Source: Gemmatimonas sp.
GTDB lineage: Bacteria > Gemmatimonadota > Gemmatimonadetes > Gemmatimonadales > Gemmatimonadaceae
Assembly (NCBI GenBank): GCA_965279375.1
Contig: OZ257156.1
Span: 2,016,001 to 2,080,000 of the forward strand
Direction: 5' to 3'
Length of the DNA stretch: 64,000 bases
Shown: one piece after another, positions 1 to 64,000 of the stretch
How the letters are laid out: each line of letters begins with the position of its first letter
Position numbering within the stretch: position 1 is the first letter of the stretch
The notes under the pieces: generated by a model
The model's database searches: none
Seen by the model: the letters and a program-made list of their open reading frames with translations, nothing else
What the model was told of the DNA's origin: nothing
Translations under genes and position numbers: made by a program

Positions 1-1
1 C

Positions 2-223
2 GACGCCGTGTTCGAAGTGGCGGTGACGGCGGAGAGCGGGCCAATGGTGCTCCGCCGTCCGCGGAGCCAGCCCATCATCCTGGTCGCGAACACGAACGTC
101 CGCGAGTATCAGGCAGGCCCTAACCTCGTCCTGCACTTCGATGCGCCCGTGCGCGGAACGGCACCGGGGTTCACGCTCGATGGCGGACGCGTGCAGGGCA
201 TTCGCTTCGTACTCGTGCCCTAG
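2..223 (+). CDS. 3' end of a gene that starts before the window; possibly the C-terminal beta domain of a serine hydrolase
   Basis: Frame open from base 2 (DAVFEVAV...GFTLDGGRVQGIRFVLVP*), followed by a strong hairpin. Confidence 0.5.
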   Translation, partial: DAVFEVAVTAESGPMVLRRPRSQPIILVANTNVREYQAGPNLVLHFDAPVRGTAPGFTLDGGRVQGIRFVLVP

Positions 224-231
224 TAAGAATG

Positions 232-273
232 GCGAACGCCGCCGTCGGAGTTGCTCCCGACGGCGGCGTTCGC
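232..273. terminator. 17-bp stem hairpin between convergent genes
   Basis: GCGAACGCCGCCGTCGG (232-248) / CCGACGGCGGCGTTCGC (257-273). Confidence 0.7.
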
Positions 274-304
274 ACATAAGCTTCGGTACGACCTACGAGA
301 CGAG

Positions 305-1606
305 CTACGGCACGACCTTGGCGGGCGGCATCGTCTTGATGCCGTCAGCGAACGTGGCGGCGAGCAGATAGAGCAGCTTGGTGGACGGCAGTGCCGACGA
401 GGCGAGCGCATACTCGGTCAGCTGATGCGCGCCGTTTGCCTTGGACCCACCGATCGCGATGCTCGGGATCTTGCGCACTACGCCGGGATTTGCGTCCGTC
501 GCCCCAGTGGCCACCGCTTCACGCGCACCGGGCATGCCTGAGCTCATGCCCAACGCCCGGTTGATGTCGATCGCCGTCTGCACGATGGGATGCGCGCGCG
601 CGCCTTCGAGCATCTTCTCGGTGCCGCCAGCGCCGCTCTTCTGTTCGATCTCCACACGCAGGCCGACCTTCTGTTTGTCGGCGACTTCCTTGGTGATGCG
701 CGTGATCGTGCGATCGAGCGAATCAAGCAGCGCCGGGTCGGAGCTGCGCAGGTCGACGGTGAAGTAGAGCTCCTGCGGCACGGCGTTGAAGATGTTGCCG
801 CCATGGATCTGCCCGATGTTCATCACCGCGCCGTCCGGCAGGGCGGGGAACTGCAGTTCATACAGACGATTGATCGCTTCCGCCACCGCCTTGACCGGCG
901 TGGCGATGCCGCGCGACGCGAGCGTGTGTGCGCCCGGGTGCGTGAAGACGTACCGGGTCCAGTAGATACCAAGGGCGCCATACGCCACGCTGCCGTACGC
1001 GCCATCGGGCACGATGAGCAGGTCTGGCTTGGGATTGTGCTGCAGCCAGTACTCCATCCCCTTGAGGCCGAGCTCTTCCTGCACGGTGGCGATGAAGATG
1101 ATGTCGCCCTTGCTGGTGAACTTGGTGGCGTTCATCGCGCGTAGCGTGGCCAGCATGTTCGCCACCGACGCGGTGTTGTCGCCAATGCCCGGTGCAAACA
1201 GCGTGTCGCCGGAGCGTCGCACCTTGGTGTTCGTTTCCGGCGGGAAGACGATGTCGGTGTGCGCGGCAATCACGATCGTGGGGCCGCCGCCGGTGCCCTT
1301 ACGCACGCCGGTCACGTTGCCGATCGAATCCGTCGTGACCTTGAGCCCTTCCTTGGTGAACACCGACTTCACGTACGCGCCGCGCGCCTGCTCCAACCGC
1401 GACTTGCCGGGCATCTCCGCAATGCGAATCCACTCGGCCTGCTGCTGCGGGAACTGCTGCTCGAGGCGCGCCATTGCCGCCTTCACGTCGGCGCGCTGCA
1501 TGAGAGCCGGGTCCCAACTCGTGGGATACTGCTGTGCGGCGAGTGGTGCGGCAGACGCCGCAGCGCAAAGCGCGGCGAGGGCAACACTCTTCGTAGCGAC
1601 CTTCAT
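305..1606 (-). CDS. Exported M20/M25/M40 family metallopeptidase
   Basis: AHTD, GIGDN and QEELG motifs, C-terminal H; signal peptide from MKVATKS (ATG at 1606). Confidence 0.85.
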   Translation of the reverse strand: MKVATKSVALAALCAAASAAPLAAQQYPTSWDPALMQRADVKAAMARLEQQFPQQQAEWIRIAEMPGKSRLEQARGAYVKSVFTKEGLKVTTDSIGNVTGVRKGTGGGPTIVIAAHTDIVFPPETNTKVRRSGDTLFAPGIGDNTASVANMLATLRAMNATKFTSKGDIIFIATVQEELGLKGMEYWLQHNPKPDLLIVPDGAYGSVAYGALGIYWTRYVFTHPGAHTLASRGIATPVKAVAEAINRLYELQFPALPDGAVMNIGQIHGGNIFNAVPQELYFTVDLRSSDPALLDSLDRTITRITKEVADKQKVGLRVEIEQKSGAGGTEKMLEGARAHPIVQTAIDINRALGMSSGMPGAREAVATGATDANPGVVRKIPSIAIGGSKANGAHQLTEYALASSALPSTKLLYLLAATFADGIKTMPPAKVVP

Positions 1607-1626
1607 GGCAACCTTCGCAACGCGCT

Positions 1627-3150
1627 TCACGAGGCAAGCACCGGCAACATGCGGATCTTCTCCTGCCACTCACGTGGACCTGTTTCATGCACGTTGCTCC
1701 CGGCGGCATCCACCGCGACGGTCACCGGCATGTCGTGCACATCGAACTCGTAAATCGCTTCCATGCCCAAATCTTCGAAGGCCACGACGCGCGACGAACG
1801 AATCGCCTTGGACACGAGATACGCCGCACCGCCCACGGCCATCAGGTACGCGGCCTTGTGCTTGCGAATCGCCTCGAGTCCCGTCGGTCCGCGTTCGGCC
1901 TTGCCGATCATCGAGATAAGTCCCGTCTTCTCGAGCATCATCTCCGTGAACTTGTCCATGCGCGTCGCCGTTGTCGGACCCGCGGGCCCGACCGCTTCGT
2001 CGCGTACGGGATCGACGGGCCCAACGTAGTAAATCACGCGGTTCGTGAAGTCCACGCCCGAAGGAAGCCCTTCACCACTCGCGAACAGATCGGCGATGCG
2101 CTTGTGCGCCGCGTCGCGACCTGTGAGCAGCTTGCCATTGAGCAGCAGGCGATCGCCGGCCTTCCAGGTGGCCACGATTTCCGGCGTGAGCGTGTCGAGG
2201 TCCACGTGCTTGGCGTTCACATCGGGACGCCACGTGACGTCGGGCCAGTCCGAGAGACTGGGAATCGGCAGCTGTGCGACGCCACTGCCATCCAGCGTGA
2301 AGTGCGCGTGCCGCGTGGCCGCGCAGTTGGGGATCATCGCGATGGGCTTGGATGCAGCGTGTGTCGGGAAGTCGAAGATCTTCACGTCGAGCACGGTGGA
2401 GAGCCCACCGAGCCCCTGCGCGCCGATGCCAAGCGCGTTGACCTTGTCGAAGAGTTCGATGCGCAGCTCTTCGATCTTGTTCTGCGGACCGCGCGCCTTG
2501 AGCTGCGCCATGTCGATGTGCTCCATGAGCGATTCTTTCGCCATGAGCATCGCCTTGTCCGCCGTACCGCCGATGCCGATGCCAAGCATGCCGGGCGGGC
2601 ACCAGCCGGCGCCCATTGTTGGCACCGTCTTCATCACCCAATCGACGATGGAGTCACTCGGATTGAGCATCGCGAACTTGCTCTTGTTCTCCGAGCCACC
2701 GCCCTTGGCGGCCAGCTTCACCTCGACCGTGTCGCCTTGCACGATCTCGACATGCACAACGGCGGGAGTGTTGTCGCGCGTGTTCTTACGCGAGAACGCA
2801 GGATCGGCCACGATGGAGGCGCGCAGCACATTATCCGGCTGCAGATAGGCGCGACGTACGCCTTCGTTCACCATCTCTTGCAACGACAGCGTGGCATCCC
2901 AGCGCACGTTCATGCCGACCTTCACGAACACCACCACGATGCCGGTGTCCTGGCAGATCGGTCGGTGCCCTTCGGCGCACATGCGGGAGTTGGTGAGGAT
3001 CTGCGCGATCGCGTCCTTCGCCGCTGGTCCCTGCTCTTTCTCATACGCGTCGGCCAGCGCGTGGATGTAGTCGAGCGGGTGATAGTACGAAATGTGCTGC
3101 AGCGCGTCCGCGACGGACTGGATGAAGTCGGCCTGGGTGATGGTAGTCAT
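1627..3150 (-). CDS. fumA: Class I (Fe-S) fumarate hydratase
   Basis: RPICQDTG, KGGGSEN, GWCPPG, GRDAAHKR, GPTTATRMD; start MTTITQADF at 3150. Confidence 0.93.
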   Translation of the reverse strand: MTTITQADFIQSVADALQHISYYHPLDYIHALADAYEKEQGPAAKDAIAQILTNSRMCAEGHRPICQDTGIVVVFVKVGMNVRWDATLSLQEMVNEGVRRAYLQPDNVLRASIVADPAFSRKNTRDNTPAVVHVEIVQGDTVEVKLAAKGGGSENKSKFAMLNPSDSIVDWVMKTVPTMGAGWCPPGMLGIGIGGTADKAMLMAKESLMEHIDMAQLKARGPQNKIEELRIELFDKVNALGIGAQGLGGLSTVLDVKIFDFPTHAASKPIAMIPNCAATRHAHFTLDGSGVAQLPIPSLSDWPDVTWRPDVNAKHVDLDTLTPEIVATWKAGDRLLLNGKLLTGRDAAHKRIADLFASGEGLPSGVDFTNRVIYYVGPVDPVRDEAVGPAGPTTATRMDKFTEMMLEKTGLISMIGKAERGPTGLEAIRKHKAAYLMAVGGAAYLVSKAIRSSRVVAFEDLGMEAIYEFDVHDMPVTVAVDAAGSNVHETGPREWQEKIRMLPVLAS

Positions 3151-3285
3151 GCCCGGAAAAATACACGCCGATTCGCATCCAAGAGCAGCGAGGGACCGTA
3201 CTACAGGGCAGACGGTATGACCATGGCGGCGGGTCGGTCGTCCTGCTCGTATCGGCGGTTCCAATCACGGTAGTCCGAGGTGCTC

Positions 3286-3807
3286 ATGTCTGGTCAATGG
3301 TGGCGGAGTCTGGGTGTGGCGCTCGTGCTCTTTCCTGCAGCGCTCCAGGCGCAGGACGCTCGGGGCGGAGCCAAGCCCGTGCCCGACCGCCTGCCCAGCT
3401 ATCGGCTGACGGACCAGTTCAACCGACTGATGACCGATGAATCCCTGCGCCGGCAGGCCTCAATCCTGATCGTGGCGGGGCGCAGCGGCGCGGCGGCTGC
3501 CGAACGCTGGACCAAGAGCCTCCGCGAAACGCTGCCGTCGTCTGACGCGCTGGTGGTAGCCATTGCCGACCTGCAGGGCGCACCGCGCATGCTGCGCGGG
3601 TTCATCCGCAGCATGTTCCCCAAGGATTCCAGCGCCTCAGTCGTGCTCGACTGGGACGGCGCGATCGGCCGCCCGATCCGCGGCGAAAAGGCCGCCGTCA
3701 TCGCCGCGGTGTACGGCGCCGATGGTCGACTGCGCGAGTGGATTTCGCTCCCCACGGCCACACCCGACGTCGCCACCATCAAGCGTCTGGTCGCAGCGGT
3801 GAACTGA
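3286..3807 (+). CDS. Exported hypothetical protein, thioredoxin/redoxin-like fold without CxxC
   Basis: Signal peptide ending ALQA; LTDQF and VVLDWDG segments resemble redoxin-like proteins. Confidence 0.55.
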   Translation: MSGQWWRSLGVALVLFPAALQAQDARGGAKPVPDRLPSYRLTDQFNRLMTDESLRRQASILIVAGRSGAAAAERWTKSLRETLPSSDALVVAIADLQGAPRMLRGFIRSMFPKDSSASVVLDWDGAIGRPIRGEKAAVIAAVYGADGRLREWISLPTATPDVATIKRLVAAVN

Positions 3808-3826
3808 CCGCGCTGCCAGCGCGCCG

Positions 3827-5023
3827 CTAGGCTCTACTCCACGGCGCGCGAAACGCGTCGAGTGACACGCGCGGCACTTCATCGCGCATCAGCGACGCGA
3901 CAGACTCGCCGATGGCCGCCGAGTGCTTGAAGCCGTGTCCAGAGCATGGTGAGACCACCAGTACCTGTGACTGCTCAGGTACTGTGTCGATGATGAAGTC
4001 GAAATCGGGCGCGATGGTGTACAGACACGTCGCGGTGCGCAGCACCTCCGGCGCCAGCGACGGAAAACAGGGCGAGACGTACTGCGTGAACAGCCGCGAT
4101 GTCTCCTCGGCGGTCACCTCGCGGCGAATGGTATCCGCGGTGATGTGCTCTTCGTAGAACTCGGCTGCCACCTTCACGCCGCCCTCCGCACCGTCCACCG
4201 CGGGGAAGCCGTACACGTCGTGATTGTCTTCGCGCACCCAGATGTGCACGGGGCAATTGGCGGGTTCGAAATCGGTGACGGCGCCGTTCACTGCGAACCA
4301 GCACAACACCTGCCGTACGACGATGAAGTGCTGACGCACCGTCTCTGGTAGCGCAGGCGCGATCCACGCGCCCATGGAGAGAACGAGCTTGCGCGTGATG
4401 TAGCTGCCGCCACTCGTCTGCACGTGCACGAGTCCGTTTGCGTCGATGTCGTAGCGCAGAAACTGCTCGTGTCGATGAATCTCCGCGCCATGTGCGGCGG
4501 CCAGCGCGAGCTGCCGTCGCACGCATTCTTCGGGCCGAACGAAGCCGCCACTCGGCTCGAACAGCGCACGCTCGCTGTCGCGCATGTTGAAGACCGGAAA
4601 CCGACGACGCACCGTGGCCGCGTCGAGCGACTCGAGCGGGATTCCAAATGCGTCGGCGGATTCCTGCGTGCGCTTGAGGAAGCCCGGCTTGCCGTGAATC
4701 GCGAGATTGTCGTCGGCCGGCGCGATGTACAGCGCGCCACACTGCGTCAGCAACGACGCGCCAGTCTCCGCCTCGATCTCGCGCCAGATCTCGTGCGAAC
4801 GGATCGCCAGTGGCGAGTACTGCGAACCCTCGCCTATCGCGAGTCGTGTAATGCGTGTGTCGCCATGCGTGGAACCCATCGCGTGCGGCGGATCGAAGCG
4901 ATCGATACCAAGCACGCGCGAACCCTTCTTCGCCAGTTGATAGGTTGTCGCCGCACCAGCGGCACCGAGCCCAATGACGATGGTGTCGTACGGCGTGTCA
5001 CCCTGCGCGTCGTGAAGCGGCAT
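3827..5023 (-). CDS. solA: N-methyl-L-tryptophan oxidase / monomeric sarcosine oxidase
   Basis: GLGAAG FAD motif, GSTHGDTRITR, TCLYT, CSGHGFK. Confidence 0.9.
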   Translation of the reverse strand: MPLHDAQGDTPYDTIVIGLGAAGAATTYQLAKKGSRVLGIDRFDPPHAMGSTHGDTRITRLAIGEGSQYSPLAIRSHEIWREIEAETGASLLTQCGALYIAPADDNLAIHGKPGFLKRTQESADAFGIPLESLDAATVRRRFPVFNMRDSERALFEPSGGFVRPEECVRRQLALAAAHGAEIHRHEQFLRYDIDANGLVHVQTSGGSYITRKLVLSMGAWIAPALPETVRQHFIVVRQVLCWFAVNGAVTDFEPANCPVHIWVREDNHDVYGFPAVDGAEGGVKVAAEFYEEHITADTIRREVTAEETSRLFTQYVSPCFPSLAPEVLRTATCLYTIAPDFDFIIDTVPEQSQVLVVSPCSGHGFKHSAAIGESVASLMRDEVPRVSLDAFRAPWSRA

Positions 5024-5065
5024 GGAAGCTCGTCTGCAATTCGTCTGGAAGTTCGTACGGGACGA

Positions 5066-5935
5066 CTACGTGGTCGATGGACGCAGCGCCGCCGAGCGTG
5101 GTGCCTTGCGCGCATGTGCACGCGTGCGACGCCAGGCTTCCCACACGTTGGCGACCAACAAACCTGCCAGCAGAAAATAGACAGCGCCAACCAGTTCGAA
5201 TACCGCGAAACTCACCACGGCGACGATGACGCCGTACACCAGCTGATCGCGATGCTTGGGGGGCGACGTCGGCGGATCGGTCACCATGAAGAACGCAAAG
5301 AACAGTGCCGCGTGCAGATCAGGTGCGCGATACAGTTCGGCCACGGTCCCTGGGTTGCCGCCGAATGCTGCCACCGTCGCCAACAGGTAATACGTGCCGA
5401 GGAACGCCAATACCAATGGCATCTTGTTCACGCGATCGGTGATGAACACGCCGGTGGCCAGCAGCAATGCCAATGTGAGCGGCGGCAACTCCGGCAGCGC
5501 GCCCCACCAGCTCTGCCCCGTGTCGAACATGTAGAACGTCGCGACGAGGGCCAGTGCTGCAGGATTGAAGACGTTCGCCGAACGGGTGCGCGCGACGTAT
5601 TTGCTCAACACCCCAACGGCTGCGGTGATGGCGACCACATGCCACGGCTCATGCGGGCTGAGCACCATGGCCACCAGCAGCCCTGTCAGTAGCGCGCCGC
5701 TCGGCAGCTCCCAGTGCCCTTCCCGCCAGCGCAGAATGGGCGCATCCACGAGCATCGCGACGACGGCCGCAGAGAGCACGCCCGGTGCCACCAGTGCAAA
5801 GCCCTCGCCCGTTGCCGCCGCGAGCACCAGCACGACGAGCACGATCGTCAACACGCCCTTTGGAGTGCGGAAGAAGCGGCGCGCCGAATCGGTCCACGTG
5901 CGCTTGATCGGCTCGTGCGGGTGATGCTCAGACAT
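5066..5935 (-). CDS. RnfD/NqrB-like polytopic membrane protein
   Basis: SGALLTGLL, SKY...NVFNPAA, FFAFFMVTDPPTSP; many hydrophobic segments. Confidence 0.8.
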   Translation of the reverse strand: MSEHHPHEPIKRTWTDSARRFFRTPKGVLTIVLVVLVLAAATGEGFALVAPGVLSAAVVAMLVDAPILRWREGHWELPSGALLTGLLVAMVLSPHEPWHVVAITAAVGVLSKYVARTRSANVFNPAALALVATFYMFDTGQSWWGALPELPPLTLALLLATGVFITDRVNKMPLVLAFLGTYYLLATVAAFGGNPGTVAELYRAPDLHAALFFAFFMVTDPPTSPPKHRDQLVYGVIVAVVSFAVFELVGAVYFLLAGLLVANVWEAWRRTRAHARKAPRSAALRPSTT

Positions 5936-5947
5936 CGTGAGACGGGC

Positions 5948-6895
5948 TCATGAACGCTCGGAGACGCGCGCGCGCCCGACCGGAAGGACGAGCGGTGATC
6001 CGACAGTGATTCGTTCCAGCGTCGGAGAAACGAGCAGCGCATCGACGCCCTGCGCATCGAGCAGCGCGGCACCTGCAACTGGCCCCAGTGCGAATGCGGC
6101 CGTCGCCAGCGCATCGGCAACCATCGCTGACTCGGCGATCACCGTCACGCTCGCCAGCGCTTCGGCAGGTGCACCACGACGCGCGTCGAGCAGATGATGC
6201 GCGCCGGACGCCGAGCGTCCTTCATAGTCGCCCGATGTGCACACCGCACAGTTGAGAACGGACAGTGCATCGAGAGTCTGCGTGGTATCGCGCGGATGTC
6301 GGATGCCGACTTGCCACGCCTCACCGTTGGCGTTGTGGCCACTCAGATAGAGATCGCCGCCCGCATCGATCGCAAAGTCGCCAAAGGGGGCCAGCTCCGC
6401 CTTCGCGAGGTCGATCGCCAGGCCTTTCGCCACTGCACCCAGGTCGAGCAGCAGCGGCTTGTCGATGGTCACCGTCGATCGCTCTGCGTCGAGTCTGATA
6501 TCACGCCAGCTCACCGACTGCCGCGCGATGTTCGACGATACGACGACGTCGCGGCGATACTCGCGGTTGAAGCCCAACTGCTCCATGGGCACGCCGACGG
6601 TAGGATCGAATGCGCCATCGCTGGCGTCCGCAACGCTGCACGCGAAGTGCAACGCATGAAAGAGCAGCGGGCTGACCACGATCTCCTCGCCCACGTGCAA
6701 GGAGAGCGCTCGGAGCTCACTCGTGATCTCGAAGCGCGAGCAGGTAGCCTCGACCTGATGAAACCAGTTGTACGCGCGCGCGACGGCACGACGACGCTCC
6801 TGCTGTTCCTCGAGCGTTGTACCATGCCCCACGATCTGCATCGTCACCACCGTCCCCATCAACGCGGCAGTCTCGATGTAGCTCGTGTCGTTCAC
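5948..6895 (-). CDS. apbE: FAD:protein FMN transferase (ApbE)
   Basis: MGT, GAFDPTV, DLGAVAKG, DAGGD, TSGDYE, HHLLD, ADALATA; GTG start overlaps upstream stop (GTGA, 6892-6895). Confidence 0.92.
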   Translation of the reverse strand: MNDTSYIETAALMGTVVTMQIVGHGTTLEEQQERRRAVARAYNWFHQVEATCSRFEITSELRALSLHVGEEIVVSPLLFHALHFACSVADASDGAFDPTVGVPMEQLGFNREYRRDVVVSSNIARQSVSWRDIRLDAERSTVTIDKPLLLDLGAVAKGLAIDLAKAELAPFGDFAIDAGGDLYLSGHNANGEAWQVGIRHPRDTTQTLDALSVLNCAVCTSGDYEGRSASGAHHLLDARRGAPAEALASVTVIAESAMVADALATAAFALGPVAGAALLDAQGVDALLVSPTLERITVGSPLVLPVGRARVSERS

Positions 6896-7713
6896 TTCGC
6901 CTTGAGCAGTGCGTCCACGACGGCGTAGTAGTACGCGTTCGTGCTTTGCGTGGCGCCGGAGACGTAGTCCACGTCGGCGCTCTGTCGTGCGATGACCTGA
7001 GCGGGCAGCGCGGAGATCCACGAACACGAATAGCGCGTGAGGCACTGCGCGATGCGCGCCGACACGATGCGTCCGCCCTGTATCTCCACTTCGGCTTGTA
7101 TGTCGCCGTGGCGCGATGTGCCCCAGCCGAAGTACACGCCGTCGCTGTAGCCGACCTTCTTGGGCGGCGCGGCCGCTTCCACAGGAGCAGCAACTGGCGC
7201 CGCAGGCGGCGGCGTGACGGGTGCGGGCGCGGGGGCAGCGATCGGCGCAGGCGTGGCCGCAACGACGGGCGTCGGATCGGCGGGAGCGGGGGGGCTGACG
7301 ACGGGCGCGGCGGCGATGGTTGGCGCTGGCTCGGCGGCCGACACGGGAGTGGTCTCAGGCGTCGCGGATCTGTTCCGATCGTTGCCACTCTTCCGAAGAG
7401 CCGTGTCGGAGGCGGTCGCCGTTGGTGCGATCACCGCCGCGGCGGTCACCGCCGCTGCGGCGGACGCGTTCGTCTTGTCCGACACTCCGACGGCGCGCTC
7501 GGCCGACTGCGGAACGGAACCCGGCCCTTCTGCTTCGAGCGATGCGGGTCCGCGCAGTTGACCGGAGGGGCGGCGCACGGCGCTCTCGTCGGAGAATCGC
7601 TGCGCCGCCGCGCGCGTTCGCGCAAAACCAGCCGAATACACGGCCAGCACCGCGGCAGAGCCGAGTGCGACCAGGTTGTTCGTGCTGGCCTTGGAACGGG
7701 ATCGACCGGACAT
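6892..7713 (-). CDS. Membrane-anchored FMN-binding protein with long Pro/Ala linker
   Basis: N-terminal hydrophobic helix; YSDGVYFG; flavinylation motif VDYVSGAT. Confidence 0.88.
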   Translation of the reverse strand: MSGRSRSKASTNNLVALGSAAVLAVYSAGFARTRAAAQRFSDESAVRRPSGQLRGPASLEAEGPGSVPQSAERAVGVSDKTNASAAAAVTAAAVIAPTATASDTALRKSGNDRNRSATPETTPVSAAEPAPTIAAAPVVSPPAPADPTPVVAATPAPIAAPAPAPVTPPPAAPVAAPVEAAAPPKKVGYSDGVYFGWGTSRHGDIQAEVEIQGGRIVSARIAQCLTRYSCSWISALPAQVIARQSADVDYVSGATQSTNAYYYAVVDALLKAK

Positions 7714-7778
7714 CAGCTATCGGATCACGGAAGACGACATGGGAACGAGAGGCGACCGGCGCTACGGGCGTGCTTCAG

Positions 7779-9245
7779 TTACGGCACCGGCGTCGGATTC
7801 GTTGCCAGCAGCTTGGTCAGCCGGTACAGGAACTCCTGCCCCTCGTAGTATGACTGGATGCGCATCCGCTCGTCGCGACCGTGGGCGCGGGCGTCCACGC
7901 TGGGGTCCATGAAGAGGCCGGAGACGCCGTATGACGGCACGCCGATCGCGAGGAAGAAGCGCGAGTCGTTGGCGCCGGTGGACATCGTGGGGATCACCGG
8001 AATCTTGCCGAAGAGATCCTTCGTGATCTGCGCGACGGGGCCCATGATCTCGGGCGACATCGTCGCGGGCGGCGACGACGGACGCTGCGACTTGATCAGC
8101 ACCTTCACCGTGGTGTCGCGGATCGCCTTTTCGAGCGCAACGCGCACCTCCTCGGCCGTCTCGGTTGGATAGATGCGGCAATTGACGTTCGCTTCGGCGA
8201 GCTGCGGCAACGCATTGGTGGCATGTCCGCCCGAGAGCATGGTGGCGACGCAGGTGGTGCGCAGCATCGAGCTGTACTTCTCGTCGGCGGCGACGACGGC
8301 GACGGCGGCCTTGTCGGCAGGATTCGTCACCAGCGCCTTCATCGCTCGACCCATCGCGGGAGTTTCAAGCGGTGCCGTCTGCGTGAAGAACGATCGCGTG
8401 ACTTCGCTGAGCTTCACCGGAAACTCGTAGCGGCCGACCTTGGCGAGCGCATCAGCCAGCGAGGTGATCGCATTGTCCGCGCGCGGCACCGACGAATGTC
8501 CGCCGCGATTGGTGACGTGCAGTGTGTAGTTGGTCGTGATCTTTTGCGCGAGCTGAATCGTGTTGAAGAGCGGCTTGCCATCGCGCAGCACACCGCCGCC
8601 GCCCTCGTTGATGACGATACCGGCGTCCACGAGATCGCGATGCTTGTCCACCAGCCATCCGGCGCCGTTGAACGGTCCGCTCTCCTCATCTGCCGTGAGT
8701 GCGATGATGATGTCGCGATCGGGTACATACCCTTCGGCCTTCATGCGAAAGAGATTCGCCACAAAGATCGACGCCATCGCCTTGTCGTCTGCGGTGCCGC
8801 GCGCGTAGTAGTAGCCGTCCTTCTCCGTGAACTTGAACGGATCGAACTCGGGCGACCAATCCGCCTTGAGCGCCTCCACTACGTCGATGTGCGCGAGCAG
8901 CAGCACTGGCTTGCGCCCCGCCGGATTCTTGCCGCGAATGCGCGCGACGACGTTGTGCTTTTCTGGCTGCGGACCGCCGACAAAGATGTCCGAGTCGGGG
9001 ATGCCCGCTTCACGAAAGCGCTTGGCCATCGCGATCGCGCCGTTGGTGATGTTGCCCGTGGTCACGCTGGTGTTGATCTCCACCAGCTCCTTGTAGATGT
9101 CGTGCGCCTTCTGCTGCATCGGCGTGAGCTTGCCCGGCGTGTATATCGGCGATGCGGGCGCTTGCGCGGTGGCAACAGCACTTGCTGTCACCGACAGCGA
9201 TACAACAGCAGCGAAACGAGCGAGAGCATGGCGAGATGCGATCAT
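7779..9245 (-). CDS. Exported M20/M25/M40 metallo-hydrolase
   Basis: LAHIDVV, RGTADDK, ADEE, GGHSSVP, AHGRDER; start MIASRHA at 9245. Confidence 0.9.
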   Translation of the reverse strand: MIASRHALARFAAVVSLSVTASAVATAQAPASPIYTPGKLTPMQQKAHDIYKELVEINTSVTTGNITNGAIAMAKRFREAGIPDSDIFVGGPQPEKHNVVARIRGKNPAGRKPVLLLAHIDVVEALKADWSPEFDPFKFTEKDGYYYARGTADDKAMASIFVANLFRMKAEGYVPDRDIIIALTADEESGPFNGAGWLVDKHRDLVDAGIVINEGGGGVLRDGKPLFNTIQLAQKITTNYTLHVTNRGGHSSVPRADNAITSLADALAKVGRYEFPVKLSEVTRSFFTQTAPLETPAMGRAMKALVTNPADKAAVAVVAADEKYSSMLRTTCVATMLSGGHATNALPQLAEANVNCRIYPTETAEEVRVALEKAIRDTTVKVLIKSQRPSSPPATMSPEIMGPVAQITKDLFGKIPVIPTMSTGANDSRFFLAIGVPSYGVSGLFMDPSVDARAHGRDERMRIQSYYEGQEFLYRLTKLLATNPTPVP

Positions 9246-9358
9246 GGCGAAGAGCTCGGCGTGGGACTCGACAGCGATGCGGAAGCGATACTGCGCAGGG
9301 ACCTGTGGCTCCTCCCGCGAATCTACATCCTCCGCGCTTGACTCGGCGCGCTCGCCGA

Positions 9359-9420
9359 GCGTAGGCTCCAAGCGTAGGCTCCAAGCGTAGGCTCCAAGCG
9401 TAGGCTCCAACCGTAGGCTC
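9359..9420. repeat. 13-bp tandem repeat, 4 perfect copies plus a partial
   Basis: (GCGTAGGCTCCAA)x4 then CCGTAGGCTC. Confidence 0.95.
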
Positions 9421-9573
9421 GCCGCGCACGATCAGGGTGCACGAATCTGGCGCTGCGCGGGACGACGCAGTGTGGTGATCCCGGGCGAAATGTTTTGGTG
9501 ACGGCCGCTTTGGCGACTGCGCGCATACCTGCCCCATGCGACGCAGACCCCTCTCGCCAAGGACATACCGAGC

Positions 9574-10131
9574 ATGCTCATGGCACAGACAACCGCGGGC
9601 TGGACGCTGGCCGACCTCGACCGACTCCCGGACGACGGCAACACGTACGAGCTGGTGGACGGGGAGCTGCTCGTGACGCCGGCACCGTCCACGGGGCACG
9701 AGGAGCTCGCGACCGAGCTGATGGCAATTCTCGTCCCGTACGTGCTGGCGCAACGACTCGGTCGCGTGCGCATGCCGCGGTCCGTCGTGCAGACACAAGG
9801 CTCCCAAGTGGAGCCGGATCTGATGGTACGCCCGGCCACGCCATCCCGTCCGCAGACCTGGGCAGAGATGCCGACGCCCTCGTTGGTCGTCGAGATCGCT
9901 TCGCGGACGACGCGCCGACGAGACAACGAACAGAAGCGCTCGTTCTACCTGCGCATCGGAGTGGCGGAATACTGGATCGTGGATCGCGAGACGCGCAGCA
10001 TTCGCGTGGTGAGACCGCAGTCGGAGGACGTCGTGGCGAAGACGGAGCTGGACTGGTGGCCAGAGGGTGCCGCAGAGCCGCTCTCGATCGACGTGGCGGC
10101 CTACTTCGACGCGGCGTTGGGTCCGGCGTAG
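9574..10131 (+). CDS. Uma2/DUF820 family putative endonuclease
   Basis: YELVDGEL..TPAP..H, VEPDL, LVVEIAS, K..Y..GVAEYWIVD. Confidence 0.9.
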   Translation: MLMAQTTAGWTLADLDRLPDDGNTYELVDGELLVTPAPSTGHEELATELMAILVPYVLAQRLGRVRMPRSVVQTQGSQVEPDLMVRPATPSRPQTWAEMPTPSLVVEIASRTTRRRDNEQKRSFYLRIGVAEYWIVDRETRSIRVVRPQSEDVVAKTELDWWPEGAAEPLSIDVAAYFDAALGPA

Positions 10132-10150
10132 CGGTCAGTCGCTACGCCGG
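10123..10150. terminator. Hairpin between convergent Uma2 and fccB
   Basis: CCGGCGTAGCG-gtcagt-CGCTACGCCGG. Confidence 0.65.
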
Positions 10151-10159
10151 CTCCCGTCG

Positions 10160-11461
10160 CTACTTGAACGTATCGGACATCAGGTTGGTGAACCACTTGA
10201 GCATGTCTTCGTAGTTCTCGCTGGTCGCATCGAGCGACTCGGTCACGCCATTGCCGGTGGGGGTCATCGTGCGTGACCCGGGGTCGTAGCGATAGACCAC
10301 GGAGAGCCACGACGCGGTGGTCTTGGTGATGGGCGTGAAGCAGGACGAGTTGGTGATCGGCGTGGGATTCACGGTGCCGCCACTCAGCAACTCGATGATG
10401 GCAGCTGCGCACACCTTGGCTTCCGCGTTGGCGATGTGCCCGGCCTTGGGTTGTGTGGTGCCCGAAGCGTCGCCAAGCACGTGAACGAGCGGTACCGCGG
10501 TGGACTCGTACGTCAGGACATCGACGCCGGCAAACTTGTTTGCGATGCCGTTGGCCCCGGGTGCATTGGCAAGACCGATCCCTGACGCCGAAACGAGCGC
10601 GCCAGCTCGATGCGTCGGGATGGCGTTGATAACCTTCCCCTTGAACGCGCCGGCAGCGTTGGTCGTCACGGTCATGGAGTCGGCGTCGATACTGCTGATC
10701 GATGCATTCGGCACGTAGGTGATGACGTTCTTGTGCGTCACCGTGAACGCGCGAGTGAAATTCAGTGGCTCCGCCTGGATGGACGGGTTCGCGTCGAGGA
10801 TGATCACGCGTCCACCGCCCTTCACGCGCTTGAGATAGTCTGCCACAACGCCGGCGCGCTCGTACGGGCCTGGCGGGCAGCGGTACGGTTTCGGCGGAAT
10901 CGTCAGAATGAACGTGTCCGCCTTGGTCATCGACTGGATCTGCGCCTTGAGCGCGGTGGTCTGCGCGCCGGCCTTCCAGGCGTGCACGATCTTGCTCTGG
11001 TTCGCCGCGGATCCCGTCAGCGGCAGTGGCTCGAAGTCGATGCCCGGTGAGAGTACCAGTCGGTCGTACGGCAGCTGGGAGCCATTGGACAGTCTGACAC
11101 TTCGTCCGATCGGGTCAATCGCGGTGACCGCAGCGGTGACCACTTTGACGCCGTACTTGCTGGTGAGCGTGGAATAGTTGAACGCGAGTTGGCTGAGCGT
11201 ACGCTCGCCGGTGAGCACCATGTTGCTGAAGATGTTCGAGTAGTAGGTGGGATTGGGTTCAACCAACGTCACGTCGATGCCCGCGCCGCCCCAGAGGCGC
11301 AGAAACTTGGCGACGGTTGTGCCACCCATGCCGCCACCAACCACGACCACTCGCCCGGTCGCACCAGCGGGGAGCGTGGCGGGAAGTGCCAGCGCGGAAC
11401 GCAACGCGGCCAGCGAAAGCCCTGACGCGCCGAGTCCCTTGAGGAATGTTCTGCGCTCCAT
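10160..11461 (-). CDS. fccB: Flavocytochrome c sulfide dehydrogenase, flavoprotein subunit
   Basis: Tat signal ERRTFLK, GGGMGG, PYRCPPGPYERA, PKAGHIAN, NSSCF. Confidence 0.88.
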   Translation of the reverse strand: MERRTFLKGLGASGLSLAALRSALALPATLPAGATGRVVVVGGGMGGTTVAKFLRLWGGAGIDVTLVEPNPTYYSNIFSNMVLTGERTLSQLAFNYSTLTSKYGVKVVTAAVTAIDPIGRSVRLSNGSQLPYDRLVLSPGIDFEPLPLTGSAANQSKIVHAWKAGAQTTALKAQIQSMTKADTFILTIPPKPYRCPPGPYERAGVVADYLKRVKGGGRVIILDANPSIQAEPLNFTRAFTVTHKNVITYVPNASISSIDADSMTVTTNAAGAFKGKVINAIPTHRAGALVSASGIGLANAPGANGIANKFAGVDVLTYESTAVPLVHVLGDASGTTQPKAGHIANAEAKVCAAAIIELLSGGTVNPTPITNSSCFTPITKTTASWLSVVYRYDPGSRTMTPTGNGVTESLDATSENYEDMLKWFTNLMSDTFK

Positions 11462-11463
11462 GG

Positions 11464-11892
11464 TCAGCGCCCCGCTTGTGCGAAGTAGGTGGCGATGAGC
11501 GAGATCTCCGCGGGCGTATATGCTGCCGCGTGCACGTTCATGATGTTGCTCCTCGGGTTTTTGCCGCGCATCTCGTTGAGTTCGGAGATGATTTCGGACG
11601 CGCTTTCTCCGGCGATCTTGAGTTCACCGGCGACGCCATCCGTGCCGTGGCACTGGAAGCAGTTGGCGGCGAGGGCGCGGCCGGCAACGTTGACAACGGC
11701 GCCGACGGCCAGCGGCGCGGGTGTGGAGCGTGCGGTCGCGGGCTCGATCGGAGCCGCCGTGGGCAGATCGCGGCAGGAGGTGACGAGGCTGGCGAGGAGG
11801 ACGACGGTCAGCGCCGCCAATCGCGCGGGTGTACTCGCGGCTCGAGTCTTTGCCGTGTTCGACGAGTTGTGCGTGGGCAGGCGGGTGGGCAT
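11464..11892 (-). CDS. fccA: Monoheme cytochrome c, FccA-like, probable lipoprotein
   Basis: GRALAANCFQCHG, distal Met in NIMNVHA, lipobox-like LVTSC; directly upstream of fccB. Confidence 0.8.
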   Translation of the reverse strand: MPTRLPTHNSSNTAKTRAASTPARLAALTVVLLASLVTSCRDLPTAAPIEPATARSTPAPLAVGAVVNVAGRALAANCFQCHGTDGVAGELKIAGESASEIISELNEMRGKNPRSNIMNVHAAAYTPAEISLIATYFAQAGR

Positions 11893-12059
11893 ACGCAGGT
11901 GGGAGCGAAGGTGGGTGTCGCGTGCGCAAAGGGCGATGCTGAACGCTGCTCCCGGAATATGAATTACTCTGTGACCATTCGCACATGCAGTTATATATGC
12001 ATTACAGCATGATCATATCGTCCATTCGCCTCAACGTTCCGATGCGCGACCCGCGTCAG

Positions 12060-12587
12060 CTAGAACGGCTTGAACTCGTCGAACGGCTGGCGGCAGCTAT
12101 TGCAGACGTGGATCGCCTTGCATGCCGTGCTTCCGAACTCGCTCTGCAGTCGCGTGTCGCTCGAGCCACAGAACGGACACGGCACCGGATCACGACGGCG
12201 CGTGAGCGTGATCAATCCCTCGGGCTCGGCGCGCCGTGGCGGGGCGATGCCGTAGGCGCGCAGCTTCTCGCGCGCTTCGGGGCCGATCCAGTCGGTGGTC
12301 CACGCGGGCGCGTAGACCGTGTCCACCACCACAGTGGACGCGCCCGCCGCGACGAGCGCGGCGCGAATGTCCGTCTCGATTTCGCGCATGGCCGGGCAGC
12401 CGGAGTAGGTGGGCGTGACCGTCACGCGAACCGTCGTCTGCCCAGCGTCGTGTGTGACCGAAGCGTCGCGAATGATGCCCAGGTCCACGACGCTGATGAC
12501 CGGTACCTCGGGGTCCATCACCGTTGTCAGCACCGCCATGACATCGTCCCGCGACTGCAATGCGGGCGTCGTCGTGTGCTCAGGCAC
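12060..12587 (-). CDS. paaD: Phenylacetyl-CoA epoxidase subunit D
   Basis: DPEVPVISVVDLG, TPTYSGCPA, WTTDW, CPFCGS, FGSTACKA, EPF-like end. Confidence 0.92.
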   Translation of the reverse strand: MPEHTTTPALQSRDDVMAVLTTVMDPEVPVISVVDLGIIRDASVTHDAGQTTVRVTVTPTYSGCPAMREIETDIRAALVAAGASTVVVDTVYAPAWTTDWIGPEAREKLRAYGIAPPRRAEPEGLITLTRRRDPVPCPFCGSSDTRLQSEFGSTACKAIHVCNSCRQPFDEFKPF

Positions 12588-12614
12588 GCATCACCTGCTG
12601 GCCTGATTGCGTGT

Positions 12615-13448
12615 TCACCACGTGGCGCCCGGGTGCGAGCGCGCGACAATCTGCATGGTGCTCAGCAGGTGCCCCAGGTGCTCGGTGTGAAATCCGCGAC
12701 GGCCGCCACGACGCATGCCGGTGTCGGAGGGCAGCGTGAGCGTCGCGCGAGACACCACATCGGCCACCATCGTCTGCCAACGCGACTTGATCGCGGCCTG
12801 ATCCACGTCCACGCCAAGTGCCGCCACCGCGTCGTCCACCGCATCGCGATCGAACAACTCGTCGGTGAACCGCCACAGTTCGTTCAGCGACGCCTGCACG
12901 CGGGTATGGCTTTCCTCTGTGCCGTCGCCAAGACGAACCAACCACTCGCTGCTGTGGCGCAGATGATACTTGTCTTCCTTGAGCGACTTGGCCGCGATTG
13001 CTGCGAGCGTCGGGTGCCCGCAACGCGAGAGCGCGTCCCACTGCAGCACGCTGAAGGCATCGTACAAGAACTGCCGCACGATGGTGAAGCCGAAATCGCC
13101 CTTGGGCAGCTCGACGATGAGCGCGTTGCGATAAGCGACCGCGTCGCGGAAGTACGCCAATGCATCTTCGTCGCGCCCTTTGCCCTCGATCTCGCCGGCG
13201 AGCTTGAGCACACTCGCGGCATGTCCCACGAGATCCAGCGCGATGTTGGAGAGCGCGATGTCCTCTTCGAGAATGGGGCCGTGTCCGCACCACTCCGACA
13301 TGCGATGCCCAAGGACCAACCGGTCATCGCCCAGGCGCAGCAGGTACTCGAACAGCGGATTCTCGACCGGCGTCGTGCGCGGTGCTGCGACGTTGGGCAC
13401 CTTCGACTCCGGCGTCACCTGGTCTGCGTTCACGTCGTGCGTGCTCAA
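12615..13448 (-). CDS. paaC: Phenylacetyl-CoA epoxidase subunit C
   Basis: LRLGDD..LGHRMSEWCGHGP.LEEDIAL, HTEHLGHLL, HPGATW; TTGA overlap with paaB. Confidence 0.93.
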   Translation of the reverse strand: MSTHDVNADQVTPESKVPNVAAPRTTPVENPLFEYLLRLGDDRLVLGHRMSEWCGHGPILEEDIALSNIALDLVGHAASVLKLAGEIEGKGRDEDALAYFRDAVAYRNALIVELPKGDFGFTIVRQFLYDAFSVLQWDALSRCGHPTLAAIAAKSLKEDKYHLRHSSEWLVRLGDGTEESHTRVQASLNELWRFTDELFDRDAVDDAVAALGVDVDQAAIKSRWQTMVADVVSRATLTLPSDTGMRRGGRRGFHTEHLGHLLSTMQIVARSHPGATW

Positions 13449-13732
13449 AAGATCCGCACGCCACGAGGCGCGAGGTAGAACTGCGGATGACGATACGGCT
13501 TGTCGTTCCCCGGATCGAAGAACGGGCCCGCATCACTCGGCGACGACGCAACGATCGCCGTGGATGGAACCACCCAGAGATTCACCGCTTCGCCGCGGCG
13601 CGCGTAGACATCGCGCGCGTTCTGCAACGCCTGTTCGGCGTCGGCGGCATGCACGCTGCCGGCATGTTCAAACGCTTCGCCGTGATTGGGCTGCGTGAAC
13701 ACTTCCCAGAGGGGCCACTGACTGTCGGACAT
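13445..13732 (-). CDS. paaB: Phenylacetyl-CoA epoxidase subunit B
   Basis: WPLWEVF, HAGSVHAAD, ARDVYARR, YRHPQFY. Confidence 0.93.
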   Translation of the reverse strand: MSDSQWPLWEVFTQPNHGEAFEHAGSVHAADAEQALQNARDVYARRGEAVNLWVVPSTAIVASSPSDAGPFFDPGNDKPYRHPQFYLAPRGVRIF

Positions 13733-13745
13733 GTCTGGACTCGCC

Positions 13746-14717
13746 TCAGGCCGCTGCGGTGGATGACTTGGCGCGCTGCTTCTCGGCGTGAGCAGTGGCC
13801 GCGGCGCGCACCCATTCGCCGTCCGCGTGTGCCTTGTTCCGCGCCTCGAGTCGTTCGCGATTGCACGGGCCGTTGCCCTTGATGACTTCGAAGAACTCCG
13901 ACCAATCGATCTCGCCGAACGTCCAGTCCTTGGTGGTGTCGTCGTACGAGAGATCCGGATCGGGGATGGTGAGTCCGATCGCGATCGCCTGCGGCACGGT
14001 GAGGTTCACGAAGCGCTGACGCAGCTCGTCATTGGTCTTCCGCTTCACGCGCCACTTCATCAGCTCGGCGGAGTTGGGCGAATCGGCATCGCTGGGGCCG
14101 AACATCATGAGCGCGGGCCACCAGAAGCGATTCACCGCGTCCTGCACCATCGCCTTCTGCGCCGGCGTGCCATTGGCGAGCGTGGCGCAGATTTCGTAGC
14201 CCTGGCGTTTGTGGAAGTTCTCTTCCTTGCAGATGCGAATCATCGCGCGGGCGTACGGACCGTACGAGGCTTTGGCGAGCACCGTCTGGTTCACGATCGC
14301 CGCGCCGTCCACCAGCCAGCCGATCACACCCATGTCGGCCCAGCTGAGCGTCGGGTAGTTGAAGATGCTGGAGTACTTGGCGCGCCCATCGAGCAGCTGT
14401 TCGACGAGTTCGTGGCGATCGACGCCGAGTGTTTCGGTGCCGCAGTAGATGTAAAGCCCGTGGCCGGCCTCGTCCTGCACCTTGGCGATGAGCGACATCT
14501 TGCGGCGCAGACTGGGCGCGCGCGTGATCCAGTTGCCTTCGGGGAGCATGCCCACGATTTCGGAGTGCGCGTGCTGCGACATCATCCGGGTGAGCTGCTT
14601 ACGATAGCGCTCGGGCATCCAGTCTTTGGGCTCGATGCTTTCGCCGGCGGCGATGCGAGCTTCAAAGGCGGCGAGGAGCGACGATTCGTCGGGGGGGGAG
14701 GACGGCGTCTGTTGCAT
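13746..14717 (-). CDS. paaA: Phenylacetyl-CoA epoxidase subunit A
   Basis: [46 protein letters not shown]; start MQQTP at 14717. Confidence 0.95.
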
Positions 14718-14782
14718 GGGAAGGAATCTACCGGAGGCTCGCGGGCTTCGACAATCGAGAGGTGCTGCTACTTTATGCACCT

Positions 14783-15574
14783 ATGACGAATAACGTTGCC
14801 GGTGCCCAGAGTGTGTCCGCCCTCGAAGGCGACATCCGTGTCCACATTGCCGACGGGATCGGCACGCTCGAGTTCTTCCATCCGAAGGGGAACTCGCTCC
14901 CCGGCGCGCTGTTGCGCTCATTGGCCCAGCACGTAACGGCGCTCGGTCTGGACCCGTCCGTGCGCGTGATCGTGCTGCGCAGTGGTGGTAAGGGTCCGTT
15001 CTGCGCGGGCGCCTCGTTCGACGAACTGGTCTCGATCAGAGACGTGGCGCAGGGGAAGGAGTTCTTCAGCGGATTCTCGGGGGTCATCCTCGCGATGATC
15101 CGCGCTCCCAAGTTCGTGCTGGTGCGCGTGCACGGGAAAGCGGCCGGTGGGGCCGTCGGACTCATTGCTGCGAGCGATTTCAGCTTCGCTGTGCAGAGCG
15201 CGTCCGCCAAGTTGAGCGAGCTGGCGATCGGCATCGGGCCCTTCGTGGTGGGCCCCGTCATCGAGCAGAAGATCGGGCTCGCGGCCTATAGCCAGATGGC
15301 GGTGGACGCCGACTGGCGCGATGCGAACTGGTGCGAGCGGCACGGGCTGTATGCCCGCCTGTTTGACGATGCAGGCGCGATGGACGCGAGTCTGGACGCG
15401 CTGGCCAAGACGCTGGCGGCGTCCAATCCCGAGGCGATGGCAGAGCTCAAGCGGGTGTTCTGGGCTGGGACGGAGGGCTGGGACGTGTTGCTGGCCGAGC
15501 GTGCGGGGATGAGCGGAACGATGGTGTTGAGCGAGTTCACGCGGAACGCGATTTCGAGCTTCAAGGCCAAATAG
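14783..15574 (+). CDS. Enoyl-CoA hydratase/isomerase family protein
   Basis: FCAGASFDEL, GKAAGGAVGL, LSELAIGIGP; start MTNNVA. Confidence 0.9.
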   Translation: MTNNVAGAQSVSALEGDIRVHIADGIGTLEFFHPKGNSLPGALLRSLAQHVTALGLDPSVRVIVLRSGGKGPFCAGASFDELVSIRDVAQGKEFFSGFSGVILAMIRAPKFVLVRVHGKAAGGAVGLIAASDFSFAVQSASAKLSELAIGIGPFVVGPVIEQKIGLAAYSQMAVDADWRDANWCERHGLYARLFDDAGAMDASLDALAKTLAASNPEAMAELKRVFWAGTEGWDVLLAERAGMSGTMVLSEFTRNAISSFKAK

Positions 15575-15597
15575 CTCGGCGCGTTCCGGCGAGATCG

Positions 15598-16935
15598 TCA
15601 GCGCAGAATGAGCTCAATGCGACGGTTGCGCAGGCGCCCTTCCACAGTGCTGCTGCTCGTGGTGGGCCGGCGCCCACCCTCACCACGCACGGACAACCGC
15701 TCGATTGAAATGCCGCGCGCGACGATGTAGTCGCGCGCGGCCTCGGCCCGCCGTACCGAGAGTCCGATGTTGGCATTGAGGTCGCCGCGATCATCGGTAT
15801 GGCCGACAAGCTCGGCCGTCACTCGGCTGTACGTTCGCAGATAGTCGACAACCAGATTCAGCTCGGAACGACCTGCCGCCGTGAGTCGAGTGCTGACGCC
15901 TTCGAAAGTCACCGCACTTGCGCGATAGGTCTCGAGCCGCGGGCAGCCGCGTGGAAGCGCGCCACCAGCGACCGTCGGGCATTTGTCGAGCGCGTCTTCA
16001 ATGCCGTCGTTGTCCGTATCGGGACAGCCATCGAGGGCACGCGTGCCCGCCGTCGCCGGGCAGCCGTCCGTGGCATCGGGTACGCCGTCCTGATCACGAT
16101 CCAGAACCGGCGGTGGCGTGCACCCGCGGTGCGCTGCGACACCCGCCGTGTTGGGACACGCGTCGTCGCCGTCGAGAATCCCGTCACGATCTGCATCGGC
16201 AATCGGACACCCTTGCTGCGCCGAGAGTCCAACTTGTGTCGGGCACTTGTCGACTTGGTCCAGCAGTCCGTCACCGTCGGTATCTGCGTATACGCGCCGA
16301 CCGAACAATTTCACTTTCACGCCCGCCTGCACACCCTGCAATCGAATGCGTGAAGCGGATGCAGCGGTGTTGGTACGGTTCTGATCTGTGAAACCGAGAT
16401 TGTATCTGCCGTATACGCTGACCCGCGAATGCGGCATGATCTCAACGCCGCCGGTCGCCGAGAGATTCAATGAGGAGACGGAGTCCGTGGTCCAGTAGTT
16501 GGGCGTATCACCGACGCGCAACGCGTAGTCGAACTGACCTCCCAGCGACACCGCCGCGAACCGGCCGACATGCACCTTGAGTAGCAGCGGAGCGGAAATG
16601 AACCCCAGCGTCGCGCTGTCGAGGAGCACACGTGTGCGTGCGCGTCCGGTTGCGCTCTGTGCGCGCGACGGCGTCGACAAATATTGCAGCTGCGGTTCGA
16701 GCGAAAGTCCGAAACCGAGGGGCAGATTGAACCACGCGCCGGCCGACCACCCGGGTTCCTGCTTATAGCGCTCGGCGCCATTGGAACTCAACGTCAGCAG
16801 CGTTGCGCCCCCGACGAGGCCAACCGAGGGCGTGTAGTGATCGCGAGTTGGAACCTGCGCGTGCGTGACTGACGCTGCGAGGAGCAACTGCACCGCGCCG
16901 ACGGAGAGGCACCGTGGCAACCTGGAACATGACAT
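15598..16935 (-). CDS. OmpA-family protein: beta-barrel, DxDxDG..D..D.CP Ca-binding repeats, OmpA_C domain
   Basis: Repeated D.D.DG..D..D.CP units; VGHTD, LSVRRA, NRRIE; start uncertain. Confidence 0.85.
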   Translation of the reverse strand: MSCSRLPRCLSVGAVQLLLAASVTHAQVPTRDHYTPSVGLVGGATLLTLSSNGAERYKQEPGWSAGAWFNLPLGFGLSLEPQLQYLSTPSRAQSATGRARTRVLLDSATLGFISAPLLLKVHVGRFAAVSLGGQFDYALRVGDTPNYWTTDSVSSLNLSATGGVEIMPHSRVSVYGRYNLGFTDQNRTNTAASASRIRLQGVQAGVKVKLFGRRVYADTDGDGLLDQVDKCPTQVGLSAQQGCPIADADRDGILDGDDACPNTAGVAAHRGCTPPPVLDRDQDGVPDATDGCPATAGTRALDGCPDTDNDGIEDALDKCPTVAGGALPRGCPRLETYRASAVTFEGVSTRLTAAGRSELNLVVDYLRTYSRVTAELVGHTDDRGDLNANIGLSVRRAEAARDYIVARGISIERLSVRGEGGRRPTTSSSTVEGRLRNRRIELILR

Positions 16936-17069
16936 GAGGCCTGCGGGGCTCGGGTCCGACGACGTCACGAGGAAGGGGCCGCCGTGACCAACCGGAAGGA
17001 TGTAGGCGTATCGAACAGCCCGACAAGACGAGTCCGCGTAACAAATACCCGCATGATCTCGTGAACGAA

Positions 17070-17822
17070 TCAGCGCGATGCAGCCTGCAGGTCGGCCGCG
17101 ACGATGATGCGAACTCGTAGATCACCAACAGAAGGATCGACGAGAAAGCCAACGCGTCGCGGGGGTGACGCCGCGAGCGGCTCGAGCGTGCCAAAGGGCT
17201 CGTAGCGAAAGCAATCAGTCGCGCGATCGCCGCATCCGACGTCGTTGAAGAAGTTGTGCGGCGCACCATCCCAATCACCACTCGGCACGGCGAGTCCTGA
17301 GCGCGGAGAACTCACCGTGATCACACCGCCTGTGACCGAAACGCCGCCGGCGGTCGAGAGCACCGCGACTTCGATCGGAAAAGCCTGGACGCCGACGACA
17401 TTGCTCGGTGGAGCCGGAAAGGTGGGCGTGATCAGACGTAGCCCAGCAAGTCGGTTGATGATGGTCAGATCGAAAGTAACGAGCACCTTGCCCGGTACCG
17501 TCGCGCCGAGCACGCCCGCTGCGTAGTTGCTGGCGCGCATCTCCACTGCGTCACCGCCGAGGAGCGACGGTTGGACGCGCGCGCCAAACGTGACTGCACT
17601 GCTCGACGCAGGCAGTCCGGCGAGCAGGACCGTCGGCGCAGAGACGGCAACCCTTCGACGGAGCGTGGACACGTCGACGATGAATGCCGACTCGCGATAG
17701 GGCGACGGTGTCGAGGTGCCCTGTGCCAGCGATGAAACCGGCGCAGTCGTGGCCTCGGAACTGCACGCACACGCGATCACCAATACGAATAGACAACAGA
17801 CGCGAATCAACGACGGGAACAT
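17070..17822 (-). CDS. Lipoprotein consisting only of the island head domain (paralog 1)
   Basis: Lipobox-like IACAC; HNFFNDVGC.....DCFRYEPF shared with 17964 and 33320. Confidence 0.8.
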   Translation of the reverse strand: MFPSLIRVCCLFVLVIACACSSEATTAPVSSLAQGTSTPSPYRESAFIVDVSTLRRRVAVSAPTVLLAGLPASSSAVTFGARVQPSLLGGDAVEMRASNYAAGVLGATVPGKVLVTFDLTIINRLAGLRLITPTFPAPPSNVVGVQAFPIEVAVLSTAGGVSVTGGVITVSSPRSGLAVPSGDWDGAPHNFFNDVGCGDRATDCFRYEPFGTLEPLAASPPRRVGFLVDPSVGDLRVRIIVAADLQAASR

Positions 17823-17963
17823 GAACGACTGTCTCGCTGCGATGAGAAACGTCGGTGCGCGCGCTGCGCACCTGCTCACCACCAACGACACACGTCTGCT
17901 TACGTCACGTCCTTCCCGTCGTCGAGGGCAACATTGTTACGTGCGCTCGAGCAAGGGCATTCT

Positions 17964-19778
17964 CTACGGCACGACAAGGCTCGAGAGGTTCAGCGTGACA
18001 CGCGAAGTCACATCGATGTCCTGCGTGCCCGCTCCCACACGGGTGAGCGTCACCTGCGGAGTGACGGTGCCACTCGCGCCGGCGGTCACGTTGAAGGTCA
18101 GTCGAATCAGCGCGACGACGCCAGTGCTGGATGCGCCCGCGGTGCTGGCGACGATCACGCGCGACGTTGCACCGCTGCCGCCAGCGTTGCTCTCAACCAC
18201 GTCGCCGATATCGAAGGTGCCGGGGGTCAACAACTGTCGCGACGTCCAGTCGAGCAACGTGCCATCGTAGGCCATCACCAACGATAGACCAGTGAGCGCG
18301 TCTGCCGCCGAGCCGTCGATATCACTGTTTCCGGGTGCAGCGCCCATGTCGATTGACAGTGTCAACGTCACCTGTCGGCCCGTGGGGCCGGTCGGCGTCA
18401 TGCTGCCCCATGTGGCCGTGAGTGGATACGTGATCGTCGGCGCAGCGCAGGTGACGACGAGGCTGCGCGTCAGTCCACTCGCATCGAGCGCGCTGTACGA
18501 CACGTTCGACGCGCTGCAGCCCGCGGGCAGATTCGCCAACGCGATGATGCCGCTGTCTGCCGGGCGGAACGGCACCTGTGACACTTGCCACGCACCGGTC
18601 GCATCGGTCGTGACGGCGGGGATCGGCGTGCCGCCTGTGGGAGTGACGACCACCTGTACACCGGCGAGCGGCGCGCCAAGCGTGGTCCTCACCGTGCCCT
18701 GGATCGACGCCGTGGGAACGGTGCAACTGGCCACGAAATCCTGAACGACCGTCGCGCCGGCTGGTACGTTCACACTAACCGTCGGTTGCAGCGACACGCA
18801 GCCGGATGGCAGTGCCTGCAGCGAGACGGTGCGGGCGCTGCCACTCGGAACGTTCGCGAGGCTGTACGCGCCGGTGGCTGACGTGGTGGCGGTGCCGCCA
18901 CCAGTCACAGTCACCACCGCACCGGCAAGAGGCCCGATGTTCGATGTGACCGTGCCGCGCACGACTCCGGGCAAAGGAGGCGCTGCAGCCACCAGGTCGG
19001 CGCCGACGATCACTTTCACGATGAAGTTGCCGACCGTGGGATCGATCAGAAAGCCGACCTGCTGGGGCGCAGAGCTGGCAAGCGGATCGATCGTGCCGAA
19101 CGGCTCATATCGGAAACAGTCCGTCGCGGTCGCCGGGCAACCCGTGTCATTGAAGAAATTGTGCAGTGCGCCATCCCATTCGTTGTCGTGCACGACCGAA
19201 CCGAAACGCGGCGACGACACCTGCAACTGGTTGCCACTCGAGCCGACACCGCCGGGACTCGTGAGCACGCCGATCTCGATGGGAAATGCCAGTACACCGA
19301 CCACGCCCGAAGGCGGCGTCGGGAAGGTGGGTGTCGAGAGGCGGAAGCTCGCCAGCCGATTGATGACCTGGATGTCGAACAGCACCTGAATCTTTCCCGG
19401 CGCGACGGCGCCGAGCACTCCGCTGCGAAAGTTCGTGACGACGAGGTCGATCGCGTCGGCGCCGAGCAACGATGGCTGTACACTCAGCGGCGACACGGTG
19501 GTCATATCCGCAACACGCGATGACAGACTCGCGCTTGGCGCAGACACTGTCACTTGCTGGCGCGTCGCATTGACGGACAGTGTGAACGATGCGTTGCGAT
19601 ACGCCGCGGGAAGTGCCGGAGTCGCCGGCAGTTCGGGGGCGATCGACGTCGGCTTCTCCGCCGCGCAGGCCTCTAGGACGCACGCAGCCACCAGCAGCCG
19701 ACCGACGACCGCGATTGCGCGCGCGCTCGACCAGCGACGGCGCGCTGCGACAGCCGAATCGGAAAGCGTGTTGCGCAT
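17964..19778 (-). CDS. Lipoprotein: head domain, 2 Cys-paired Ig-like repeats, C-terminal cohesin-like domain (paralog 2)
   Basis: Lipobox LEAC; collinear similarity to 33320..35116 along its whole length. Confidence 0.85.
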   Translation of the reverse strand: MRNTLSDSAVAARRRWSSARAIAVVGRLLVAACVLEACAAEKPTSIAPELPATPALPAAYRNASFTLSVNATRQQVTVSAPSASLSSRVADMTTVSPLSVQPSLLGADAIDLVVTNFRSGVLGAVAPGKIQVLFDIQVINRLASFRLSTPTFPTPPSGVVGVLAFPIEIGVLTSPGGVGSSGNQLQVSSPRFGSVVHDNEWDGALHNFFNDTGCPATATDCFRYEPFGTIDPLASSAPQQVGFLIDPTVGNFIVKVIVGADLVAAAPPLPGVVRGTVTSNIGPLAGAVVTVTGGGTATTSATGAYSLANVPSGSARTVSLQALPSGCVSLQPTVSVNVPAGATVVQDFVASCTVPTASIQGTVRTTLGAPLAGVQVVVTPTGGTPIPAVTTDATGAWQVSQVPFRPADSGIIALANLPAGCSASNVSYSALDASGLTRSLVVTCAAPTITYPLTATWGSMTPTGPTGRQVTLTLSIDMGAAPGNSDIDGSAADALTGLSLVMAYDGTLLDWTSRQLLTPGTFDIGDVVESNAGGSGATSRVIVASTAGASSTGVVALIRLTFNVTAGASGTVTPQVTLTRVGAGTQDIDVTSRVTLNLSSLVVP

Positions 19779-19814
19779 GAGGGCAGCGAACTGTAGGCGT
19801 TGGCTCTCGGACGA

Positions 19815-20543
19815 CTACGGCTTCACGGTTGCGCGAACGATGTAATCCATCTCCGTGAACCGTTCGAGATACACATTCCCTTCCTTCAGGATTCGCTCCT
19901 CGCCGAGCCCCTGACCGTATACGTCATAGAGGCGTGGCAGTACCTCGACGCCCTTGACGACCCGGCCAACCACCGTGAGTCCGCTCTGCTCGAGCCCCTC
20001 GTTGTCGCGCACGCTGAAGAACAGGTGGGTGGTCCGGGTGTTTGGCCCGCTCGACGCGAACGCGAGCGACCCGGCGGTGTGCGGACGCGTCGACGGATCA
20101 TCCTTGATGGACATCGTATCCCACACCGCGCTCACGCGCGGATCGCCGTTGAAGCCGAATTGCGCGATGAAGTCCCGCTGCACCTTGTAGAAGCGCATCG
20201 CGTCGAAGAAGCCGTGCTTCGCGAGGTAGTACAACCGGTCCACGCCGCGCGGTGCCCACGCGCGCACGACGGCAACCGTCATGTCGCCCTGGCTGGTTTC
20301 GAACACGATGTCGAACGAGTCCGGCGCCGGAGTGCGCAACGCAATGGTGTCCGGCACGAGCACCGCAGCGGACGGTGTCAACGGCGGAAGCGCAGGACGA
20401 ACGGCCATGCGCATGCGCTTCAAGCTGCTGTCGAAGGCCAGACGCTCGCTGCTCGGTTGCTCACTCGGTTTCGCCGCATCGTGATTGCAGGCGCTCAGAA
20501 GCGTAGTGACGAACAGTATGGCAGCGAAGCGATGCGAAAACAT
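19815..20543 (-). CDS. Cyclophilin-type peptidyl-prolyl isomerase, lipoprotein
   Basis: FETSQG, WAPRGVDR, FIAQFG, GPNTRTT.LF, GRVVKG; lipobox LSAC. Confidence 0.85.
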   Translation of the reverse strand: MFSHRFAAILFVTTLLSACNHDAAKPSEQPSSERLAFDSSLKRMRMAVRPALPPLTPSAAVLVPDTIALRTPAPDSFDIVFETSQGDMTVAVVRAWAPRGVDRLYYLAKHGFFDAMRFYKVQRDFIAQFGFNGDPRVSAVWDTMSIKDDPSTRPHTAGSLAFASSGPNTRTTHLFFSVRDNEGLEQSGLTVVGRVVKGVEVLPRLYDVYGQGLGEERILKEGNVYLERFTEMDYIVRATVKP

Positions 20544-20723
20544 GGCGTGCGGAAAGAATGAGGACGGTGATACGGGAGAACAATGTGCGCGTCGCCGAAC
20601 GTGTTGTCGCGGGCCGTGACCACATCTTGACCGCATCGATGCGCGTGATTCGATGCCGCGCCGACCAACCGATGCCATGCTTGGCTCTGGGCACTTCCGC
20701 GAACCGTCCGTCGGCACCCATCC

Positions 20724-23501
20724 ATGCCTCTGCGTCTTCCGCACCGCCTCCGCTCGGTCCGCGTGCTGCTCGCGTGCCTCACCGTTCCGCTGCTCGCCGC
20801 CAGCACCTCGCGTGCAGGTTCGCGAAGCACCGCGTCGAGCACCGCAGCTACTTCCACGCCGGTGAGACGTCACACGCTCGGCACGCGCGGAGTCGTCACG
20901 CACTTGCGCGAGCGCGTCGTGCTGGATCGACGGATCATCCACGAATTGGTTGGCCCCGTGGAGGTGGAGGCGGGTGGATCGCTGGTGATCGAAGCCGGCA
21001 CCCGCATTGAAGCGCGCCCCGGCGCGTCAATCGATGTGCAGCGCGACGGTGCGATCATCGCCAACGGCACGCTACTCGAACCGATCGTGCTGACGTGCGG
21101 AAGCGTGCCTCGATATGCGGGATGCTGGAACGGGTTGCGTCTGCGTGGCTACGCTCGCATCAACTACGGTACGCCGGACAGTCCTGCCGACCCGCAAGGC
21201 GGTGGCAGTGGCTGTTTGCAGGCAGTCGAGAACGCAACCGCGTTCGGTGGTTGCGCGAATGCCGACTCGAGTGGCGTGCTGCGATTCGTGCGCATCGAGT
21301 ACGCGGCGTCGGGACTTCGGTTGCTTGGCGTCGGCGCCGCAACGCGTGTCGAACACATTCAAGTCAATCGCAGCCTCGGCGACGGCCTCTCGATCGTCGG
21401 AGGCGCTGTCGACATTCGACGCGTTCTGCTCACCGCGAACGCTGGCTACGGCCTGGCGTGGCGTTCGGGGTGGCAAGGGCGCGGTCAGTATGTCGTCGTG
21501 CAACAGGACGCGACGGCGCTCGCGGGTGGAATCAGCGGCAGCAATGCGTCCGCTACTGGCGGCGGCTTCAGCAACACGCCTCGTTCCGCGCCCACTCTCT
21601 TCAATGTGAGCGTCATCGCGCCGGCCGCAGGGTCACTCAGCGGTGAGCGCCCGGCGCTCCATCTGCGGCAAGGAACGGGTGGCATCATCCGCAACCTGCT
21701 CGTGCACAGTTCCGCGCTCGTGCTGGACATCGACGACAATTCGACCTGCGATGCGTTCGACAATCGCAACCGAGTCTCGATCGGCAACCTGGTGCTTGCG
21801 GCCAACGTGCTCCTTGGCAGCCCCGATGTTGATCCCGTGCTGTGCGATCCGTACACATCGCCTAACCTCGAAACGCAGTTGATGAGCGACCCGGCAACCG
21901 CAGCTGTGGTCGTCACCGATCCCGTCGCGCTGTCGACGTTGTTGCGCAACCCGACGAACCTGATCGTTCCCGACTTCCGTCCGGCCAATGGCTCTGCCCC
22001 GTCGACCGTGCCGCTCTCCACGCCGCCGAACGACGGGTTCTTCGATCCGTCCGCTGCATTCGCCGGCGCGGTGGATCCCGCGGCGGCCGCCCGCAACAAC
22101 ATCCCGTGGTACTCGGGCTGGTCCACCGCCGCGCCGACGCCGCCTCCGCCAGGCACCGTGTCCGGCGTTGTGTCGTCGGCAGGTCAGGGGCCCATCGCCA
22201 ATGTGGTGGTGGCGTCGCTCTTCGGTGTTCGCGACACCACGGACGCGAACGGTGCCTTCGCCATCGTACTGCCTGCGGGCCAGCACCAGCTGTCGCTGAC
22301 TGATCTGCCTATCGGCTGCAGCGCAGCGTCGCAGACGGTCAACGCCGTATCCGGTAGCGTGGTCACCGCAAACTTCACCGCCGGATGCACGATCGTTGCC
22401 GATGTTGCGTTGGGTGCGTTGCACGGCTGTCTCATGGCCAGCGATCAGCGGTTGCAGTGCTGGGGGCAGAACGACTACGGCATGGTCGGAGACGGGACGT
22501 CGGTGACGCCACGCCTGCTGCCGGTGTCGGCTGCCGGTGGGCTTCCGTATGACGCCCTCACACTCGGCGCCGGTTTGACGCACACCTGCGCGACGCGCGT
22601 CAGCACCACCTTCTGTTGGGGGGCGAACGTGTTCGGGGTGTTGGGACTCGGCACGACAGGCTTCTTCGCCGCGTCACCCGTCTCCGTCGGAAACGCATCC
22701 ACGCCGACCTTTTCGCGTGCCGCTGCCGGTGGCTACCACGCCTGCGGTCTCACGCCCAGCGGCGAGGCGTGGTGCTGGGGGTGGAACGCGGAAGGGCAGG
22801 TGGGCGCGAACTCCACCGCGTTCAGTATCGCGACACCAACGGCAGTGTCGGTCGGTGCGACGCGCTTTACATCGCTCGCGCTCGGCGAGTCGCACTCGTG
22901 CGGTCTCACATCGGTGGGCGCTGTCTGGTGCTGGGGCGGCAATGGTCGTGGTGAAGCCGGTCGAGACACCGCCGGCCCGGATCTGAAGAGTCTCGTGCCT
23001 GTTCTCATGTCGACGTCATTGACGTTCACGTCGATCGATGCAGGCACGTTGCACACTTGCGCGTTGACCGCGGACGGAACGGCGTACTGCTGGGGATCAC
23101 GCGAGTTCGGCCAGCTTGGTGACGGGAGCACGTCAGGAATTGCAATTGCGCCGGTGCCAGTGAGCACCACCGAGAAGTTCACGCAGATCGCGGCCGGTGG
23201 ATTCACGACGTGCGGTGTCACGACGGCGCAACGCGTGCTCTGTTGGGGAGCCGGCGCGTCCGGCGCACTCGGCAACGGCACCAACAGCGTGACGCAGACG
23301 ACACCGGTCGGCACCACTCCATTGCTCAGTGCGCGACGCGTCGCCGTCAGTCTCGGTACCGCCGACGCGACAACGGTTTGCGCGATTACAACCACCGACG
23401 CGTTGTTCTGCTGGGGCGCAGGTGGCGCTGGTCAGTTGGGCAACGGTACGACGACGTCGTCGAGCGTTCCGGTGCAGGTGCGAGTGCGCGGCCCGTTCTG
23501 A
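20724..23501 (+). CDS. Secreted protein: beta-helix domain, Ig-like repeat, RCC1 repeats
   Basis: L.IEAGT, DSSGVLRFVRIEYA, NNIPWYSGW shared with 35199; repeated H.C......CWG.N..GQ.G. Confidence 0.85.
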   Translation: MPLRLPHRLRSVRVLLACLTVPLLAASTSRAGSRSTASSTAATSTPVRRHTLGTRGVVTHLRERVVLDRRIIHELVGPVEVEAGGSLVIEAGTRIEARPGASIDVQRDGAIIANGTLLEPIVLTCGSVPRYAGCWNGLRLRGYARINYGTPDSPADPQGGGSGCLQAVENATAFGGCANADSSGVLRFVRIEYAASGLRLLGVGAATRVEHIQVNRSLGDGLSIVGGAVDIRRVLLTANAGYGLAWRSGWQGRGQYVVVQQDATALAGGISGSNASATGGGFSNTPRSAPTLFNVSVIAPAAGSLSGERPALHLRQGTGGIIRNLLVHSSALVLDIDDNSTCDAFDNRNRVSIGNLVLAANVLLGSPDVDPVLCDPYTSPNLETQLMSDPATAAVVVTDPVALSTLLRNPTNLIVPDFRPANGSAPSTVPLSTPPNDGFFDPSAAFAGAVDPAAAARNNIPWYSGWSTAAPTPPPPGTVSGVVSSAGQGPIANVVVASLFGVRDTTDANGAFAIVLPAGQHQLSLTDLPIGCSAASQTVNAVSGSVVTANFTAGCTIVADVALGALHGCLMASDQRLQCWGQNDYGMVGDGTSVTPRLLPVSAAGGLPYDALTLGAGLTHTCATRVSTTFCWGANVFGVLGLGTTGFFAASPVSVGNASTPTFSRAAAGGYHACGLTPSGEAWCWGWNAEGQVGANSTAFSIATPTAVSVGATRFTSLALGESHSCGLTSVGAVWCWGGNGRGEAGRDTAGPDLKSLVPVLMSTSLTFTSIDAGTLHTCALTADGTAYCWGSREFGQLGDGSTSGIAIAPVPVSTTEKFTQIAAGGFTTCGVTTAQRVLCWGAGASGALGNGTNSVTQTTPVGTTPLLSARRVAVSLGTADATTVCAITTTDALFCWGAGGAGQLGNGTTTSSSVPVQVRVRGPF

Positions 23502-23778
23502 TCGCGACACGCAGCGTTTGATACGTGCGAGAGGCATCGGCATCGACAGCATCGAACGTGATACAGATGCGATGACGAAAACGCGTGCAGCCAACACGCA
23601 ACGTCAACGGCGGGTCTCGAAGCCGCAACAATCGGCGAGAAACGGATGGATCGCATGGCAGACTGCTCATCGCGCGTCCACCATTGCCTTCCCGCCGCCA
23701 AACCAACCACCGTGAACACTGCGTGTGGTGACTGCCCGGGTCGGCAGGTCTCACACGCTCGCTTTGGAGTACTTCGTC

Positions 23779-26700
23779 GTGTCCAGTTTTCTTCGCCACG
23801 GAATCTGCGTGGCCCTGTGCGTCGGTAGCATGGTCATGCTGCAGGCGTGCGACGACAAGGTCGTCGCTCCGGTGAAGCCACTCATTCGTTCGCTGGAGAT
23901 CTTTCCGAATCCCGCCACAGTGCGCGTGAACGAAGATCTCGTCATGGTCGCCAAGGTTCTCGCCGATTCTGGCGCAGACGTGTCGCTATCGTGGCAATCA
24001 TCCGACCCTCGACGCGTCAGCGTTTCGCCGACCGGAATCATTCGCGGCGTGTCCGTTGGTCCGGCGGTGTTGCTCGTGCAGAGCGACGCGGATCCGAATT
24101 TTTCCAGTGCCATTCCTGTTACGGTGACGCCTCAGTACACGGGCATCAGTGCGATCACGGCATCTCCGTTGGTCGTGACGCTGATTCCCGGTCAGACGCA
24201 ACCGATTTCCGCAACGGTCACGGCGGATCCCGGCGTCAACCGCGCCGTTCGCTACAGCATCGACAATCCGGCGGTCGCGACGATCTCCACGAGTGGTGTG
24301 GTGACTGCTGTCGCTGTCGGATCCGCGCGCGTGACTGTTCGCAGCGTAGTCGATACCAGCGCACAAACCAGTGTCCCGATTACGGTGCGCGCCCCTACCG
24401 GCGCGCGCGTGAGCATTCAGTCTGTCACCAGCCGAGGCACGAATCTGCCGGTCGACCTGCTGGACGTGCACGGCCAGGTGGATGTACTCGTCAATCTCGA
24501 GCCCGGTGAAGCGCAACTCTCGCGACTGGATCTCGTCGTCACCAATGCGGGGCGCGATACGATCGTCGCGTCGCAGAGCTTCACGGCCGCGCAGTCCGCG
24601 CGCGTCTTCGCAACGGGTACCAACGGCGCGGTGAGCGCTGGTGTTGTGGTGCAGAGCTTCCGCACCGACGCCTTCGATCCGCGCGTCGGCACGACGTACT
24701 TCAAGAACGGCGCAATCACCATCAAGGCGATCGCCGTCGATCTTGCACCCTCGGGCACCGCGCAACAATCCGCATCGAGCGCGCTCGGCGCGACCCTGAA
24801 CAATCGCGATGGGTTCCTCGTGCAGGTTCAGGCGCTTCCCACTACCGGTATTGCAACGGCGACCGACCCCGCCGGTCGGCGTTGGTTGCAGGCAGGCCGC
24901 GGACTCGCCGTGACGACAACGCCGGTGATCTTCTCCAACCGGTTGCTCGGCGCTCGCACTATTTCGTTTCCCGGCAACTCGCCCGTCGCGTCGATCACGG
25001 TAAACGGAACGACCGTGTCGGCCGACACCCTGCTGCTCCCGGCCAGCTACACGAGTCCCAATAGCGGCGACGGCTACGTCAACGGCGAACTGCCCAGTGT
25101 GCAGGCGTCGGATGTCCAGGGCAACGCGATCCCGTTGGTGCCCGCGCTGGTCAACGGCTCAGGCGGCGGCATCATGAACGTGCAGCCGTCGTTCACGACC
25201 GGTTTGCGACTCGAAGGACTTCGCGTGGACAACGCGCCACCGCCGGCGGCGACGCTGGTGCTCACCAGCACGGCCAACAACTCCAACAACTGGGTCAACG
25301 GCAGCTACGTCTTCGCGCAGGGGCTGCAGAACTTCGTGCAGGACCTGGGCGTCGGGTTGCGCGGTCCATCGGCGAATCTCACGCCGCAGTCGGCCGAAGT
25401 GACGTTCCTGGCGCTTGGTGGCGATCTGACCGACACCACAGAAGTGACCACGGGAGCAAACCTGCCGGCGTCCAGTTCCAATCTCACGTACGAGTTGATC
25501 GCACGGTACGCGGACCGCCTGGGGAACACGCGCTTCATTTCGCTGTCGGCTGTCGCCGGCGTGCATCCCGGTACGCGTTTCGGTGTGGATCTGTTGCCGC
25601 CGACGCTTCGCTACGCCAGAGATTCGGTCAGTGGTCGGACGTTGATCACCACCAACGCCGACTCCATCTTCGCATCGAACACAGCGGGTACTGGCCATCG
25701 TGTCTTCGCCGTCGATGCGATCGATGATCTCTCGGGGCTGCCGGCGGGTCGCGTGGCCGTGACGCTGCGGCGTTTCGGTCAACCCAGCCCTGCGAACACC
25801 TTCAACGGCACGTACACCTGCGTCATCGGCACGGGCGCGAACTGCGCGCCGGTGCTGCGCAACTACAGCGCGGTACTGCCGGATGACTATCGACAGGTGT
25901 CGGTGCTGGTCGATGACAGCACCGGTGTCGAAGGCTACTACCTGTTCAGCGCGACCGCGCAGGATCAGGCAGGCAACGTCAGCGCGCCGCGCACCAAGCG
26001 TGCGCTGATTGACGCGGGCACCGGCGCTTCCGCGCCGTCGATGACCGGACTTGGGCTGAGCGGGGTGCTCACGGGCAATCAGCCCGCTGCATTCCTCGCG
26101 CTCGCGTCGGACAACGTCGAACTTCGCAGCGGCGGCCTGCTCATTCGCTATCCGAATCTGCCTCTCACGAGTCAGATGCTGGCCTACGGGTTGCCCACGG
26201 GCGGCGGCACGACTCTCGGAGTCGCGTTCGATACGCTGCTCACGTCGCCGATCACGGGAAACCATCCCGCGTTCACGATTCCGAAGTTCATCCGCTCGAT
26301 GGAAGTCGTGGACACCCTCGATCGGCCGCCCACCGCTTCAGGCGTCACGTTGAAGCCGAACGCAGCGAATGCGTGGGTCACCGACTTCGCGTTCGGTGGT
26401 GCACCCTCATCGCTCCCCGCGAACATCACGATCGTTCCTGGCGCCGTGCAGTCGGCGACAACATCACCGGTGTTCGCCGGTAACATCGGAACGATTCGGG
26501 AGCTGCAGACGTGGCGGCGCGCCGGCATCAGCGGATTGCGTTTCGATGCGATCGGCCCGTCTGGCCAAGTGGCGCCGCCGTTCACACGCGTCGTGATCGC
26601 GCGTCTCGACAGCACAGCACTCGCCGTGAGCCCGGAGGCATGGCGCGTGGTTGGAGAGATCGCCGTTCCGGCCGGTGTCGACAACGGACTACGTCGCATC

Positions 26701-26799
26701 TGGAGTTGGGATTTCGGTGGATTGGGCACTGGGAGCTACATCGCCATCGGCGTCAATGCAGCGGGCGATGGCCTCATGACCCGCGTGGTGACGCCATGA
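23779..26799 (+). CDS. Large lipoprotein with two N-terminal bacterial Ig-like (Big_2-like) domains
   Basis: GGAG before GTG 23779; lipobox LQAC; WQSSDP..VSVS..G, NPAVATIS..G.VTAVAVG, DQAGN. Confidence 0.8.
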   Translation: MSSFLRHGICVALCVGSMVMLQACDDKVVAPVKPLIRSLEIFPNPATVRVNEDLVMVAKVLADSGADVSLSWQSSDPRRVSVSPTGIIRGVSVGPAVLLVQSDADPNFSSAIPVTVTPQYTGISAITASPLVVTLIPGQTQPISATVTADPGVNRAVRYSIDNPAVATISTSGVVTAVAVGSARVTVRSVVDTSAQTSVPITVRAPTGARVSIQSVTSRGTNLPVDLLDVHGQVDVLVNLEPGEAQLSRLDLVVTNAGRDTIVASQSFTAAQSARVFATGTNGAVSAGVVVQSFRTDAFDPRVGTTYFKNGAITIKAIAVDLAPSGTAQQSASSALGATLNNRDGFLVQVQALPTTGIATATDPAGRRWLQAGRGLAVTTTPVIFSNRLLGARTISFPGNSPVASITVNGTTVSADTLLLPASYTSPNSGDGYVNGELPSVQASDVQGNAIPLVPALVNGSGGGIMNVQPSFTTGLRLEGLRVDNAPPPAATLVLTSTANNSNNWVNGSYVFAQGLQNFVQDLGVGLRGPSANLTPQSAEVTFLALGGDLTDTTEVTTGANLPASSSNLTYELIARYADRLGNTRFISLSAVAGVHPGTRFGVDLLPPTLRYARDSVSGRTLITTNADSIFASNTAGTGHRVFAVDAIDDLSGLPAGRVAVTLRRFGQPSPANTFNGTYTCVIGTGANCAPVLRNYSAVLPDDYRQVSVLVDDSTGVEGYYLFSATAQDQAGNVSAPRTKRALIDAGTGASAPSMTGLGLSGVLTGNQPAAFLALASDNVELRSGGLLIRYPNLPLTSQMLAYGLPTGGGTTLGVAFDTLLTSPITGNHPAFTIPKFIRSMEVVDTLDRPPTASGVTLKPNAANAWVTDFAFGGAPSSLPANITIVPGAVQSATTSPVFAGNIGTIRELQTWRRAGISGLRFDAIGPSGQVAPPFTRVVIARLDSTALAVSPEAWRVVGEIAVPAGVDNGLRRIWSWDFGGLGTGSYIAIGVNAAGDGLMTRVVTP

Positions 26800-29660
26800 G
26801 TCTCCGGTGGGCAACACGACCGGTGCGTGCGGTGGTGATGGGAATCGTCCTTGTCGTCGTGCTTCCCGACTTCACGTCAGCGCAGACTCCACCGGTGCGC
26901 CCCGCACCGACAACGCCGACGCTTCCGCGGACCGCGCCTGCGCCGAACGTCGCGACGCAGCCGAGCAACACTCGCGGTCGTGTGACCGGCCGAGTGGTGG
27001 ATGTTGCCAGCGGGCAAGGCGTCGCCGATGTGCAGGTGATGATCGTCGGCACCACGTTGGGTGGCCGCACCGATCTCGACGGTCGCTACACGATTCTCAA
27101 CGTCCCCGTGGGTGCCATCTCCATCCAGGCACGGCGGCTCGGCTACCAGCCCAAGCAGTTCGAGCGCGTGGCGGTGTCAGCGACCGAGGCGACGATCGTC
27201 AACTTCACGATCGGTGCTGCGTCGGTTGAGTTGCAGTCGGTGGTGGTACGTGCCGCCGCTGGTGATCGCACCGCGAGTCAAGCGAGTCTGCTTGCTGCAC
27301 AGCAAAAGGCAGCCGCTGCATCCGACGGCGTGAGCGCGGAACAGATCAAGAAGACGCCCGACTCGAACGCCGGCGAAGCCGCGACTCGGGTGAGCGGCGT
27401 ATCCATTGTGGACGGCAAGTTTCTGGTGGCCCGCGGGTTGTCCGAGCGCTACAGCACGACGCTGTTGAACGGCGCTGAAGTGCCGAGTCCGGAGCCGACA
27501 AAGAAGCTCGTACCGCTCGATGTGTTTCCTGCGAGCCTGCTCGAGTCGATCGTTGTGACAAAGTCCGCGACGCCGGACAAGCCCGGAGATTTCTCGGGAG
27601 GCGCGGTCGAGATCAAGACGAAGGAGTTCCCAGACAATCCGATTCGGTCGTTCTCGTTGTCGCAGGGCTACAACTCGCAGACGACCGGTCGCTCGCTGCC
27701 TTTCCCGGAACGGCGCGCGCTGGACTTCTTCGGCTTCGACAACGGATTCCGCGAACCGCCCACGCGCAGCACGCTCGGAAACGGCAGCGCCTTCGAGCGA
27801 GAGCGATTTGCCGAAGGCGTTCGCAGTGCCTGGAAGCCGTCGATCGCTCGCGCGCTCCCCAACCTTGGCCTCGGCTTCACGCTGGGCAATCAACGGCCAT
27901 CGAAAGGGTTCGCAATCGGCTACGTCGTGTCGTTGACCTACTCGGGCGCGCGCGAATACTCGCAAGACCGATTGTTTCGGTACTATCTGGGCGAGGAGGA
28001 GCCGCAGCGCGCCTACGTCTATCAGGACTATCGGAACACGGTGGACTGGGGCGCCGTCGCCAACGTGTCGTTGCGACTTGGCTCCAACAACAAGATCAGC
28101 CTGAAGAATCTCTACACCCGCAATGCCGAAGAACTCTTCAGCACGAACGAAGGGATCAACATCGATCGCAACGGCGACGTGCGGAACTACCAGATGTCCT
28201 ATGTCGAGCGGCAGCTGGCGCAGAGCCAGCTTGCTGGCGAACACCTGCTGCGCTGGTTGTTGAACTCGCGTGTGGAGTGGAAGGCCACGCTGAGTGAGTC
28301 GTCGCGCAACGAGCCGGACAATCGCCAGGCGGAGTACGTGCAGGTGCCACAGACTGGCCAGTACGGGCTCAACTTCAACACCGACTTCTGGTATCGCACG
28401 CTCCAGGACAAGCAGCGGAGCTTCCAGGCGGACTGGCAGTTGCCGACGCGTCTGCTGTGGACGCCGATGACTTTCAAGGTAGGCGGCGCTGTACGACAGA
28501 AGCGTCGCTCCTTCGATGCGTATCTTGGCTCGTTCAACATCGACCAGAGCTCGCGTCCACCGGAAGACCTCAAGTATCTGCCGCCGGAACTGTTGTTCGC
28601 GCCCGAGAACGTCGGGACCTGGGTCAAGGTCGGGTTTCCCGGCGCCAGCGCCCAGCCGTACGACGCGAATGACGACGTCACGGCCGCGTATGCGCTGGTG
28701 GACATGAACATCGCCTCGCGTTTCCGCTTGGTTGCTGGCGCGCGTTCGGAAAACTGGTCCACCGATGTCTTCGACGGCGGAAAAGTACGGGCCGGGCTGG
28801 ACTCATCGCTCGTGCCGACCCGGCGCCGCGTGAAAGACATTCTTCCGTCCGCCAACCTGACCGTTGCGCTGTCGGAGCGGATCAATCTGCGACTCGCGGC
28901 CTTCCAGAGCGTGTCGCGCCCCGACACGCGCGAGCTGTCGCGCGACGAGTATACCGAGGTCTCCGGTTCCTGCGGAACGATTGGCAATCCCGAGTTGCAG
29001 CGCGGGCTGATCTACAATGCCGACTCGCGTCTCGAGTGGTATCCGCGTCCCGGGGAAATCGTGTCCGTCAGCGGTTTCTACAAGTACTTCCAGGATCCAC
29101 TGCTGCGCGTGGTGAGCGGCCGCAACGGCTGCACGTACGGCTACATCAACGGCGAGCACGCCGACAACTTCGGCGCGGAATTCGATTTCCGGAAAGACCT
29201 CACGTTCCTTCCTGGTTCGCTCGAGCGCCTGTCGGTAGGCGCGAACGTGACCGTCGTGAAGTCGAGCGTGTCCATCGCGCCACGGTTCGGTCAGTACACG
29301 CCCGGACTCGACCTCGAAGGCCAGTCGCCGTTTCTCTTCAATACCAGCCTTTCGTGGATTTCCGAAAAAGGCGGCGTGAACGCGAGTGTGTTGTACAACC
29401 GATTCGCGGATCGCATTGTGCGCTACGGGTACGCCTCCGCCAGTCTCGGGCAGGGCCCCAATATCGTCGAGGCGGGGCGTGGCATGCTCGACGCGAAGGC
29501 GCAGTTCGCGGTGGGACACGGGACCACGATCTCGCTGGCCGCGCGAAACCTCACCAACGCCCGCGTGGTCTTCCAGCAAGCCGTGAAGCCGGACAATGGT
29601 TTGACCGGCCGCTCCGTGCCCGGCGTCAGCCTCACGCTTGGGGTGTCCCTTGTCCGATAA
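26796..29660 (+). CDS. TonB-dependent receptor
   Basis: N-terminal carboxypeptidase-regulatory-like domain; plug RVSGVS..RGL.ERY...LNG; GNPEL; ATGA overlap with upstream gene. Confidence 0.9.
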   Translation: MSLRWATRPVRAVVMGIVLVVVLPDFTSAQTPPVRPAPTTPTLPRTAPAPNVATQPSNTRGRVTGRVVDVASGQGVADVQVMIVGTTLGGRTDLDGRYTILNVPVGAISIQARRLGYQPKQFERVAVSATEATIVNFTIGAASVELQSVVVRAAAGDRTASQASLLAAQQKAAAASDGVSAEQIKKTPDSNAGEAATRVSGVSIVDGKFLVARGLSERYSTTLLNGAEVPSPEPTKKLVPLDVFPASLLESIVVTKSATPDKPGDFSGGAVEIKTKEFPDNPIRSFSLSQGYNSQTTGRSLPFPERRALDFFGFDNGFREPPTRSTLGNGSAFERERFAEGVRSAWKPSIARALPNLGLGFTLGNQRPSKGFAIGYVVSLTYSGAREYSQDRLFRYYLGEEEPQRAYVYQDYRNTVDWGAVANVSLRLGSNNKISLKNLYTRNAEELFSTNEGINIDRNGDVRNYQMSYVERQLAQSQLAGEHLLRWLLNSRVEWKATLSESSRNEPDNRQAEYVQVPQTGQYGLNFNTDFWYRTLQDKQRSFQADWQLPTRLLWTPMTFKVGGAVRQKRRSFDAYLGSFNIDQSSRPPEDLKYLPPELLFAPENVGTWVKVGFPGASAQPYDANDDVTAAYALVDMNIASRFRLVAGARSENWSTDVFDGGKVRAGLDSSLVPTRRRVKDILPSANLTVALSERINLRLAAFQSVSRPDTRELSRDEYTEVSGSCGTIGNPELQRGLIYNADSRLEWYPRPGEIVSVSGFYKYFQDPLLRVVSGRNGCTYGYINGEHADNFGAEFDFRKDLTFLPGSLERLSVGANVTVVKSSVSIAPRFGQYTPGLDLEGQSPFLFNTSLSWISEKGGVNASVLYNRFADRIVRYGYASASLGQGPNIVEAGRGMLDAKAQFAVGHGTTISLAARNLTNARVVFQQAVKPDNGLTGRSVPGVSLTLGVSLVR

Positions 29661-32600
29661 GCGTATCGTCCGCCGCCGTACATGGATGGCGGTGCTGCTG
29701 GGCCTCACGCTCGGACAGAGCTGCAAGAGTTCCAGTGAACCCGGCGATCTGTCTCCGCCAACGGAACTGCAGGCCACCGCGCTCGGCGTGAACGCAATCG
29801 CGGTGACCTGGAAGCCGGCTGCGGGTGTCACCAGCTACACACTCGAGCGCCGGACCGATTTCGTCGGCCCATTCGAGGTCATCAAGGACGCGATCCGCGG
29901 CGACGGCGCAGCGCTCGTCAGCTACCTCGACACATCCGTCGAGCCGGAGCACTACTACGGCTATCGCGTGCGCGCGGTCGCGGCGTTGGGAGTTCGCTCC
30001 GATGTATCAACCGTGGCCGGCGCGCGCACGGCGCCCGTGCCCGGCGTGCGCATTCGCACCTCGACGTCGTTTGCGTCACCGGCGTCCGCTGACGCGGACG
30101 GATTCCTGGTGTCTGTGCGCGGTCCGCGCGACACCAGCTCGTTCGCTGTCGCCATCAATGGCGAGCGGCTGATCGCGCCGCTTCCCAAAGGGACCTACAC
30201 CGTCGTGCTGCGCGGACTGGCGATCAACTGCAGTCCGAGAACGCTGGGTGACACGGTCAAAGTCGTGCAGGTTTCGGACGAAGGGCTGAACACGATCGGC
30301 AACGCCGAGTTCAACGTCAGCTGCCGAGATCCAAAGAAGGCCAGCATCGTCACCACGGTGCGCGCCACGGGGGACACCGTGGATGCCGACGGTGTCGTGA
30401 TCACGGTGTCGGGCATCATTCGGGAAGCGGGCACGCCGGCCAACGAACGCGTGTACTTCCAGTCGCGCACGCTGCAAGGTGCCACTCCCGCTGCGCGCTT
30501 TGACGATCTGCGTCTGGGCGACTACGAGATCACGATCAGTGACGTGGAAGCGCCGTGCGTGCTCGACGGCGAACGCCTGCGCACGCTCCAGCCCAAGGCG
30601 CTCGCGGTGGACACGGTGGCGTTCGCGCTCACCTGTCTCAAGCCCGTGGCGCCGGTCGATACCGCAGGTCGGCCGCTCGTGCTTCGACAGGTCTGGTCGG
30701 CTGCGTCCGCGCGTCCGGGTGACAAGGTCTCGCTGCTGACATCGCTCGACCTCCGTGCGCGCCCGGCGCTGCTCGCGGCCGGCGTGACCGGCACGATCCG
30801 CTTCGACAATACGGTCGTGCGATTCGACAGCGCGCGCACGACGCGTGCGTTCCAGGTGACGGCCAACAATCTCGCGCAGCCCGGCATTCTCGCCTTCGCC
30901 GCCGCGCAGACGGATGATCCTGCCCTGCCAGGCAACATCGACATTCTGCGCAGCTGGTACACCGTGATTGGCGCCGTCGGCGCGACGGTCACCACCAACA
31001 CGACGATCACCGACGTCATCTCGTCGACACAAACCAAGTTGACGAGTCAAACACGCGCGGCAGAGGGAACGCTCACGGTCAGCAACACGACGACGAGTCC
31101 GAATCAGGCGCCGACCGCCGTCATCACCGGGCCTACTGCTGGCGCCGTGGGCGCGTCGCTGTCCTTCTCCGGCAGTCAGTCGAGCGATCCGGATGGCAGC
31201 ATCGCGTCGTATGCGTGGAACTTCGGCGATGGTCAATCCGGTACCGGCGCGACGGTGACGAAGAGCTACAGCACCGCCGGCACGTACACCGTTCGCCTCA
31301 CCGTGACGGACGCGCAGGGTGCAACGGGAACGAAGGATCAGCAGGTCGTCATCACCGCATCGGCACCGACCACCGGAAGCGTCGCAGGCACTGTGACGTC
31401 ATCGCTCGGTGGAGGACTTGGCGGCGTCACGATCACAGTCACGGGTGGGTTGACTGCAACAACGGCGGCAAACGGCAGTTACAGCGTCGCGAATGTTGCA
31501 CTCGGCTCACGCACCGTGAGCGTCAGTGGTGTGCCGAGCAACTGCACGGCGCCCGCAGCGCAAACGGTTACCGTCGCGGCGGGCGCAAGTTCGACGGCGA
31601 ACTTCACGGTCACTTGTACGACAACGGGTGGCGGCGCGACGACCGGTACGTTGAATGGTCGCGTCACACGCGTCAGCGATGGCAGCGGCATCGGATTCGC
31701 GCGCATCACCATCACGCCAGCGGGTGGCAGCGCGCTCACGCCGGTGAACACGGCCGTCGACGGCAACTATGCCGCGTCAGGTGTGCCCATCGGCAGCGGA
31801 TCCAATGCAGGGTCGGGTAGCATCACCGTGGACAATCTGCCGAACGGTTGCACCATTCCGGCAGCGCAGCCGTACAGCGGACTCACCGCGAATGGCACGG
31901 TGACAGTCAGCGTTGCAGTCACGTGCGCCGTCGCCACGACGGGCACGCTCACGGGACGCATCACGCGCAGCACCGGCGGTGACGCAGCGGGCGTGAGTGT
32001 CACGGTCACACCGACGGGCGTGTCGGCGCTGCCTGCGGTGACCACGAACAGCACGGGCACCTACACGGTTACGAATGTGCCTGCGGGTGGCGGTGCGCTT
32101 GCGCTCGCGTCGTTGCCGACTGGATGCACGCCTCCCGCGAGCCTGACGTACAGCGGACTCACGGCGGGCGGATCACTCACGAGAGACCTCGTGCTGAACT
32201 GCGTGGCCGGACCGCACACCTATCCGGTGACGGCCACGTGGGGAGCGGTCACGACAGGCGGCCCGACAGGTCGTCAGGTGACGCTTACGATCGCTGTCGA
32301 CATGGGTAGCGCACCCGGTCGACCGGATGTCGCTGGCAATGCAGCCGATCCGATGGCCGCCATCACGCTCGCGGTCGCGTACGACTCGACGAAGTTGGCC
32401 TATCAATCCCGCACGCTGTTGTCGCCGAACGAGTTCGATCTGGGCATCGCCGGCACTGTCGCCGACACTATCCCCGCCAATGCTGGACAAAAGATCACCA
32501 CCGTTGCAGTCGCGAGTTCGGCGGGCGTGGTGAAGACTGGTTCGTTCCAGCTTGTCAGGGTCCTGATGAACATCCGCACCGTGGGTGCTGGCACCGTTAC

Positions 32601-32712
32601 TCCCACGCTCACGGTCAGACAAATGCTCGCGGACACTTTTGCTGCACCGCAGAAGAACGTGACCTCGAGCGTGGTGGTGCAGCCCATTCCGACATTGACG
32701 ATTCCACCCTGA
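29650..32712 (+). CDS. Modular lipoprotein: FN3, Ig-like, cohesin-like, PKD, 3 Cys-paired repeats, C-terminal cohesin-like
   Basis: Lipobox-like GQSC; YGYRVRAV (FN3); SDPDG.I.SY.WNFGDG (PKD); TTG start inferred. Confidence 0.82.
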   Translation: MSDKRIVRRRTWMAVLLGLTLGQSCKSSSEPGDLSPPTELQATALGVNAIAVTWKPAAGVTSYTLERRTDFVGPFEVIKDAIRGDGAALVSYLDTSVEPEHYYGYRVRAVAALGVRSDVSTVAGARTAPVPGVRIRTSTSFASPASADADGFLVSVRGPRDTSSFAVAINGERLIAPLPKGTYTVVLRGLAINCSPRTLGDTVKVVQVSDEGLNTIGNAEFNVSCRDPKKASIVTTVRATGDTVDADGVVITVSGIIREAGTPANERVYFQSRTLQGATPAARFDDLRLGDYEITISDVEAPCVLDGERLRTLQPKALAVDTVAFALTCLKPVAPVDTAGRPLVLRQVWSAASARPGDKVSLLTSLDLRARPALLAAGVTGTIRFDNTVVRFDSARTTRAFQVTANNLAQPGILAFAAAQTDDPALPGNIDILRSWYTVIGAVGATVTTNTTITDVISSTQTKLTSQTRAAEGTLTVSNTTTSPNQAPTAVITGPTAGAVGASLSFSGSQSSDPDGSIASYAWNFGDGQSGTGATVTKSYSTAGTYTVRLTVTDAQGATGTKDQQVVITASAPTTGSVAGTVTSSLGGGLGGVTITVTGGLTATTAANGSYSVANVALGSRTVSVSGVPSNCTAPAAQTVTVAAGASSTANFTVTCTTTGGGATTGTLNGRVTRVSDGSGIGFARITITPAGGSALTPVNTAVDGNYAASGVPIGSGSNAGSGSITVDNLPNGCTIPAAQPYSGLTANGTVTVSVAVTCAVATTGTLTGRITRSTGGDAAGVSVTVTPTGVSALPAVTTNSTGTYTVTNVPAGGGALALASLPTGCTPPASLTYSGLTAGGSLTRDLVLNCVAGPHTYPVTATWGAVTTGGPTGRQVTLTIAVDMGSAPGRPDVAGNAADPMAAITLAVAYDSTKLAYQSRTLLSPNEFDLGIAGTVADTIPANAGQKITTVAVASSAGVVKTGSFQLVRVLMNIRTVGAGTVTPTLTVRQMLADTFAAPQKNVTSSVVVQPIPTLTIPP

Positions 32713-32767
32713 TGAATGACGACGCGGCGCGATGTTGCGTCGCACGTGGTGTCGTGACACAGAACCG

Positions 32768-32804
32768 ATCGTGGCGCGTTGCGAGTATCGCAGTGCGCCA
32801 CGAT
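32768..32804. terminator. Long hairpin after the 23779-32712 operon
   Basis: ATCGTGGCGCGTTGCGA-gta-TCGCAGTGCGCCACGAT. Confidence 0.55.
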
Positions 32805-32814
32805 TCGCGTTTGA

Positions 32815-32946
32815 TGTATCGACAGCTGTGTCGCGCTCTGCATCGGTCTCAGCGTCGACATTCAAAGTGAACGATGCATCGGCAATTGTATCGACGACTG
32901 CATCGCGAATTGTATCGAGCATTGTATCGACCGTTGCATCGACATC
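32815..32946. repeat. Degenerate 12-bp-period array, 11 in-phase units, core TGYATCG
   Basis: Core at 32815, 32839, 32875, 32887, 32899, 32911, 32923, 32935; degenerate units at 32827, 32851, 32863. Confidence 0.85.
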
Positions 32947-33103
32947 GCGATCGCATGCGCATGCAACATCGTGTTCGACCGTGCGCGTGCGAACCTGTAA
33001 CATCTGCAGAGGGCCGATCTTTGATACAGAAGAAAGGTTTGGTTTGTGACAGGGGTCTCCGATGATAGGGCCGTTGGTCCCCCCCTGGTCTTTCCGCACG
33101 AGC

Positions 33104-33263
33104 GCACGACAACGGCAAAGCTGACGAAAGTCAGCGACGCAAAACCACGAAGCTACCGCGCAAACACTTCTTGATTCTCGACAGCAATGCGTTGCGCATT
33201 GTGGTCGCAATCATCGCCCTCAGGGCAACACCGCTTTGCGCCATGCTGGTCGGGTCACCGAAC
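33104..33263 (+). ncRNA. c-di-GMP-I (GEMM) riboswitch with enlarged P3
   Basis: GGCAAA, GCTGAC-GAAA-GTCAGC, GACGCAAAACC...AGCTAC...ATGCTGGTCGGGTCACCGAA; lies in the 5' UTR of 33320. Confidence 0.85.
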
Positions 33264-33319
33264 GAACGAGCTGGAACGGACCTCTTGCTAACACCAATCG
33301 CGTAAGAGGTTTTCTCCAC

Positions 33320-35116
33320 ATGCAAAGTTTTGCGAACATTGGTCGCCGCGTTTCGGCGTTGACCGCCCTCCTCGCACTCGGCGCGTGCGCCGAGCAGAAT
33401 GCTCCAGCTCCTGTCGCGCCTGTGCTTCCGGGCGTCTCGGCGATTCCGACGCAGTATCGCGGCGCCGCGTTCATCATGGACGTGAGCTCGACGCGCAAGA
33501 CGGTGCGCATCACCGCGCCGTCCTCGAGCATCAACTCGCGCCTGAATCCGAACGTGCTCTCCGGCGACGCGAACTACTCGCTGCTCGGCGGTGACGCCAT
33601 CGAACTGGTCACCAGCAACTTCCAGGCTGGTGCACTTGGTGCCGTGGCGCCGAACAAGATCCTGATCACGTTCGACATGCAGATCCTCAACAAGCTCGCG
33701 GGTCTGCGCCTCGACACGCCGACGTTCCCGACTCCGCCGTCTGGCGTCACGGGTGTGCAGGCGTTCCCGTTTGAAATCAGCGTCACCAGCTCTGCCGGCA
33801 GCGTCGGCTCGAGCGGCAATGAAGTCGTCGTGACCACCCCGCGTGGTGGTGTGGTGGAGCCCAGCAGCGATTGGGGCAACCTGCCCCTCGGCGATGGCAA
33901 CAACCACAACTTCTTCAACGATGTTGGTTGCACGGCCACGTCGAACGATTGCTTCCGCTACGAGCCGTTCGCCGCTGTTGGACCGTCGGGCACGTCCGCC
34001 GCGCAGCGCGTCGGCTTCCTGATCGATCCGACCGTTGGTGACTTCCGCGCGAAGATCATCGTTGCGGCCGATCTTGCCCCGGCCGTTGCTGCGGCCCCGG
34101 GCACGGTTGACGGCACGGTGACGTCCAACATCGGCCCGGTCTCCGGCGCCACGATCTCGGTGACGGGTGGCTTCACGGGCACGTCCAGCGCGACGGGCAC
34201 GTACTCCATCGGCAGCGTCACGTCGGGCCCGAACAAGACGGTCTCGATCTCGAACCTCCCGGCTGGTTGCACGGCGAACCAGGCCTCGTTCAACAACCTG
34301 ACCGTTCCGGCGGCTGGTACGCTCACGCAGAACTTCGTCCTCACGTGCGCTGTCCCGACGGGCGGCATCACGGGCACGATCACGAAGCAGCAGGACGGTT
34401 CCGCGCTGGTCGGTGTCAGCGTCGTTGTGACGCCGAACGCTGGCGCCGCGCTCGCCGCTGTGACGACGGCCGCCAATGGTGGCTACAACCGCTCGGCCGT
34501 GCCGACGATCCCGAACAACGGCACGATCACGCTGTCGAACCTGCCCGCTGGTTGCGTCAACGCTGGCCCGTACACGTACACCGGCCTCACCACGGGTGGC
34601 CTGGTTCGCGACATCGTCGTGAGCTGCCCGCCGGCCCCGGTGACCTACGCGCTGACGGGCACGTGGACCACGACCGGCTCGCTGCCAGGCACCCGCACGG
34701 CTCGCCTGACGTTCGCCGTCAACATGGGCTCGGCCCCGGGTAACCCGACGATCAACGGCACCGCCGCTGACGAACTCGCCGGCATCACGATCGGCGCGAA
34801 CTACAACGGCACGCAGCTCACGTTCGCCAACCGCAGCGGCCTGCTCGATCCGCCGTTCGACCTCGGCATCGCCGGCACGGTCGGTGGTGGCACGGCCAAC
34901 GCGACGACGACGATTGCCGTCACGTCCGGCAGCGGCGGCACGCAGGCGGGCGCGTTCACGCTCGTCTCGCTGAACTTCACCATCCCGGCTGGCGTCGCGA
35001 GCGGCACGTCGATCACGCCGACCATCACCGTCAACCAGGCTCTGGCCGGTGTCGGTGGCGCGAGCAACGTGACGTCGAGCTTCACGGTCAGCGTCCCGGC
35101 CCTGATCGTCCCGTAA
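33320..35116 (+). CDS. Probable major surface lipoprotein: head domain, 2 Cys-paired Ig-like repeats, cohesin-like C-terminus (paralog 3)
   Basis: AAGAGG SD; lipobox LGAC; strongly biased codons. Confidence 0.88.
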   Translation: MQSFANIGRRVSALTALLALGACAEQNAPAPVAPVLPGVSAIPTQYRGAAFIMDVSSTRKTVRITAPSSSINSRLNPNVLSGDANYSLLGGDAIELVTSNFQAGALGAVAPNKILITFDMQILNKLAGLRLDTPTFPTPPSGVTGVQAFPFEISVTSSAGSVGSSGNEVVVTTPRGGVVEPSSDWGNLPLGDGNNHNFFNDVGCTATSNDCFRYEPFAAVGPSGTSAAQRVGFLIDPTVGDFRAKIIVAADLAPAVAAAPGTVDGTVTSNIGPVSGATISVTGGFTGTSSATGTYSIGSVTSGPNKTVSISNLPAGCTANQASFNNLTVPAAGTLTQNFVLTCAVPTGGITGTITKQQDGSALVGVSVVVTPNAGAALAAVTTAANGGYNRSAVPTIPNNGTITLSNLPAGCVNAGPYTYTGLTTGGLVRDIVVSCPPAPVTYALTGTWTTTGSLPGTRTARLTFAVNMGSAPGNPTINGTAADELAGITIGANYNGTQLTFANRSGLLDPPFDLGIAGTVGGGTANATTTIAVTSGSGGTQAGAFTLVSLNFTIPAGVASGTSITPTITVNQALAGVGGASNVTSSFTVSVPALIVP

Positions 35117-35132
35117 CGACTCTAGATCCGAC

Positions 35133-35165
35133 GCCTGGGCTGGCGCGACATGCGCCAGCCCAGGC
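35133..35165 (+). other. Intercistronic 14-bp perfect stem-loop without U tail
   Basis: GCCTGGGCTGGCGC-gacat-GCGCCAGCCCAGGC. Confidence 0.75.
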
Positions 35166-35198
35166 TACGGTCCCCCTCATATTTCGGAGACACACCTC

Positions 35199-37496
35199 AT
35201 GAAGGGCTTTACTTTCCGGGGCGCCACGATCGGTCTGGCGTCGCTCGGACTTTTGGCTGCCTGCGACCGGAGCGAGATGCCCAGCGCGCCTGCGGCGCCG
35301 CTGGCCGCCCGCTCCAACCTGGCGCTCGAAGTCTCGAGCCTCACCGCCCGTACTGGTGACACGGTCGCCGTCGCGCTTGCGAACGGCACCGGCCTCGAAG
35401 TCGGTGGCGTGCAGGGCACGCTCCGCTTCGACCCGTCGCAGCTGCGCTACCTCGGCCAGCTTCGCGATGGCTCGAGCGAGCAGATCATGATGATCAACGC
35501 CAAGGACGCCGCCCGCGGCGAACTGCAGCTCGTCGTCGCCGACGGCAAGGGCATCGATCACAGCCAGCCCGTGCTCTTCGCCGTGGTCAACAACGGCTAT
35601 TCCGCCGGTCTCGACTTCGACGTGATCGACGCGACGCTCAACAGCTCCCCGGTTGCGCGCGTCAAGATGTCGGTGGAAGACGGTGTGCAGGTCAACGGTG
35701 CGCTGGCCCACTCGGGCACGCCGTCGACGATGTCGCTGCAGGATTGGAAGCAGGCGCTGGGTGGTGACGTCTCGCGCGATCCGGGCGAAGTCCGCAACGG
35801 ACTCGTGTTCGGCGATACCGATTTCAGCGGCGCGCTCGACCTCGTCGACGCGCTGTACGTGATCAACGTGCTCGTCGGCAACGCCGAAATCATCGTCGGC
35901 ACCGACGGCTCGGGCCCGAGCGGCGATCGTGACGGCGTGGTGGCCGCCAACGTGCAGCCGTTCAACCTGCCGGGTCTCGGCGAAGTTGGCGACGCGACTC
36001 CCCCGGGCCTCGAGCCCGATGGCACGCGTCAGATCGCACTCGATGACGCGCTCGCGATCATCAACGAGTTCGTGGGTAACAACCAGTCCGTGGTCGGCGA
36101 AATCATCCCGGGCCGTCCGGCTGCGCCGGCGACCAACCGCGTGCTCGTCGGTGACCCGGCGGTCGGAACGACCAACATCACGACGAACACCACGTGGACG
36201 AAGAACAACATCTACGAGCTGATCAACGAAGTCGTGGTGACCGGTGGCGCGACGCTGACCATCGAGGCCGGCACGCTCATCGAAGGCCGTCAGGGCCAGG
36301 TCGTTGGTGGTGTCTCTCAGGACGGCTCGGCGCTGTACATCGCGCGTGACGGCAAGATCAACGCGGTGGGCACCCCGTTCGAGCCGATCGTCTTCACCTG
36401 CAAGGGTGCCAAGTCGAAGGGCTGCTGGGGCGGCATCTCCATCCTCGGCAACGCCTCGAACAACCGCTCCGGCACTGCGACGAGCCCGGTCATCGCGGGC
36501 CGCGCGCCGACGGGTGGCTGCCTCGAGACGGCGTCGGAAGGCCGCACCGCGAAGCTCTACGGTGGCTGCAACGACGACGATGACAGCGGCACCCTGCGCT
36601 ATGCGCGCATCGAGTACGCCGGCTTCCGCTTCACGGCCACGAATGAGCTGAACGGCCTGGCGCTGTACGGCGTGGGCCGCGGCACGACGCTCGACCACAT
36701 TCAGGTGCACGCCGGCCTGGACGACGGCATCGAGTTCTTCGGTGGCACGGTGAACGCCAAGTTCCTCTATCTCACGGCCAACTCGGACGACTCGTTCGAC
36801 TTCACCGAGTCGTTCACGGGCAACGTGCAGTTCGTCGTCGTCCAGCAGGACTCGCTCGATTCGGACAAGGGTCTCGAGATGGACAACAACAACGTGAGCG
36901 TTGCACTGCACAGCACGACGCCGCGCTCGGCGCCGAAGCTGTACAACTTCACGGTCGTTGGTAAGCAGTTCGTGACCAGCACGTCGGGCGCCGCCGGCAA
37001 CAACTCCGTGGGCGGTCTGCACGCGCGCGTTGGCGCCCTGCCGAAGATGTTCAACTTCATCGTCCAGAACTTCCCGTTTGCGCTCGACCTGGACGACGCG
37101 GCCACCGGCGACAACTGCGGCACGGCCACGGGCCTGCAGCTGACGAACTCGATCTTCGTGCAGAACACGCGTCTGGACGCGTCCGACACCGGCGATCCGG
37201 CCACGTGCGGCGCTGACGAAGCGGCGTTCATCAGCAACCCGGCCTACAACAACACGACGACGGGTTCGAGCCCGCTCATCAGCCCGCTCAACGTGCTGGT
37301 GCCGGACTTCCGTCCGGCGTTCGGCTCGGCTACGGGCGGTGTCGCCCCGCCGGCGAGCCCGGTTGGCGCTCCGGCTGGCTTCTACGACGTCACCGCCACG
37401 TACATCGGCGCCGTGAAGCCTGCAGAAGCGACGAAGAACAACATCCCGTGGTACGCTGGCTGGACCCGCGGCTGGGCCACCGCTTCCACTCCGTGA
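35199..37496 (+). CDS. Lipoprotein: cohesin-like, dockerin-like and beta-helix domains
   Basis: Lipobox LAAC; GDTVAV..GVQGTLRFDPSQLRY; GDTDFSGALDLVDAL; DDSGTLRYARIEYAG, ELNGL, DDGIEFFGG. Confidence 0.88.
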   Translation: MKGFTFRGATIGLASLGLLAACDRSEMPSAPAAPLAARSNLALEVSSLTARTGDTVAVALANGTGLEVGGVQGTLRFDPSQLRYLGQLRDGSSEQIMMINAKDAARGELQLVVADGKGIDHSQPVLFAVVNNGYSAGLDFDVIDATLNSSPVARVKMSVEDGVQVNGALAHSGTPSTMSLQDWKQALGGDVSRDPGEVRNGLVFGDTDFSGALDLVDALYVINVLVGNAEIIVGTDGSGPSGDRDGVVAANVQPFNLPGLGEVGDATPPGLEPDGTRQIALDDALAIINEFVGNNQSVVGEIIPGRPAAPATNRVLVGDPAVGTTNITTNTTWTKNNIYELINEVVVTGGATLTIEAGTLIEGRQGQVVGGVSQDGSALYIARDGKINAVGTPFEPIVFTCKGAKSKGCWGGISILGNASNNRSGTATSPVIAGRAPTGGCLETASEGRTAKLYGGCNDDDDSGTLRYARIEYAGFRFTATNELNGLALYGVGRGTTLDHIQVHAGLDDGIEFFGGTVNAKFLYLTANSDDSFDFTESFTGNVQFVVVQQDSLDSDKGLEMDNNNVSVALHSTTPRSAPKLYNFTVVGKQFVTSTSGAAGNNSVGGLHARVGALPKMFNFIVQNFPFALDLDDAATGDNCGTATGLQLTNSIFVQNTRLDASDTGDPATCGADEAAFISNPAYNNTTTGSSPLISPLNVLVPDFRPAFGSATGGVAPPASPVGAPAGFYDVTATYIGAVKPAEATKNNIPWYAGWTRGWATASTP

Positions 37497-37510
37497 CCTG
37501 ATTCATACAC

Positions 37511-37598
37511 AGTCTACGGAGACGGCGAGTCGTCGTCTCCGTAGACTATGTAGATCGACGCGTGTTGCGGGGGGGCGCCATCTGGCGCTTCCCCGTTT
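37511..37598 (+). terminator. Two tandem hairpins after 35199..37496
   Basis: AGTCTACGGAGACGGCG-agt-CGTCGTCTCCGTAGACT, then CGGGGGGGCGCCA-tc-TGGCGCTTCCCCG-TTT. Confidence 0.7.
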
Positions 37599-37631
37599 CG
37601 CGTCTCCCGACGACTGGTCTCCAGATCCCTC

Positions 37632-38963
37632 ATGTCCTCGTCGCTCCGCCGCCTGTTGGCGCGACTCGCGCTCCCCGCGCTCACCGTTGTCACCGTCGCC
37701 AGCTGCGTTACCGACGCTGCCACCGGTCCGACGCGTCAGCCGCCGTACCTCGCGATTCTCATCAACGTCGATGCGCCGAAGGAGCTGGCCACCGGCGGTC
37801 CGTACACGTTTCGCGTTCGTGAGCTCTCTGGCACGATCAAGTTCGACACGACCTTCCGCGCGTCCGTCCGCGACACGGTGATCATTCCCGTCACGGCGGC
37901 CACGTACCGCGTCGACATTTCCGACGTGCCGGCCACCTGCGGCGTGCGTGACGGCAACGCACAAGCGATCGTGGTGCCGCCCAACACGAACACATCACTC
38001 ATTCGCTTCTCGCTGACGTGTTCTGCGTCGCTCGTGGTGGCCGCCGCCGTCGACGGCTTCGGGATCGATTCCGAGTTCGTGGTGACCGTACAGGACAGCG
38101 CTGGCAAGGAGATTGGTGCCATTCTGCCGGCCAATGACACGATTCGACTCGAAGGAATCGCAGCGGGTCGCTACGATGTGACGCTGCGCCACGTGGCCGA
38201 TAACTGCGTCGTCATCAGCGATGGCGGACTCGTAGTGCCGGTCACGATCCGTCCGTCCGGTGGGGCCTTTGTGCCCTTCCGCGTGATCTGCTCAGAGGTA
38301 GCCAAGCGTCCGCGCATCACGCTGCTCGCCGGCACGTACGCGGACGGGTCGATCGGGTATGTGATTCGAGCGGCAGATCCGGACCGTGACGTGGAACGCA
38401 CCTTCGTGGACGTCACCGATTGCAATCAACGCTCGGTGCTCCCCGGCGGCGGACGACGACGTGGCGCATTCGGTGGCTGGCCGAACGTGACCGGTCGCGA
38501 CACGGCGGTGATCATGGGGGCGTACGATCTCAACGTCTCCGACTCACTCTTCACCAATCGCTGCCTCGGCGCGTGGGTGGCCGACAGCCGTGGCAACACC
38601 TCTGCCTTCGTCGAGATTCCGCTCAGGCGCAGCGATGTCGCGCGTCGACCCGTCGTGAGCGCCTTCAACGGGCGGCTGAACGGCACCAAAAGCATCTTCG
38701 TCGATCTGACCGTGCGCGATCCGGACAACGACTTCGTGGGCCTCTTCACCGTCTATCTCGTGCGCGACGGTGTGCTGAGTGCGTCCGACGGCGTGCCAGA
38801 CCGCGTCGTCTTTCAGCCGGCGGGTGTGCTAGGCAACACCGTGCCTGAATTCCTCGTCAACATCGGCTTTGGCAATTGGAACGACTACTTGGGCGTCGTG
38901 CTCTATGCCTTTGACCGTGCGGGCAACTTCACCCGCATGCAGGACCTGACGCTCGAGTTCTGA
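37632..38963 (+). CDS. Lipoprotein with Cys-paired Ig-like repeats
   Basis: Lipobox VASC; DVPATC..FSLTC, VADNC..FRVIC; DPD.D and D.AGN motifs. Confidence 0.75.
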   Translation: MSSSLRRLLARLALPALTVVTVASCVTDAATGPTRQPPYLAILINVDAPKELATGGPYTFRVRELSGTIKFDTTFRASVRDTVIIPVTAATYRVDISDVPATCGVRDGNAQAIVVPPNTNTSLIRFSLTCSASLVVAAAVDGFGIDSEFVVTVQDSAGKEIGAILPANDTIRLEGIAAGRYDVTLRHVADNCVVISDGGLVVPVTIRPSGGAFVPFRVICSEVAKRPRITLLAGTYADGSIGYVIRAADPDRDVERTFVDVTDCNQRSVLPGGGRRRGAFGGWPNVTGRDTAVIMGAYDLNVSDSLFTNRCLGAWVADSRGNTSAFVEIPLRRSDVARRPVVSAFNGRLNGTKSIFVDLTVRDPDNDFVGLFTVYLVRDGVLSASDGVPDRVVFQPAGVLGNTVPEFLVNIGFGNWNDYLGVVLYAFDRAGNFTRMQDLTLEF

Positions 38964-38978
38964 GTCTGCAGGCGATGG

Positions 38979-40748
38979 TTAGCGAAGTCGGGCGAGATAC
39001 GCGCGCGCGCCGGCAAACGCGACCGGTCCGCCGCTCTCGCTGCGCATGCGGAACGTAAAGGCGCTCGAGCCGGCCGGTCGCGACAACAGGAAGTAGTTGC
39101 CCGAACCTGAGGCGGACTGTGTGGTGACTTCCGTCGGCAAGGTGGTCATGCGCAGCGGGAACACGCCGCCGTTCAGACCGGACATCGCGTCGCGCATCGC
39201 CCACGACGTGAACTGATAACGCGAGGCGAGCCCCGGGCTCGTGGTATCGCCGACCGCCGAGATCAGAAATCCGGGGAGGATCTCGGAAAAGCTCACGCGT
39301 GCTCTGGCCTCGAGGTTTGCCACATCCACCTGAGGACCCGAGACGAGCGCTCGCGTGAACGTGCTCGGTGTGGTACCTGCGTACTGATCGATCGAGTAGC
39401 GCAGCAGTGCCCACGCCGCGCCGCGCGGTGCGAGGTCGGAGATCGCCTTGCGGCTGATGGGTGAAGCCAGATCGGGGCGATTCATCCATGCGCGGAGCCG
39501 AATCAGGTTCTGCTTGAAGAACGATTCGTAATCGTCGAGATCGATGAGGACGTCGTTGAACGTCAACCGCCTCGTGACGGCGAACCCGCGCACATTCCGG
39601 CCCACGAGTTCTTCTGCAAGATGCGACAGCCCCTCGTTCATCCAGTCCGTCTCGAGCGCCACGCCAAGTCGTTGCCGCACGCCTTGATTGATCAGGTGCT
39701 GGAGCTCATGCGCGACCGTCGCACGCATGGCGCGGAACACCGTGGAAACCGTGAATCGGTTGCCGTTCACCAGGCCGTTGGGATCTGGGGTGAGCAGGTA
39801 CATGATTTCCTGCTCATTGCTCGCCGGGCAGGCGAAGCCCTGCGTGGAGACGGCGCGAGGCAGCAGGTCGGGTGACCAGAAGTACCCGCCCACGTAGCCC
39901 AGAGACCCGGCCGGCGTCAGGCGATTGATCGCCGGCGTGAAGAGCAGCACCACGCGACCATCACCGTTGATGTCGGTGGGTTCGCCAAACCACTGCACAT
40001 CCGTCGGGTGCACCACGGCGTCATACTCGCTCGCGATCGCGGAGAAATCCGCTGCGGTGAATCCATTCGGCGGCGCTGCAACATCCTGCACGATCAGGGC
40101 GCGCGTGCTGATGGCACGCACGACGGCCCGTACGGTGCTGAAGTTGTTGCACATGTTCGAAGACGAGGCGTCGCCGACGCGATAGGACAGCGTATCGCCG
40201 ACCGCGACGGCGGCGACTGCGGCCGCGGACACATTGCGTCTGCCCGCGGCTGCGAGCGCGCCGACATCGTGTCCGGCCAACAGTCGCCGCGTGGCTTCGT
40301 GGCGGCGCGCTTCTTCACGCGCGGCGAGGCCAAGCGCGTCCGTGGACACCGCAGTGTTGCTCGCATCGAGGTCATTCTGCGTGCGCTGCAAGCGCGACGT
40401 CAGCGCGCCCGCTCCCTGCTCGCCTGTCACGCGATATGTCTGCAGCTCATCCTGCGTCGACGCGGCGTTCGCCGCGATCAGCACGTACTCGGACGCGTCA
40501 GACGAGCCGGCGACGACGACGCAGCCAAGTGCGGCGCCCCCTTCCACCATCTGCACCTGTCCGCGGGTGAGCGTGCGCGGCGTGGCGCACGACGCCGGAA
40601 CGACCGGGGGCGCTGTCTGGTCGCCACACGCCGTCAGCATCGCGCCGGCTACTGCGACCACGCCTCGCAAGATCCGGTCATGAGCGAGCCGAAACGGTCG
40701 ACGTATCGGGCCGCCGGGTGCCGTGTATTGCGTAGCAGTGTCACTCAT
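38979..40748 (-). CDS. Zinc metalloprotease lipoprotein (gluzincin; M30/hyicolysin-like)
   Basis: Lipobox LTAC; DINGDGRV, VGGYF, AHELQHLIN, WMNEGLS. Confidence 0.82.
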   Translation of the reverse strand: MSDTATQYTAPGGPIRRPFRLAHDRILRGVVAVAGAMLTACGDQTAPPVVPASCATPRTLTRGQVQMVEGGAALGCVVVAGSSDASEYVLIAANAASTQDELQTYRVTGEQGAGALTSRLQRTQNDLDASNTAVSTDALGLAAREEARRHEATRRLLAGHDVGALAAAGRRNVSAAAVAAVAVGDTLSYRVGDASSSNMCNNFSTVRAVVRAISTRALIVQDVAAPPNGFTAADFSAIASEYDAVVHPTDVQWFGEPTDINGDGRVVLLFTPAINRLTPAGSLGYVGGYFWSPDLLPRAVSTQGFACPASNEQEIMYLLTPDPNGLVNGNRFTVSTVFRAMRATVAHELQHLINQGVRQRLGVALETDWMNEGLSHLAEELVGRNVRGFAVTRRLTFNDVLIDLDDYESFFKQNLIRLRAWMNRPDLASPISRKAISDLAPRGAAWALLRYSIDQYAGTTPSTFTRALVSGPQVDVANLEARARVSFSEILPGFLISAVGDTTSPGLASRYQFTSWAMRDAMSGLNGGVFPLRMTTLPTEVTTQSASGSGNYFLLSRPAGSSAFTFRMRSESGGPVAFAGARAYLARLR

Positions 40749-40898
40749 GAGCGCGCTGTCACCTGCGGATCGCCGAGCGCACCATGCGCCGTGGACGTGA
40801 TCGCAGAAGGTGCCGGTTCGACACTGCGACAGACAGGCGCGTGGCGTATCACTTTCACCACGTCTCGGTATCGGCGACGGATTGGCCGCGGAGCTAAG

Positions 40899-40942
40899 GC
40901 GAGTTCGCGTGAAACGCGATCGGCAAGTTCAGGGCGAAGTAG
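40899..40942 (+). repeat. Degenerate copy of the enoyl-CoA hydratase 3' end (15531-15574)
   Basis: 32/44 nt identical, ungapped, same terminal TAG. Confidence 0.7.
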
Positions 40943-40960
40943 GAGCGCGTCGAACGGCCG

Positions 40961-41167
40961 TTACGCTGCGCTCGCGTCGATCTCTTCGATGCGGACATGT
41001 GGAAATCGCGCCGTGGTGGCAGCGTGCTCGATCGTCATGCTGACGAGATTGCCGTGTTTGTCCAGGTCGACGTACACGTTCTCTGTAATCTCGCGCGTCT
41101 CCTCGACGATTTCGTCGGAGAATTGCAGCAGTGCCGTGTCCGTGTCTTTGAAGTATTTGACGTTCAT
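40961..41167 (-). CDS. DUF2283-like putative antitoxin
   Basis: MNVKYFKDTDTALLQF...VDLDKHGNLVSMTIEHA; acidic, 68 aa. Confidence 0.8.
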   Translation of the reverse strand: MNVKYFKDTDTALLQFSDEIVEETREITENVYVDLDKHGNLVSMTIEHAATTARFPHVRIEEIDASAA

Positions 41168-41400
41168 GGCGTGAACCTGCGGTCGAAAAATGCGTTGTGT
41201 ATGGTCTCGCCGTCGGGCAACAGGACAACGCGGAGGTAGCGGCGCTCTGCTGGAATGTATGCCCAGCGTCGGATTCGACCATCCCCTTGCACGGCCTCCG
41301 CCAGAGGTTGCGTCACGGCGAGGAGAATCCACTCGTCGATAATGCGATCACGATCGGGCCGTCGCCGAACGTGCTGGAAGTAATCGGTGACCCTGAGAAT
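41164..41400 (-). CDS. Small putative toxin partner of DUF2283; apparent ATT start; not in ORF track
   Basis: 78 aa ILRVTDYFQHVRRRPDR...DGRIRRW...YLRVVLLPDGETIHNAFFDRRFTP; ATGA overlap with antitoxin. Confidence 0.7.
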   Translation of the reverse strand: MLRVTDYFQHVRRRPDRDRIIDEWILLAVTQPLAEAVQGDGRIRRWAYIPAERRYLRVVLLPDGETIHNAFFDRRFTP

Positions 41401-41438
41401 GGTTCGGCTCCGGTTACGGCTGTGCGCGGACCCGTTCT

Positions 41439-41876
41439 CTAGATCGCCGAGATGAGTTCGAACGCATCGGTGCCGTTGGCAATCGCGTCCGTCGGAATGC
41501 GCCTGTCGAACGTGGCGAGTTTCGCGTGGTGCTGTTGCGCGAGTCGCAGCAGGTAGATGTCCGTGAGTGTCGATGGCGTGAGTCGCTCCGGCCTGATCAC
41601 GCTGTCGTCGAGCAGCGTGATGTCGTCGGCCACGAACACATGGCGTGTGTGCTGCGTGAACTCGCGCAGCAGTTCGCGGACCGCGCTGACGGTGCCAAGC
41701 GAATTCGGATACGACGGGAGCCCCGCGATACGCAGCACGCCGTTTTGTACGATGGGGCAGGTGAGCCAGTGCGTGTCACCGCTCGATTCGGCCCAGCGAT
41801 GCGCGGCGTCGTGGAACACGTGTCGCGGGTCGAGGAGGGCCAGCACGACATTCACGTCCAGCAGGAAGCGTGTCAT
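41439..41876 (-). CDS. vapC: VapC PIN-domain toxin
   Basis: LLDVNVVLAL..P.H.FH, LTDIYLL.LA, LATFD. Confidence 0.9.
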   Translation of the reverse strand: MTRFLLDVNVVLALLDPRHVFHDAAHRWAESSGDTHWLTCPIVQNGVLRIAGLPSYPNSLGTVSAVRELLREFTQHTRHVFVADDITLLDDSVIRPERLTPSTLTDIYLLRLAQQHHAKLATFDRRIPTDAIANGTDAFELISAI

Positions 41877-41886
41877 GCGCTCGCGC

Positions 41887-42126
41887 TCACTCGCTGTCGG
41901 CCAGCAGTCGGGCGATGTGCTCGGGTGTCACCGGACCGCTGTCTGCGCCGACGGGGAAGAGCCGGATCCCGTTGCGTGTGCGCGCGGTCTCCCCGCTGGA
42001 CGTCGCCGCGGCCAGTCCGCGCCGAGCCAGGTCGGACACGACCTCGCCGATGGAGACGCCGCGGGCCTCCGATAGGCGACGAGCGGCGTCGAGGACGTCA
42101 TTGTCGAGTGTGAGAGTGGTACGCAT
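41887..42126 (-). CDS. vapB: VapB ribbon-helix-helix antitoxin
   Basis: MRTTLTLDNDVL.AAR...SIGEVVSDLARRGL; directly upstream of vapC. Confidence 0.85.
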   Translation of the reverse strand: MRTTLTLDNDVLDAARRLSEARGVSIGEVVSDLARRGLAAATSSGETARTRNGIRLFPVGADSGPVTPEHIARLLADSE

Positions 42127-42308
42127 GACATCAAACATCACGCATCTCGCATCGGTGGTCAAGTTTGTCGATCGCGGAAGCGGAGCGGGCAGCCCCGGTG
42201 CACGTGGCTCCGTGACACGCGGTCCAACATGTCGACTTCCGTTCCCCGTCCCTCACCGAATCGCCGCTGGCCTGTCCATTTCGACGCCCCGCGCCAAGAT
42301 TCGGCGCA

Positions 42309-45300
42309 ATGACCAGTCTGCCCTTGGGATCGCCCGCGACACCCGCTCCGGCCACCGCCGAACTCGCCCCCGACACCGTCCGCCGCCTGCGTGAGCTGGC
42401 CGCCCGTTGGGCCGACGTCGGCGCGGCCGAGCGCGCCAACTACCAGCTCTACCTCATCGAGCTGTGCGACGCGATCGGCGTCCCCCGCCCGAAGCCGGCC
42501 GCGACCGGCGACCGGGTCGCCGACAGCTCCGCGTACCAGTTCGAGTTCGCGATCAAAACCACCACGCGCGACGGGGCGATCGCCACGAACTACATCGATC
42601 TGTACAAGGCGGGGTGCTTTGCGCTGGAGGCGAAGGACTCCGACGACGGGACCACGACCACAAGATTGCTGACCAAGGCCTTTGGGCAGGTGTCCAACTA
42701 CGCCAAGGATCTGCCGGAGCGTCCGCCGTACATCATCGTGCTGGATGTCGGTAAGACGATGATTGTGTGGGATCGCTGGTCGGGGTCGTACGGCGGCTAC
42801 CACCTGGGCACGCGCATCGACCTGCGTGCGCTGGACTCCAGTGCCTCTAACGTTGCGTTGCTGCGCGACATCTGGACCGAACCGGCGGTGCGCGACCCTC
42901 GGCGGCACGCACAAAAAATCACGGTGGAGATTGCGGGGCTGCTGGCCGAACTCGCGGCCACACTCGAACAGCGCGGACACGATCCGGAACGCGTGGCGCG
43001 GTTTCTGATTCGTTGCGTGTTCTCGATGTTTGCCGAAGACGTGAAGCTGTTGCCCGACGCGTCGTTCAAGAATCTGCTGCACGCCGTTGCCGACGGTGGC
43101 CCCGATGCGTTTGTGGAGGCCGCCCAGGATCTATGGAGAGCAATGGATGTGGGCGGACGCTTTGGTTATCACCGCCTGCTGCGCTTCAACGGCCATTTCT
43201 TTGCCAACGCCGAGGCGTTGCCGCTCGAGCGTGCCGAACTAGAGCTGTTGCGCCGTGCGGCAGACGCTGACTGGAGCGCGGTCGAGCCGTCGATCTTTGG
43301 TACGCTGCTCGTTCGTGCACTCTCGGCCGAAGAACGGCACCGGCTGGGCGCGGAGTACACGCCGCGTGATTTCATCGAGCGGCTGGTGCGGCCGACGGTG
43401 GAAGAGCCTGTGCGCGAGCGGTGGACGGCGGTGCAGGCGGAGGTGCTGCAGCTGCGCGAGCGCGCACGACCCACGGATATTCGCGCGGCTGAAACGCGAC
43501 TGCTGGAGTTTCACGCGTGGCTACGTGGACTGCAGATTCTCGATCCGGCGTGCGGGAGCGGCAACTTTCTGTACGTGACGATGCATGCGCTCAAGCGCGT
43601 GGAAGTGGAAGTGTTCCGCTTGCTGGCCGACGTGCAGGGCGGGCAGACGAGCGTGCGCATGGCGGAGATCGATCCGGGGCAGTTTCACGGTATCGAGGTG
43701 AAGGCGTGGGCGCGCGAAATCGCCGAGCTGACGTTGTGGATTGGCTTCCATCAGTTCTGGCGGCAGCAGCATGGTGATGTACAGCCTGACGAACCGTTGC
43801 TGCGCGACACGGGCACGCTGGAGCATCGCGACGCCGTGCTGGCGTGGGACAGCATTCGGCATGTGCCGGAGAAGGACCGGCCGGACCCGACGCCGCGCAT
43901 TGTGCATCCGGTAACGGGGCAGTTGGTGCCGGATCCGAACGCGAAGCTCAAGTACATGGAGTACGTGGGGGCCAGAGCGGCTGAGTGGCCGCAGGCGGAT
44001 TTCATTGTGGGGAATCCGCCGTATTTGGGTAATAAGCGAATGCGCGAGGCGTTTGGCGACGGGTATGTCGATGCGCTGCGTGGCGCGTACTCGGACGTTC
44101 CGGATAGCATCGACTTCGTGATGTACTGGTGGGTTCGTGCAGCGCGCGAGGTCGCCGTTCGTCGGACGATTCGTGCGGGACTGATCACGACCAATTCTAT
44201 CACGCAGACCTTTCATCAGCCGCTTCTTGCCGAAGCCGCGAGCATAGGTGCTCAGATCGTCTGGGCCGCTCCGGATCATCCTTGGGCAGATGGATCAGAT
44301 GCTGCTGCGGTTCGAGTCGCGATGACTGTACTCGCGCGTGGAATCACATTCGCTACAAGGGTCGACGTGGACGAGCGCGGAGCTGTCGTTCTCTCGCGTC
44401 AAGTCTCGCGGTTGAACTCAGACCTGTCCGCGGACGCCGACGTGCCAACCGCGGCAAGTGTTCCGCTGCGGTCGAATGGTGGATGCTCTTGTCGTGGAGT
44501 GACGCTTGTTGGTGCCGGCTTCCTAATTGACCGCAGATGAAGCGTCGTCGCTCGTAAGGTCTGATCCAAGCAACTCAGAGGTGATCCGTGCCTATAGAAA
44601 TGGACGTGACCTCATGGCGCGAGGAAGAGACGTATACGTCATCGATTTTGCAATGAAGTCGGAAAACGAGGCACGTCACTTCGCTGTGCCCTTTGACTTG
44701 GTGCGGTCACGAGTGAAGCCTGAACGCGACGGAATGCGCCGCGATTCACGGCGGAAGTACTGGTGGAGGTTCGGCGAACCCAATCCGAAACTTCGGAGGT
44801 TGGTGGCCGACTTGACTCGGTACATCGCGACGCCCTATGTGGCAAAGCATCGCCCCTTCATGTTCTTGGATGCTCGAACCGCACCGGACGACAAAGTAGT
44901 AGTGGTTGGCTCAGACCAAGCATGGATTCTCGGTGTGCTCTCTTCCGCGATTCATGGTGGGTGGGCGCTGGCTGCAGGCTCACTTCTCGAGGATCGACCG
45001 ACCTACAACAATCCACGCTGCTTCGACCCCTTCCCCTTCCCCGACCCTCCCGCCGCTCTCCGCGCACAAATCGCCACCCTCGCCGAGTCCCTCGACGCAC
45101 ACCGCGCCGCCGCCATCGCGCGTGACGAACGCGTCACCATGACCGGCATGTACAACGTCGTCGAGAAGCTCCGCTCCGGCGACCAGCTCACACCCAAAGA
45201 ACGCACCGTCCACGAACTCGCGGCCTGCGGCATTCTGCGCGACATGCACGATCAACTCGACGCGCTCGTCGCCGAGGCGTACGGATGGTCGTGGCCGCTC

Positions 45301-45687
45301 TCCACGGAGGAGATTCTCGACAAGCTCGTCGCGCTGCACGACGTGCGCGTGGCCGAGGAGGCGCAGGGGATCGTGCGCTGGCTGCGTCCGGAGTTTCAGG
45401 CGCCGCAGTCGGCTATGGCTGCTCCCGTCGCTGAACTGGCGCTGACAACCAACGTGAGCGCCGCTGCTGCTGTCGCCGAGCCCACGCCTTGGCCGGCGCA
45501 GGCCATCGAACAGATCTCGGCGCTCAAGCGTCTCGTCACCACACACACCCTGAGCGTCGACGATGCCATGCAGCAGTTCAGCGGCGCCAGACGCGAGCTT
45601 GTGGAGCGGCATCTGGAAACGCTCGCCATTCTGGGCGAGGTGCGCGTGGTGGAATCGGGGCGGTACAGCGCGGTGGCAGCGTTCTGA
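42309..45687 (+). pseudogene. MmeI-like (type IIL/IIG) restriction-modification enzyme, split by a frameshift near 44526
   Basis: IDLYK..FALEAK nuclease, DPACGSGNF, GNPPY, LITTNSI; second frame has F.PFPFP and H..LD.LV..AYGW. Confidence 0.85.
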
Positions 45688-45773
45688 GGCGGGGCGAGCC
45701 GACTATCTCTGCGGTGTCTCCGCGGTGCGCCCCAATGCCATTCGCGCCGGGATCCGGTCCGACCTCTTGAATT

Positions 45774-45802
45774 TTGACTAGTCTGACCAGAATTAGTAGT
45801 TT
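45774..45802 (+). promoter_or_regulatory. sigma70-type promoter and probable operator of the phd-vapC pair
   Basis: TTGACT-N17-TAGTTT, 6 nt before ATG; overlapping GACTAGTC palindrome and TGACYAG direct repeat. Confidence 0.65.
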
Positions 45803-45808
45803 CCGGTC

Positions 45809-46099
45809 ATGCCAGACGAATACTCCATCTACGACGCCAAAGCCAAGCTCTCCGCGCTCGTGCGGCAGGTGCGCGAAGGGCAGACCTTCGTGATCACCGT
45901 CCACGGCGAGCCGGTAGCCGAACTGCGTCCGATCGAAAAGCCCGAGCGCAAACAGACGCTCGAGGAGCGTGTCGCGGAGCTGACCGCCCGCGGCGAGATC
46001 ACGCCGTCCAAGCTCAAGCCTGGTGAGCGGCCGAGCTTCCCCATCGGATCGACGCACATACCCGGTGCGTTGCAGCGCTTTCTGGACGAGCGCGATTGA
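45809..46099 (+). CDS. Phd/YefM family antitoxin
   Basis: IYDAKAKLSALV..V..G..VITVHGEPVAEL.P. Confidence 0.88.
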   Translation: MPDEYSIYDAKAKLSALVRQVREGQTFVITVHGEPVAELRPIEKPERKQTLEERVAELTARGEITPSKLKPGERPSFPIGSTHIPGALQRFLDERD

Positions 46100-46476
46100 G
46101 GAGCGCATTCGTCGATACGTCGGCGCTCCTGTCATTGGCACTGGCTGAGGTGACCGCGGTGGAAGTTGGTGGTCGGCTTGCTGTGTTCGACCGTGTTCGA
46201 GCATCGGATCTGCTTGTGGCGGAACTCAGGAGCGCCTGCAAGCGTGACGGAATCGCTGTTGACCAACGGTTGATCGACAGTCTGGACGTGGTATTGCCGC
46301 GGCGATCGCTCGGCCCGGAAATCGCCCGCGTCCTCGACGTTGGCTACGTGCGTGGCGCCGACTGCTGGCATCTGGCGACGGCGCTGTATCTCGCGCCCGA
46401 TCCCGCCGAACTCACCTTCCTCACGCTCGACCTGCGACAACGCGACGTCGCCCGGGCGCTAGGCTTCATGGTCTGA
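46096..46476 (+). CDS. vapC: PIN-domain toxin
   Basis: FVDTSALL, RGADCWHLATA, FLTLD.RQ..A..LG; TTGA overlap. Confidence 0.85.
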   Translation: MRSAFVDTSALLSLALAEVTAVEVGGRLAVFDRVRASDLLVAELRSACKRDGIAVDQRLIDSLDVVLPRRSLGPEIARVLDVGYVRGADCWHLATALYLAPDPAELTFLTLDLRQRDVARALGFMV

Positions 46477-46565
46477 CCACCGCCAGCAGTGCAGCGACAC
46501 GCCGTACGGCACGCGGCGCGGCGCATGACGGTACGTTCTGCTTCCTCCTCAACTGGACCCTGCCC

Positions 46566-47069
46566 ATGCTGCGCCCTCGATCGTCGCCAACACGCTCGCG
46601 CGCCGTCGTGCTCGCGGCCGCTCTTCTCGTGGCCGCCTGCGGCCCCAAGGATTCCGATGTGCAGCTGGGCGTGAATGCGGCGCTCGTCGACGCGCCCGGC
46701 ATCACGGCGAGCGTGACCGATGGTGTGGTAACACTCGCCGGCGCCTACGCTGACAGTGCGACGGCGTCCGCGACCGAAGCGAAGGTCAAGGCACTGCGAG
46801 GCGTGAAGTCGGTGGTCGTCACGACCACGGTGACGCCGCCTCCACCGCCGGCGCCGGCGCCGGCGCCCGTCGTTCTCTCGCCGGATGATGCGATGCTCAA
46901 CGAGGTCGCCGGTGTGCTCGCCAACTTCCCGACGCTCTCCGCGTCGGTGGCCAGCGGCGTCATCACGGTGACGGGCGAGATTGCCAAGGCCGATGTGTCC
47001 GCGATGATGCAGGCGCTGTCTGCACTGCACCCGAAGAAGATCGACAACCAGGCGCGCATCAAGAAGTAG
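46566..47069 (+). CDS. BON-domain lipoprotein
   Basis: Lipobox VAAC; VTDGVVTLAG..GVKSV; second BON-like half. Confidence 0.8.
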   Translation: MLRPRSSPTRSRAVVLAAALLVAACGPKDSDVQLGVNAALVDAPGITASVTDGVVTLAGAYADSATASATEAKVKALRGVKSVVVTTTVTPPPPPAPAPAPVVLSPDDAMLNEVAGVLANFPTLSASVASGVITVTGEIAKADVSAMMQALSALHPKKIDNQARIKK

Positions 47070-47106
47070 CGTCGGCTGTGCGGACGATTCGCCCACTATT
47101 TGCGCA

Positions 47107-48396
47107 CTATTGCGCGAGCAGCTTGCGATAGGCCGCCAACGCCTCGGGACCTTCGGTGACCACGCGAAACGGATCGGTGCTTTTGACGGCCGGTCCGCCG
47201 ATGCCCCAGCTGAAAATCGTCACGAGCGCCGCGCCGTGATTGAAGTGGCGCGCGAGATACGTCTCCATCGACATCTTCGAACTGCCCGCAGCGCTCCCGG
47301 GAATGACGTTCGTGCCCTCCGATGACGCCCACGCGGGTGCGCCGCGCCGTGCGCGCTCCTCTTCGATCTGCTCGAATACGCCGACCACGGGATACGTGCT
47401 GAACCCGGGGCGAGCGTTGGCATCAAACGCGACGGACGGTCGCTGGGAACTTGGTGCGAGATCGAGCGCCGTCTCGTACGTGACGCCCGACGGCACGGAG
47501 AGCGTTGCGAAATACGCGCGACTGACGAACGCGACATGCGTGTAAATGCGCGTGCGATCAATCCCCGCCTGCGCGAGTCCGCTGGTCCACAGCCCGATGA
47601 ATTCGCCAACGATCGATGCGATCTCCGCACTCACATCGGTCGGTGGTCGATTGGGTCCGAAGCCACGATTGCTGAGCGCGTGAAAGCCGACGCGGTTCTT
47701 CGTGACCACGTCCTGCCCCATGTGTGTTTCCCAGCCAGCGATCACGCCAGCAAACTGCGATTCCTTGCCCTGTGCCTTGAGCGCGGTCACGTGCGAAGCA
47801 ATCGCGGCGCCGATCACGTCGCGTGCGCGACGCGTGACCTCGGCGCGGATCCTCGGCGCGTTGAAGCACATCTTTGCTGGCGGATTGGCCCACGTCAAAA
47901 GCAGTCCGTTGCTGCGGCTTCCAGAGAAATCCGTCCACTCGACGTTGTCCGGATCGTTGATCAGGTCCGTACGCTTGCTCCAGAACATCGAGTCGTCGAT
48001 GTGGAAGCCGACCGCGATGTTCTCCGCCGCGGCGATGGCGAATCCGTCATCGATGATCCGTCGCACTTCGTCGTCGGTGTGATCGAAGGAAATAGGACCC
48101 AGCATCAAGGCCAGCTTCGTGCGTGCGCCGCCCTTCACGCCAATGGTCGTGACGATGTCGTGCACCACGGCGGCGATCCGATCGCGAGGCGTGTACACCA
48201 TGGCCCGATCAAACGGGATGGCGGGATCCGGTCCGCCTTCGAAGACCTGAAACGCGAGATAGCGAGTCTCGATTCCAGCGAGAGGTTTGAGCGCTTCCGT
48301 GGTTGGCAACGTCGACGCCACACCGGACGGTTGCGATGCGCCGCAGGCGGTCCCCAGCAGTGCAGCACTCAGCGTCGACAGCAGGGACATTCGCAT
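47107..48396 (-). CDS. Hypothetical lipoprotein, possibly glycoside-hydrolase-like barrel
   Basis: Lipobox GTAC; alternating alpha/beta pattern; no family recognised. Confidence 0.6.
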   Translation of the reverse strand: MRMSLLSTLSAALLGTACGASQPSGVASTLPTTEALKPLAGIETRYLAFQVFEGGPDPAIPFDRAMVYTPRDRIAAVVHDIVTTIGVKGGARTKLALMLGPISFDHTDDEVRRIIDDGFAIAAAENIAVGFHIDDSMFWSKRTDLINDPDNVEWTDFSGSRSNGLLLTWANPPAKMCFNAPRIRAEVTRRARDVIGAAIASHVTALKAQGKESQFAGVIAGWETHMGQDVVTKNRVGFHALSNRGFGPNRPPTDVSAEIASIVGEFIGLWTSGLAQAGIDRTRIYTHVAFVSRAYFATLSVPSGVTYETALDLAPSSQRPSVAFDANARPGFSTYPVVGVFEQIEEERARRGAPAWASSEGTNVIPGSAAGSSKMSMETYLARHFNHGAALVTIFSWGIGGPAVKSTDPFRVVTEGPEALAAYRKLLAQ

Positions 48397-48580
48397 GGGC
48401 TGGCTCTGTGTTGGGGAGAGAAGGCCTCGTCGGATGGGGTCACTACGGCACCGAAATCAGTCCGGTGTCCGCAGGCGCTCAGCACCACCTAGAGGCTGTA
48501 TCTGGCCGTTACTTTGCTCGGGTGAAACCGGGTGAACTCAGAATCCGTCGTGGATCGCACCTTCACCCCGTCCCTCACCC

Positions 48581-49960
48581 ATGCGCCTGATACCTCGCCT
48601 CGCCATGCCCCTCGTCCTGACTGCGGCGTCGCTCTCCGTAGCCAACGCACAATCCGCTCCGTCCGACTCTGCGATTCGCGCGATCCTCAAGGAGCGCGTC
48701 GATGCGGGGCGCTTTGCCGGCATCGCCGTCGGTGTGGTCACGCGCGACAATCAGCGGCGCGTGATCGCCTATGGTCCGCAGGCCGGCGTGACCCCATTCA
48801 ATGGGAAAACGGTCTTCGAGATCGGATCGATCAGCAAGACGTTCACCGCCGCGATGCTCGCCGACATGGTCGCGCGCAAGCAGGTGGCGTTGAATGATCA
48901 AGTGGCCTCACTGCTTCCCAAGGGCACCGTCATTCCGGCGCGCAGCGGCAAGCAGATCACGCTGCTCGATCTGGCGACACAAAGCTCCGGTTTGCCGCGC
49001 ATGCCCGACAACATGAAGCCCAAGGACGAGAACAACCCGTACGCGGACTACACCGTCGCACAGATGTACGCGTTTCTGGCCGGTCATTCGCTCGCCAACG
49101 ATCCCGGCGCGAAGTACGACTATTCCAATCTGGGCTTCGGCCTGCTCGGTCACGCACTCGCGCTGCGCGCAGGAAAGAGCTACGAAGCGCTGATGGTTGA
49201 GCGCATCGCGACGCCACTTGGCATGACGGACACGCGCATCGCGCTCTCGCCGAGCATGCAGGCGCGTCTCGCTCCGGGCCACACGGATACGGGCAAGCCC
49301 ATCGGCAATTGGGATCTGCCGACATTCGCCGGAGCCGGCGCGATTCGCAGCACGGTGGACGACATGCTCAGCTACATCCGCGCCAACGCGGACTCCGCCG
49401 CCACGCCGCTCTCGAAGACGCTCGCGCTCACACACACGGAGCGACACGCTGGCCCGTCGGCCACCACGACGATCGGTCTCGCCTGGCATCGCACGCGCTC
49501 GCGCTCGGGCAAGACGATCGTGTGGCACAACGGTGGTACTGGCGGTTACCGCTCATTCACTGGCTATGACGAAGCGACCGGCGAGGGCGTTGTGGTGCTG
49601 ACCAACACCTCGAACAGCGTGGACGAGATCGGGATGTATCTGCTCGATCAGACGATCCCGCTTCCCAAGCCGCCCAAGGCTCGTGTCGAGGTGACGCTGC
49701 CGCAGGCGACGCTCGATGCGTACGTCGGAGTCTATGAGTTGGCGCCCACCTTCTCGATCACCATTCTGCGCGAAGGCGCACATCTCTTCGCACAGGCGAC
49801 GGCGCAACCGAAGTTCGAGATCTTCGCCGAGCGGGAGGACGAGTTTTTCGTGAAGGTGCTCGATGCGCAGATTTCGTTTACGCGCAACGCCGATCGCACG
49901 ATTGCCGGTCTCGTGCTGCATCAGAACGGCCAGAACATTCCCGGCCCGCGAAAGCCGTAG
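48581..49960 (+). CDS. Serine hydrolase (beta-lactamase class C fold) with DUF3471-like tail
   Basis: FEIGSISK, YSN, WHNGGTGG, LDAYVGVYE. Confidence 0.9.
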   Translation: MRLIPRLAMPLVLTAASLSVANAQSAPSDSAIRAILKERVDAGRFAGIAVGVVTRDNQRRVIAYGPQAGVTPFNGKTVFEIGSISKTFTAAMLADMVARKQVALNDQVASLLPKGTVIPARSGKQITLLDLATQSSGLPRMPDNMKPKDENNPYADYTVAQMYAFLAGHSLANDPGAKYDYSNLGFGLLGHALALRAGKSYEALMVERIATPLGMTDTRIALSPSMQARLAPGHTDTGKPIGNWDLPTFAGAGAIRSTVDDMLSYIRANADSAATPLSKTLALTHTERHAGPSATTTIGLAWHRTRSRSGKTIVWHNGGTGGYRSFTGYDEATGEGVVVLTNTSNSVDEIGMYLLDQTIPLPKPPKARVEVTLPQATLDAYVGVYELAPTFSITILREGAHLFAQATAQPKFEIFAEREDEFFVKVLDAQISFTRNADRTIAGLVLHQNGQNIPGPRKP

Positions 49961-49986
49961 CCGTCACGGCGTTACGGCTCGATCGC

Positions 49987-51294
49987 TCAGCGCTTCTTCA
50001 GCAGCAGCAGCACGTTGCCGACCTCACGCTCGCCGGTGGGGTCGGTCGGGGAATTGACCACCGCTCCATCGATCACCATGGTGGTTGAGCCTCCGCCATC
50101 GAAGTTCATCGCATCCCACGCTCCCAATCGCTTGAGGGCGTCCGCGAGCTCCGCGACGGTCATCCCCACGCTGCTCGTGGAGCGGCCATCCACGACCACG
50201 AGCCAGAGCGTCTTGCGGTCGCGCGAGTAGCCGATCGCGGTGCGGGGGTGCCGCGCTTCCGCATTGCGTGAGATCGTCCCTTCGATCGTCGCCGAGCTCG
50301 CGGCAACGTTCTGTCCATGGTGCAGCAGCTGCGGCCACCCGCCGATCAGCAGTTGCGGCGCGCCGTGCGCGAGTCGCGGCACGGTGGTGAGCAGCACGCG
50401 CACCGTGTCACCGTCGGCGAGTTGACGAAGCGTGGTGATGCGAGGTCCAAAGGCGGTGAGCACCGCACCATCCGTGGGAATCGCGGTTCCTGCAGACGTC
50501 GAGATGGGACCGCGACGCACGAACAGCAGCGTGTCGCCGCGATGACCGGCCGTCACGAGTGGCAATTCGACCGTGGTGACCGAGGTATCGCGCGCCGCGT
50601 CCGGGTCGATGCTGCGCGGCGTGCCCAACGGCGATCCTGCGCCGGGCGTCTGCGCACCAAAGCGTGACGTGAAGAGCGCGGTGCCTTCGTACGTGCCCGT
50701 CGTCTTTGCATTCACGCTCAGGATGGGCAGCGCGGCCCCGCGCACCAGCGCCATGCCATCGAGAATGAAACGATCGATCTGCGGGTGTCCGTCCGCATCG
50801 ATCGCAAACTGCACATGCACATTGTCGTATGTGTCGAATGGCGAGTCGGTGACCTTGAGCCCCTTCCACCACTCGCCACCGATCACCTGGTTGTTCTCGT
50901 TCTCTCCAGATTTCAGATCGAAGAAGTCGGCATTGATGGCCGCGAGCACCGCTGTGCCGGCCTCGGTGTGTCGTCGAGCGATCGTTGACGTTCGCTCACG
51001 TCCGCGCAGCGCATCCTTGCCGTGCACCTGCTGCAACGCGAGGTCGCGATGTCGCAGATCGACACGCACGATGTGCAGACGCCACGGCCCGACGGGATCG
51101 CTGACTCGGCGATAGCTCACGCCGGGCGCCAGCGTGCGCGTGGTGTCGCCTCGTGCACGGCCATCGGATGCGCTCTGTGCCGCAAGCGCGACGGGGACCA
51201 AGCACGCCAGGAGCGCGACCACGCCACCAACTGCGCGGAAAAAGGTCGATTGTAACGGTAGACTGTTCAACTGATGGCCGGTATACTCTCGCAC
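49987..51294 (-). CDS. Phosphodiester glycosidase (NAGPA/DUF2233) family protein
   Basis: AAINADFF, RHPRTAIG, VVDGR, NFDGGGST; start uncertain. Confidence 0.88.
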   Translation of the reverse strand: MREYTGHQLNSLPLQSTFFRAVGGVVALLACLVPVALAAQSASDGRARGDTTRTLAPGVSYRRVSDPVGPWRLHIVRVDLRHRDLALQQVHGKDALRGRERTSTIARRHTEAGTAVLAAINADFFDLKSGENENNQVIGGEWWKGLKVTDSPFDTYDNVHVQFAIDADGHPQIDRFILDGMALVRGAALPILSVNAKTTGTYEGTALFTSRFGAQTPGAGSPLGTPRSIDPDAARDTSVTTVELPLVTAGHRGDTLLFVRRGPISTSAGTAIPTDGAVLTAFGPRITTLRQLADGDTVRVLLTTVPRLAHGAPQLLIGGWPQLLHHGQNVAASSATIEGTISRNAEARHPRTAIGYSRDRKTLWLVVVDGRSTSSVGMTVAELADALKRLGAWDAMNFDGGGSTTMVIDGAVVNSPTDPTGEREVGNVLLLLKKR

Positions 51295-51335
51295 AACACT
51301 CCCTCCCCAATCCCCTCAGAAGAGAGGCGGTCTAC

Positions 51336-54164
51336 ATGCACCATCCCGTGAGGCGGCTGTTCGCTGCCGCGTCGCTCGCTGCGATGCTCAGTGTACCAGC
51401 GTTCGCCCAGAACACCATAACTCTCGAAGGGGCCGTCAAGGGCGACGGCGCGCCAATCGCTGGCGCTCAGATCACCGTGGTCAACGTGGCTACGCGTGAG
51501 TCGGCGCGCGCGCTGACGCGCACCAACGGTGAGTTCCGCGTCCTTGGTCTGTTCAGCGGCCAGTACACCGTGAACGTGAAGGCCATCGGCTTCCGTCAGC
51601 GCACCGACACCGTCAATCTCGCGATCGGCCAGCGTGCGCGTCTCGAGTTCTCGCTGGAGAAGGGCGCCGCCGAACTTGAAGCGCAGACGGTCACCGCCGA
51701 ACGCGTCAAGCAGGTGGAAGTGCAGCGCATGTCAGTGTCGGCGCCGGTCATGAAGGAAGAAATCGAGAATCTTCCGCTCAGCTCGCGCGGCATCATGAAC
51801 CTCGCGGGCATCGCCCCGGGCATCAAGACGTATTCGCCGCAGTCTGGGCGTACGTTGCCCTCGGGCGGCGCGGCGCCGGACCTTCGCTTCTTCAACGTCT
51901 ACATGGACGGCGTCGAAATGAAGAGTCTCTTCAACGGCAACATCGTCGGCCTCGGGCAGACGGGTTCGCCGCTGCCGCAGGAAGGGCTCGAAACGTTCCG
52001 GGTGTACGTGAACCCGTACGACGCGGAGTACACGCGCGCGGGCTCGTACGTCATCAGCGCGGAAAGCCGTCGCGGTACCAACAAGTGGCAGGGCTCCGCG
52101 TTCGGCTTCCTGCAGAACAAGAGCATGACCGCGCGCAACGCGTTTCTCCCGACGGCTTCTCCGACGCCCAACTTCGGCAAGACGCAGGCAGGCTTCAACC
52201 TTCGCGGTCCGCTGGTGAAGGACAAGCTGTTCCTCGCCACCAGCTATGAGCTGACGTCCACGGATTTCTATCTCGACGTGAATCCCGTCAGCGGCGGCGC
52301 GCAGTGGGCGAAGTACAAGGGCTCGTTCCTCGCGCCCAACAAGAACCATTCGTCGTATGCGCGCCTGACGTACGTGCAGAGCCCGCGTCTGACGTACGAC
52401 TTCATGGGCTCCGCGCGCTTCCTGCGCGGCGAAGGCAACTTCGGTGGTCGCGTGTCGCCGGACGGCGGCATTTCACAGAAGTACGAGATCTACACCGGAC
52501 AGCTCCGTCAGCGGTACATCTCGGGCGGCGGCAACTTCGTCAACGAAGCGAGCCTGCAGGCGGTGAACTGGAATCACAACGAAGCGCCGCTGGTGCCGGG
52601 CCCGCAGTTCACGTACCCGGGCATCATCACGGGCACGGCGGGCTTCCCGCTCATTCTCAAGGAAACGCATCTTCGCCTTGTCGATCGCGCCACGCTCAAC
52701 ATCGACAACGGCTCGGGCTCGCACGTGATCAAGTTCGGCGTGGAGCTGAGCCGCATCGCGGCCACGCAGGACCAGCCGAACAACACCAACGGCTCGTTCA
52801 ACTTCCTCACGGACACGTCGTCGCTGCCGAACCTGGCGTCGATCGCGGTCGGCTTCACGGACCCGACGGGCGTGTCGGACGCCGTGGCCAGCGCCACGGG
52901 TTACACGACCGGCATCTACATCAACGACGAATGGCGCATCAAGCCCAACTTCACGTTGTCGCTCGGCCTGCGTCATGACGCCGAGTTGAACACGATGAAC
53001 AACGACTACGTCACGCCGTGGTCGAAGGATCCTGTGCTGACGGCGATTCCGGAGCTCAAGAACTATCTGAACGCCGGTAACCGCAAAAACCAGCTCGGCA
53101 ACATCTCGCCGCGTGTGTCGTTCTCGTGGGACCCGTTCAAGAACAACAAGACGTTCGTGCGTGGCGGCTTCGGTATCATCTACGACCGCGTCACGAGCTT
53201 CATGGGCTTCCAGGAGCGTCGCAACTCGACGTGGCGTACGTACAACTTCACGTTCAACAACACGAACAACCTGCCGACGAAGGATCCGGCTGTGTTGCGT
53301 CAGCGTGTGATCAGCGGCCAGTCCGGCTCGCCGGCACCGATTCTCATGAACCTCGAGATGAAGACGCCGCACAGCCGTCAGATGTCGGTGGGTGTGGGCC
53401 ATCAGTTGACGCCGGAGTTCGGCGTCAACGTCGACTACGTCATGCAGCACATGGACAACCTCTATGTGCAGCGCAACCCGAACTACCTCGATCGCACGGT
53501 GACACCGGCGCGTCGCAAGCTGACGGCGTCGTTTGGCGATATCCTGTTGTGGGATGACATCGGTCAGTCCGACTACTCGTCGGTGATGGTGCAGGCCACG
53601 TGGCAGCGCAAGAAGCAGCGCGTGAACATCGCGTACACGCTTGGCTACTATCAGGGTGACTTTGACACCGCCGGCCTGCCGAACTTCGCCTATCCGTTCC
53701 TCTTCAACCGCCAGCGTACCACGGGTGACGAGCGTCATCGTCTCGTGGTGTCCAACATCACGCCGCTGCCGTTCAAGTTCCTGCTGTCGGCGGTATCGAC
53801 GTTTGCGAGCCCGCGTCCGTTTGGTCAGATCGACGGTCGCGACATCAACCTCGACAACATCGTGGGTGACGACTACCCGGGCGGCACGGTCTCCACGAGC
53901 GGCATCCGCACGGCGATGCCGGCGAATGCGTGGGTGAACTGGTATCGCACCGTCGACGTGCGTCTCGCGCGTCCGTTGTTCGACTTCAACGGCAAGAAGC
54001 TCAGCTTCACCGCGGAAGTGTTCAACGCGTTCAACTTCAAGAACAACCTGTCGTACGGCGGCACGCAGTTCACGACGACCGGCGCAACGGTTGCCACCTT
54101 CGGCGTTCCGCTCAGCTCGTACGGCGCGCGTCAGGGTCAGGTTGGCATGAAGGTCGAGTTCTAA
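51336..54164 (+). CDS. TonB-dependent receptor (Oar-like)
   Basis: Signal peptide ending AFA; IENLPL..R, YDAEY, SPRVSFSWD, terminal F. Confidence 0.88.
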   Translation: MHHPVRRLFAAASLAAMLSVPAFAQNTITLEGAVKGDGAPIAGAQITVVNVATRESARALTRTNGEFRVLGLFSGQYTVNVKAIGFRQRTDTVNLAIGQRARLEFSLEKGAAELEAQTVTAERVKQVEVQRMSVSAPVMKEEIENLPLSSRGIMNLAGIAPGIKTYSPQSGRTLPSGGAAPDLRFFNVYMDGVEMKSLFNGNIVGLGQTGSPLPQEGLETFRVYVNPYDAEYTRAGSYVISAESRRGTNKWQGSAFGFLQNKSMTARNAFLPTASPTPNFGKTQAGFNLRGPLVKDKLFLATSYELTSTDFYLDVNPVSGGAQWAKYKGSFLAPNKNHSSYARLTYVQSPRLTYDFMGSARFLRGEGNFGGRVSPDGGISQKYEIYTGQLRQRYISGGGNFVNEASLQAVNWNHNEAPLVPGPQFTYPGIITGTAGFPLILKETHLRLVDRATLNIDNGSGSHVIKFGVELSRIAATQDQPNNTNGSFNFLTDTSSLPNLASIAVGFTDPTGVSDAVASATGYTTGIYINDEWRIKPNFTLSLGLRHDAELNTMNNDYVTPWSKDPVLTAIPELKNYLNAGNRKNQLGNISPRVSFSWDPFKNNKTFVRGGFGIIYDRVTSFMGFQERRNSTWRTYNFTFNNTNNLPTKDPAVLRQRVISGQSGSPAPILMNLEMKTPHSRQMSVGVGHQLTPEFGVNVDYVMQHMDNLYVQRNPNYLDRTVTPARRKLTASFGDILLWDDIGQSDYSSVMVQATWQRKKQRVNIAYTLGYYQGDFDTAGLPNFAYPFLFNRQRTTGDERHRLVVSNITPLPFKFLLSAVSTFASPRPFGQIDGRDINLDNIVGDDYPGGTVSTSGIRTAMPANAWVNWYRTVDVRLARPLFDFNGKKLSFTAEVFNAFNFKNNLSYGGTQFTTTGATVATFGVPLSSYGARQGQVGMKVEF

Positions 54165-54171
54165 GCGACCG

Positions 54172-55788
54172 ATGATGACGACTTCGTCGCGCGTCAGTGG
54201 CGCAGGATACCGGTGCTCGCCGCTCAGCATTGCGCTGAGTGCGTCGTTGGTGTCCGCGTCGCTGGCCGCGGCGCAGTCGAGTATTGCACCACCTGCGCGT
54301 TTCACTGATCCGGACCGCGTCGCCAAGCTGCGCGCCGCGCTCCCGCAGGTGGACAGCGCCATGCGCGCGTTCGCCATGCAGAATCGTGTGCCCGGCATCG
54401 CGTATGGTGTGATCGTTGACGGCAAACTGTTGCATGTAGCCGCGCTGGGGCTGCGCGAGGTGCCGAGTAAGGCGATCGTTGATACGAGCTCGGTGTTTCG
54501 CATTGCCTCGATGACCAAGAGCTTCACCGCGCTTTCGATCCTGCAATTGCGCGATGCGGGGCTGGTGTCGCTCGACGCGCCGGCGGAGCGCTATGTGCCG
54601 GAGCTCAAGGCGTTGCGCTATCCCACCAGTGATGCGCCGCGCATCACGGTGCGGCACTTGCTTTCGCACTCGGCGGGTTTCCCCGAAGACAATCCGTGGG
54701 GCGATCAGCAGCTCGCCGCCACCGACGCGCAGTTGGCGGCGATGATCAAATCGGGCATTCCATTCTCGACGGCGCCCGGCACGGCGTACGAGTACTCCAA
54801 CTTCGGCTTTGCGATTCTCGGCCGTATCGTGCAGAACGTCAGCGGCATGCCGTATGCGCGATACATCCAGCAGCGCGTACTGAAGCCGCTCGGCATGACC
54901 TCCACCACCATGCAGGCACGCGACGTGCCTGCCAGTCGGTTGGCGCACGGCTATCGCTTGCAGGATGATGCGTGGCTGGAAGAGCCGGCGCTTCCGGATG
55001 GCGCTTTCGGTGCGATGGGCGGCATGCTGACCTCGTCCGCCGATCTGAGTCGCTGGGTGGCGTTGATGCTGGATGCGTGGCCGCCGCGCGATGGTGCGGA
55101 ATCGCCGGTGCTCAAGCGATCTTCGTTGCGCGAGATGCAGCAGATCGCGCGCTTCGCCGGTGCGACGTCCGCACGCAACGCAGCGGGCGTGTTGACGATG
55201 AACGCCGGTGGTTACGCCTACGGCCTGCGGGTCTCGCAGAACTGTCTCTTCGGACATGTGGTCGCGCATTCGGGCGGCCTGCCGGGCTTCGGCTCGCAGA
55301 TGCGCTGGCTGCCGGAGTACGGCGTGGGCATCGTGGCGCTGGGCAATCTCACGTACACCGGATGGACGGGAGTCCTCGATCAGGCGTTCGAGGTACTCGC
55401 GAAGTCGGGCGGACTGAAGCCGCGTGTTCCGCAGCCTGCGCCCGTGCTGCTCGCCATGCAGGAGAAGGTCACTCGGCTCGTGCAGGAGTGGAAGCAGCCG
55501 CTCGCCGACAGTGTGGCGGCGATGAATCTCTTCCTCGATGAATCCGGGCCGCGACGTGCGGCGGCGATCGGAAAACTGACTGCCGCCGCCGGTGGTAACT
55601 GCAAGGCCGTTGGGTCGATCGTCGCAGAGAATGCGTTACGTGGGCTGTGGAAGATGCAATGCGATACGGGCGCGCTGAGTGTGGGCATTACACTCGCACC
55701 CACCGAGCCGGCGCGCGTGCAGCAGTTCACCGTGGTGCCTTTGCGAGCGGATGCCGTCGTAGGGGCCGCGCCGGCCTGTCGTCAGTAG
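54172..55788 (+). CDS. Exported serine hydrolase (beta-lactamase fold)
   Basis: FRIASMTK, LLSHSAG, YEYSN, HSGGLPGF. Confidence 0.9.
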   Translation: MMTTSSRVSGAGYRCSPLSIALSASLVSASLAAAQSSIAPPARFTDPDRVAKLRAALPQVDSAMRAFAMQNRVPGIAYGVIVDGKLLHVAALGLREVPSKAIVDTSSVFRIASMTKSFTALSILQLRDAGLVSLDAPAERYVPELKALRYPTSDAPRITVRHLLSHSAGFPEDNPWGDQQLAATDAQLAAMIKSGIPFSTAPGTAYEYSNFGFAILGRIVQNVSGMPYARYIQQRVLKPLGMTSTTMQARDVPASRLAHGYRLQDDAWLEEPALPDGAFGAMGGMLTSSADLSRWVALMLDAWPPRDGAESPVLKRSSLREMQQIARFAGATSARNAAGVLTMNAGGYAYGLRVSQNCLFGHVVAHSGGLPGFGSQMRWLPEYGVGIVALGNLTYTGWTGVLDQAFEVLAKSGGLKPRVPQPAPVLLAMQEKVTRLVQEWKQPLADSVAAMNLFLDESGPRRAAAIGKLTAAAGGNCKAVGSIVAENALRGLWKMQCDTGALSVGITLAPTEPARVQQFTVVPLRADAVVGAAPACRQ

Positions 55789-55821
55789 CGAGCGTTTCGG
55801 CGACCGCACACATCTCGACAG

Positions 55822-58155
55822 TTAGCGTTTCGGCGGCACCAGTTCGAGTACGACGCCCTGCAAGGCGTCCATCGCAATGGGCAGCGCGCCCGCGAGCGTG
55901 CGCAGTGTGCCGAGTGTGCGTGAACCTGTCTGGTCGTGCCGAACGACTCGCGTCGCGGACGGAAGGCCGTAGGCATTCGCGTCCAGCTGCACCGTGGCGG
56001 TGATCGGCTGCTGATTGATGCCGGCCAGTGCGATCGCGACGCGCCCGTCAGCGGCGCGCCAAGCGCCCGTGAGCACTTCGGGTGACTGCAGGTGCGCCTC
56101 GGTGGGTCCGCCCAGTCGTGCGGCGTAGATGGAGATGCGCGAAAGCAGCAGGTCCGCTGACGGGGAGCTGACGGCGGGCGCACGCAGGAACGTGCCGTAC
56201 TGGAAGAACTCGCGCAGCCCATAGCGCAGCGTTGCAAGCCGCTCGAGATAGTCGATTTCGCGTCGCCGTGCGGTGAGCTGGTCGGGGAGGAAATTGGCGA
56301 TGGTGGGCTGCATCCCCCAGACGAACATGCGCGCTTGCTCGAGATGGAATTGGCGCACGTACTTCTCATCGAGCAGCGTCATCGCCGTTGCCGGCCGCTT
56401 GGACGCGGGCCACAGCTCGTCATACGGCGGGAGTGTGAGCGACCCGTACGTGCCGTAGGTCAGTGCGTAGGCATGATAGGCTGCCTGAAACATCGGAATC
56501 ACTTCCCACCCGGACGCGGGATCGGCGTAGCGTTCCTGGCTCACCTGTAGCGTGAGGAATGCGTCGAGGTCGGGCATCCAGCTCTCACCGCCCCCTTCGC
56601 CGGCGAATCCTGCGGGGCGCCGTACATTGCGTGCGCGCAAATCGCGCGCGAGAGAGCGAAAGCCCTGCATCCAGTAGTTGCCACCGCCGACGGGATGGCC
56701 GTGGTCTGCGCTCCAGTCGATCAGGCTCAGCACCGCCTGATCCATGTAGATGCCATCGATGCCGTACTGCTTGAGCACCGTGTCGGCGATTCCTGCGTAC
56801 TTGTTGCGCCAGAACGGCGTGGCGATGTCCATCGTCGCGCACGGCAGCGGATCGAAGACGTTGTACACCTCCTCCCGAATGCTTCCGTCGCGTTCGCGCA
56901 CCGCAAAACGCTCGGCGCGTTCGCGCGTCCAGCTGGGTGTGTTGGTGCACCACAGCCGCTGGTTCATGTACACGATGGCGTGGAGTCCGGCGGCGTGCGC
57001 CTTGGCAACCGCGGTTGTGAACGGCGCCGCACCTTCGCGCGGGGGCAGGTAGTCGGGGAAGCTGGTGTCGTAGGGCCCGTTGTGCCACCAATGCCAGAAC
57101 ACGTTCACCGGCAGCTTGGCATCGGCCTGGAGCGCGGCCGCCGGCTCGAGCACCATCTCCGACTTGCCGCGATTCCACACCCAGAGCCCCGTGTTGCGCA
57201 TCCACGCCGGCGTGGTGTTGGTGCGCAGCCGGCTGTCGCGCGCCCAGTACTGCCGTGTGCCCCAGCGGCGATAACGCTCGATTGCACTCAGCCAGTCTCC
57301 CGCGACGACGCCGACCCTCGCGGCATACGTTGGTGCGTAGCTGTCGCTGCGCCCGGGATCGGAGAGCACGTGCACGACGTCATAGCCCGCGGTTCCGTCG
57401 CGCGTTCCCCACAGTGCAAAGCTCTTGCGATACGCGAGCGAATCGTCGGCGGCGAAGTACAGCCCGCCATCCGCTGCATTCGCCAACGAGAGCATTTGCA
57501 TCGAGGTTGCGCCGGGATAGGCGAACTCCAATCGGCGTCCCTTGCCCTCGGGGCCGGCGAGCATTGCTCGCGGATTGCGCGCCTTCTGCCCCATCCACGA
57601 CGGAACCGCCAGTTCGTCGTTCGCGCCAATCGCGATTCCCGTCACGCGAGGAAAGTGCACACGTTCCACGCGCGCATCGGCTGCTGCGGTCGCGCGTATT
57701 CCCTCAACGCGAAGGCGCCACGACGCGGTGGAGTCCGCATCGACGCGCACGGTGGCGACCACGCGAAGTCTGGGCGGTGCGGTGGCGGCGAAGCGATCCC
57801 AGGTCAGCACCAGCGCATTGCCGCGGCGCGCGGACACAAAGCGTCCAGCCTGCGCCGCGTTGATCGCGGAGGCGGTGCCTCCGGAAGCGGTGCCGCCCGA
57901 TGCGGTACCGTTTGGGAGCAGGTCAATGGACCAGAGGCCGATCGAGTCGGACTCGGTGCCGGCACGTTGCCGGCCGCGTCCATCGTGCAATGCGACGAGA
58001 TGGCCGTCGGTCGCGGAGAATGTCAGGCGAAGCGATGCATCGCCGAGTACGAGCGGTGGCTGCGCCGATTGTGCGCGTGAAACGCCGACGGGTGTACTGA
58101 GCAGCGCTGCGCAGGCAGCGGCGGAGAGAAGTCCGGGCTGCCTGAGCATGCGCAT
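55822..58155 (-). CDS. Exported putative glycoside hydrolase (DUF6259-like)
   Basis: WH..PYD..FPDY.P, YMN.RLW, DGIYMDQ, HGHPVGGG. Confidence 0.65.
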   Translation of the reverse strand: MRMLRQPGLLSAAACAALLSTPVGVSRAQSAQPPLVLGDASLRLTFSATDGHLVALHDGRGRQRAGTESDSIGLWSIDLLPNGTASGGTASGGTASAINAAQAGRFVSARRGNALVLTWDRFAATAPPRLRVVATVRVDADSTASWRLRVEGIRATAAADARVERVHFPRVTGIAIGANDELAVPSWMGQKARNPRAMLAGPEGKGRRLEFAYPGATSMQMLSLANAADGGLYFAADDSLAYRKSFALWGTRDGTAGYDVVHVLSDPGRSDSYAPTYAARVGVVAGDWLSAIERYRRWGTRQYWARDSRLRTNTTPAWMRNTGLWVWNRGKSEMVLEPAAALQADAKLPVNVFWHWWHNGPYDTSFPDYLPPREGAAPFTTAVAKAHAAGLHAIVYMNQRLWCTNTPSWTRERAERFAVRERDGSIREEVYNVFDPLPCATMDIATPFWRNKYAGIADTVLKQYGIDGIYMDQAVLSLIDWSADHGHPVGGGNYWMQGFRSLARDLRARNVRRPAGFAGEGGGESWMPDLDAFLTLQVSQERYADPASGWEVIPMFQAAYHAYALTYGTYGSLTLPPYDELWPASKRPATAMTLLDEKYVRQFHLEQARMFVWGMQPTIANFLPDQLTARRREIDYLERLATLRYGLREFFQYGTFLRAPAVSSPSADLLLSRISIYAARLGGPTEAHLQSPEVLTGAWRAADGRVAIALAGINQQPITATVQLDANAYGLPSATRVVRHDQTGSRTLGTLRTLAGALPIAMDALQGVVLELVPPKR

Positions 58156-58171
58156 GGTCTTATCGGGTCGG

Positions 58172-59422
58172 TTACTTGTACAGCAAGTAGGGCTTCACCT
58201 GCGCGGCGAACTTCGCGGCGTCGGCATCCCACTGCTTGATGAGCGCGTCCACCGTGTTGTTTTCGACGGCCTTCGTGAGTTGATCCGTGCCGGCCAGTCG
58301 GTCGATGGAGCGAGTGCGGCCCGCCGCATTCACCGACGGTTCGCGCCACTTGAACTCGTTCGGATGACGCGCGTAGAAGGTGCGCAACATGCGAATGCCA
58401 AGTTCGACGGGGCGCACGGCGTTGCGATCCGTGACGCGGACCTTGATCATCGGAATGGTCTTGCCCGCGAACTTGTAGCCGGTCTCGATGGTGCGCGTGG
58501 CGGTGTCGAACTTCACGCCGGGCAGCTTGAGTGCATTCAGCTCGGCGGCGACCGCCACGTTGTCCTTGAGGTAGTCCGCGCCGATGAGCGTGAACGGATC
58601 GTCGGTGCCTCGTCCTTCGGTGGCATTGGTGCCTTCGAAGAACACGGTGCCGGGGTAGAGCAGCTCCGCATCGAGGTTGCGCAGGTTGGGCGACGGATTC
58701 ACGCGCGGGATTCCCGTCTCGTCGAACCACATCGAGCGCTTGTAGTTCTTCATCGGGACCACGCTGATGTTCGCATTGATCGCCTTGGTGCCGGCGAGGA
58801 AACGCATCAGCTCACCGGGAGTGAGCCCGTAGCGCAGCGAGACGGCGTGCTGTCCCACCAGCGACGCGAACTTCATCTCGAGGATGTTTCCCTCGAAGCG
58901 GTCCGCGCGAATGGGATCGGGACGATCGAGGACGATGATCGGCTTGTTCGCCTTGGCGGCGAGCAACGCCAGCGTCCATTGGAAGGTGTACACGCGCGCG
59001 CCGACATCCTGAATATCGTACAGCACGACGTCGACATCCTTGAGCATGTCGGCCGTGGGTGACTCGACGTCGCCGTAGAGCGAGTACACCTTCACGCCAG
59101 TTGCGGAGTCCACGCCCGAGCTGACCTTCTCGCCGGCCTTGGCTACTCCACGAATACCGTGCTCCGGACCATACAACGCGGTGAGCTTGACGCCCGGAGC
59201 CTTGAAGAGCAGGTCGATGGAGCTGGTGCCCTTTCGGTCACGCCCGGAGTGGTTGGTGAGCAGGCCCACGCGCTTTCCCTTGATCAGGTGGAGCGAGTCG
59301 GAAATCAGGACTTCGATGCCCGGCACCACGCCCGGTGCGCGTTGCGCAACGATCGAGGAGAGTGGGCTGGCGCTGGCCAACGTGACCAGCAGCGCGAGAG
59401 CGCGACGGCGCGTGAGGTGCAT
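58172..59422 (-). CDS. namZ: Exo-beta-N-acetylmuramidase NamZ (DUF1343)
   Basis: VGLLTNHS, PEHGIRG, YDIQDVGARVYTF, LDRP.P, PSPNL, EGRGT, YLLY. Confidence 0.92.
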   Translation of the reverse strand: MHLTRRRALALLVTLASASPLSSIVAQRAPGVVPGIEVLISDSLHLIKGKRVGLLTNHSGRDRKGTSSIDLLFKAPGVKLTALYGPEHGIRGVAKAGEKVSSGVDSATGVKVYSLYGDVESPTADMLKDVDVVLYDIQDVGARVYTFQWTLALLAAKANKPIIVLDRPDPIRADRFEGNILEMKFASLVGQHAVSLRYGLTPGELMRFLAGTKAINANISVVPMKNYKRSMWFDETGIPRVNPSPNLRNLDAELLYPGTVFFEGTNATEGRGTDDPFTLIGADYLKDNVAVAAELNALKLPGVKFDTATRTIETGYKFAGKTIPMIKVRVTDRNAVRPVELGIRMLRTFYARHPNEFKWREPSVNAAGRTRSIDRLAGTDQLTKAVENNTVDALIKQWDADAAKFAAQVKPYLLYK

Positions 59423-59451
59423 AAGGTGATTCAGCAGATGAGTGGGGTACT

Positions 59452-59880
59452 TCAGGAGTGGATGTAGCTCTGCAGCTGCTCGATGGTCGACTCGTGATCG
59501 GCGATGATGTCGTCCATCAAGTCGCGAATGGAGATCATGCCGAGTACCGTGTCACCGTCCAGCACGGGGAGATGCCGGAACTTCTTGGCGCTCATGATTG
59601 CCATGCAGTCACGTGTGCGCGTTTGCGCCGTCACCGTGAAGACTTCTGAGCTCATGATTTCCGACACCAGCGTTTCCTTCGAGTTGCGTCCTTGGAGCGT
59701 GATCTTGCGCGTGTAGTCGCGCTCGGAGAAGACGCCGACGAGGCGGTCACCGTCGAGTACGAGCAGCGCGCCCACATCCAGTCGGGCCAGCGTGCTCAGT
59801 GCGTCGAAAACGGTTTGATCGGGACGAACGGCCCACAGGGTACCGTCGTGCTTCTTGAGCAGATCTGCAACGCTTTTCAT
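59452..59880 (-). CDS. CBS-domain protein
   Basis: LVGVFSERDY, FRHLPV, GMISIRDL. Confidence 0.9.
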   Translation of the reverse strand: MKSVADLLKKHDGTLWAVRPDQTVFDALSTLARLDVGALLVLDGDRLVGVFSERDYTRKITLQGRNSKETLVSEIMSSEVFTVTAQTRTRDCMAIMSAKKFRHLPVLDGDTVLGMISIRDLMDDIIADHESTIEQLQSYIHS

Positions 59881-60004
59881 GGCAGGCTCCCGGGGAGGGG
59901 CGGAGGGAGCCTAAAGCGTACGGCTCCCCGGGCGTTGGCGCCATACGGTTCCGCGAAGTGGCGGGGACGATAAACCCTCGCGCGGCGAGCGGCATCGTAT
60001 CAAC

Positions 60005-60601
60005 GTGTCGCTACCAATTCCGCTCGCCGTGAACCACTCTCCCCCTCGTGAGGCCCGGATCGACCCGACGGTGCTGGCCGCGCAGCGCGGAGAGGAGGCG
60101 GCCTTTGCGTTGCTCTATGACGCGCATTCGGCGCGCGTGTTTGCCCTGTGCCTGGGGCTGGCCGGCGATCGCGTGCTCGCCGGTGAGCTGGTACAGGACG
60201 TCTTCGTTCGCGTCTGGGAACGACTTGGCACCTTCCGCGGCGACAGCGCCTTCGGCACGTGGCTGCATCGCCTGGCTGTGAACGTGGTGCTGGAGTCGGA
60301 GCGGCGAGGGCGCCGTCGATCGCTGCGCGTGCAGGCCATGGCCGATCTCCGCGACGACACGCGGTTGGCGATGGGCAGCGTCCCGATCTCCGCGGCCGCG
60401 GGCGCGGACCCGGGGTTGTCGATGGACATGGAGACGGCGATCAGCCGCCTCCCAGCGGGCGCACGCACCGTTTTTGTGTTGCACGACATCGAAGGGTTCC
60501 AGCACGGCGAAATCGCCCAACAGCTTGGCATCGCCGAGGGCACCTCCAAGGCACATCTCTTTCGCGCACGTCGACACCTCCGGGAGATGCTTGGCCCATG
60601 A
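60005..60601 (+). CDS. ECF RNA polymerase sigma factor
   Basis: QDVFVRVW, F.TWLHRLA.N, EIA..LGI.EGTSK..LFRAR. Confidence 0.92.
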   Translation: MSLPIPLAVNHSPPREARIDPTVLAAQRGEEAAFALLYDAHSARVFALCLGLAGDRVLAGELVQDVFVRVWERLGTFRGDSAFGTWLHRLAVNVVLESERRGRRRSLRVQAMADLRDDTRLAMGSVPISAAAGADPGLSMDMETAISRLPAGARTVFVLHDIEGFQHGEIAQQLGIAEGTSKAHLFRARRHLREMLGP

Positions 60602-61173
60602 CCTGTCAGCAGCTTGACCAGCAGATCGCCGCGTACGTCGCGGGCGAGCTTTCCGAACACGACGCGCGGGCGCTTGAAGCGCACGCGAGTGCGTGCGAGG
60701 CATGTGAGCGCCGCCTCGATGCGGCCACAACTGTCACCGCGAGGTCGTTTGCACCACCGGCGCCTCCCGAGTTGCGCGACGAGACGCTGCGCGCGGTGCG
60801 GGAGCGGCGCGCGCAGGCTGCATCGTCTTCGCGTGAGCGTCGGCGTTGGATTGGTGCACTCACCGGTCTCGCCGCAGCGGCGGTGCTGGTGATTGCCGTC
60901 TTCTCGTCCCGTCGGGGGCCGGTGCCGGTAGCGGACACCACGCTTGCCGTCGCACTGCCGGACGGCCGTGATAGTGCGATGCAGCTGACGCCTGACATTT
61001 CCGCGGCAGACTCGGAGGCGAGGACGGAGTTTGCTGCGCTGGATGCAGCGGCCGCGGAGCTGCGTTCGGCGCTCGAAGGCGCGCCCAATGATCCGGAGCT
61101 TCGCGCCTTTCTCTCAGCGGTGATCGATCGTCGCGCTGAGCTGGCCCAGCGCGTGAAGGACGCAAGCCTGTGA
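60598..61173 (+). CDS. zf-HC2 anti-sigma factor
   Basis: HASACEAC, single TM helix; ATGA overlap with sigma. Confidence 0.85.
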   Translation: MTCQQLDQQIAAYVAGELSEHDARALEAHASACEACERRLDAATTVTARSFAPPAPPELRDETLRAVRERRAQAASSSRERRRWIGALTGLAAAAVLVIAVFSSRRGPVPVADTTLAVALPDGRDSAMQLTPDISAADSEARTEFAALDAAAAELRSALEGAPNDPELRAFLSAVIDRRAELAQRVKDASL

Positions 61174-62015
61174 CGACGCGGCGCTGGCAGGTCTTACTCG
61201 CATGCATCGGAGCGCTGTTGGGGCCGCGCGCGCTGCAGGCGCAGCAGGCAACACCGCTGCGAGGCTTCGCCGCTGCACCGGACGTGCGCATGCGGATTTT
61301 CGTGCCGACGGGTCGGGTGCGCGTTGGCGTGTGGGATCGCGACTCGATCGCGATCTCTGGCACGATCGGCAAGGCGTCGTCGATGTTCGGCGGCGGCACG
61401 CGGGCATACGTGAAGTTTGGCGTGGAGCCGCTGCGTACGGGTGACAGCAAGCTCGCAGAAGCGGACTGGGTGGTGACGATCCCTCGCAAGGCGCATCTAT
61501 GGGTGAAGTTGACCAACGGCGAGATCGAGACCGATGGGACGTCCGGTGAAACCGAGCTGTACGCGATCGGTGGGCGCATCACGGTGCGTCGTGCAAGCGG
61601 TGTCGTGTCGGTCGAGTCGATCGACGCAGCGGTCACGCTGGACGACGTGAGCGGAGACGTGCGCGTGCGTGGCGGAAAGGCCGCCGTGGTGTTGCGCAAC
61701 GTGCGTGGCACTGCATCGGTGGCCACGATCAGCGGACGTGTGAGCATCGCCGGCACGCGTGCGCCCGACTGTCGTGTGGAAACGATCGGCGGCGACATCG
61801 AGATCGATGCCGTACCCGACGGCGTCACCTGGGAGTTGCAGACGCATTCGGGCGCCATCGCGCTGCGTCTCGATGCCGCTCGTCTTCCCCTACTCGAATT
61901 GACCACACGCAGCGGCGTGCTGCAGTGGGACAAGCGCGGAGGGGACGCGCGCAACGGACGTGTCGTAGCGCGTTCGTTCAAGGGGGCGATCAGCGTGGGT
62001 TACAGAGCGAAGTAG
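61170..62015 (+). CDS. DUF4097-like beta-strand repeat exported protein
   Basis: Repeated T.SG.I/V units; GTGA overlap. Confidence 0.75.
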   Translation: MTTRRWQVLLACIGALLGPRALQAQQATPLRGFAAAPDVRMRIFVPTGRVRVGVWDRDSIAISGTIGKASSMFGGGTRAYVKFGVEPLRTGDSKLAEADWVVTIPRKAHLWVKLTNGEIETDGTSGETELYAIGGRITVRRASGVVSVESIDAAVTLDDVSGDVRVRGGKAAVVLRNVRGTASVATISGRVSIAGTRAPDCRVETIGGDIEIDAVPDGVTWELQTHSGAIALRLDAARLPLLELTTRSGVLQWDKRGGDARNGRVVARSFKGAISVGYRAK

Positions 62016-62112
62016 ACTCGAAGGCGAGTCGGAGTAAACGGCAAGCCGCATCGTGTCATCAAACCGGCGTAGGTACTGAACGTTCGTGTTCACCCCTTTG
62101 CCGGAGCCGACC

Positions 62113-62619
62113 ATGCTTCAACTCGCTAACCGACTGCTGCAGCGCGCCACGATACCAATGGCACTCGCTGCCACGATGGGATTCACCAGCCGCATGGGGC
62201 CACCGCGCGTGCATGTCGCGCCGGTGACCGACGCAGCGCTGGCCGCCTCGGGTGCTGTGCTTCAAATCGATGGTGCGCATCATGATGGAGTGGACGCGCT
62301 CACTGTGACCGGGCGAATGCTCATCACCGTGGACGGACGTCGCAACTTCAAGCCGATGACACTCGTGCGCCGGAGACCCGGTCACTACACCGTGACGCGG
62401 CAGTGGCCGGTGGGCACGCCGTCGGTGCTTGTGTTTGCTGCAGAGCAGGGGCCAAACGGCTCGCATGGCGTCGCCGAGGCGATCGTCGCGATCGATGCCA
62501 AGGGAGCGATCGTGTCGACGGACTATCCGGCGGCGGGGTGGATCACCAACACCGACATCCCCAAGCGGCTCACGGACCGCGAGGTGGTATCGGCGCTGTC
62601 GGCGATCCCGGTGCGCTGA
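62113..62619 (+). CDS. Hypothetical exported protein
   Basis: GGAG SD, signal-like N-terminus. Confidence 0.6.
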   Translation: MLQLANRLLQRATIPMALAATMGFTSRMGPPRVHVAPVTDAALAASGAVLQIDGAHHDGVDALTVTGRMLITVDGRRNFKPMTLVRRRPGHYTVTRQWPVGTPSVLVFAAEQGPNGSHGVAEAIVAIDAKGAIVSTDYPAAGWITNTDIPKRLTDREVVSALSAIPVR

Positions 62620-62725
62620 TTTTCGACGCGGATTCGTATCATCAGCGCCACGGCCACCACCTTCTTGCCGTTCCTGCCTATTTTGCACGATCACCGAATG
62701 TGGTCCGTACTCATTCTCAGGTGTC

Positions 62726-64000
62726 GTGCTCCTTTCTCCTCTGATCACTCTGGCGGCGGGACTCTCCACGGCGCAGCTGCCGCCCGTGAGCGTCGACTCC
62801 ACCGGAATCGTGCAGGGTCGCGTCGTCGAGGCTACGACGGGACTTCCTGTGGCCTCGGCGTCGGTCGTATTGCGAGGGACGCGGACCGGTACCGCGAGTC
62901 GAGACGATGGTCGCTTTGTGCTCGCTCGCGTACCCGCGGGCTCCGCGGCGATCATCGTGGGGCGCATCGGATATCGCACTGATACGCTGCTCGTCACCGT
63001 GCGGCGTGGAGACACGACCACGCTCACGGCGACGCTGCAGCCGTCCACTGCGCAGCTGCAGACGGTGCAAGTCGCGGCGGCTGCGACGGAACGCGAGCAG
63101 TTTCGCCTGTCGGCCGGACCCGGCGTCGTCAGTGTGCGCGGCGAAACGCTCAAGCGCGTGCCGGTCATCGGCGAGCCCGATGTACTGCGCGTGGTGCAAT
63201 TGCTCCCCGGCGTCGTGGCGACCAACGACTTCACGGCGGGCTACAATGTGCGCGGTGGTGAGAGCGACCAGAATCTCGTATTGCTCGACGGATTCCCGAT
63301 CTACAATCCATTCCATCTGGGCGGCCTCTTCGGGACGTTCATCGATGAAACGGTGGGCGAATTCGAGCTGATCCCCGGCGGGTTTCCCGCACGGTACGGC
63401 TCGCGATTGTCGAGCGTGCTCAGTGTCGTACCCAAGGAAGAAGCGCGCAGCGGAGTGCACGGCGCGGCCTCGGTGTCCCTGTTGGCGAGCACGCTGTCCC
63501 TGGGCGGCACGGTGCGTGGCGCGACGAGCTGGAACGTGGCTGCGCGCCGCACGTATGCCGATCGATTTGTCGCGCTGCTGAGCGAACAGCAACTGCCTTA
63601 CTACTTCACCGATATGCAAGCGCATCTGCGTCATCGGCTGCGCAACGGCGGCGTGCTGTCGGTGACGGCCTACGGCGGCCAGGATGTGCTCGATGCATCG
63701 CTGGCGTCGTTCGGCGACTCCACGCAGGCCGGCGGCGGAAACCTGCGATTCGACTGGGGCAACTCCCTGCTCGGCGTGGCGTACACACAACCGCTCGGCG
63801 CACGATGGGGCGGCGACTCCACGCGCGTCATGCAGCGCCTCTCATTCACCGGCTTTGGCACGAAGCTCGATCTCGGCTCTGGTGCGCTGCGCTTCGTGAA
63901 TCGTTTGCGCGACTCGCGCGCATGGGGCGAGCTGTCGCGCTGGCGCGGCGCGCACGAGACGCTGTTGGGTTATGAGTTTTCCGCGCTGCGTACTAGGTAC
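62726..64000 (+). CDS. TonB-dependent receptor, runs off the window end; not in ORF track
   Basis: Read by hand: VQGRVVEA.TG.PV; plug GEPDVLRVVQLLPGV..YNVRGGESDQNLVLLDG; GTG start inferred. Confidence 0.85.
   Translation, partial: MLLSPLITLAAGLSTAQLPPVSVDSTGIVQGRVVEATTGLPVASASVVLRGTRTGTASRDDGRFVLARVPAGSAAIIVGRIGYRTDTLLVTVRRGDTTTLTATLQPSTAQLQTVQVAAAATEREQFRLSAGPGVVSVRGETLKRVPVIGEPDVLRVVQLLPGVVATNDFTAGYNVRGGESDQNLVLLDGFPIYNPFHLGGLFGTFIDETVGEFELIPGGFPARYGSRLSSVLSVVPKEEARSGVHGAASVSLLASTLSLGGTVRGATSWNVAARRTYADRFVALLSEQQLPYYFTDMQAHLRHRLRNGGVLSVTAYGGQDVLDASLASFGDSTQAGGGNLRFDWGNSLLGVAYTQPLGARWGGDSTRVMQRLSFTGFGTKLDLGSGALRFVNRLRDSRAWGELSRWRGAHETLLGYEFSALRTRY

Follow-up and report, generated by a model that had tools for sequence, protein, structure and literature searches.

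Predicted cohesin–dockerin docking around a TonB-dependent transporter in a Gemmatimonas lipoprotein locus

Cohesin–dockerin pairs rank among the strongest modular protein connectors, and their tested natural roles come mostly from Gram-positive anaerobes. The type I cellulosome (Clostridium/Acetivibrio) combines a multi-cohesin scaffoldin with dockerin-bearing glycoside hydrolases. Non-cellulosomal cohesins occur in Clostridium perfringens hydrolases and in Archaeoglobus fulgidus, that is, in monoderm or archaeal hosts and without a TonB-dependent transporter. Among transporter systems, the pairs ElpS/CC0171 (Caulobacter), BT4056/BT4055 and Fjoh_0546/0545 join a TonB-dependent transporter with a pectin-lyase-like lipoprotein; confident contacts in the BT4056 lid prediction were few. 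In SusC/SusD, the transporter is flanked by several co-transcribed lipoproteins, and to our knowledge docking modules are no part of it. A non-cellulosomal outer-membrane cohesin–dockerin complex, the 'Planctosome' of Nemodlikiaceae, has been put forward as a hypothesis (PMC6461901) and is likewise unproven. No description of a cluster such as the one reported here was found in the literature searched.

The window analysed is a stretch of 64,000 nucleotides of Gemmatimonas DNA. Twelve successive ORFs (g1–g12) fill positions 15598–40748 (Table 1), in agreement with the 12 consecutive proteins of the original prediction. Since they lie on both strands, they do not form a single operon. Probable starts other than those of the longest ORF were adopted for g2 (17822), g4 (20543), g7 (26796) and g9 (33320); that of g7 is an ATG and overlaps the stop of g6. 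A promoter and terminator scan of the locus gave signals at or below chance, and the intergenic DNA of g5–g6 and g8–g9, including the hairpin behind g8, is not a dispersed repeat in this genome.

Table 1. Genes and RNA elements of the locus, in window coordinates.
Feature	Position	Strand	Predicted product or element	Match or occurrence
g1, accessory	15598..16968	-	OMP beta-barrel, TSP3 repeats, OmpA domain	Pfam; 1/21 other loci
g2, accessory	17070..17822	-	lipoprotein, solely head domain	
g3, accessory, paralogue of g9	17964..19778	-	lipoprotein: head, two Ig, cohesin (17967-18434)	
g4, accessory	19815..20543	-	cyclophilin lipoprotein	PF00160 E 1e-16; 1/21 other loci
g5, accessory	20724..23501	+	beta-helix, Ig, RCC1 propeller	2/21 other loci
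g6, accessory	23779..26799	+	Big_2 lipoprotein; start approximate	4/21 other loci
g7, core	26796..29660	+	TonB-dependent transporter	Pfam; TIGR01782 E 1e-68, below cut-off
g8, core	29638..32712	+	lipoprotein: FN3, cohesin (30658-31089), PKD, three Ig, C-terminal cohesin (32218-32709)	
hairpin 3' of g8	32712..32860	+	long imperfect hairpin	z -4.3
riboswitch	33104..33262	+	c-di-GMP-I riboswitch aptamer	Rfam RF01051
hairpin before g9	33272..33318	+	predicted hairpin over Shine-Dalgarno-like sequence of g9	z -2.0, weak
g9, core	33320..35116	+	lipoprotein: head (33446-34081), two CnaB/transthyretin-like Ig, cohesin (34640-35113)	
g10, core	35199..37496	+	lipoprotein: cohesin (35319-35693), dockerin (about 35796-36116), Beta_helix_4 (36156-37493)	
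g11, core	37632..38963	+	lipoprotein, Ig-like repeats	17/21 other loci
g12, frequent companion	38979..40748	-	HExxH metallopeptidase lipoprotein, lugdulysin-like	

The modular composition proposed earlier was recovered throughout. Nine proteins have lipoboxes, eight of them by regular expression (g2, g3, g4, g6, g9, g10, g11 and g12) and g8 by eye (LGQSC, with a Cys at the equivalent site in both its orthologues). The expression also matched g1 and g5, which were taken as ordinary signal peptides by reading alone. Head domains are present in g2, g3 and g9 (mutual identity 50–53%; the proteins g3 and g9 are 48% identical), five cohesin-like domains in g3, g8 (two), g9 and g10, a single dockerin-like domain in g10, and beta-helices in g5 and g10 (36% identity); g5 carries neither cohesin nor dockerin. 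Ig repeats of the [LV]PxxC...C type occur in five proteins (g3, g5, g8, g9 and g11), g11 being without a match in Pfam and NCBIfam searches. Pfam agrees with the transporter, OmpA/TSP3 and cyclophilin assignments, and the expected HExxH protease, g12, matches lugdulysin (PDB 7bb8, E 5e-7). Zero glycoside hydrolase families were matched in Pfam or NCBIfam, in line with the earlier reading, which had recognised no such motif.

Comparison with 21 other loci reduced the conserved unit to only five genes, namely the transporter (g7), two cohesin lipoproteins (g8 and g9), the cohesin–dockerin–beta-helix lipoprotein (g10) and an Ig lipoprotein (g11). This core is entire in 14 of the 21 (Gemmatimonadales), and its observed synteny is kept across two families. 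The OmpA anchor and the cyclophilin, once proposed as part of the system and as its own foldase, each recur in one other locus, several loci being short contigs, and were set aside. A g12 homologue was found in 9/21 loci, with the HExxH motif retained in 9/9.

The closest paralogue of g7 sits in the pho/pst locus of this genome, where a transporter and beta-helix paralogue pair is located. The pectin-lyase-like beta-helix of g10 matches PF28492, and its homologues adjoin transporters that also match g7. SusD had no match at the locus, and g7 scored 37.6 with TIGR04056 against a cut-off of 368. From gene context and by analogy with the ElpS-type pairs, the g10 beta-helix would probably act as the lid of g7. 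The cluster described here differs from these pairs as a copy derived from the pho locus in which the lipoprotein acquired a cohesin and a dockerin and is separated from the transporter by two cohesin genes. The likeness of receptor and beta-helix to the ElpS/BT4056-type transporter-plus-lid pair had been overlooked in the original prediction.

With the type I cellulosome the locus shares the predicted cohesin and dockerin folds, a duplicated dockerin whose positions 10/11 match and a genome-specific recognition code. In contrast, its host has two membranes; several lipoproteins carry one or two cohesins apiece, in place of a scaffoldin; the dockerin is placed on a putative transporter lid, fused after a cohesin, and its loop 2 contains a long insertion; and glycoside hydrolases are absent. 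With at most two cohesins per protein and no glycoside hydrolase match, the cluster does not fit the definition of a cellulosome. A proposed outer-membrane complex with peptidase cargo and a protein with both modules is common to it and the 'Planctosome', which belongs to another phylum, has a lamin-tail anchor and, in the accessible part of the source, no mention of a transporter or lipoprotein operon (PMC6461901).

We suggest, with a probability of roughly 0.55, that the five core genes build a surface capture complex of transporter, lid and docked cohesin stalks. The lipoproteins would be exported to the outer face, probably via the type II secretion system of this genome, as for ElpS. The beta-helix of g10 would cap g7, and its dockerin would plug into the cohesins of g8 and g9, presented on lipid-anchored Ig stalks. 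Binding would be calcium-dependent, in trans and in either orientation, with the cohesins of g8, g9 and g3 as partners, while the cohesin of g10 itself would hold the dockerin firmly in place. Because all partners have lipid anchors, a cross-linked membrane mesh rather than a free scaffoldin would result. The head domains and nearby peptidases would collect and cut a polymeric substrate beside the transporter, most likely protein or peptides. Docking of the cellulosome kind on a cell with two membranes is likely. More tentatively, at a little under even odds, we regard the arrangement as an outer-membrane form of cellulosome-like docking that unites a lid-fused dockerin, a genome-specific code, a mesh of stalked lipoproteins that have a new head domain and to which the transporter itself is connected, proteases recruited from other loci and, in one genus, a c-di-GMP/cGAMP switch. 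Secretin matches in 23/23 locus-bearing genomes were left unused, being below the cut-off, perhaps pilus secretins and without a control set. An MshEN-family match on the type II ATPase was rejected as a c-di-GMP link, no binding motif being seen.

Control of the system by c-di-GMP, as originally proposed, holds in part. A c-di-GMP-I riboswitch (62.3 bits vs gathering 35) with aptamer stem P2 expanded by 74 nt precedes g9–g11, the last three plus-strand genes, and has an equivalent position in two genomes of the same genus (G025 and G028). Neither Rfam nor our own model found one in 14 distant stretches, and it was not taken as a general trait of the cluster. Mapped onto Vc2 numbering, the ligand contacts G20 and C92 are the consensus G and C both in the window and in G025, with A in G028. 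A20 is a mark of the cGAMP subclass (PMC6140456). The sequence of the hairpin before g9 has a similar counterpart in G028, and in this genus a cyclic dinucleotide likely gates translation of g9–g11. The hairpin behind g8 may be a transcript boundary.

A riboswitch ahead of g9–g11 in three genomes would also suit an adhesive or protective layer for sessile growth, built by docking, with the transporter mainly an anchor and uptake secondary. Stalks akin to CnaB and pilin domains, a core with no catalytic domain in any gene and the repeated duplication of head genes fit such a layer too. Against it stand the 14 distant stretches in which no riboswitch was found, the derivation of transporter and beta-helix from a nutrient-linked pair, and the peptidases that recur near the locus or as cargo. 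We consider it unlikely and incline slightly towards capture as the main function.

The cohesin and dockerin folds that had been proposed earlier are now predicted by modelling. The cohesins model as beta-sandwiches of the cohesin fold, and the best structural matches of the g10 cohesin are the non-cellulosomal cohesins of C. perfringens and A. fulgidus (2w1n, 2vo8, 2xdh). It missed the PF00963 cut-off (15.7 bits vs 24.1), with weak matches in 4/13 family members (best E 3e-4). The dockerin models as two loop–helix repeats with the dockerin fold. Among the calcium-loop positions scored (1, 3, 5 and 12), position 1 of repeat 1 is D/N and position 12 is D in 25/25; repeat 2 retains N/D and D with a long insertion, and its calcium loop is non-canonical. 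Positions 10/11, in the usual numbering, match between the repeats of g10-type dockerins in 37/50 cases vs 12.5 after shuffling.

Paralogous dockerins within one genome are alike at the recognition residues in 23 of 28 cases (chance 10.4). Outside these residues, too, dockerins from one genome are more alike than expected (0.452 vs 0.398, p 0.0002), and gene conversion may therefore contribute. Across 7–10 related genomes, the strongest co-variation observed in the g8 and g9 cohesins falls at two columns aligning with known dockerin-contact positions; the Asn37-like column taken alone is not significant (p 0.08), and the Leu83-like column has a one-residue gap in the HMMER alignment. No cohesin contact residues turned up in a literature search. 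The g8 cohesin showed side-chain size complementarity (rho -0.82, n=10), a post hoc result that omits the frameshifted G091, which would count against it; the g9 cohesin did not (rho -0.36).

This co-variation is consistent with the predicted docking and suggests that the dockerin quite probably binds in trans; the finding that the cohesin–dockerin cassette bears a subtilase in another genome context points the same way. Instead, the cohesin of g10 could occupy the dockerin, either in cis or between g10 copies chained head to tail, leaving the g8 and g9 cohesins structural and no multi-gene scaffold. The two modules adjoin in every intact family member seen, and the pTM of 0.82 of their two-domain model could mean cis binding. 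Nevertheless, the g10-type cohesins show no co-variation with the dockerin code of their genome, and the g8 and g9 cohesins have the same residue at a predicted contact column; own-cohesin occupancy is quite improbable. That the g8, g9 and g3 cohesins mainly recruit dockerin cargo from elsewhere is very improbable: this genome does encode a canonical dockerin on a BNR/Vps10 beta-propeller protein (C1:3452-3454 kb), and G165 and G281 have additional cassette-bearing proteins, but the propeller dockerin reads AG/AG at 10/11, not LV/LD, and has its own cohesin-like neighbour, and the search of this genome gave no second dockerin of the g10 type.

If docking in trans by the capture complex is true, coupling of cohesin–dockerin pairs to a TonB-dependent transporter would be a new organisation of surface uptake in an abundant, little studied phylum, and would offer a way into the ElpS-type lipoproteins, which are widespread but lack an explanation. 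Binding can be predicted from the plug codes seen in nature (LF, VL, VF, VA, Lx, GL, ST), which might also supply orthogonal pairs for surface display.

For the head domain, whole-protein fold searches returned mainly matches to the Ig and cohesin domains, its profile had no match below E 0.1 among PDB sequences, and comparison with cohesins by hhalign gave 0.2%; the Atlas offered weak CBM3/CBM2 leads only (0.78–0.83).

The twelve consecutive ORFs (g1–g12) of the original prediction are present in the window, in at least three transcription units by strand (g1–g4 minus, g5–g11 plus, g12 minus). Its module inventory was likewise recovered: nine lipobox proteins (the g8 lipobox judged by eye, backed by orthologues), three heads of unassigned fold (g2, g3 and g9; 50–53% identical), five cohesin-like domains, one dockerin-like domain, two beta-helices, and disulfide-type Ig repeats in five proteins. 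Pfam labels in the locus were limited to transporter, OmpA, cyclophilin, RCC1, Big_2, PKD, FN3 and CarboxypepD-like domains.

Coordinates of the locus, its borders and related features (bare numbers, window positions; G000, genome of the window; C1, its contig)
Feature	Position	Remarks
Left border	12060-15574	phenylacetate catabolism-like genes (by eye), enoyl-CoA hydratase
Locus	15598-40748	g1-g12
Hairpin region	32712-32960	between g8 and riboswitch; long imperfect hairpin, short repeated motifs
c-di-GMP-I aptamer	33104-33262	ahead of g9-g11; Rfam match, sole one of its family in the genome
Right border	40961-45687	right after g12; DUF2283, PIN-domain and MmeI-like restriction-modification genes, the last split across two overlapping ORFs
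Type II secretion cluster	G000 C1:3032-3042 kb	
Two orphan head genes	L046:8783-9988; L045:9510-11147	one with cohesin; ~5 kb and ~13 kb away, on opposite sides of type II secretion cluster
Second docking-type locus	L044:7114-12474 (G000 C1:3449-3454 kb)	separate
G028 riboswitch	L005:6115-6272	orthologous
G165 cassette	L053:8621-13105	off-operon
G281 cassette	L054:2345-3799	off-operon
Tandem cohesin-first proteins	L010:1-8065 (G048); L009 (G056)	third family
G091 operon	L021-L022	numerous frameshifts; sequencing error or decay

In 400 phylum genomes, with just 6–7 candidates scored per genome, the head was found in 22, every one from two families within one order, and a strong cohesin–dockerin match (E < 1e-30) in 20; the head is present as well in 18 of these 20. 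A full-length orthologue of g10, the cohesin–dockerin–beta-helix lipoprotein, occurs in 2/36 same-genus genomes. The comparison set comprised 21 other loci, 19 from genomes and 2 from metagenome contigs, picked for having the head or the cohesin–dockerin module. Synteny, proposed earlier as a check, is intact in 14 of them: the TonB-dependent transporter (g7), the cohesin lipoproteins g8 and g9, g10 and the Ig lipoprotein g11 follow in this order, which is consistent but interrupted by contig ends in five loci and missing from the retrieved stretch in two. The OmpA and cyclophilin proteins, originally counted as parts of the system, each recur in 1/21 loci and drop out of it; g5 recurs in two, g6 in four and a peptidase like g12 (HExxH metallopeptidase lipoprotein) in nine. 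Based on these counts, the system proper is g7–g11, frequently plus a peptidase, and g1–g6 are local additions. Nine genomes have a second cohesin–dockerin–beta-helix gene downstream of g11. In G048, the tandem cohesin-first proteins have Big_2 as well as other beta-helices, and one of them also matches a dockerin. P0159 fuses the head to a region matching PhoX (E 2.5e-8).

The g7–g11 system belongs neither to cellulosomes nor to SusCD systems, and the nearest published idea is the hypothetical planctosome (PMC6461901). No account of the operon was found in the literature searched, largely outside subscription journals; it is a real, conserved and apparently undescribed combination of two known kinds.

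Counterparts of the aptamer occupy the equivalent position in G025 and G028. The ribosome-binding site lies within a predicted hairpin, and in one fold the P2 strand pairs with the start codon, which suggests control at translation, whether on or off. In G028, the G20-equivalent position is A; since a G-to-A change marks cGAMP-binding variants (PMC6140456), the sequence suggests a ligand shifted towards cGAMP. Searches of 14 distant stretches turned up no aptamer, so the predicted c-di-GMP control stands for this genus and g9–g11 only.

The g10 beta-helix is PF28492 (Beta_helix_4). In Sphingomonas and Indioceanicola, its plasmid homologues adjoin type II secretion genes as well as a transporter; in Hymenobacter, they adjoin a transporter. 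Caulobacter ElpS is reported to have the same arrangement (PMC2996285). The closest g7 paralogue in G000 (380 bits; next best 109) has its own beta-helix lipoprotein and is flanked by a response regulator/kinase pair on one side, and by Pst-type genes and ppx on the other. Fjoh_0545/0546 are given as part of a phoBR operon (PMC8115612). Price et al. (bioRxiv 2023.03.17.533168) proposed, from a prediction with few confident contacts, that the ElpS homologue BT4056 serves as the lid of a transporter. We infer that g7 and g10 arose by duplication of an ElpS-type transporter/beta-helix pair, the likeness to ElpS being one of gene arrangement. By analogy, the type II secretion cluster is likely the export route of the lipoproteins.

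We suggest, with a probability of about 0.55, that g10 caps g7 and plugs into the cohesins of g8, g9 and its paralogue g3; the resulting lipid-anchored mesh would hold heads and peptidases beside the transporter. That the proteins form an adhesive layer instead is doubtful. Docking in trans was examined through co-variation across genomes. Dockerin positions 10/11 are identical between both repeats at 37/50 sites (shuffled 12.5), as expected if the dockerin binds in dual orientation, which predicts such agreement (PMC12484212, section 3.1). Two dockerin paralogues of one genome agree at 23/28 sites (7 genomes, without G281, G392 and G091, close kin of G165; permuted 10.4, p 0.0008); the remainder of the dockerin shows just 45% identity, yet above chance (40%, p 0.0002). 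The cohesins of these paralogues showed no same-genome excess, and their beta-helices little.

Between the g8 middle and the g9 cohesin of the same genome, one column, g8 Ala421, matches in 8/10 genomes (family-wise p 0.001), the runner-up being Gly382 (p 0.08). Via 4ums, with a one-residue gap and on an assumed residue numbering, these columns align with Leu83 and Asn37, respectively. Both are named hot spots (PMC12484212). Cohesin residues of g8 are smaller where dockerin residues are larger (post hoc, n=10, rho -0.82). No such complementarity was seen for g9 (rho -0.36), and the omitted G091 would run counter to the trend. The off-operon G165 locus has the same cassette (g10-type cohesin plus dockerin) at the head of a subtilase, with recognition residues VV/VL versus VL/VL in the operon; in G281, the cassette is fused to repeats of no Pfam family, with a partial match.

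Jointly, these results speak for a single, shared class of partner lying outside g10, with kinship and gene conversion as possible confounders. They argue against self-occupied cassettes, which are improbable although a model pTM of 0.82 is compatible with binding in cis. Recruitment of dockerins from other loci is the most improbable reading. In the second docking-type locus, a TonB-type transporter comes after a Big_2 protein, a small lipoprotein of cohesin-like type and a BNR/Vps10 propeller that bears a canonical dockerin at its C-terminus.

Follow-up and report, generated by a model that had tools for sequence, protein, structure and literature searches.

The window, by which we mean the whole stretch of 64,000 nucleotides of Gemmatimonas sp. 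DNA analyzed here (its genome is designated G000), carries two adjacent genes for predicted lipoproteins on its plus strand, preceded by a candidate regulatory RNA at 33104-33262. The first gene (33320..35116) encodes a protein of 598 aa with the lipobox LGAC, for which the structural model (pLDDT 86, 92-sequence alignment) predicts a beta-rich N-terminal domain, two CnaB/transthyretin-like domains (residues 258-438) and a C-terminal cohesin fold (residues 441-598). The top 13 structure matches of this C-terminal part are all cohesins (Z 14.6, rmsd 2.2, 134 residues aligned). The second gene (35199..37496, +) encodes a predicted lipoprotein of 765 aa (model pLDDT 91) with a cohesin-like domain (residues ~40-165) that matches cohesins at E about 1e-4, a predicted beta-helix (residues 310-757, Z 22.7) and, at residues ~200-300, two modelled helices following Asp-rich loops, whose sole PDB sequence match is a dockerin with a weak E-value of 0.7. 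Complex prediction for the cohesin domain and the dockerin-like region gave a score of 0.06 (mark 0.32), and a Pfam search of the window's own proteins for cohesin and dockerin returned no match. The pair resembles cellulosomal and non-cellulosomal cohesin-dockerin modules in the predicted cohesin fold of both lipoproteins and in possible dockerin-like repeats of the second, but differs from them in its Gemmatimonas-like host, its lipoprotein anchors and the missing Pfam matches. A surface assembly is likely.

A 14-bp hairpin without a U tail (35133..35165, +) separates the two genes, and a strong hairpin is present here in 7/7 loci; it likely stabilizes the mRNA of the first gene or raises its level. 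Intergenic hairpins of this kind set stoichiometry in cellulosome operons. An earlier note on this DNA had termed the product of the first gene the major subunit, and its place as the first gene after the promoter with a strong hairpin behind it lends this designation indirect support. The upstream genes on the same strand encode proteins with RCC1, Big_2, TonB-receptor plug and PKD domains. A run of large surface-protein genes extends from 20724 to 38963 (RCC1 repeats, Big_2, TonB-dependent receptor, PKD/Fn3, cohesin-fold lipoproteins), has paralogues at 17070-19778(-) and could be the genetic basis of a surface assembly of cohesin-dockerin type in Gemmatimonadota. Long reverse-strand ORFs (32173-33210 and 33131-33907) overlap the region, and an MmeI-like type IIL restriction-modification gene spans two overlapping ORFs at 42309-45687, perhaps because of a frameshift.

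Aptamer and ligand pocket

The default Rfam scan, which covered the 64-kb window, returned RF01051 as its sole match. The match lies at 33104-33262 (+) and scores 62.3 bits against a cut-off of 35 (E 8.8e-10, model positions 1-87), with 74 nt aligned as a local insertion. The covariance-model search that the earlier note had proposed as a check was therefore positive with the insert left in place. An E-value scan of 32900-33400 yielded nothing beyond RF01051, two overlapping clan matches being left out, and in the whole-genome search the aptamer was the genome's only RF01051 match. The suspicion that the insertion hides the element from standard scans holds in part: the window scan found the whole aptamer, whereas the whole-genome search returned only its 5' 57 nt (33104-33160, 40.2 bits), and among five orthologous copies Rfam recovered three whole, truncated one and missed one. 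The long P3 arm lowers or abolishes Rfam detection in some scans.

When read off the RF01051 alignment, the equivalents of G14, G20, C44 and A47 in the Vibrio cholerae Vc2 riboswitch are 33108, 33114, 33138 and 33141, and those of G83, C92 and C93 are 33249, 33258 and 33259. According to the accessible parts of two studies, c-di-GMP is contacted by G20, A47 and C92, and A20 characterizes the cGAMP variant (PMC6140456, PMC4744006); here, all three contacts are canonical (G33114, A33141, C33258). The C44-G83 contact, which the accessible text of PMC11705072 describes as essential together with the tetraloop-receptor contact, would be formed by C33138 and the bulged G33249, while the GAAA tetraloop of P2 (33120..33135, placed by sequence and RF01051 alignment) would dock into the receptor-like internal loop CUAC/CAUG of P3 (33144..33255). 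The earlier note had read the underlying motifs correctly, i.e., GGCAAA at 33114, P2, GACGCAAA at 33136, GGGTCACCGAA at 33252 and the ATG at 33320, as well as GCGCAAA/TTTGCGC (33158/33235), CAATGCG/CGCATTG (33185/33195) and GCCC/GGGC (33216-33226), and its P3 pairings are those of the P3 minimum-energy fold.

The aptamer is placed in the 5' UTR, 57 nt ahead of the ATG at 33320, and orthologous loci are alike. It shares with Vc2 (RF01051) the equivalents of G20, A47, C92 and C44-G83, the P2 GAAA loop combined with a P3 receptor-like loop, the AAA linker and the 5'-UTR position ahead of a surface-protein gene; unlike Vc2, it has an A47-C92 distance of 117 nt instead of 45, a branched P3 tip and a predicted leader-linker helix outside P1. 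Vc1 of V. cholerae is similar in keeping the G20/A47/C92 equivalents, in its longer P3 (A39-C104, 65 nt) and in preceding a surface protein gene, but its extension amounts to ~20 nt compared with 70 here, and the accessible text on Vc1 describes no branch (PMC4744006). For the riboswitch class as a whole, a second stem of variable length, a 5' position and surface-related genes are mentioned in the part of PMC1950547 that was available. Judged by sequence, the segment 33104-33262 is almost certainly a real c-di-GMP-I riboswitch, and it likely senses c-di-GMP.

The predicted branched extension of P3

Beyond the receptor loop and the distal stem of P3 (33158-33164/33235-33241), a 70-nt insert (33165..33234, +) occupies the tip of P3, where single-sequence folding predicts a three-way junction from which a long 17-bp arm with interruptions (33172-33213) and a short hairpin (33216-33226) emerge. 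Both extra hairpins described in the earlier note are present, the one with 7 bp being the tip of the 17-bp arm. The distal part of P3 folds better than shuffled sequences (z -3.34, p 0.003, 300 shuffles). Long P3 stems of 112-124 nt occur in ten distinct sequences, from 6/87 genus genomes and from metagenome contigs, with the same lipoprotein gene downstream, and in each of them the distal P3 is predicted to fold independently, with a long interrupted arm and a short hairpin above a closing stem. The combination of long and short arm appears in 10/10 sequences as opposed to 2-11% of 300 inner shuffles for each, in a test that was written after the folds had been seen and on sequences some of which are close kin (76-91% identity). 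The inner z-scores of the ten inserts range from -0.8 to -3.6, and hardly any base inside the insert is invariant, with pairwise identities of mostly 43-64% outside the close pairs. The core of P3 comprises 14 pairs, and 140/140 cells are paired across the ten sequences; in the closing stem, 3/5 pairs have undergone double changes. Because RNAalifold found no consensus pairs, and thus no formal covariation, within the insert on a MAFFT alignment, conservation of the insert's shape rests on single-sequence folds.

Several simple explanations for the insert were rejected. It does not represent another known RNA family, as no match to other Rfam families was obtained up to an E-value of 10, nor a dispersed repeat, as elsewhere in the own genome nothing matches it better than at an E-value of 0.08. 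Two other inserts, compared with five relatives, gave no match above 40 nt in a search so insensitive that it missed a 76%-identical orthologous insert. A small upstream ORF was likewise discarded: an ATG is found within the insert in 4/7 loci, at differing positions.

Removal of the insert in silico shifted the switching energy by no more than 0.4 kcal/mol, and the insert is therefore most likely a tolerated decoration, probably neutral for the switch; from its predicted folds we read it as an arm whose self-contained folding is under selection. The proposal that it is a working module needed by the switch, be it a protein-binding site, an RNase site or a device for co-transcriptional delay, strikes us as unlikely. 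Such a module would fit the retention of the insert in all ten distinct members, its one shape and its narrow length, since the A47-C92 distances of all loci retrieved, a sample biased by the patterns used and cleared of one value of 220 as a false pairing, amount either to 46-65 nt (59 sequences) or to 116-128 nt (12 sequences), with none between. It would also fit the longer platform of insert-bearing loci (~50 nt to the start versus ~20 nt). The near absence of invariant bases, the unaltered equilibrium switching upon computed removal and the lack of any other Rfam match argue against it, and the retention is accounted for if the insert arose once and misfolded variants were then selected against. 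Whichever role the arm has, the long-P3 form is a new structural variant of this riboswitch class, confined to one lineage, and it shows that, throughout a lineage, the c-di-GMP-I fold can retain an arm of 70-80 nt, predicted to be branched, at the tip of P3. Riboswitch class, ligand and tolerance at the P3 tip were already to be expected, and the surprise is moderate. Within the freely accessible main texts searched, no paper joined a c-di-GMP riboswitch with Gemmatimonas or matched the description of such an insertion, and none of the papers mentioning Gemmatimonad riboswitches/c-di-GMP or cohesin/dockerin treats the present element, as judged by title; published alignments may contain long-P3 examples.

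Expression platform and direction of the switch

The Shine-Dalgarno (SD) sequence AAGAGG (33304-33309) lies in a strand (33302..33310, +) that is paired with an anti-SD strand (33280-33288) in the free ensemble. The SD-sequestering hairpin proposed in the earlier note, ACCTCTTGC/GTAAGAGGT at 33280/33302, was confirmed and refined to 11 bp with a loop of 13 nt. The note did not address insert conservation or the direction of the switch, and it overlooked a leader arm at 33087..33097 (+) that is predicted to pair with 33270-33282 in a helix termed P0. The linker (33270..33288, +) thus contains the 3' arm of P0 overlapping the anti-SD strand; further upstream, 33073-33078 can also pair with 33294-33299 according to prediction.

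The pair probability of the SD hairpin is 1.00 in the free RNA and 0.90 in the binding-competent fold, while that of P0 rises from <0.0001 to 0.10 and its cost falls from 6.5 to 1.4 kcal/mol under a bound-state constraint that imposes P1 and is thereby biased towards P0. In transcripts that include the leader arm (starts 33070-33086), SD opening becomes 3.9-9.6 kcal/mol cheaper once the binding-competent fold is imposed, compared with shifts of +1.2 and -0.1 kcal/mol for starts without it (33094 and 33100, respectively). Since opening is eased only with the leader arm, a leader-dependent ON switch is predicted. The best leader-linker duplex falls into the P1 register in 9/9 sequences; it beats shuffled leaders (p<0.05) in just 3/9, and cognate combinations have no advantage over cross pairs. 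Of eight relatives, four (G080, G025, G074 and L077) show almost no gain in SD opening; G107 and L079 gain ~1-1.4 kcal/mol, G028 gains 0 to 2.5 kcal/mol, and in L080 the effect is for the most part in the opposite direction. The modelled prediction of an ON switch is strong for the own genome, whereas most relatives yield a weak one or none at all, and all in all we regard a translational ON switch as reasonably probable.

The opposite direction, a translational OFF switch in which the 3' strand of the free aptamer holds the anti-SD strand until the ligand releases it to lock the SD, appears improbable. By inspection of the sequence, GGGUC (33252-33256) can indeed pair with 33279-33283, the SD hairpin remains prevalent in the bound ensemble and the shift in L080 is positive; in the model, however, the SD hairpin has already reached its full probability in the free state, such that binding cannot add repression. 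Equally improbable is control at the transcript level instead of initiation, whether by termination, weak intrinsic or Rho-dependent, or by the release of a stable leader RNA. In the own genome, a short U run does follow the 11-bp hairpin, and Vc2 is reportedly subject to RNA-stability control, going by the title of a preprint (10.1101/617340). On the other side stand the 13-nt hairpin loop, the terminator scan, which found no terminator on the plus strand, and the U run itself, which is not conserved: it comprises 4-5 U after the SD in just 2/7 loci, three in one and fewer in the other four. The SD hairpin and the result of the terminator scan together favour translational control, as the earlier note had assumed.

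In the account of PMC11705072, as far as accessible, the stem equivalent to P1 is completed upon ligand binding. For the ON switch that we favour, the following course is proposed. Transcription would start near 33073, from a promoter box that appears to be older than the riboswitch. As long as the ligand is absent, the weak P1 would stay open and the anti-SD strand 33280-33288 would lock the SD. With the ligand bound, P1 would close and extend outward into P0, the leader 33087-33097 would capture 33270-33282, and the SD hairpin would open; the insert would meanwhile fold on itself past the tetraloop receptor and leave the balance of the switch unaffected. At high c-di-GMP, the cell would then make more of a surface assembly of lipoproteins that contain cohesin-fold modules. 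The balance tips modestly in favour of the reading as a whole, namely that a c-di-GMP-I riboswitch with a self-contained, branched insert of likely decorative nature likely binds c-di-GMP and would turn lipoprotein translation ON. Surface lipoproteins with predicted cohesin folds would then provide this little-studied phylum with a first concrete target of c-di-GMP. A link of the island to a sessile/motile switch, as drawn in the earlier note, may exist, going by general knowledge of c-di-GMP.

Promoter, distribution and changes at position 20

A conserved promoter-like box is located at 33023..33066 (+) and consists of GATACA (33023), GTGAC (33046) and, 10 nt later, a putative -10 element GATGAT (33061-33066), from which a transcription start near 33073 was inferred. 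The pattern G(A/G)TAC-N14-22-(G/C)T(G/T)AC-N10-nAnnnT, which was derived from the homologue loci themselves, occurs in 21/30 of them versus 4/6000 shuffles. It is found three times genome-wide, two of these ahead of the own gene and its paralogue (G000:C1:3056202(-)); a sigma-70 consensus scan did not call the box at 33023-33066. The distance from box to start is 247-267 nt in nine loci with the riboswitch and 60-134 nt in twelve loci without it, which suggests that the riboswitch was inserted between an older promoter and the gene. The box precedes the gene family with or without a riboswitch, and its TGT(A/G)AC-like repeats could serve as binding sites for an unknown activator. RNA data from one run (share 0.06) of one study provided four contigs over 18 kb, two on the leader (33076-33228, and a relative's with a different 84-nt insert, also from ~33076) and two at 34984-35394; such contigs cannot show a start and were not used as support.

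RF01051 matches were present in 33/61 genomes (60 relatives and the own genome), most of them 76-101 nt long, and most of the 37 loci examined lie just upstream of genes with lipoprotein-like N-termini. In Gemmatimonadales, most c-di-GMP-I aptamers are situated ~15-30 nt before genes with lipoprotein-like signals (L002-L040, L116-L145), which suggests a surface-lipoprotein regulon across the group. The downstream protein itself was matched in 9/87 genus genomes; five of these (G028, G107, G080, G025 and G074) have a full-length orthologue, and a long-P3 aptamer lies upstream in 5/5. A model built on the long P3 detected six long copies in the 87 genomes, none of them new. A pattern scan of metagenome contigs retrieved 13 loci, nine with a long and four with a short P3, and the orthologue follows in 8/9 of the former, the remaining one ending at the contig edge. 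At the family level, the protein is present in 24/401 genomes, and when Rfam was run on 20 of the 30 loci returned, one riboswitch (G677) emerged, again with a long P3. A GC island was considered and rejected: the 1-kb GC content of 0.62-0.69 compares with 0.65 for the window, yet the gene is patchy.

In a tree of 25 proteins, the ten riboswitch-bearing genes fall into one group (SH-aLRT 91), which also holds two genes without riboswitch, the own paralogue C1:3056042 and a gene of G100. The simplest reading of this topology is one gain of the riboswitch and two losses. These losses within the clade, together with the little computed coupling in 5/8 relatives, would be in keeping with an aptamer that binds its ligand yet is uncoupled from expression or decaying. 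We consider this very improbable, as hardly any variation is seen in the pocket, P2 and proximal P3 although the downstream proteins are just 50-68% identical. The close paralogue G000:C1:3054510-3056042(-) has an N-terminal domain that is 74% identical, and its promoter box is kept. In G100, remnants of the aptamer 3' end and of the linker (L053) precede a gene that seems to have decayed and that branches within the riboswitch clade.

Position 20 is a G in 7/10 long-P3 sequences and an A, each time with a G at position 19, in 3/10 (G028, G080 and L080). These three relatives resemble the GEMM-Ib 3',3'-cGAMP riboswitch of Geobacter, which has A at position 20, in contrast to the own copy with G33114. 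The A20 genes do not form one group in the protein tree (p-AU 3.5e-42): G028 is the sister of the G000 pair, whereas the sister of G080 is G025. Position 20 has thus changed at least twice. Hypr GGDEF enzymes, defined by Ser in place of Asp in the available part of PMC6456294, were not seen in G000 or in the draft genomes G028 and G080, a further difference from GEMM-Ib: Asp is present in 17/18 GGDEF matches of G000 and in 24/26 of G028 and G080 combined, and the remaining three matches are without the motif. For the own copy, this agrees, together with the presence of G20/C92, with the preference of the earlier note for c-di-GMP-I over 3',3'-cGAMP. Since no Hypr GGDEF was seen and A20 riboswitches can bind c-di-GMP via a protonated adenine, as stated in the accessible portion of PMC6140456, A20 more likely reflects tuning of c-di-GMP affinity than a switch to cGAMP. 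Natural G20/A20 sister alleles on the same gene offer a test of such tuning in hosts without a Hypr enzyme. A more far-reaching scenario is in our opinion rather doubtful. In it, a Gemmatimonas lineage would have gained an enlarged c-di-GMP riboswitch ahead of an older promoter-gene pair, the branched P3 arm would be a second, working module, repeated G20/A20 changes would retune the ligand response, and the switch would control the amount of an undescribed assembly of cohesin-dockerin surface lipoproteins.

Outside the long-P3 group, A20 also occurs in aptamers L018, L020, L022, L023 and L026-L029, and C is found at this position in L024 and L035. In G039, three RF01051 aptamers are arranged in tandem, ~157 nt apart, at both C36:1983-2385 and C3:4761-5163.
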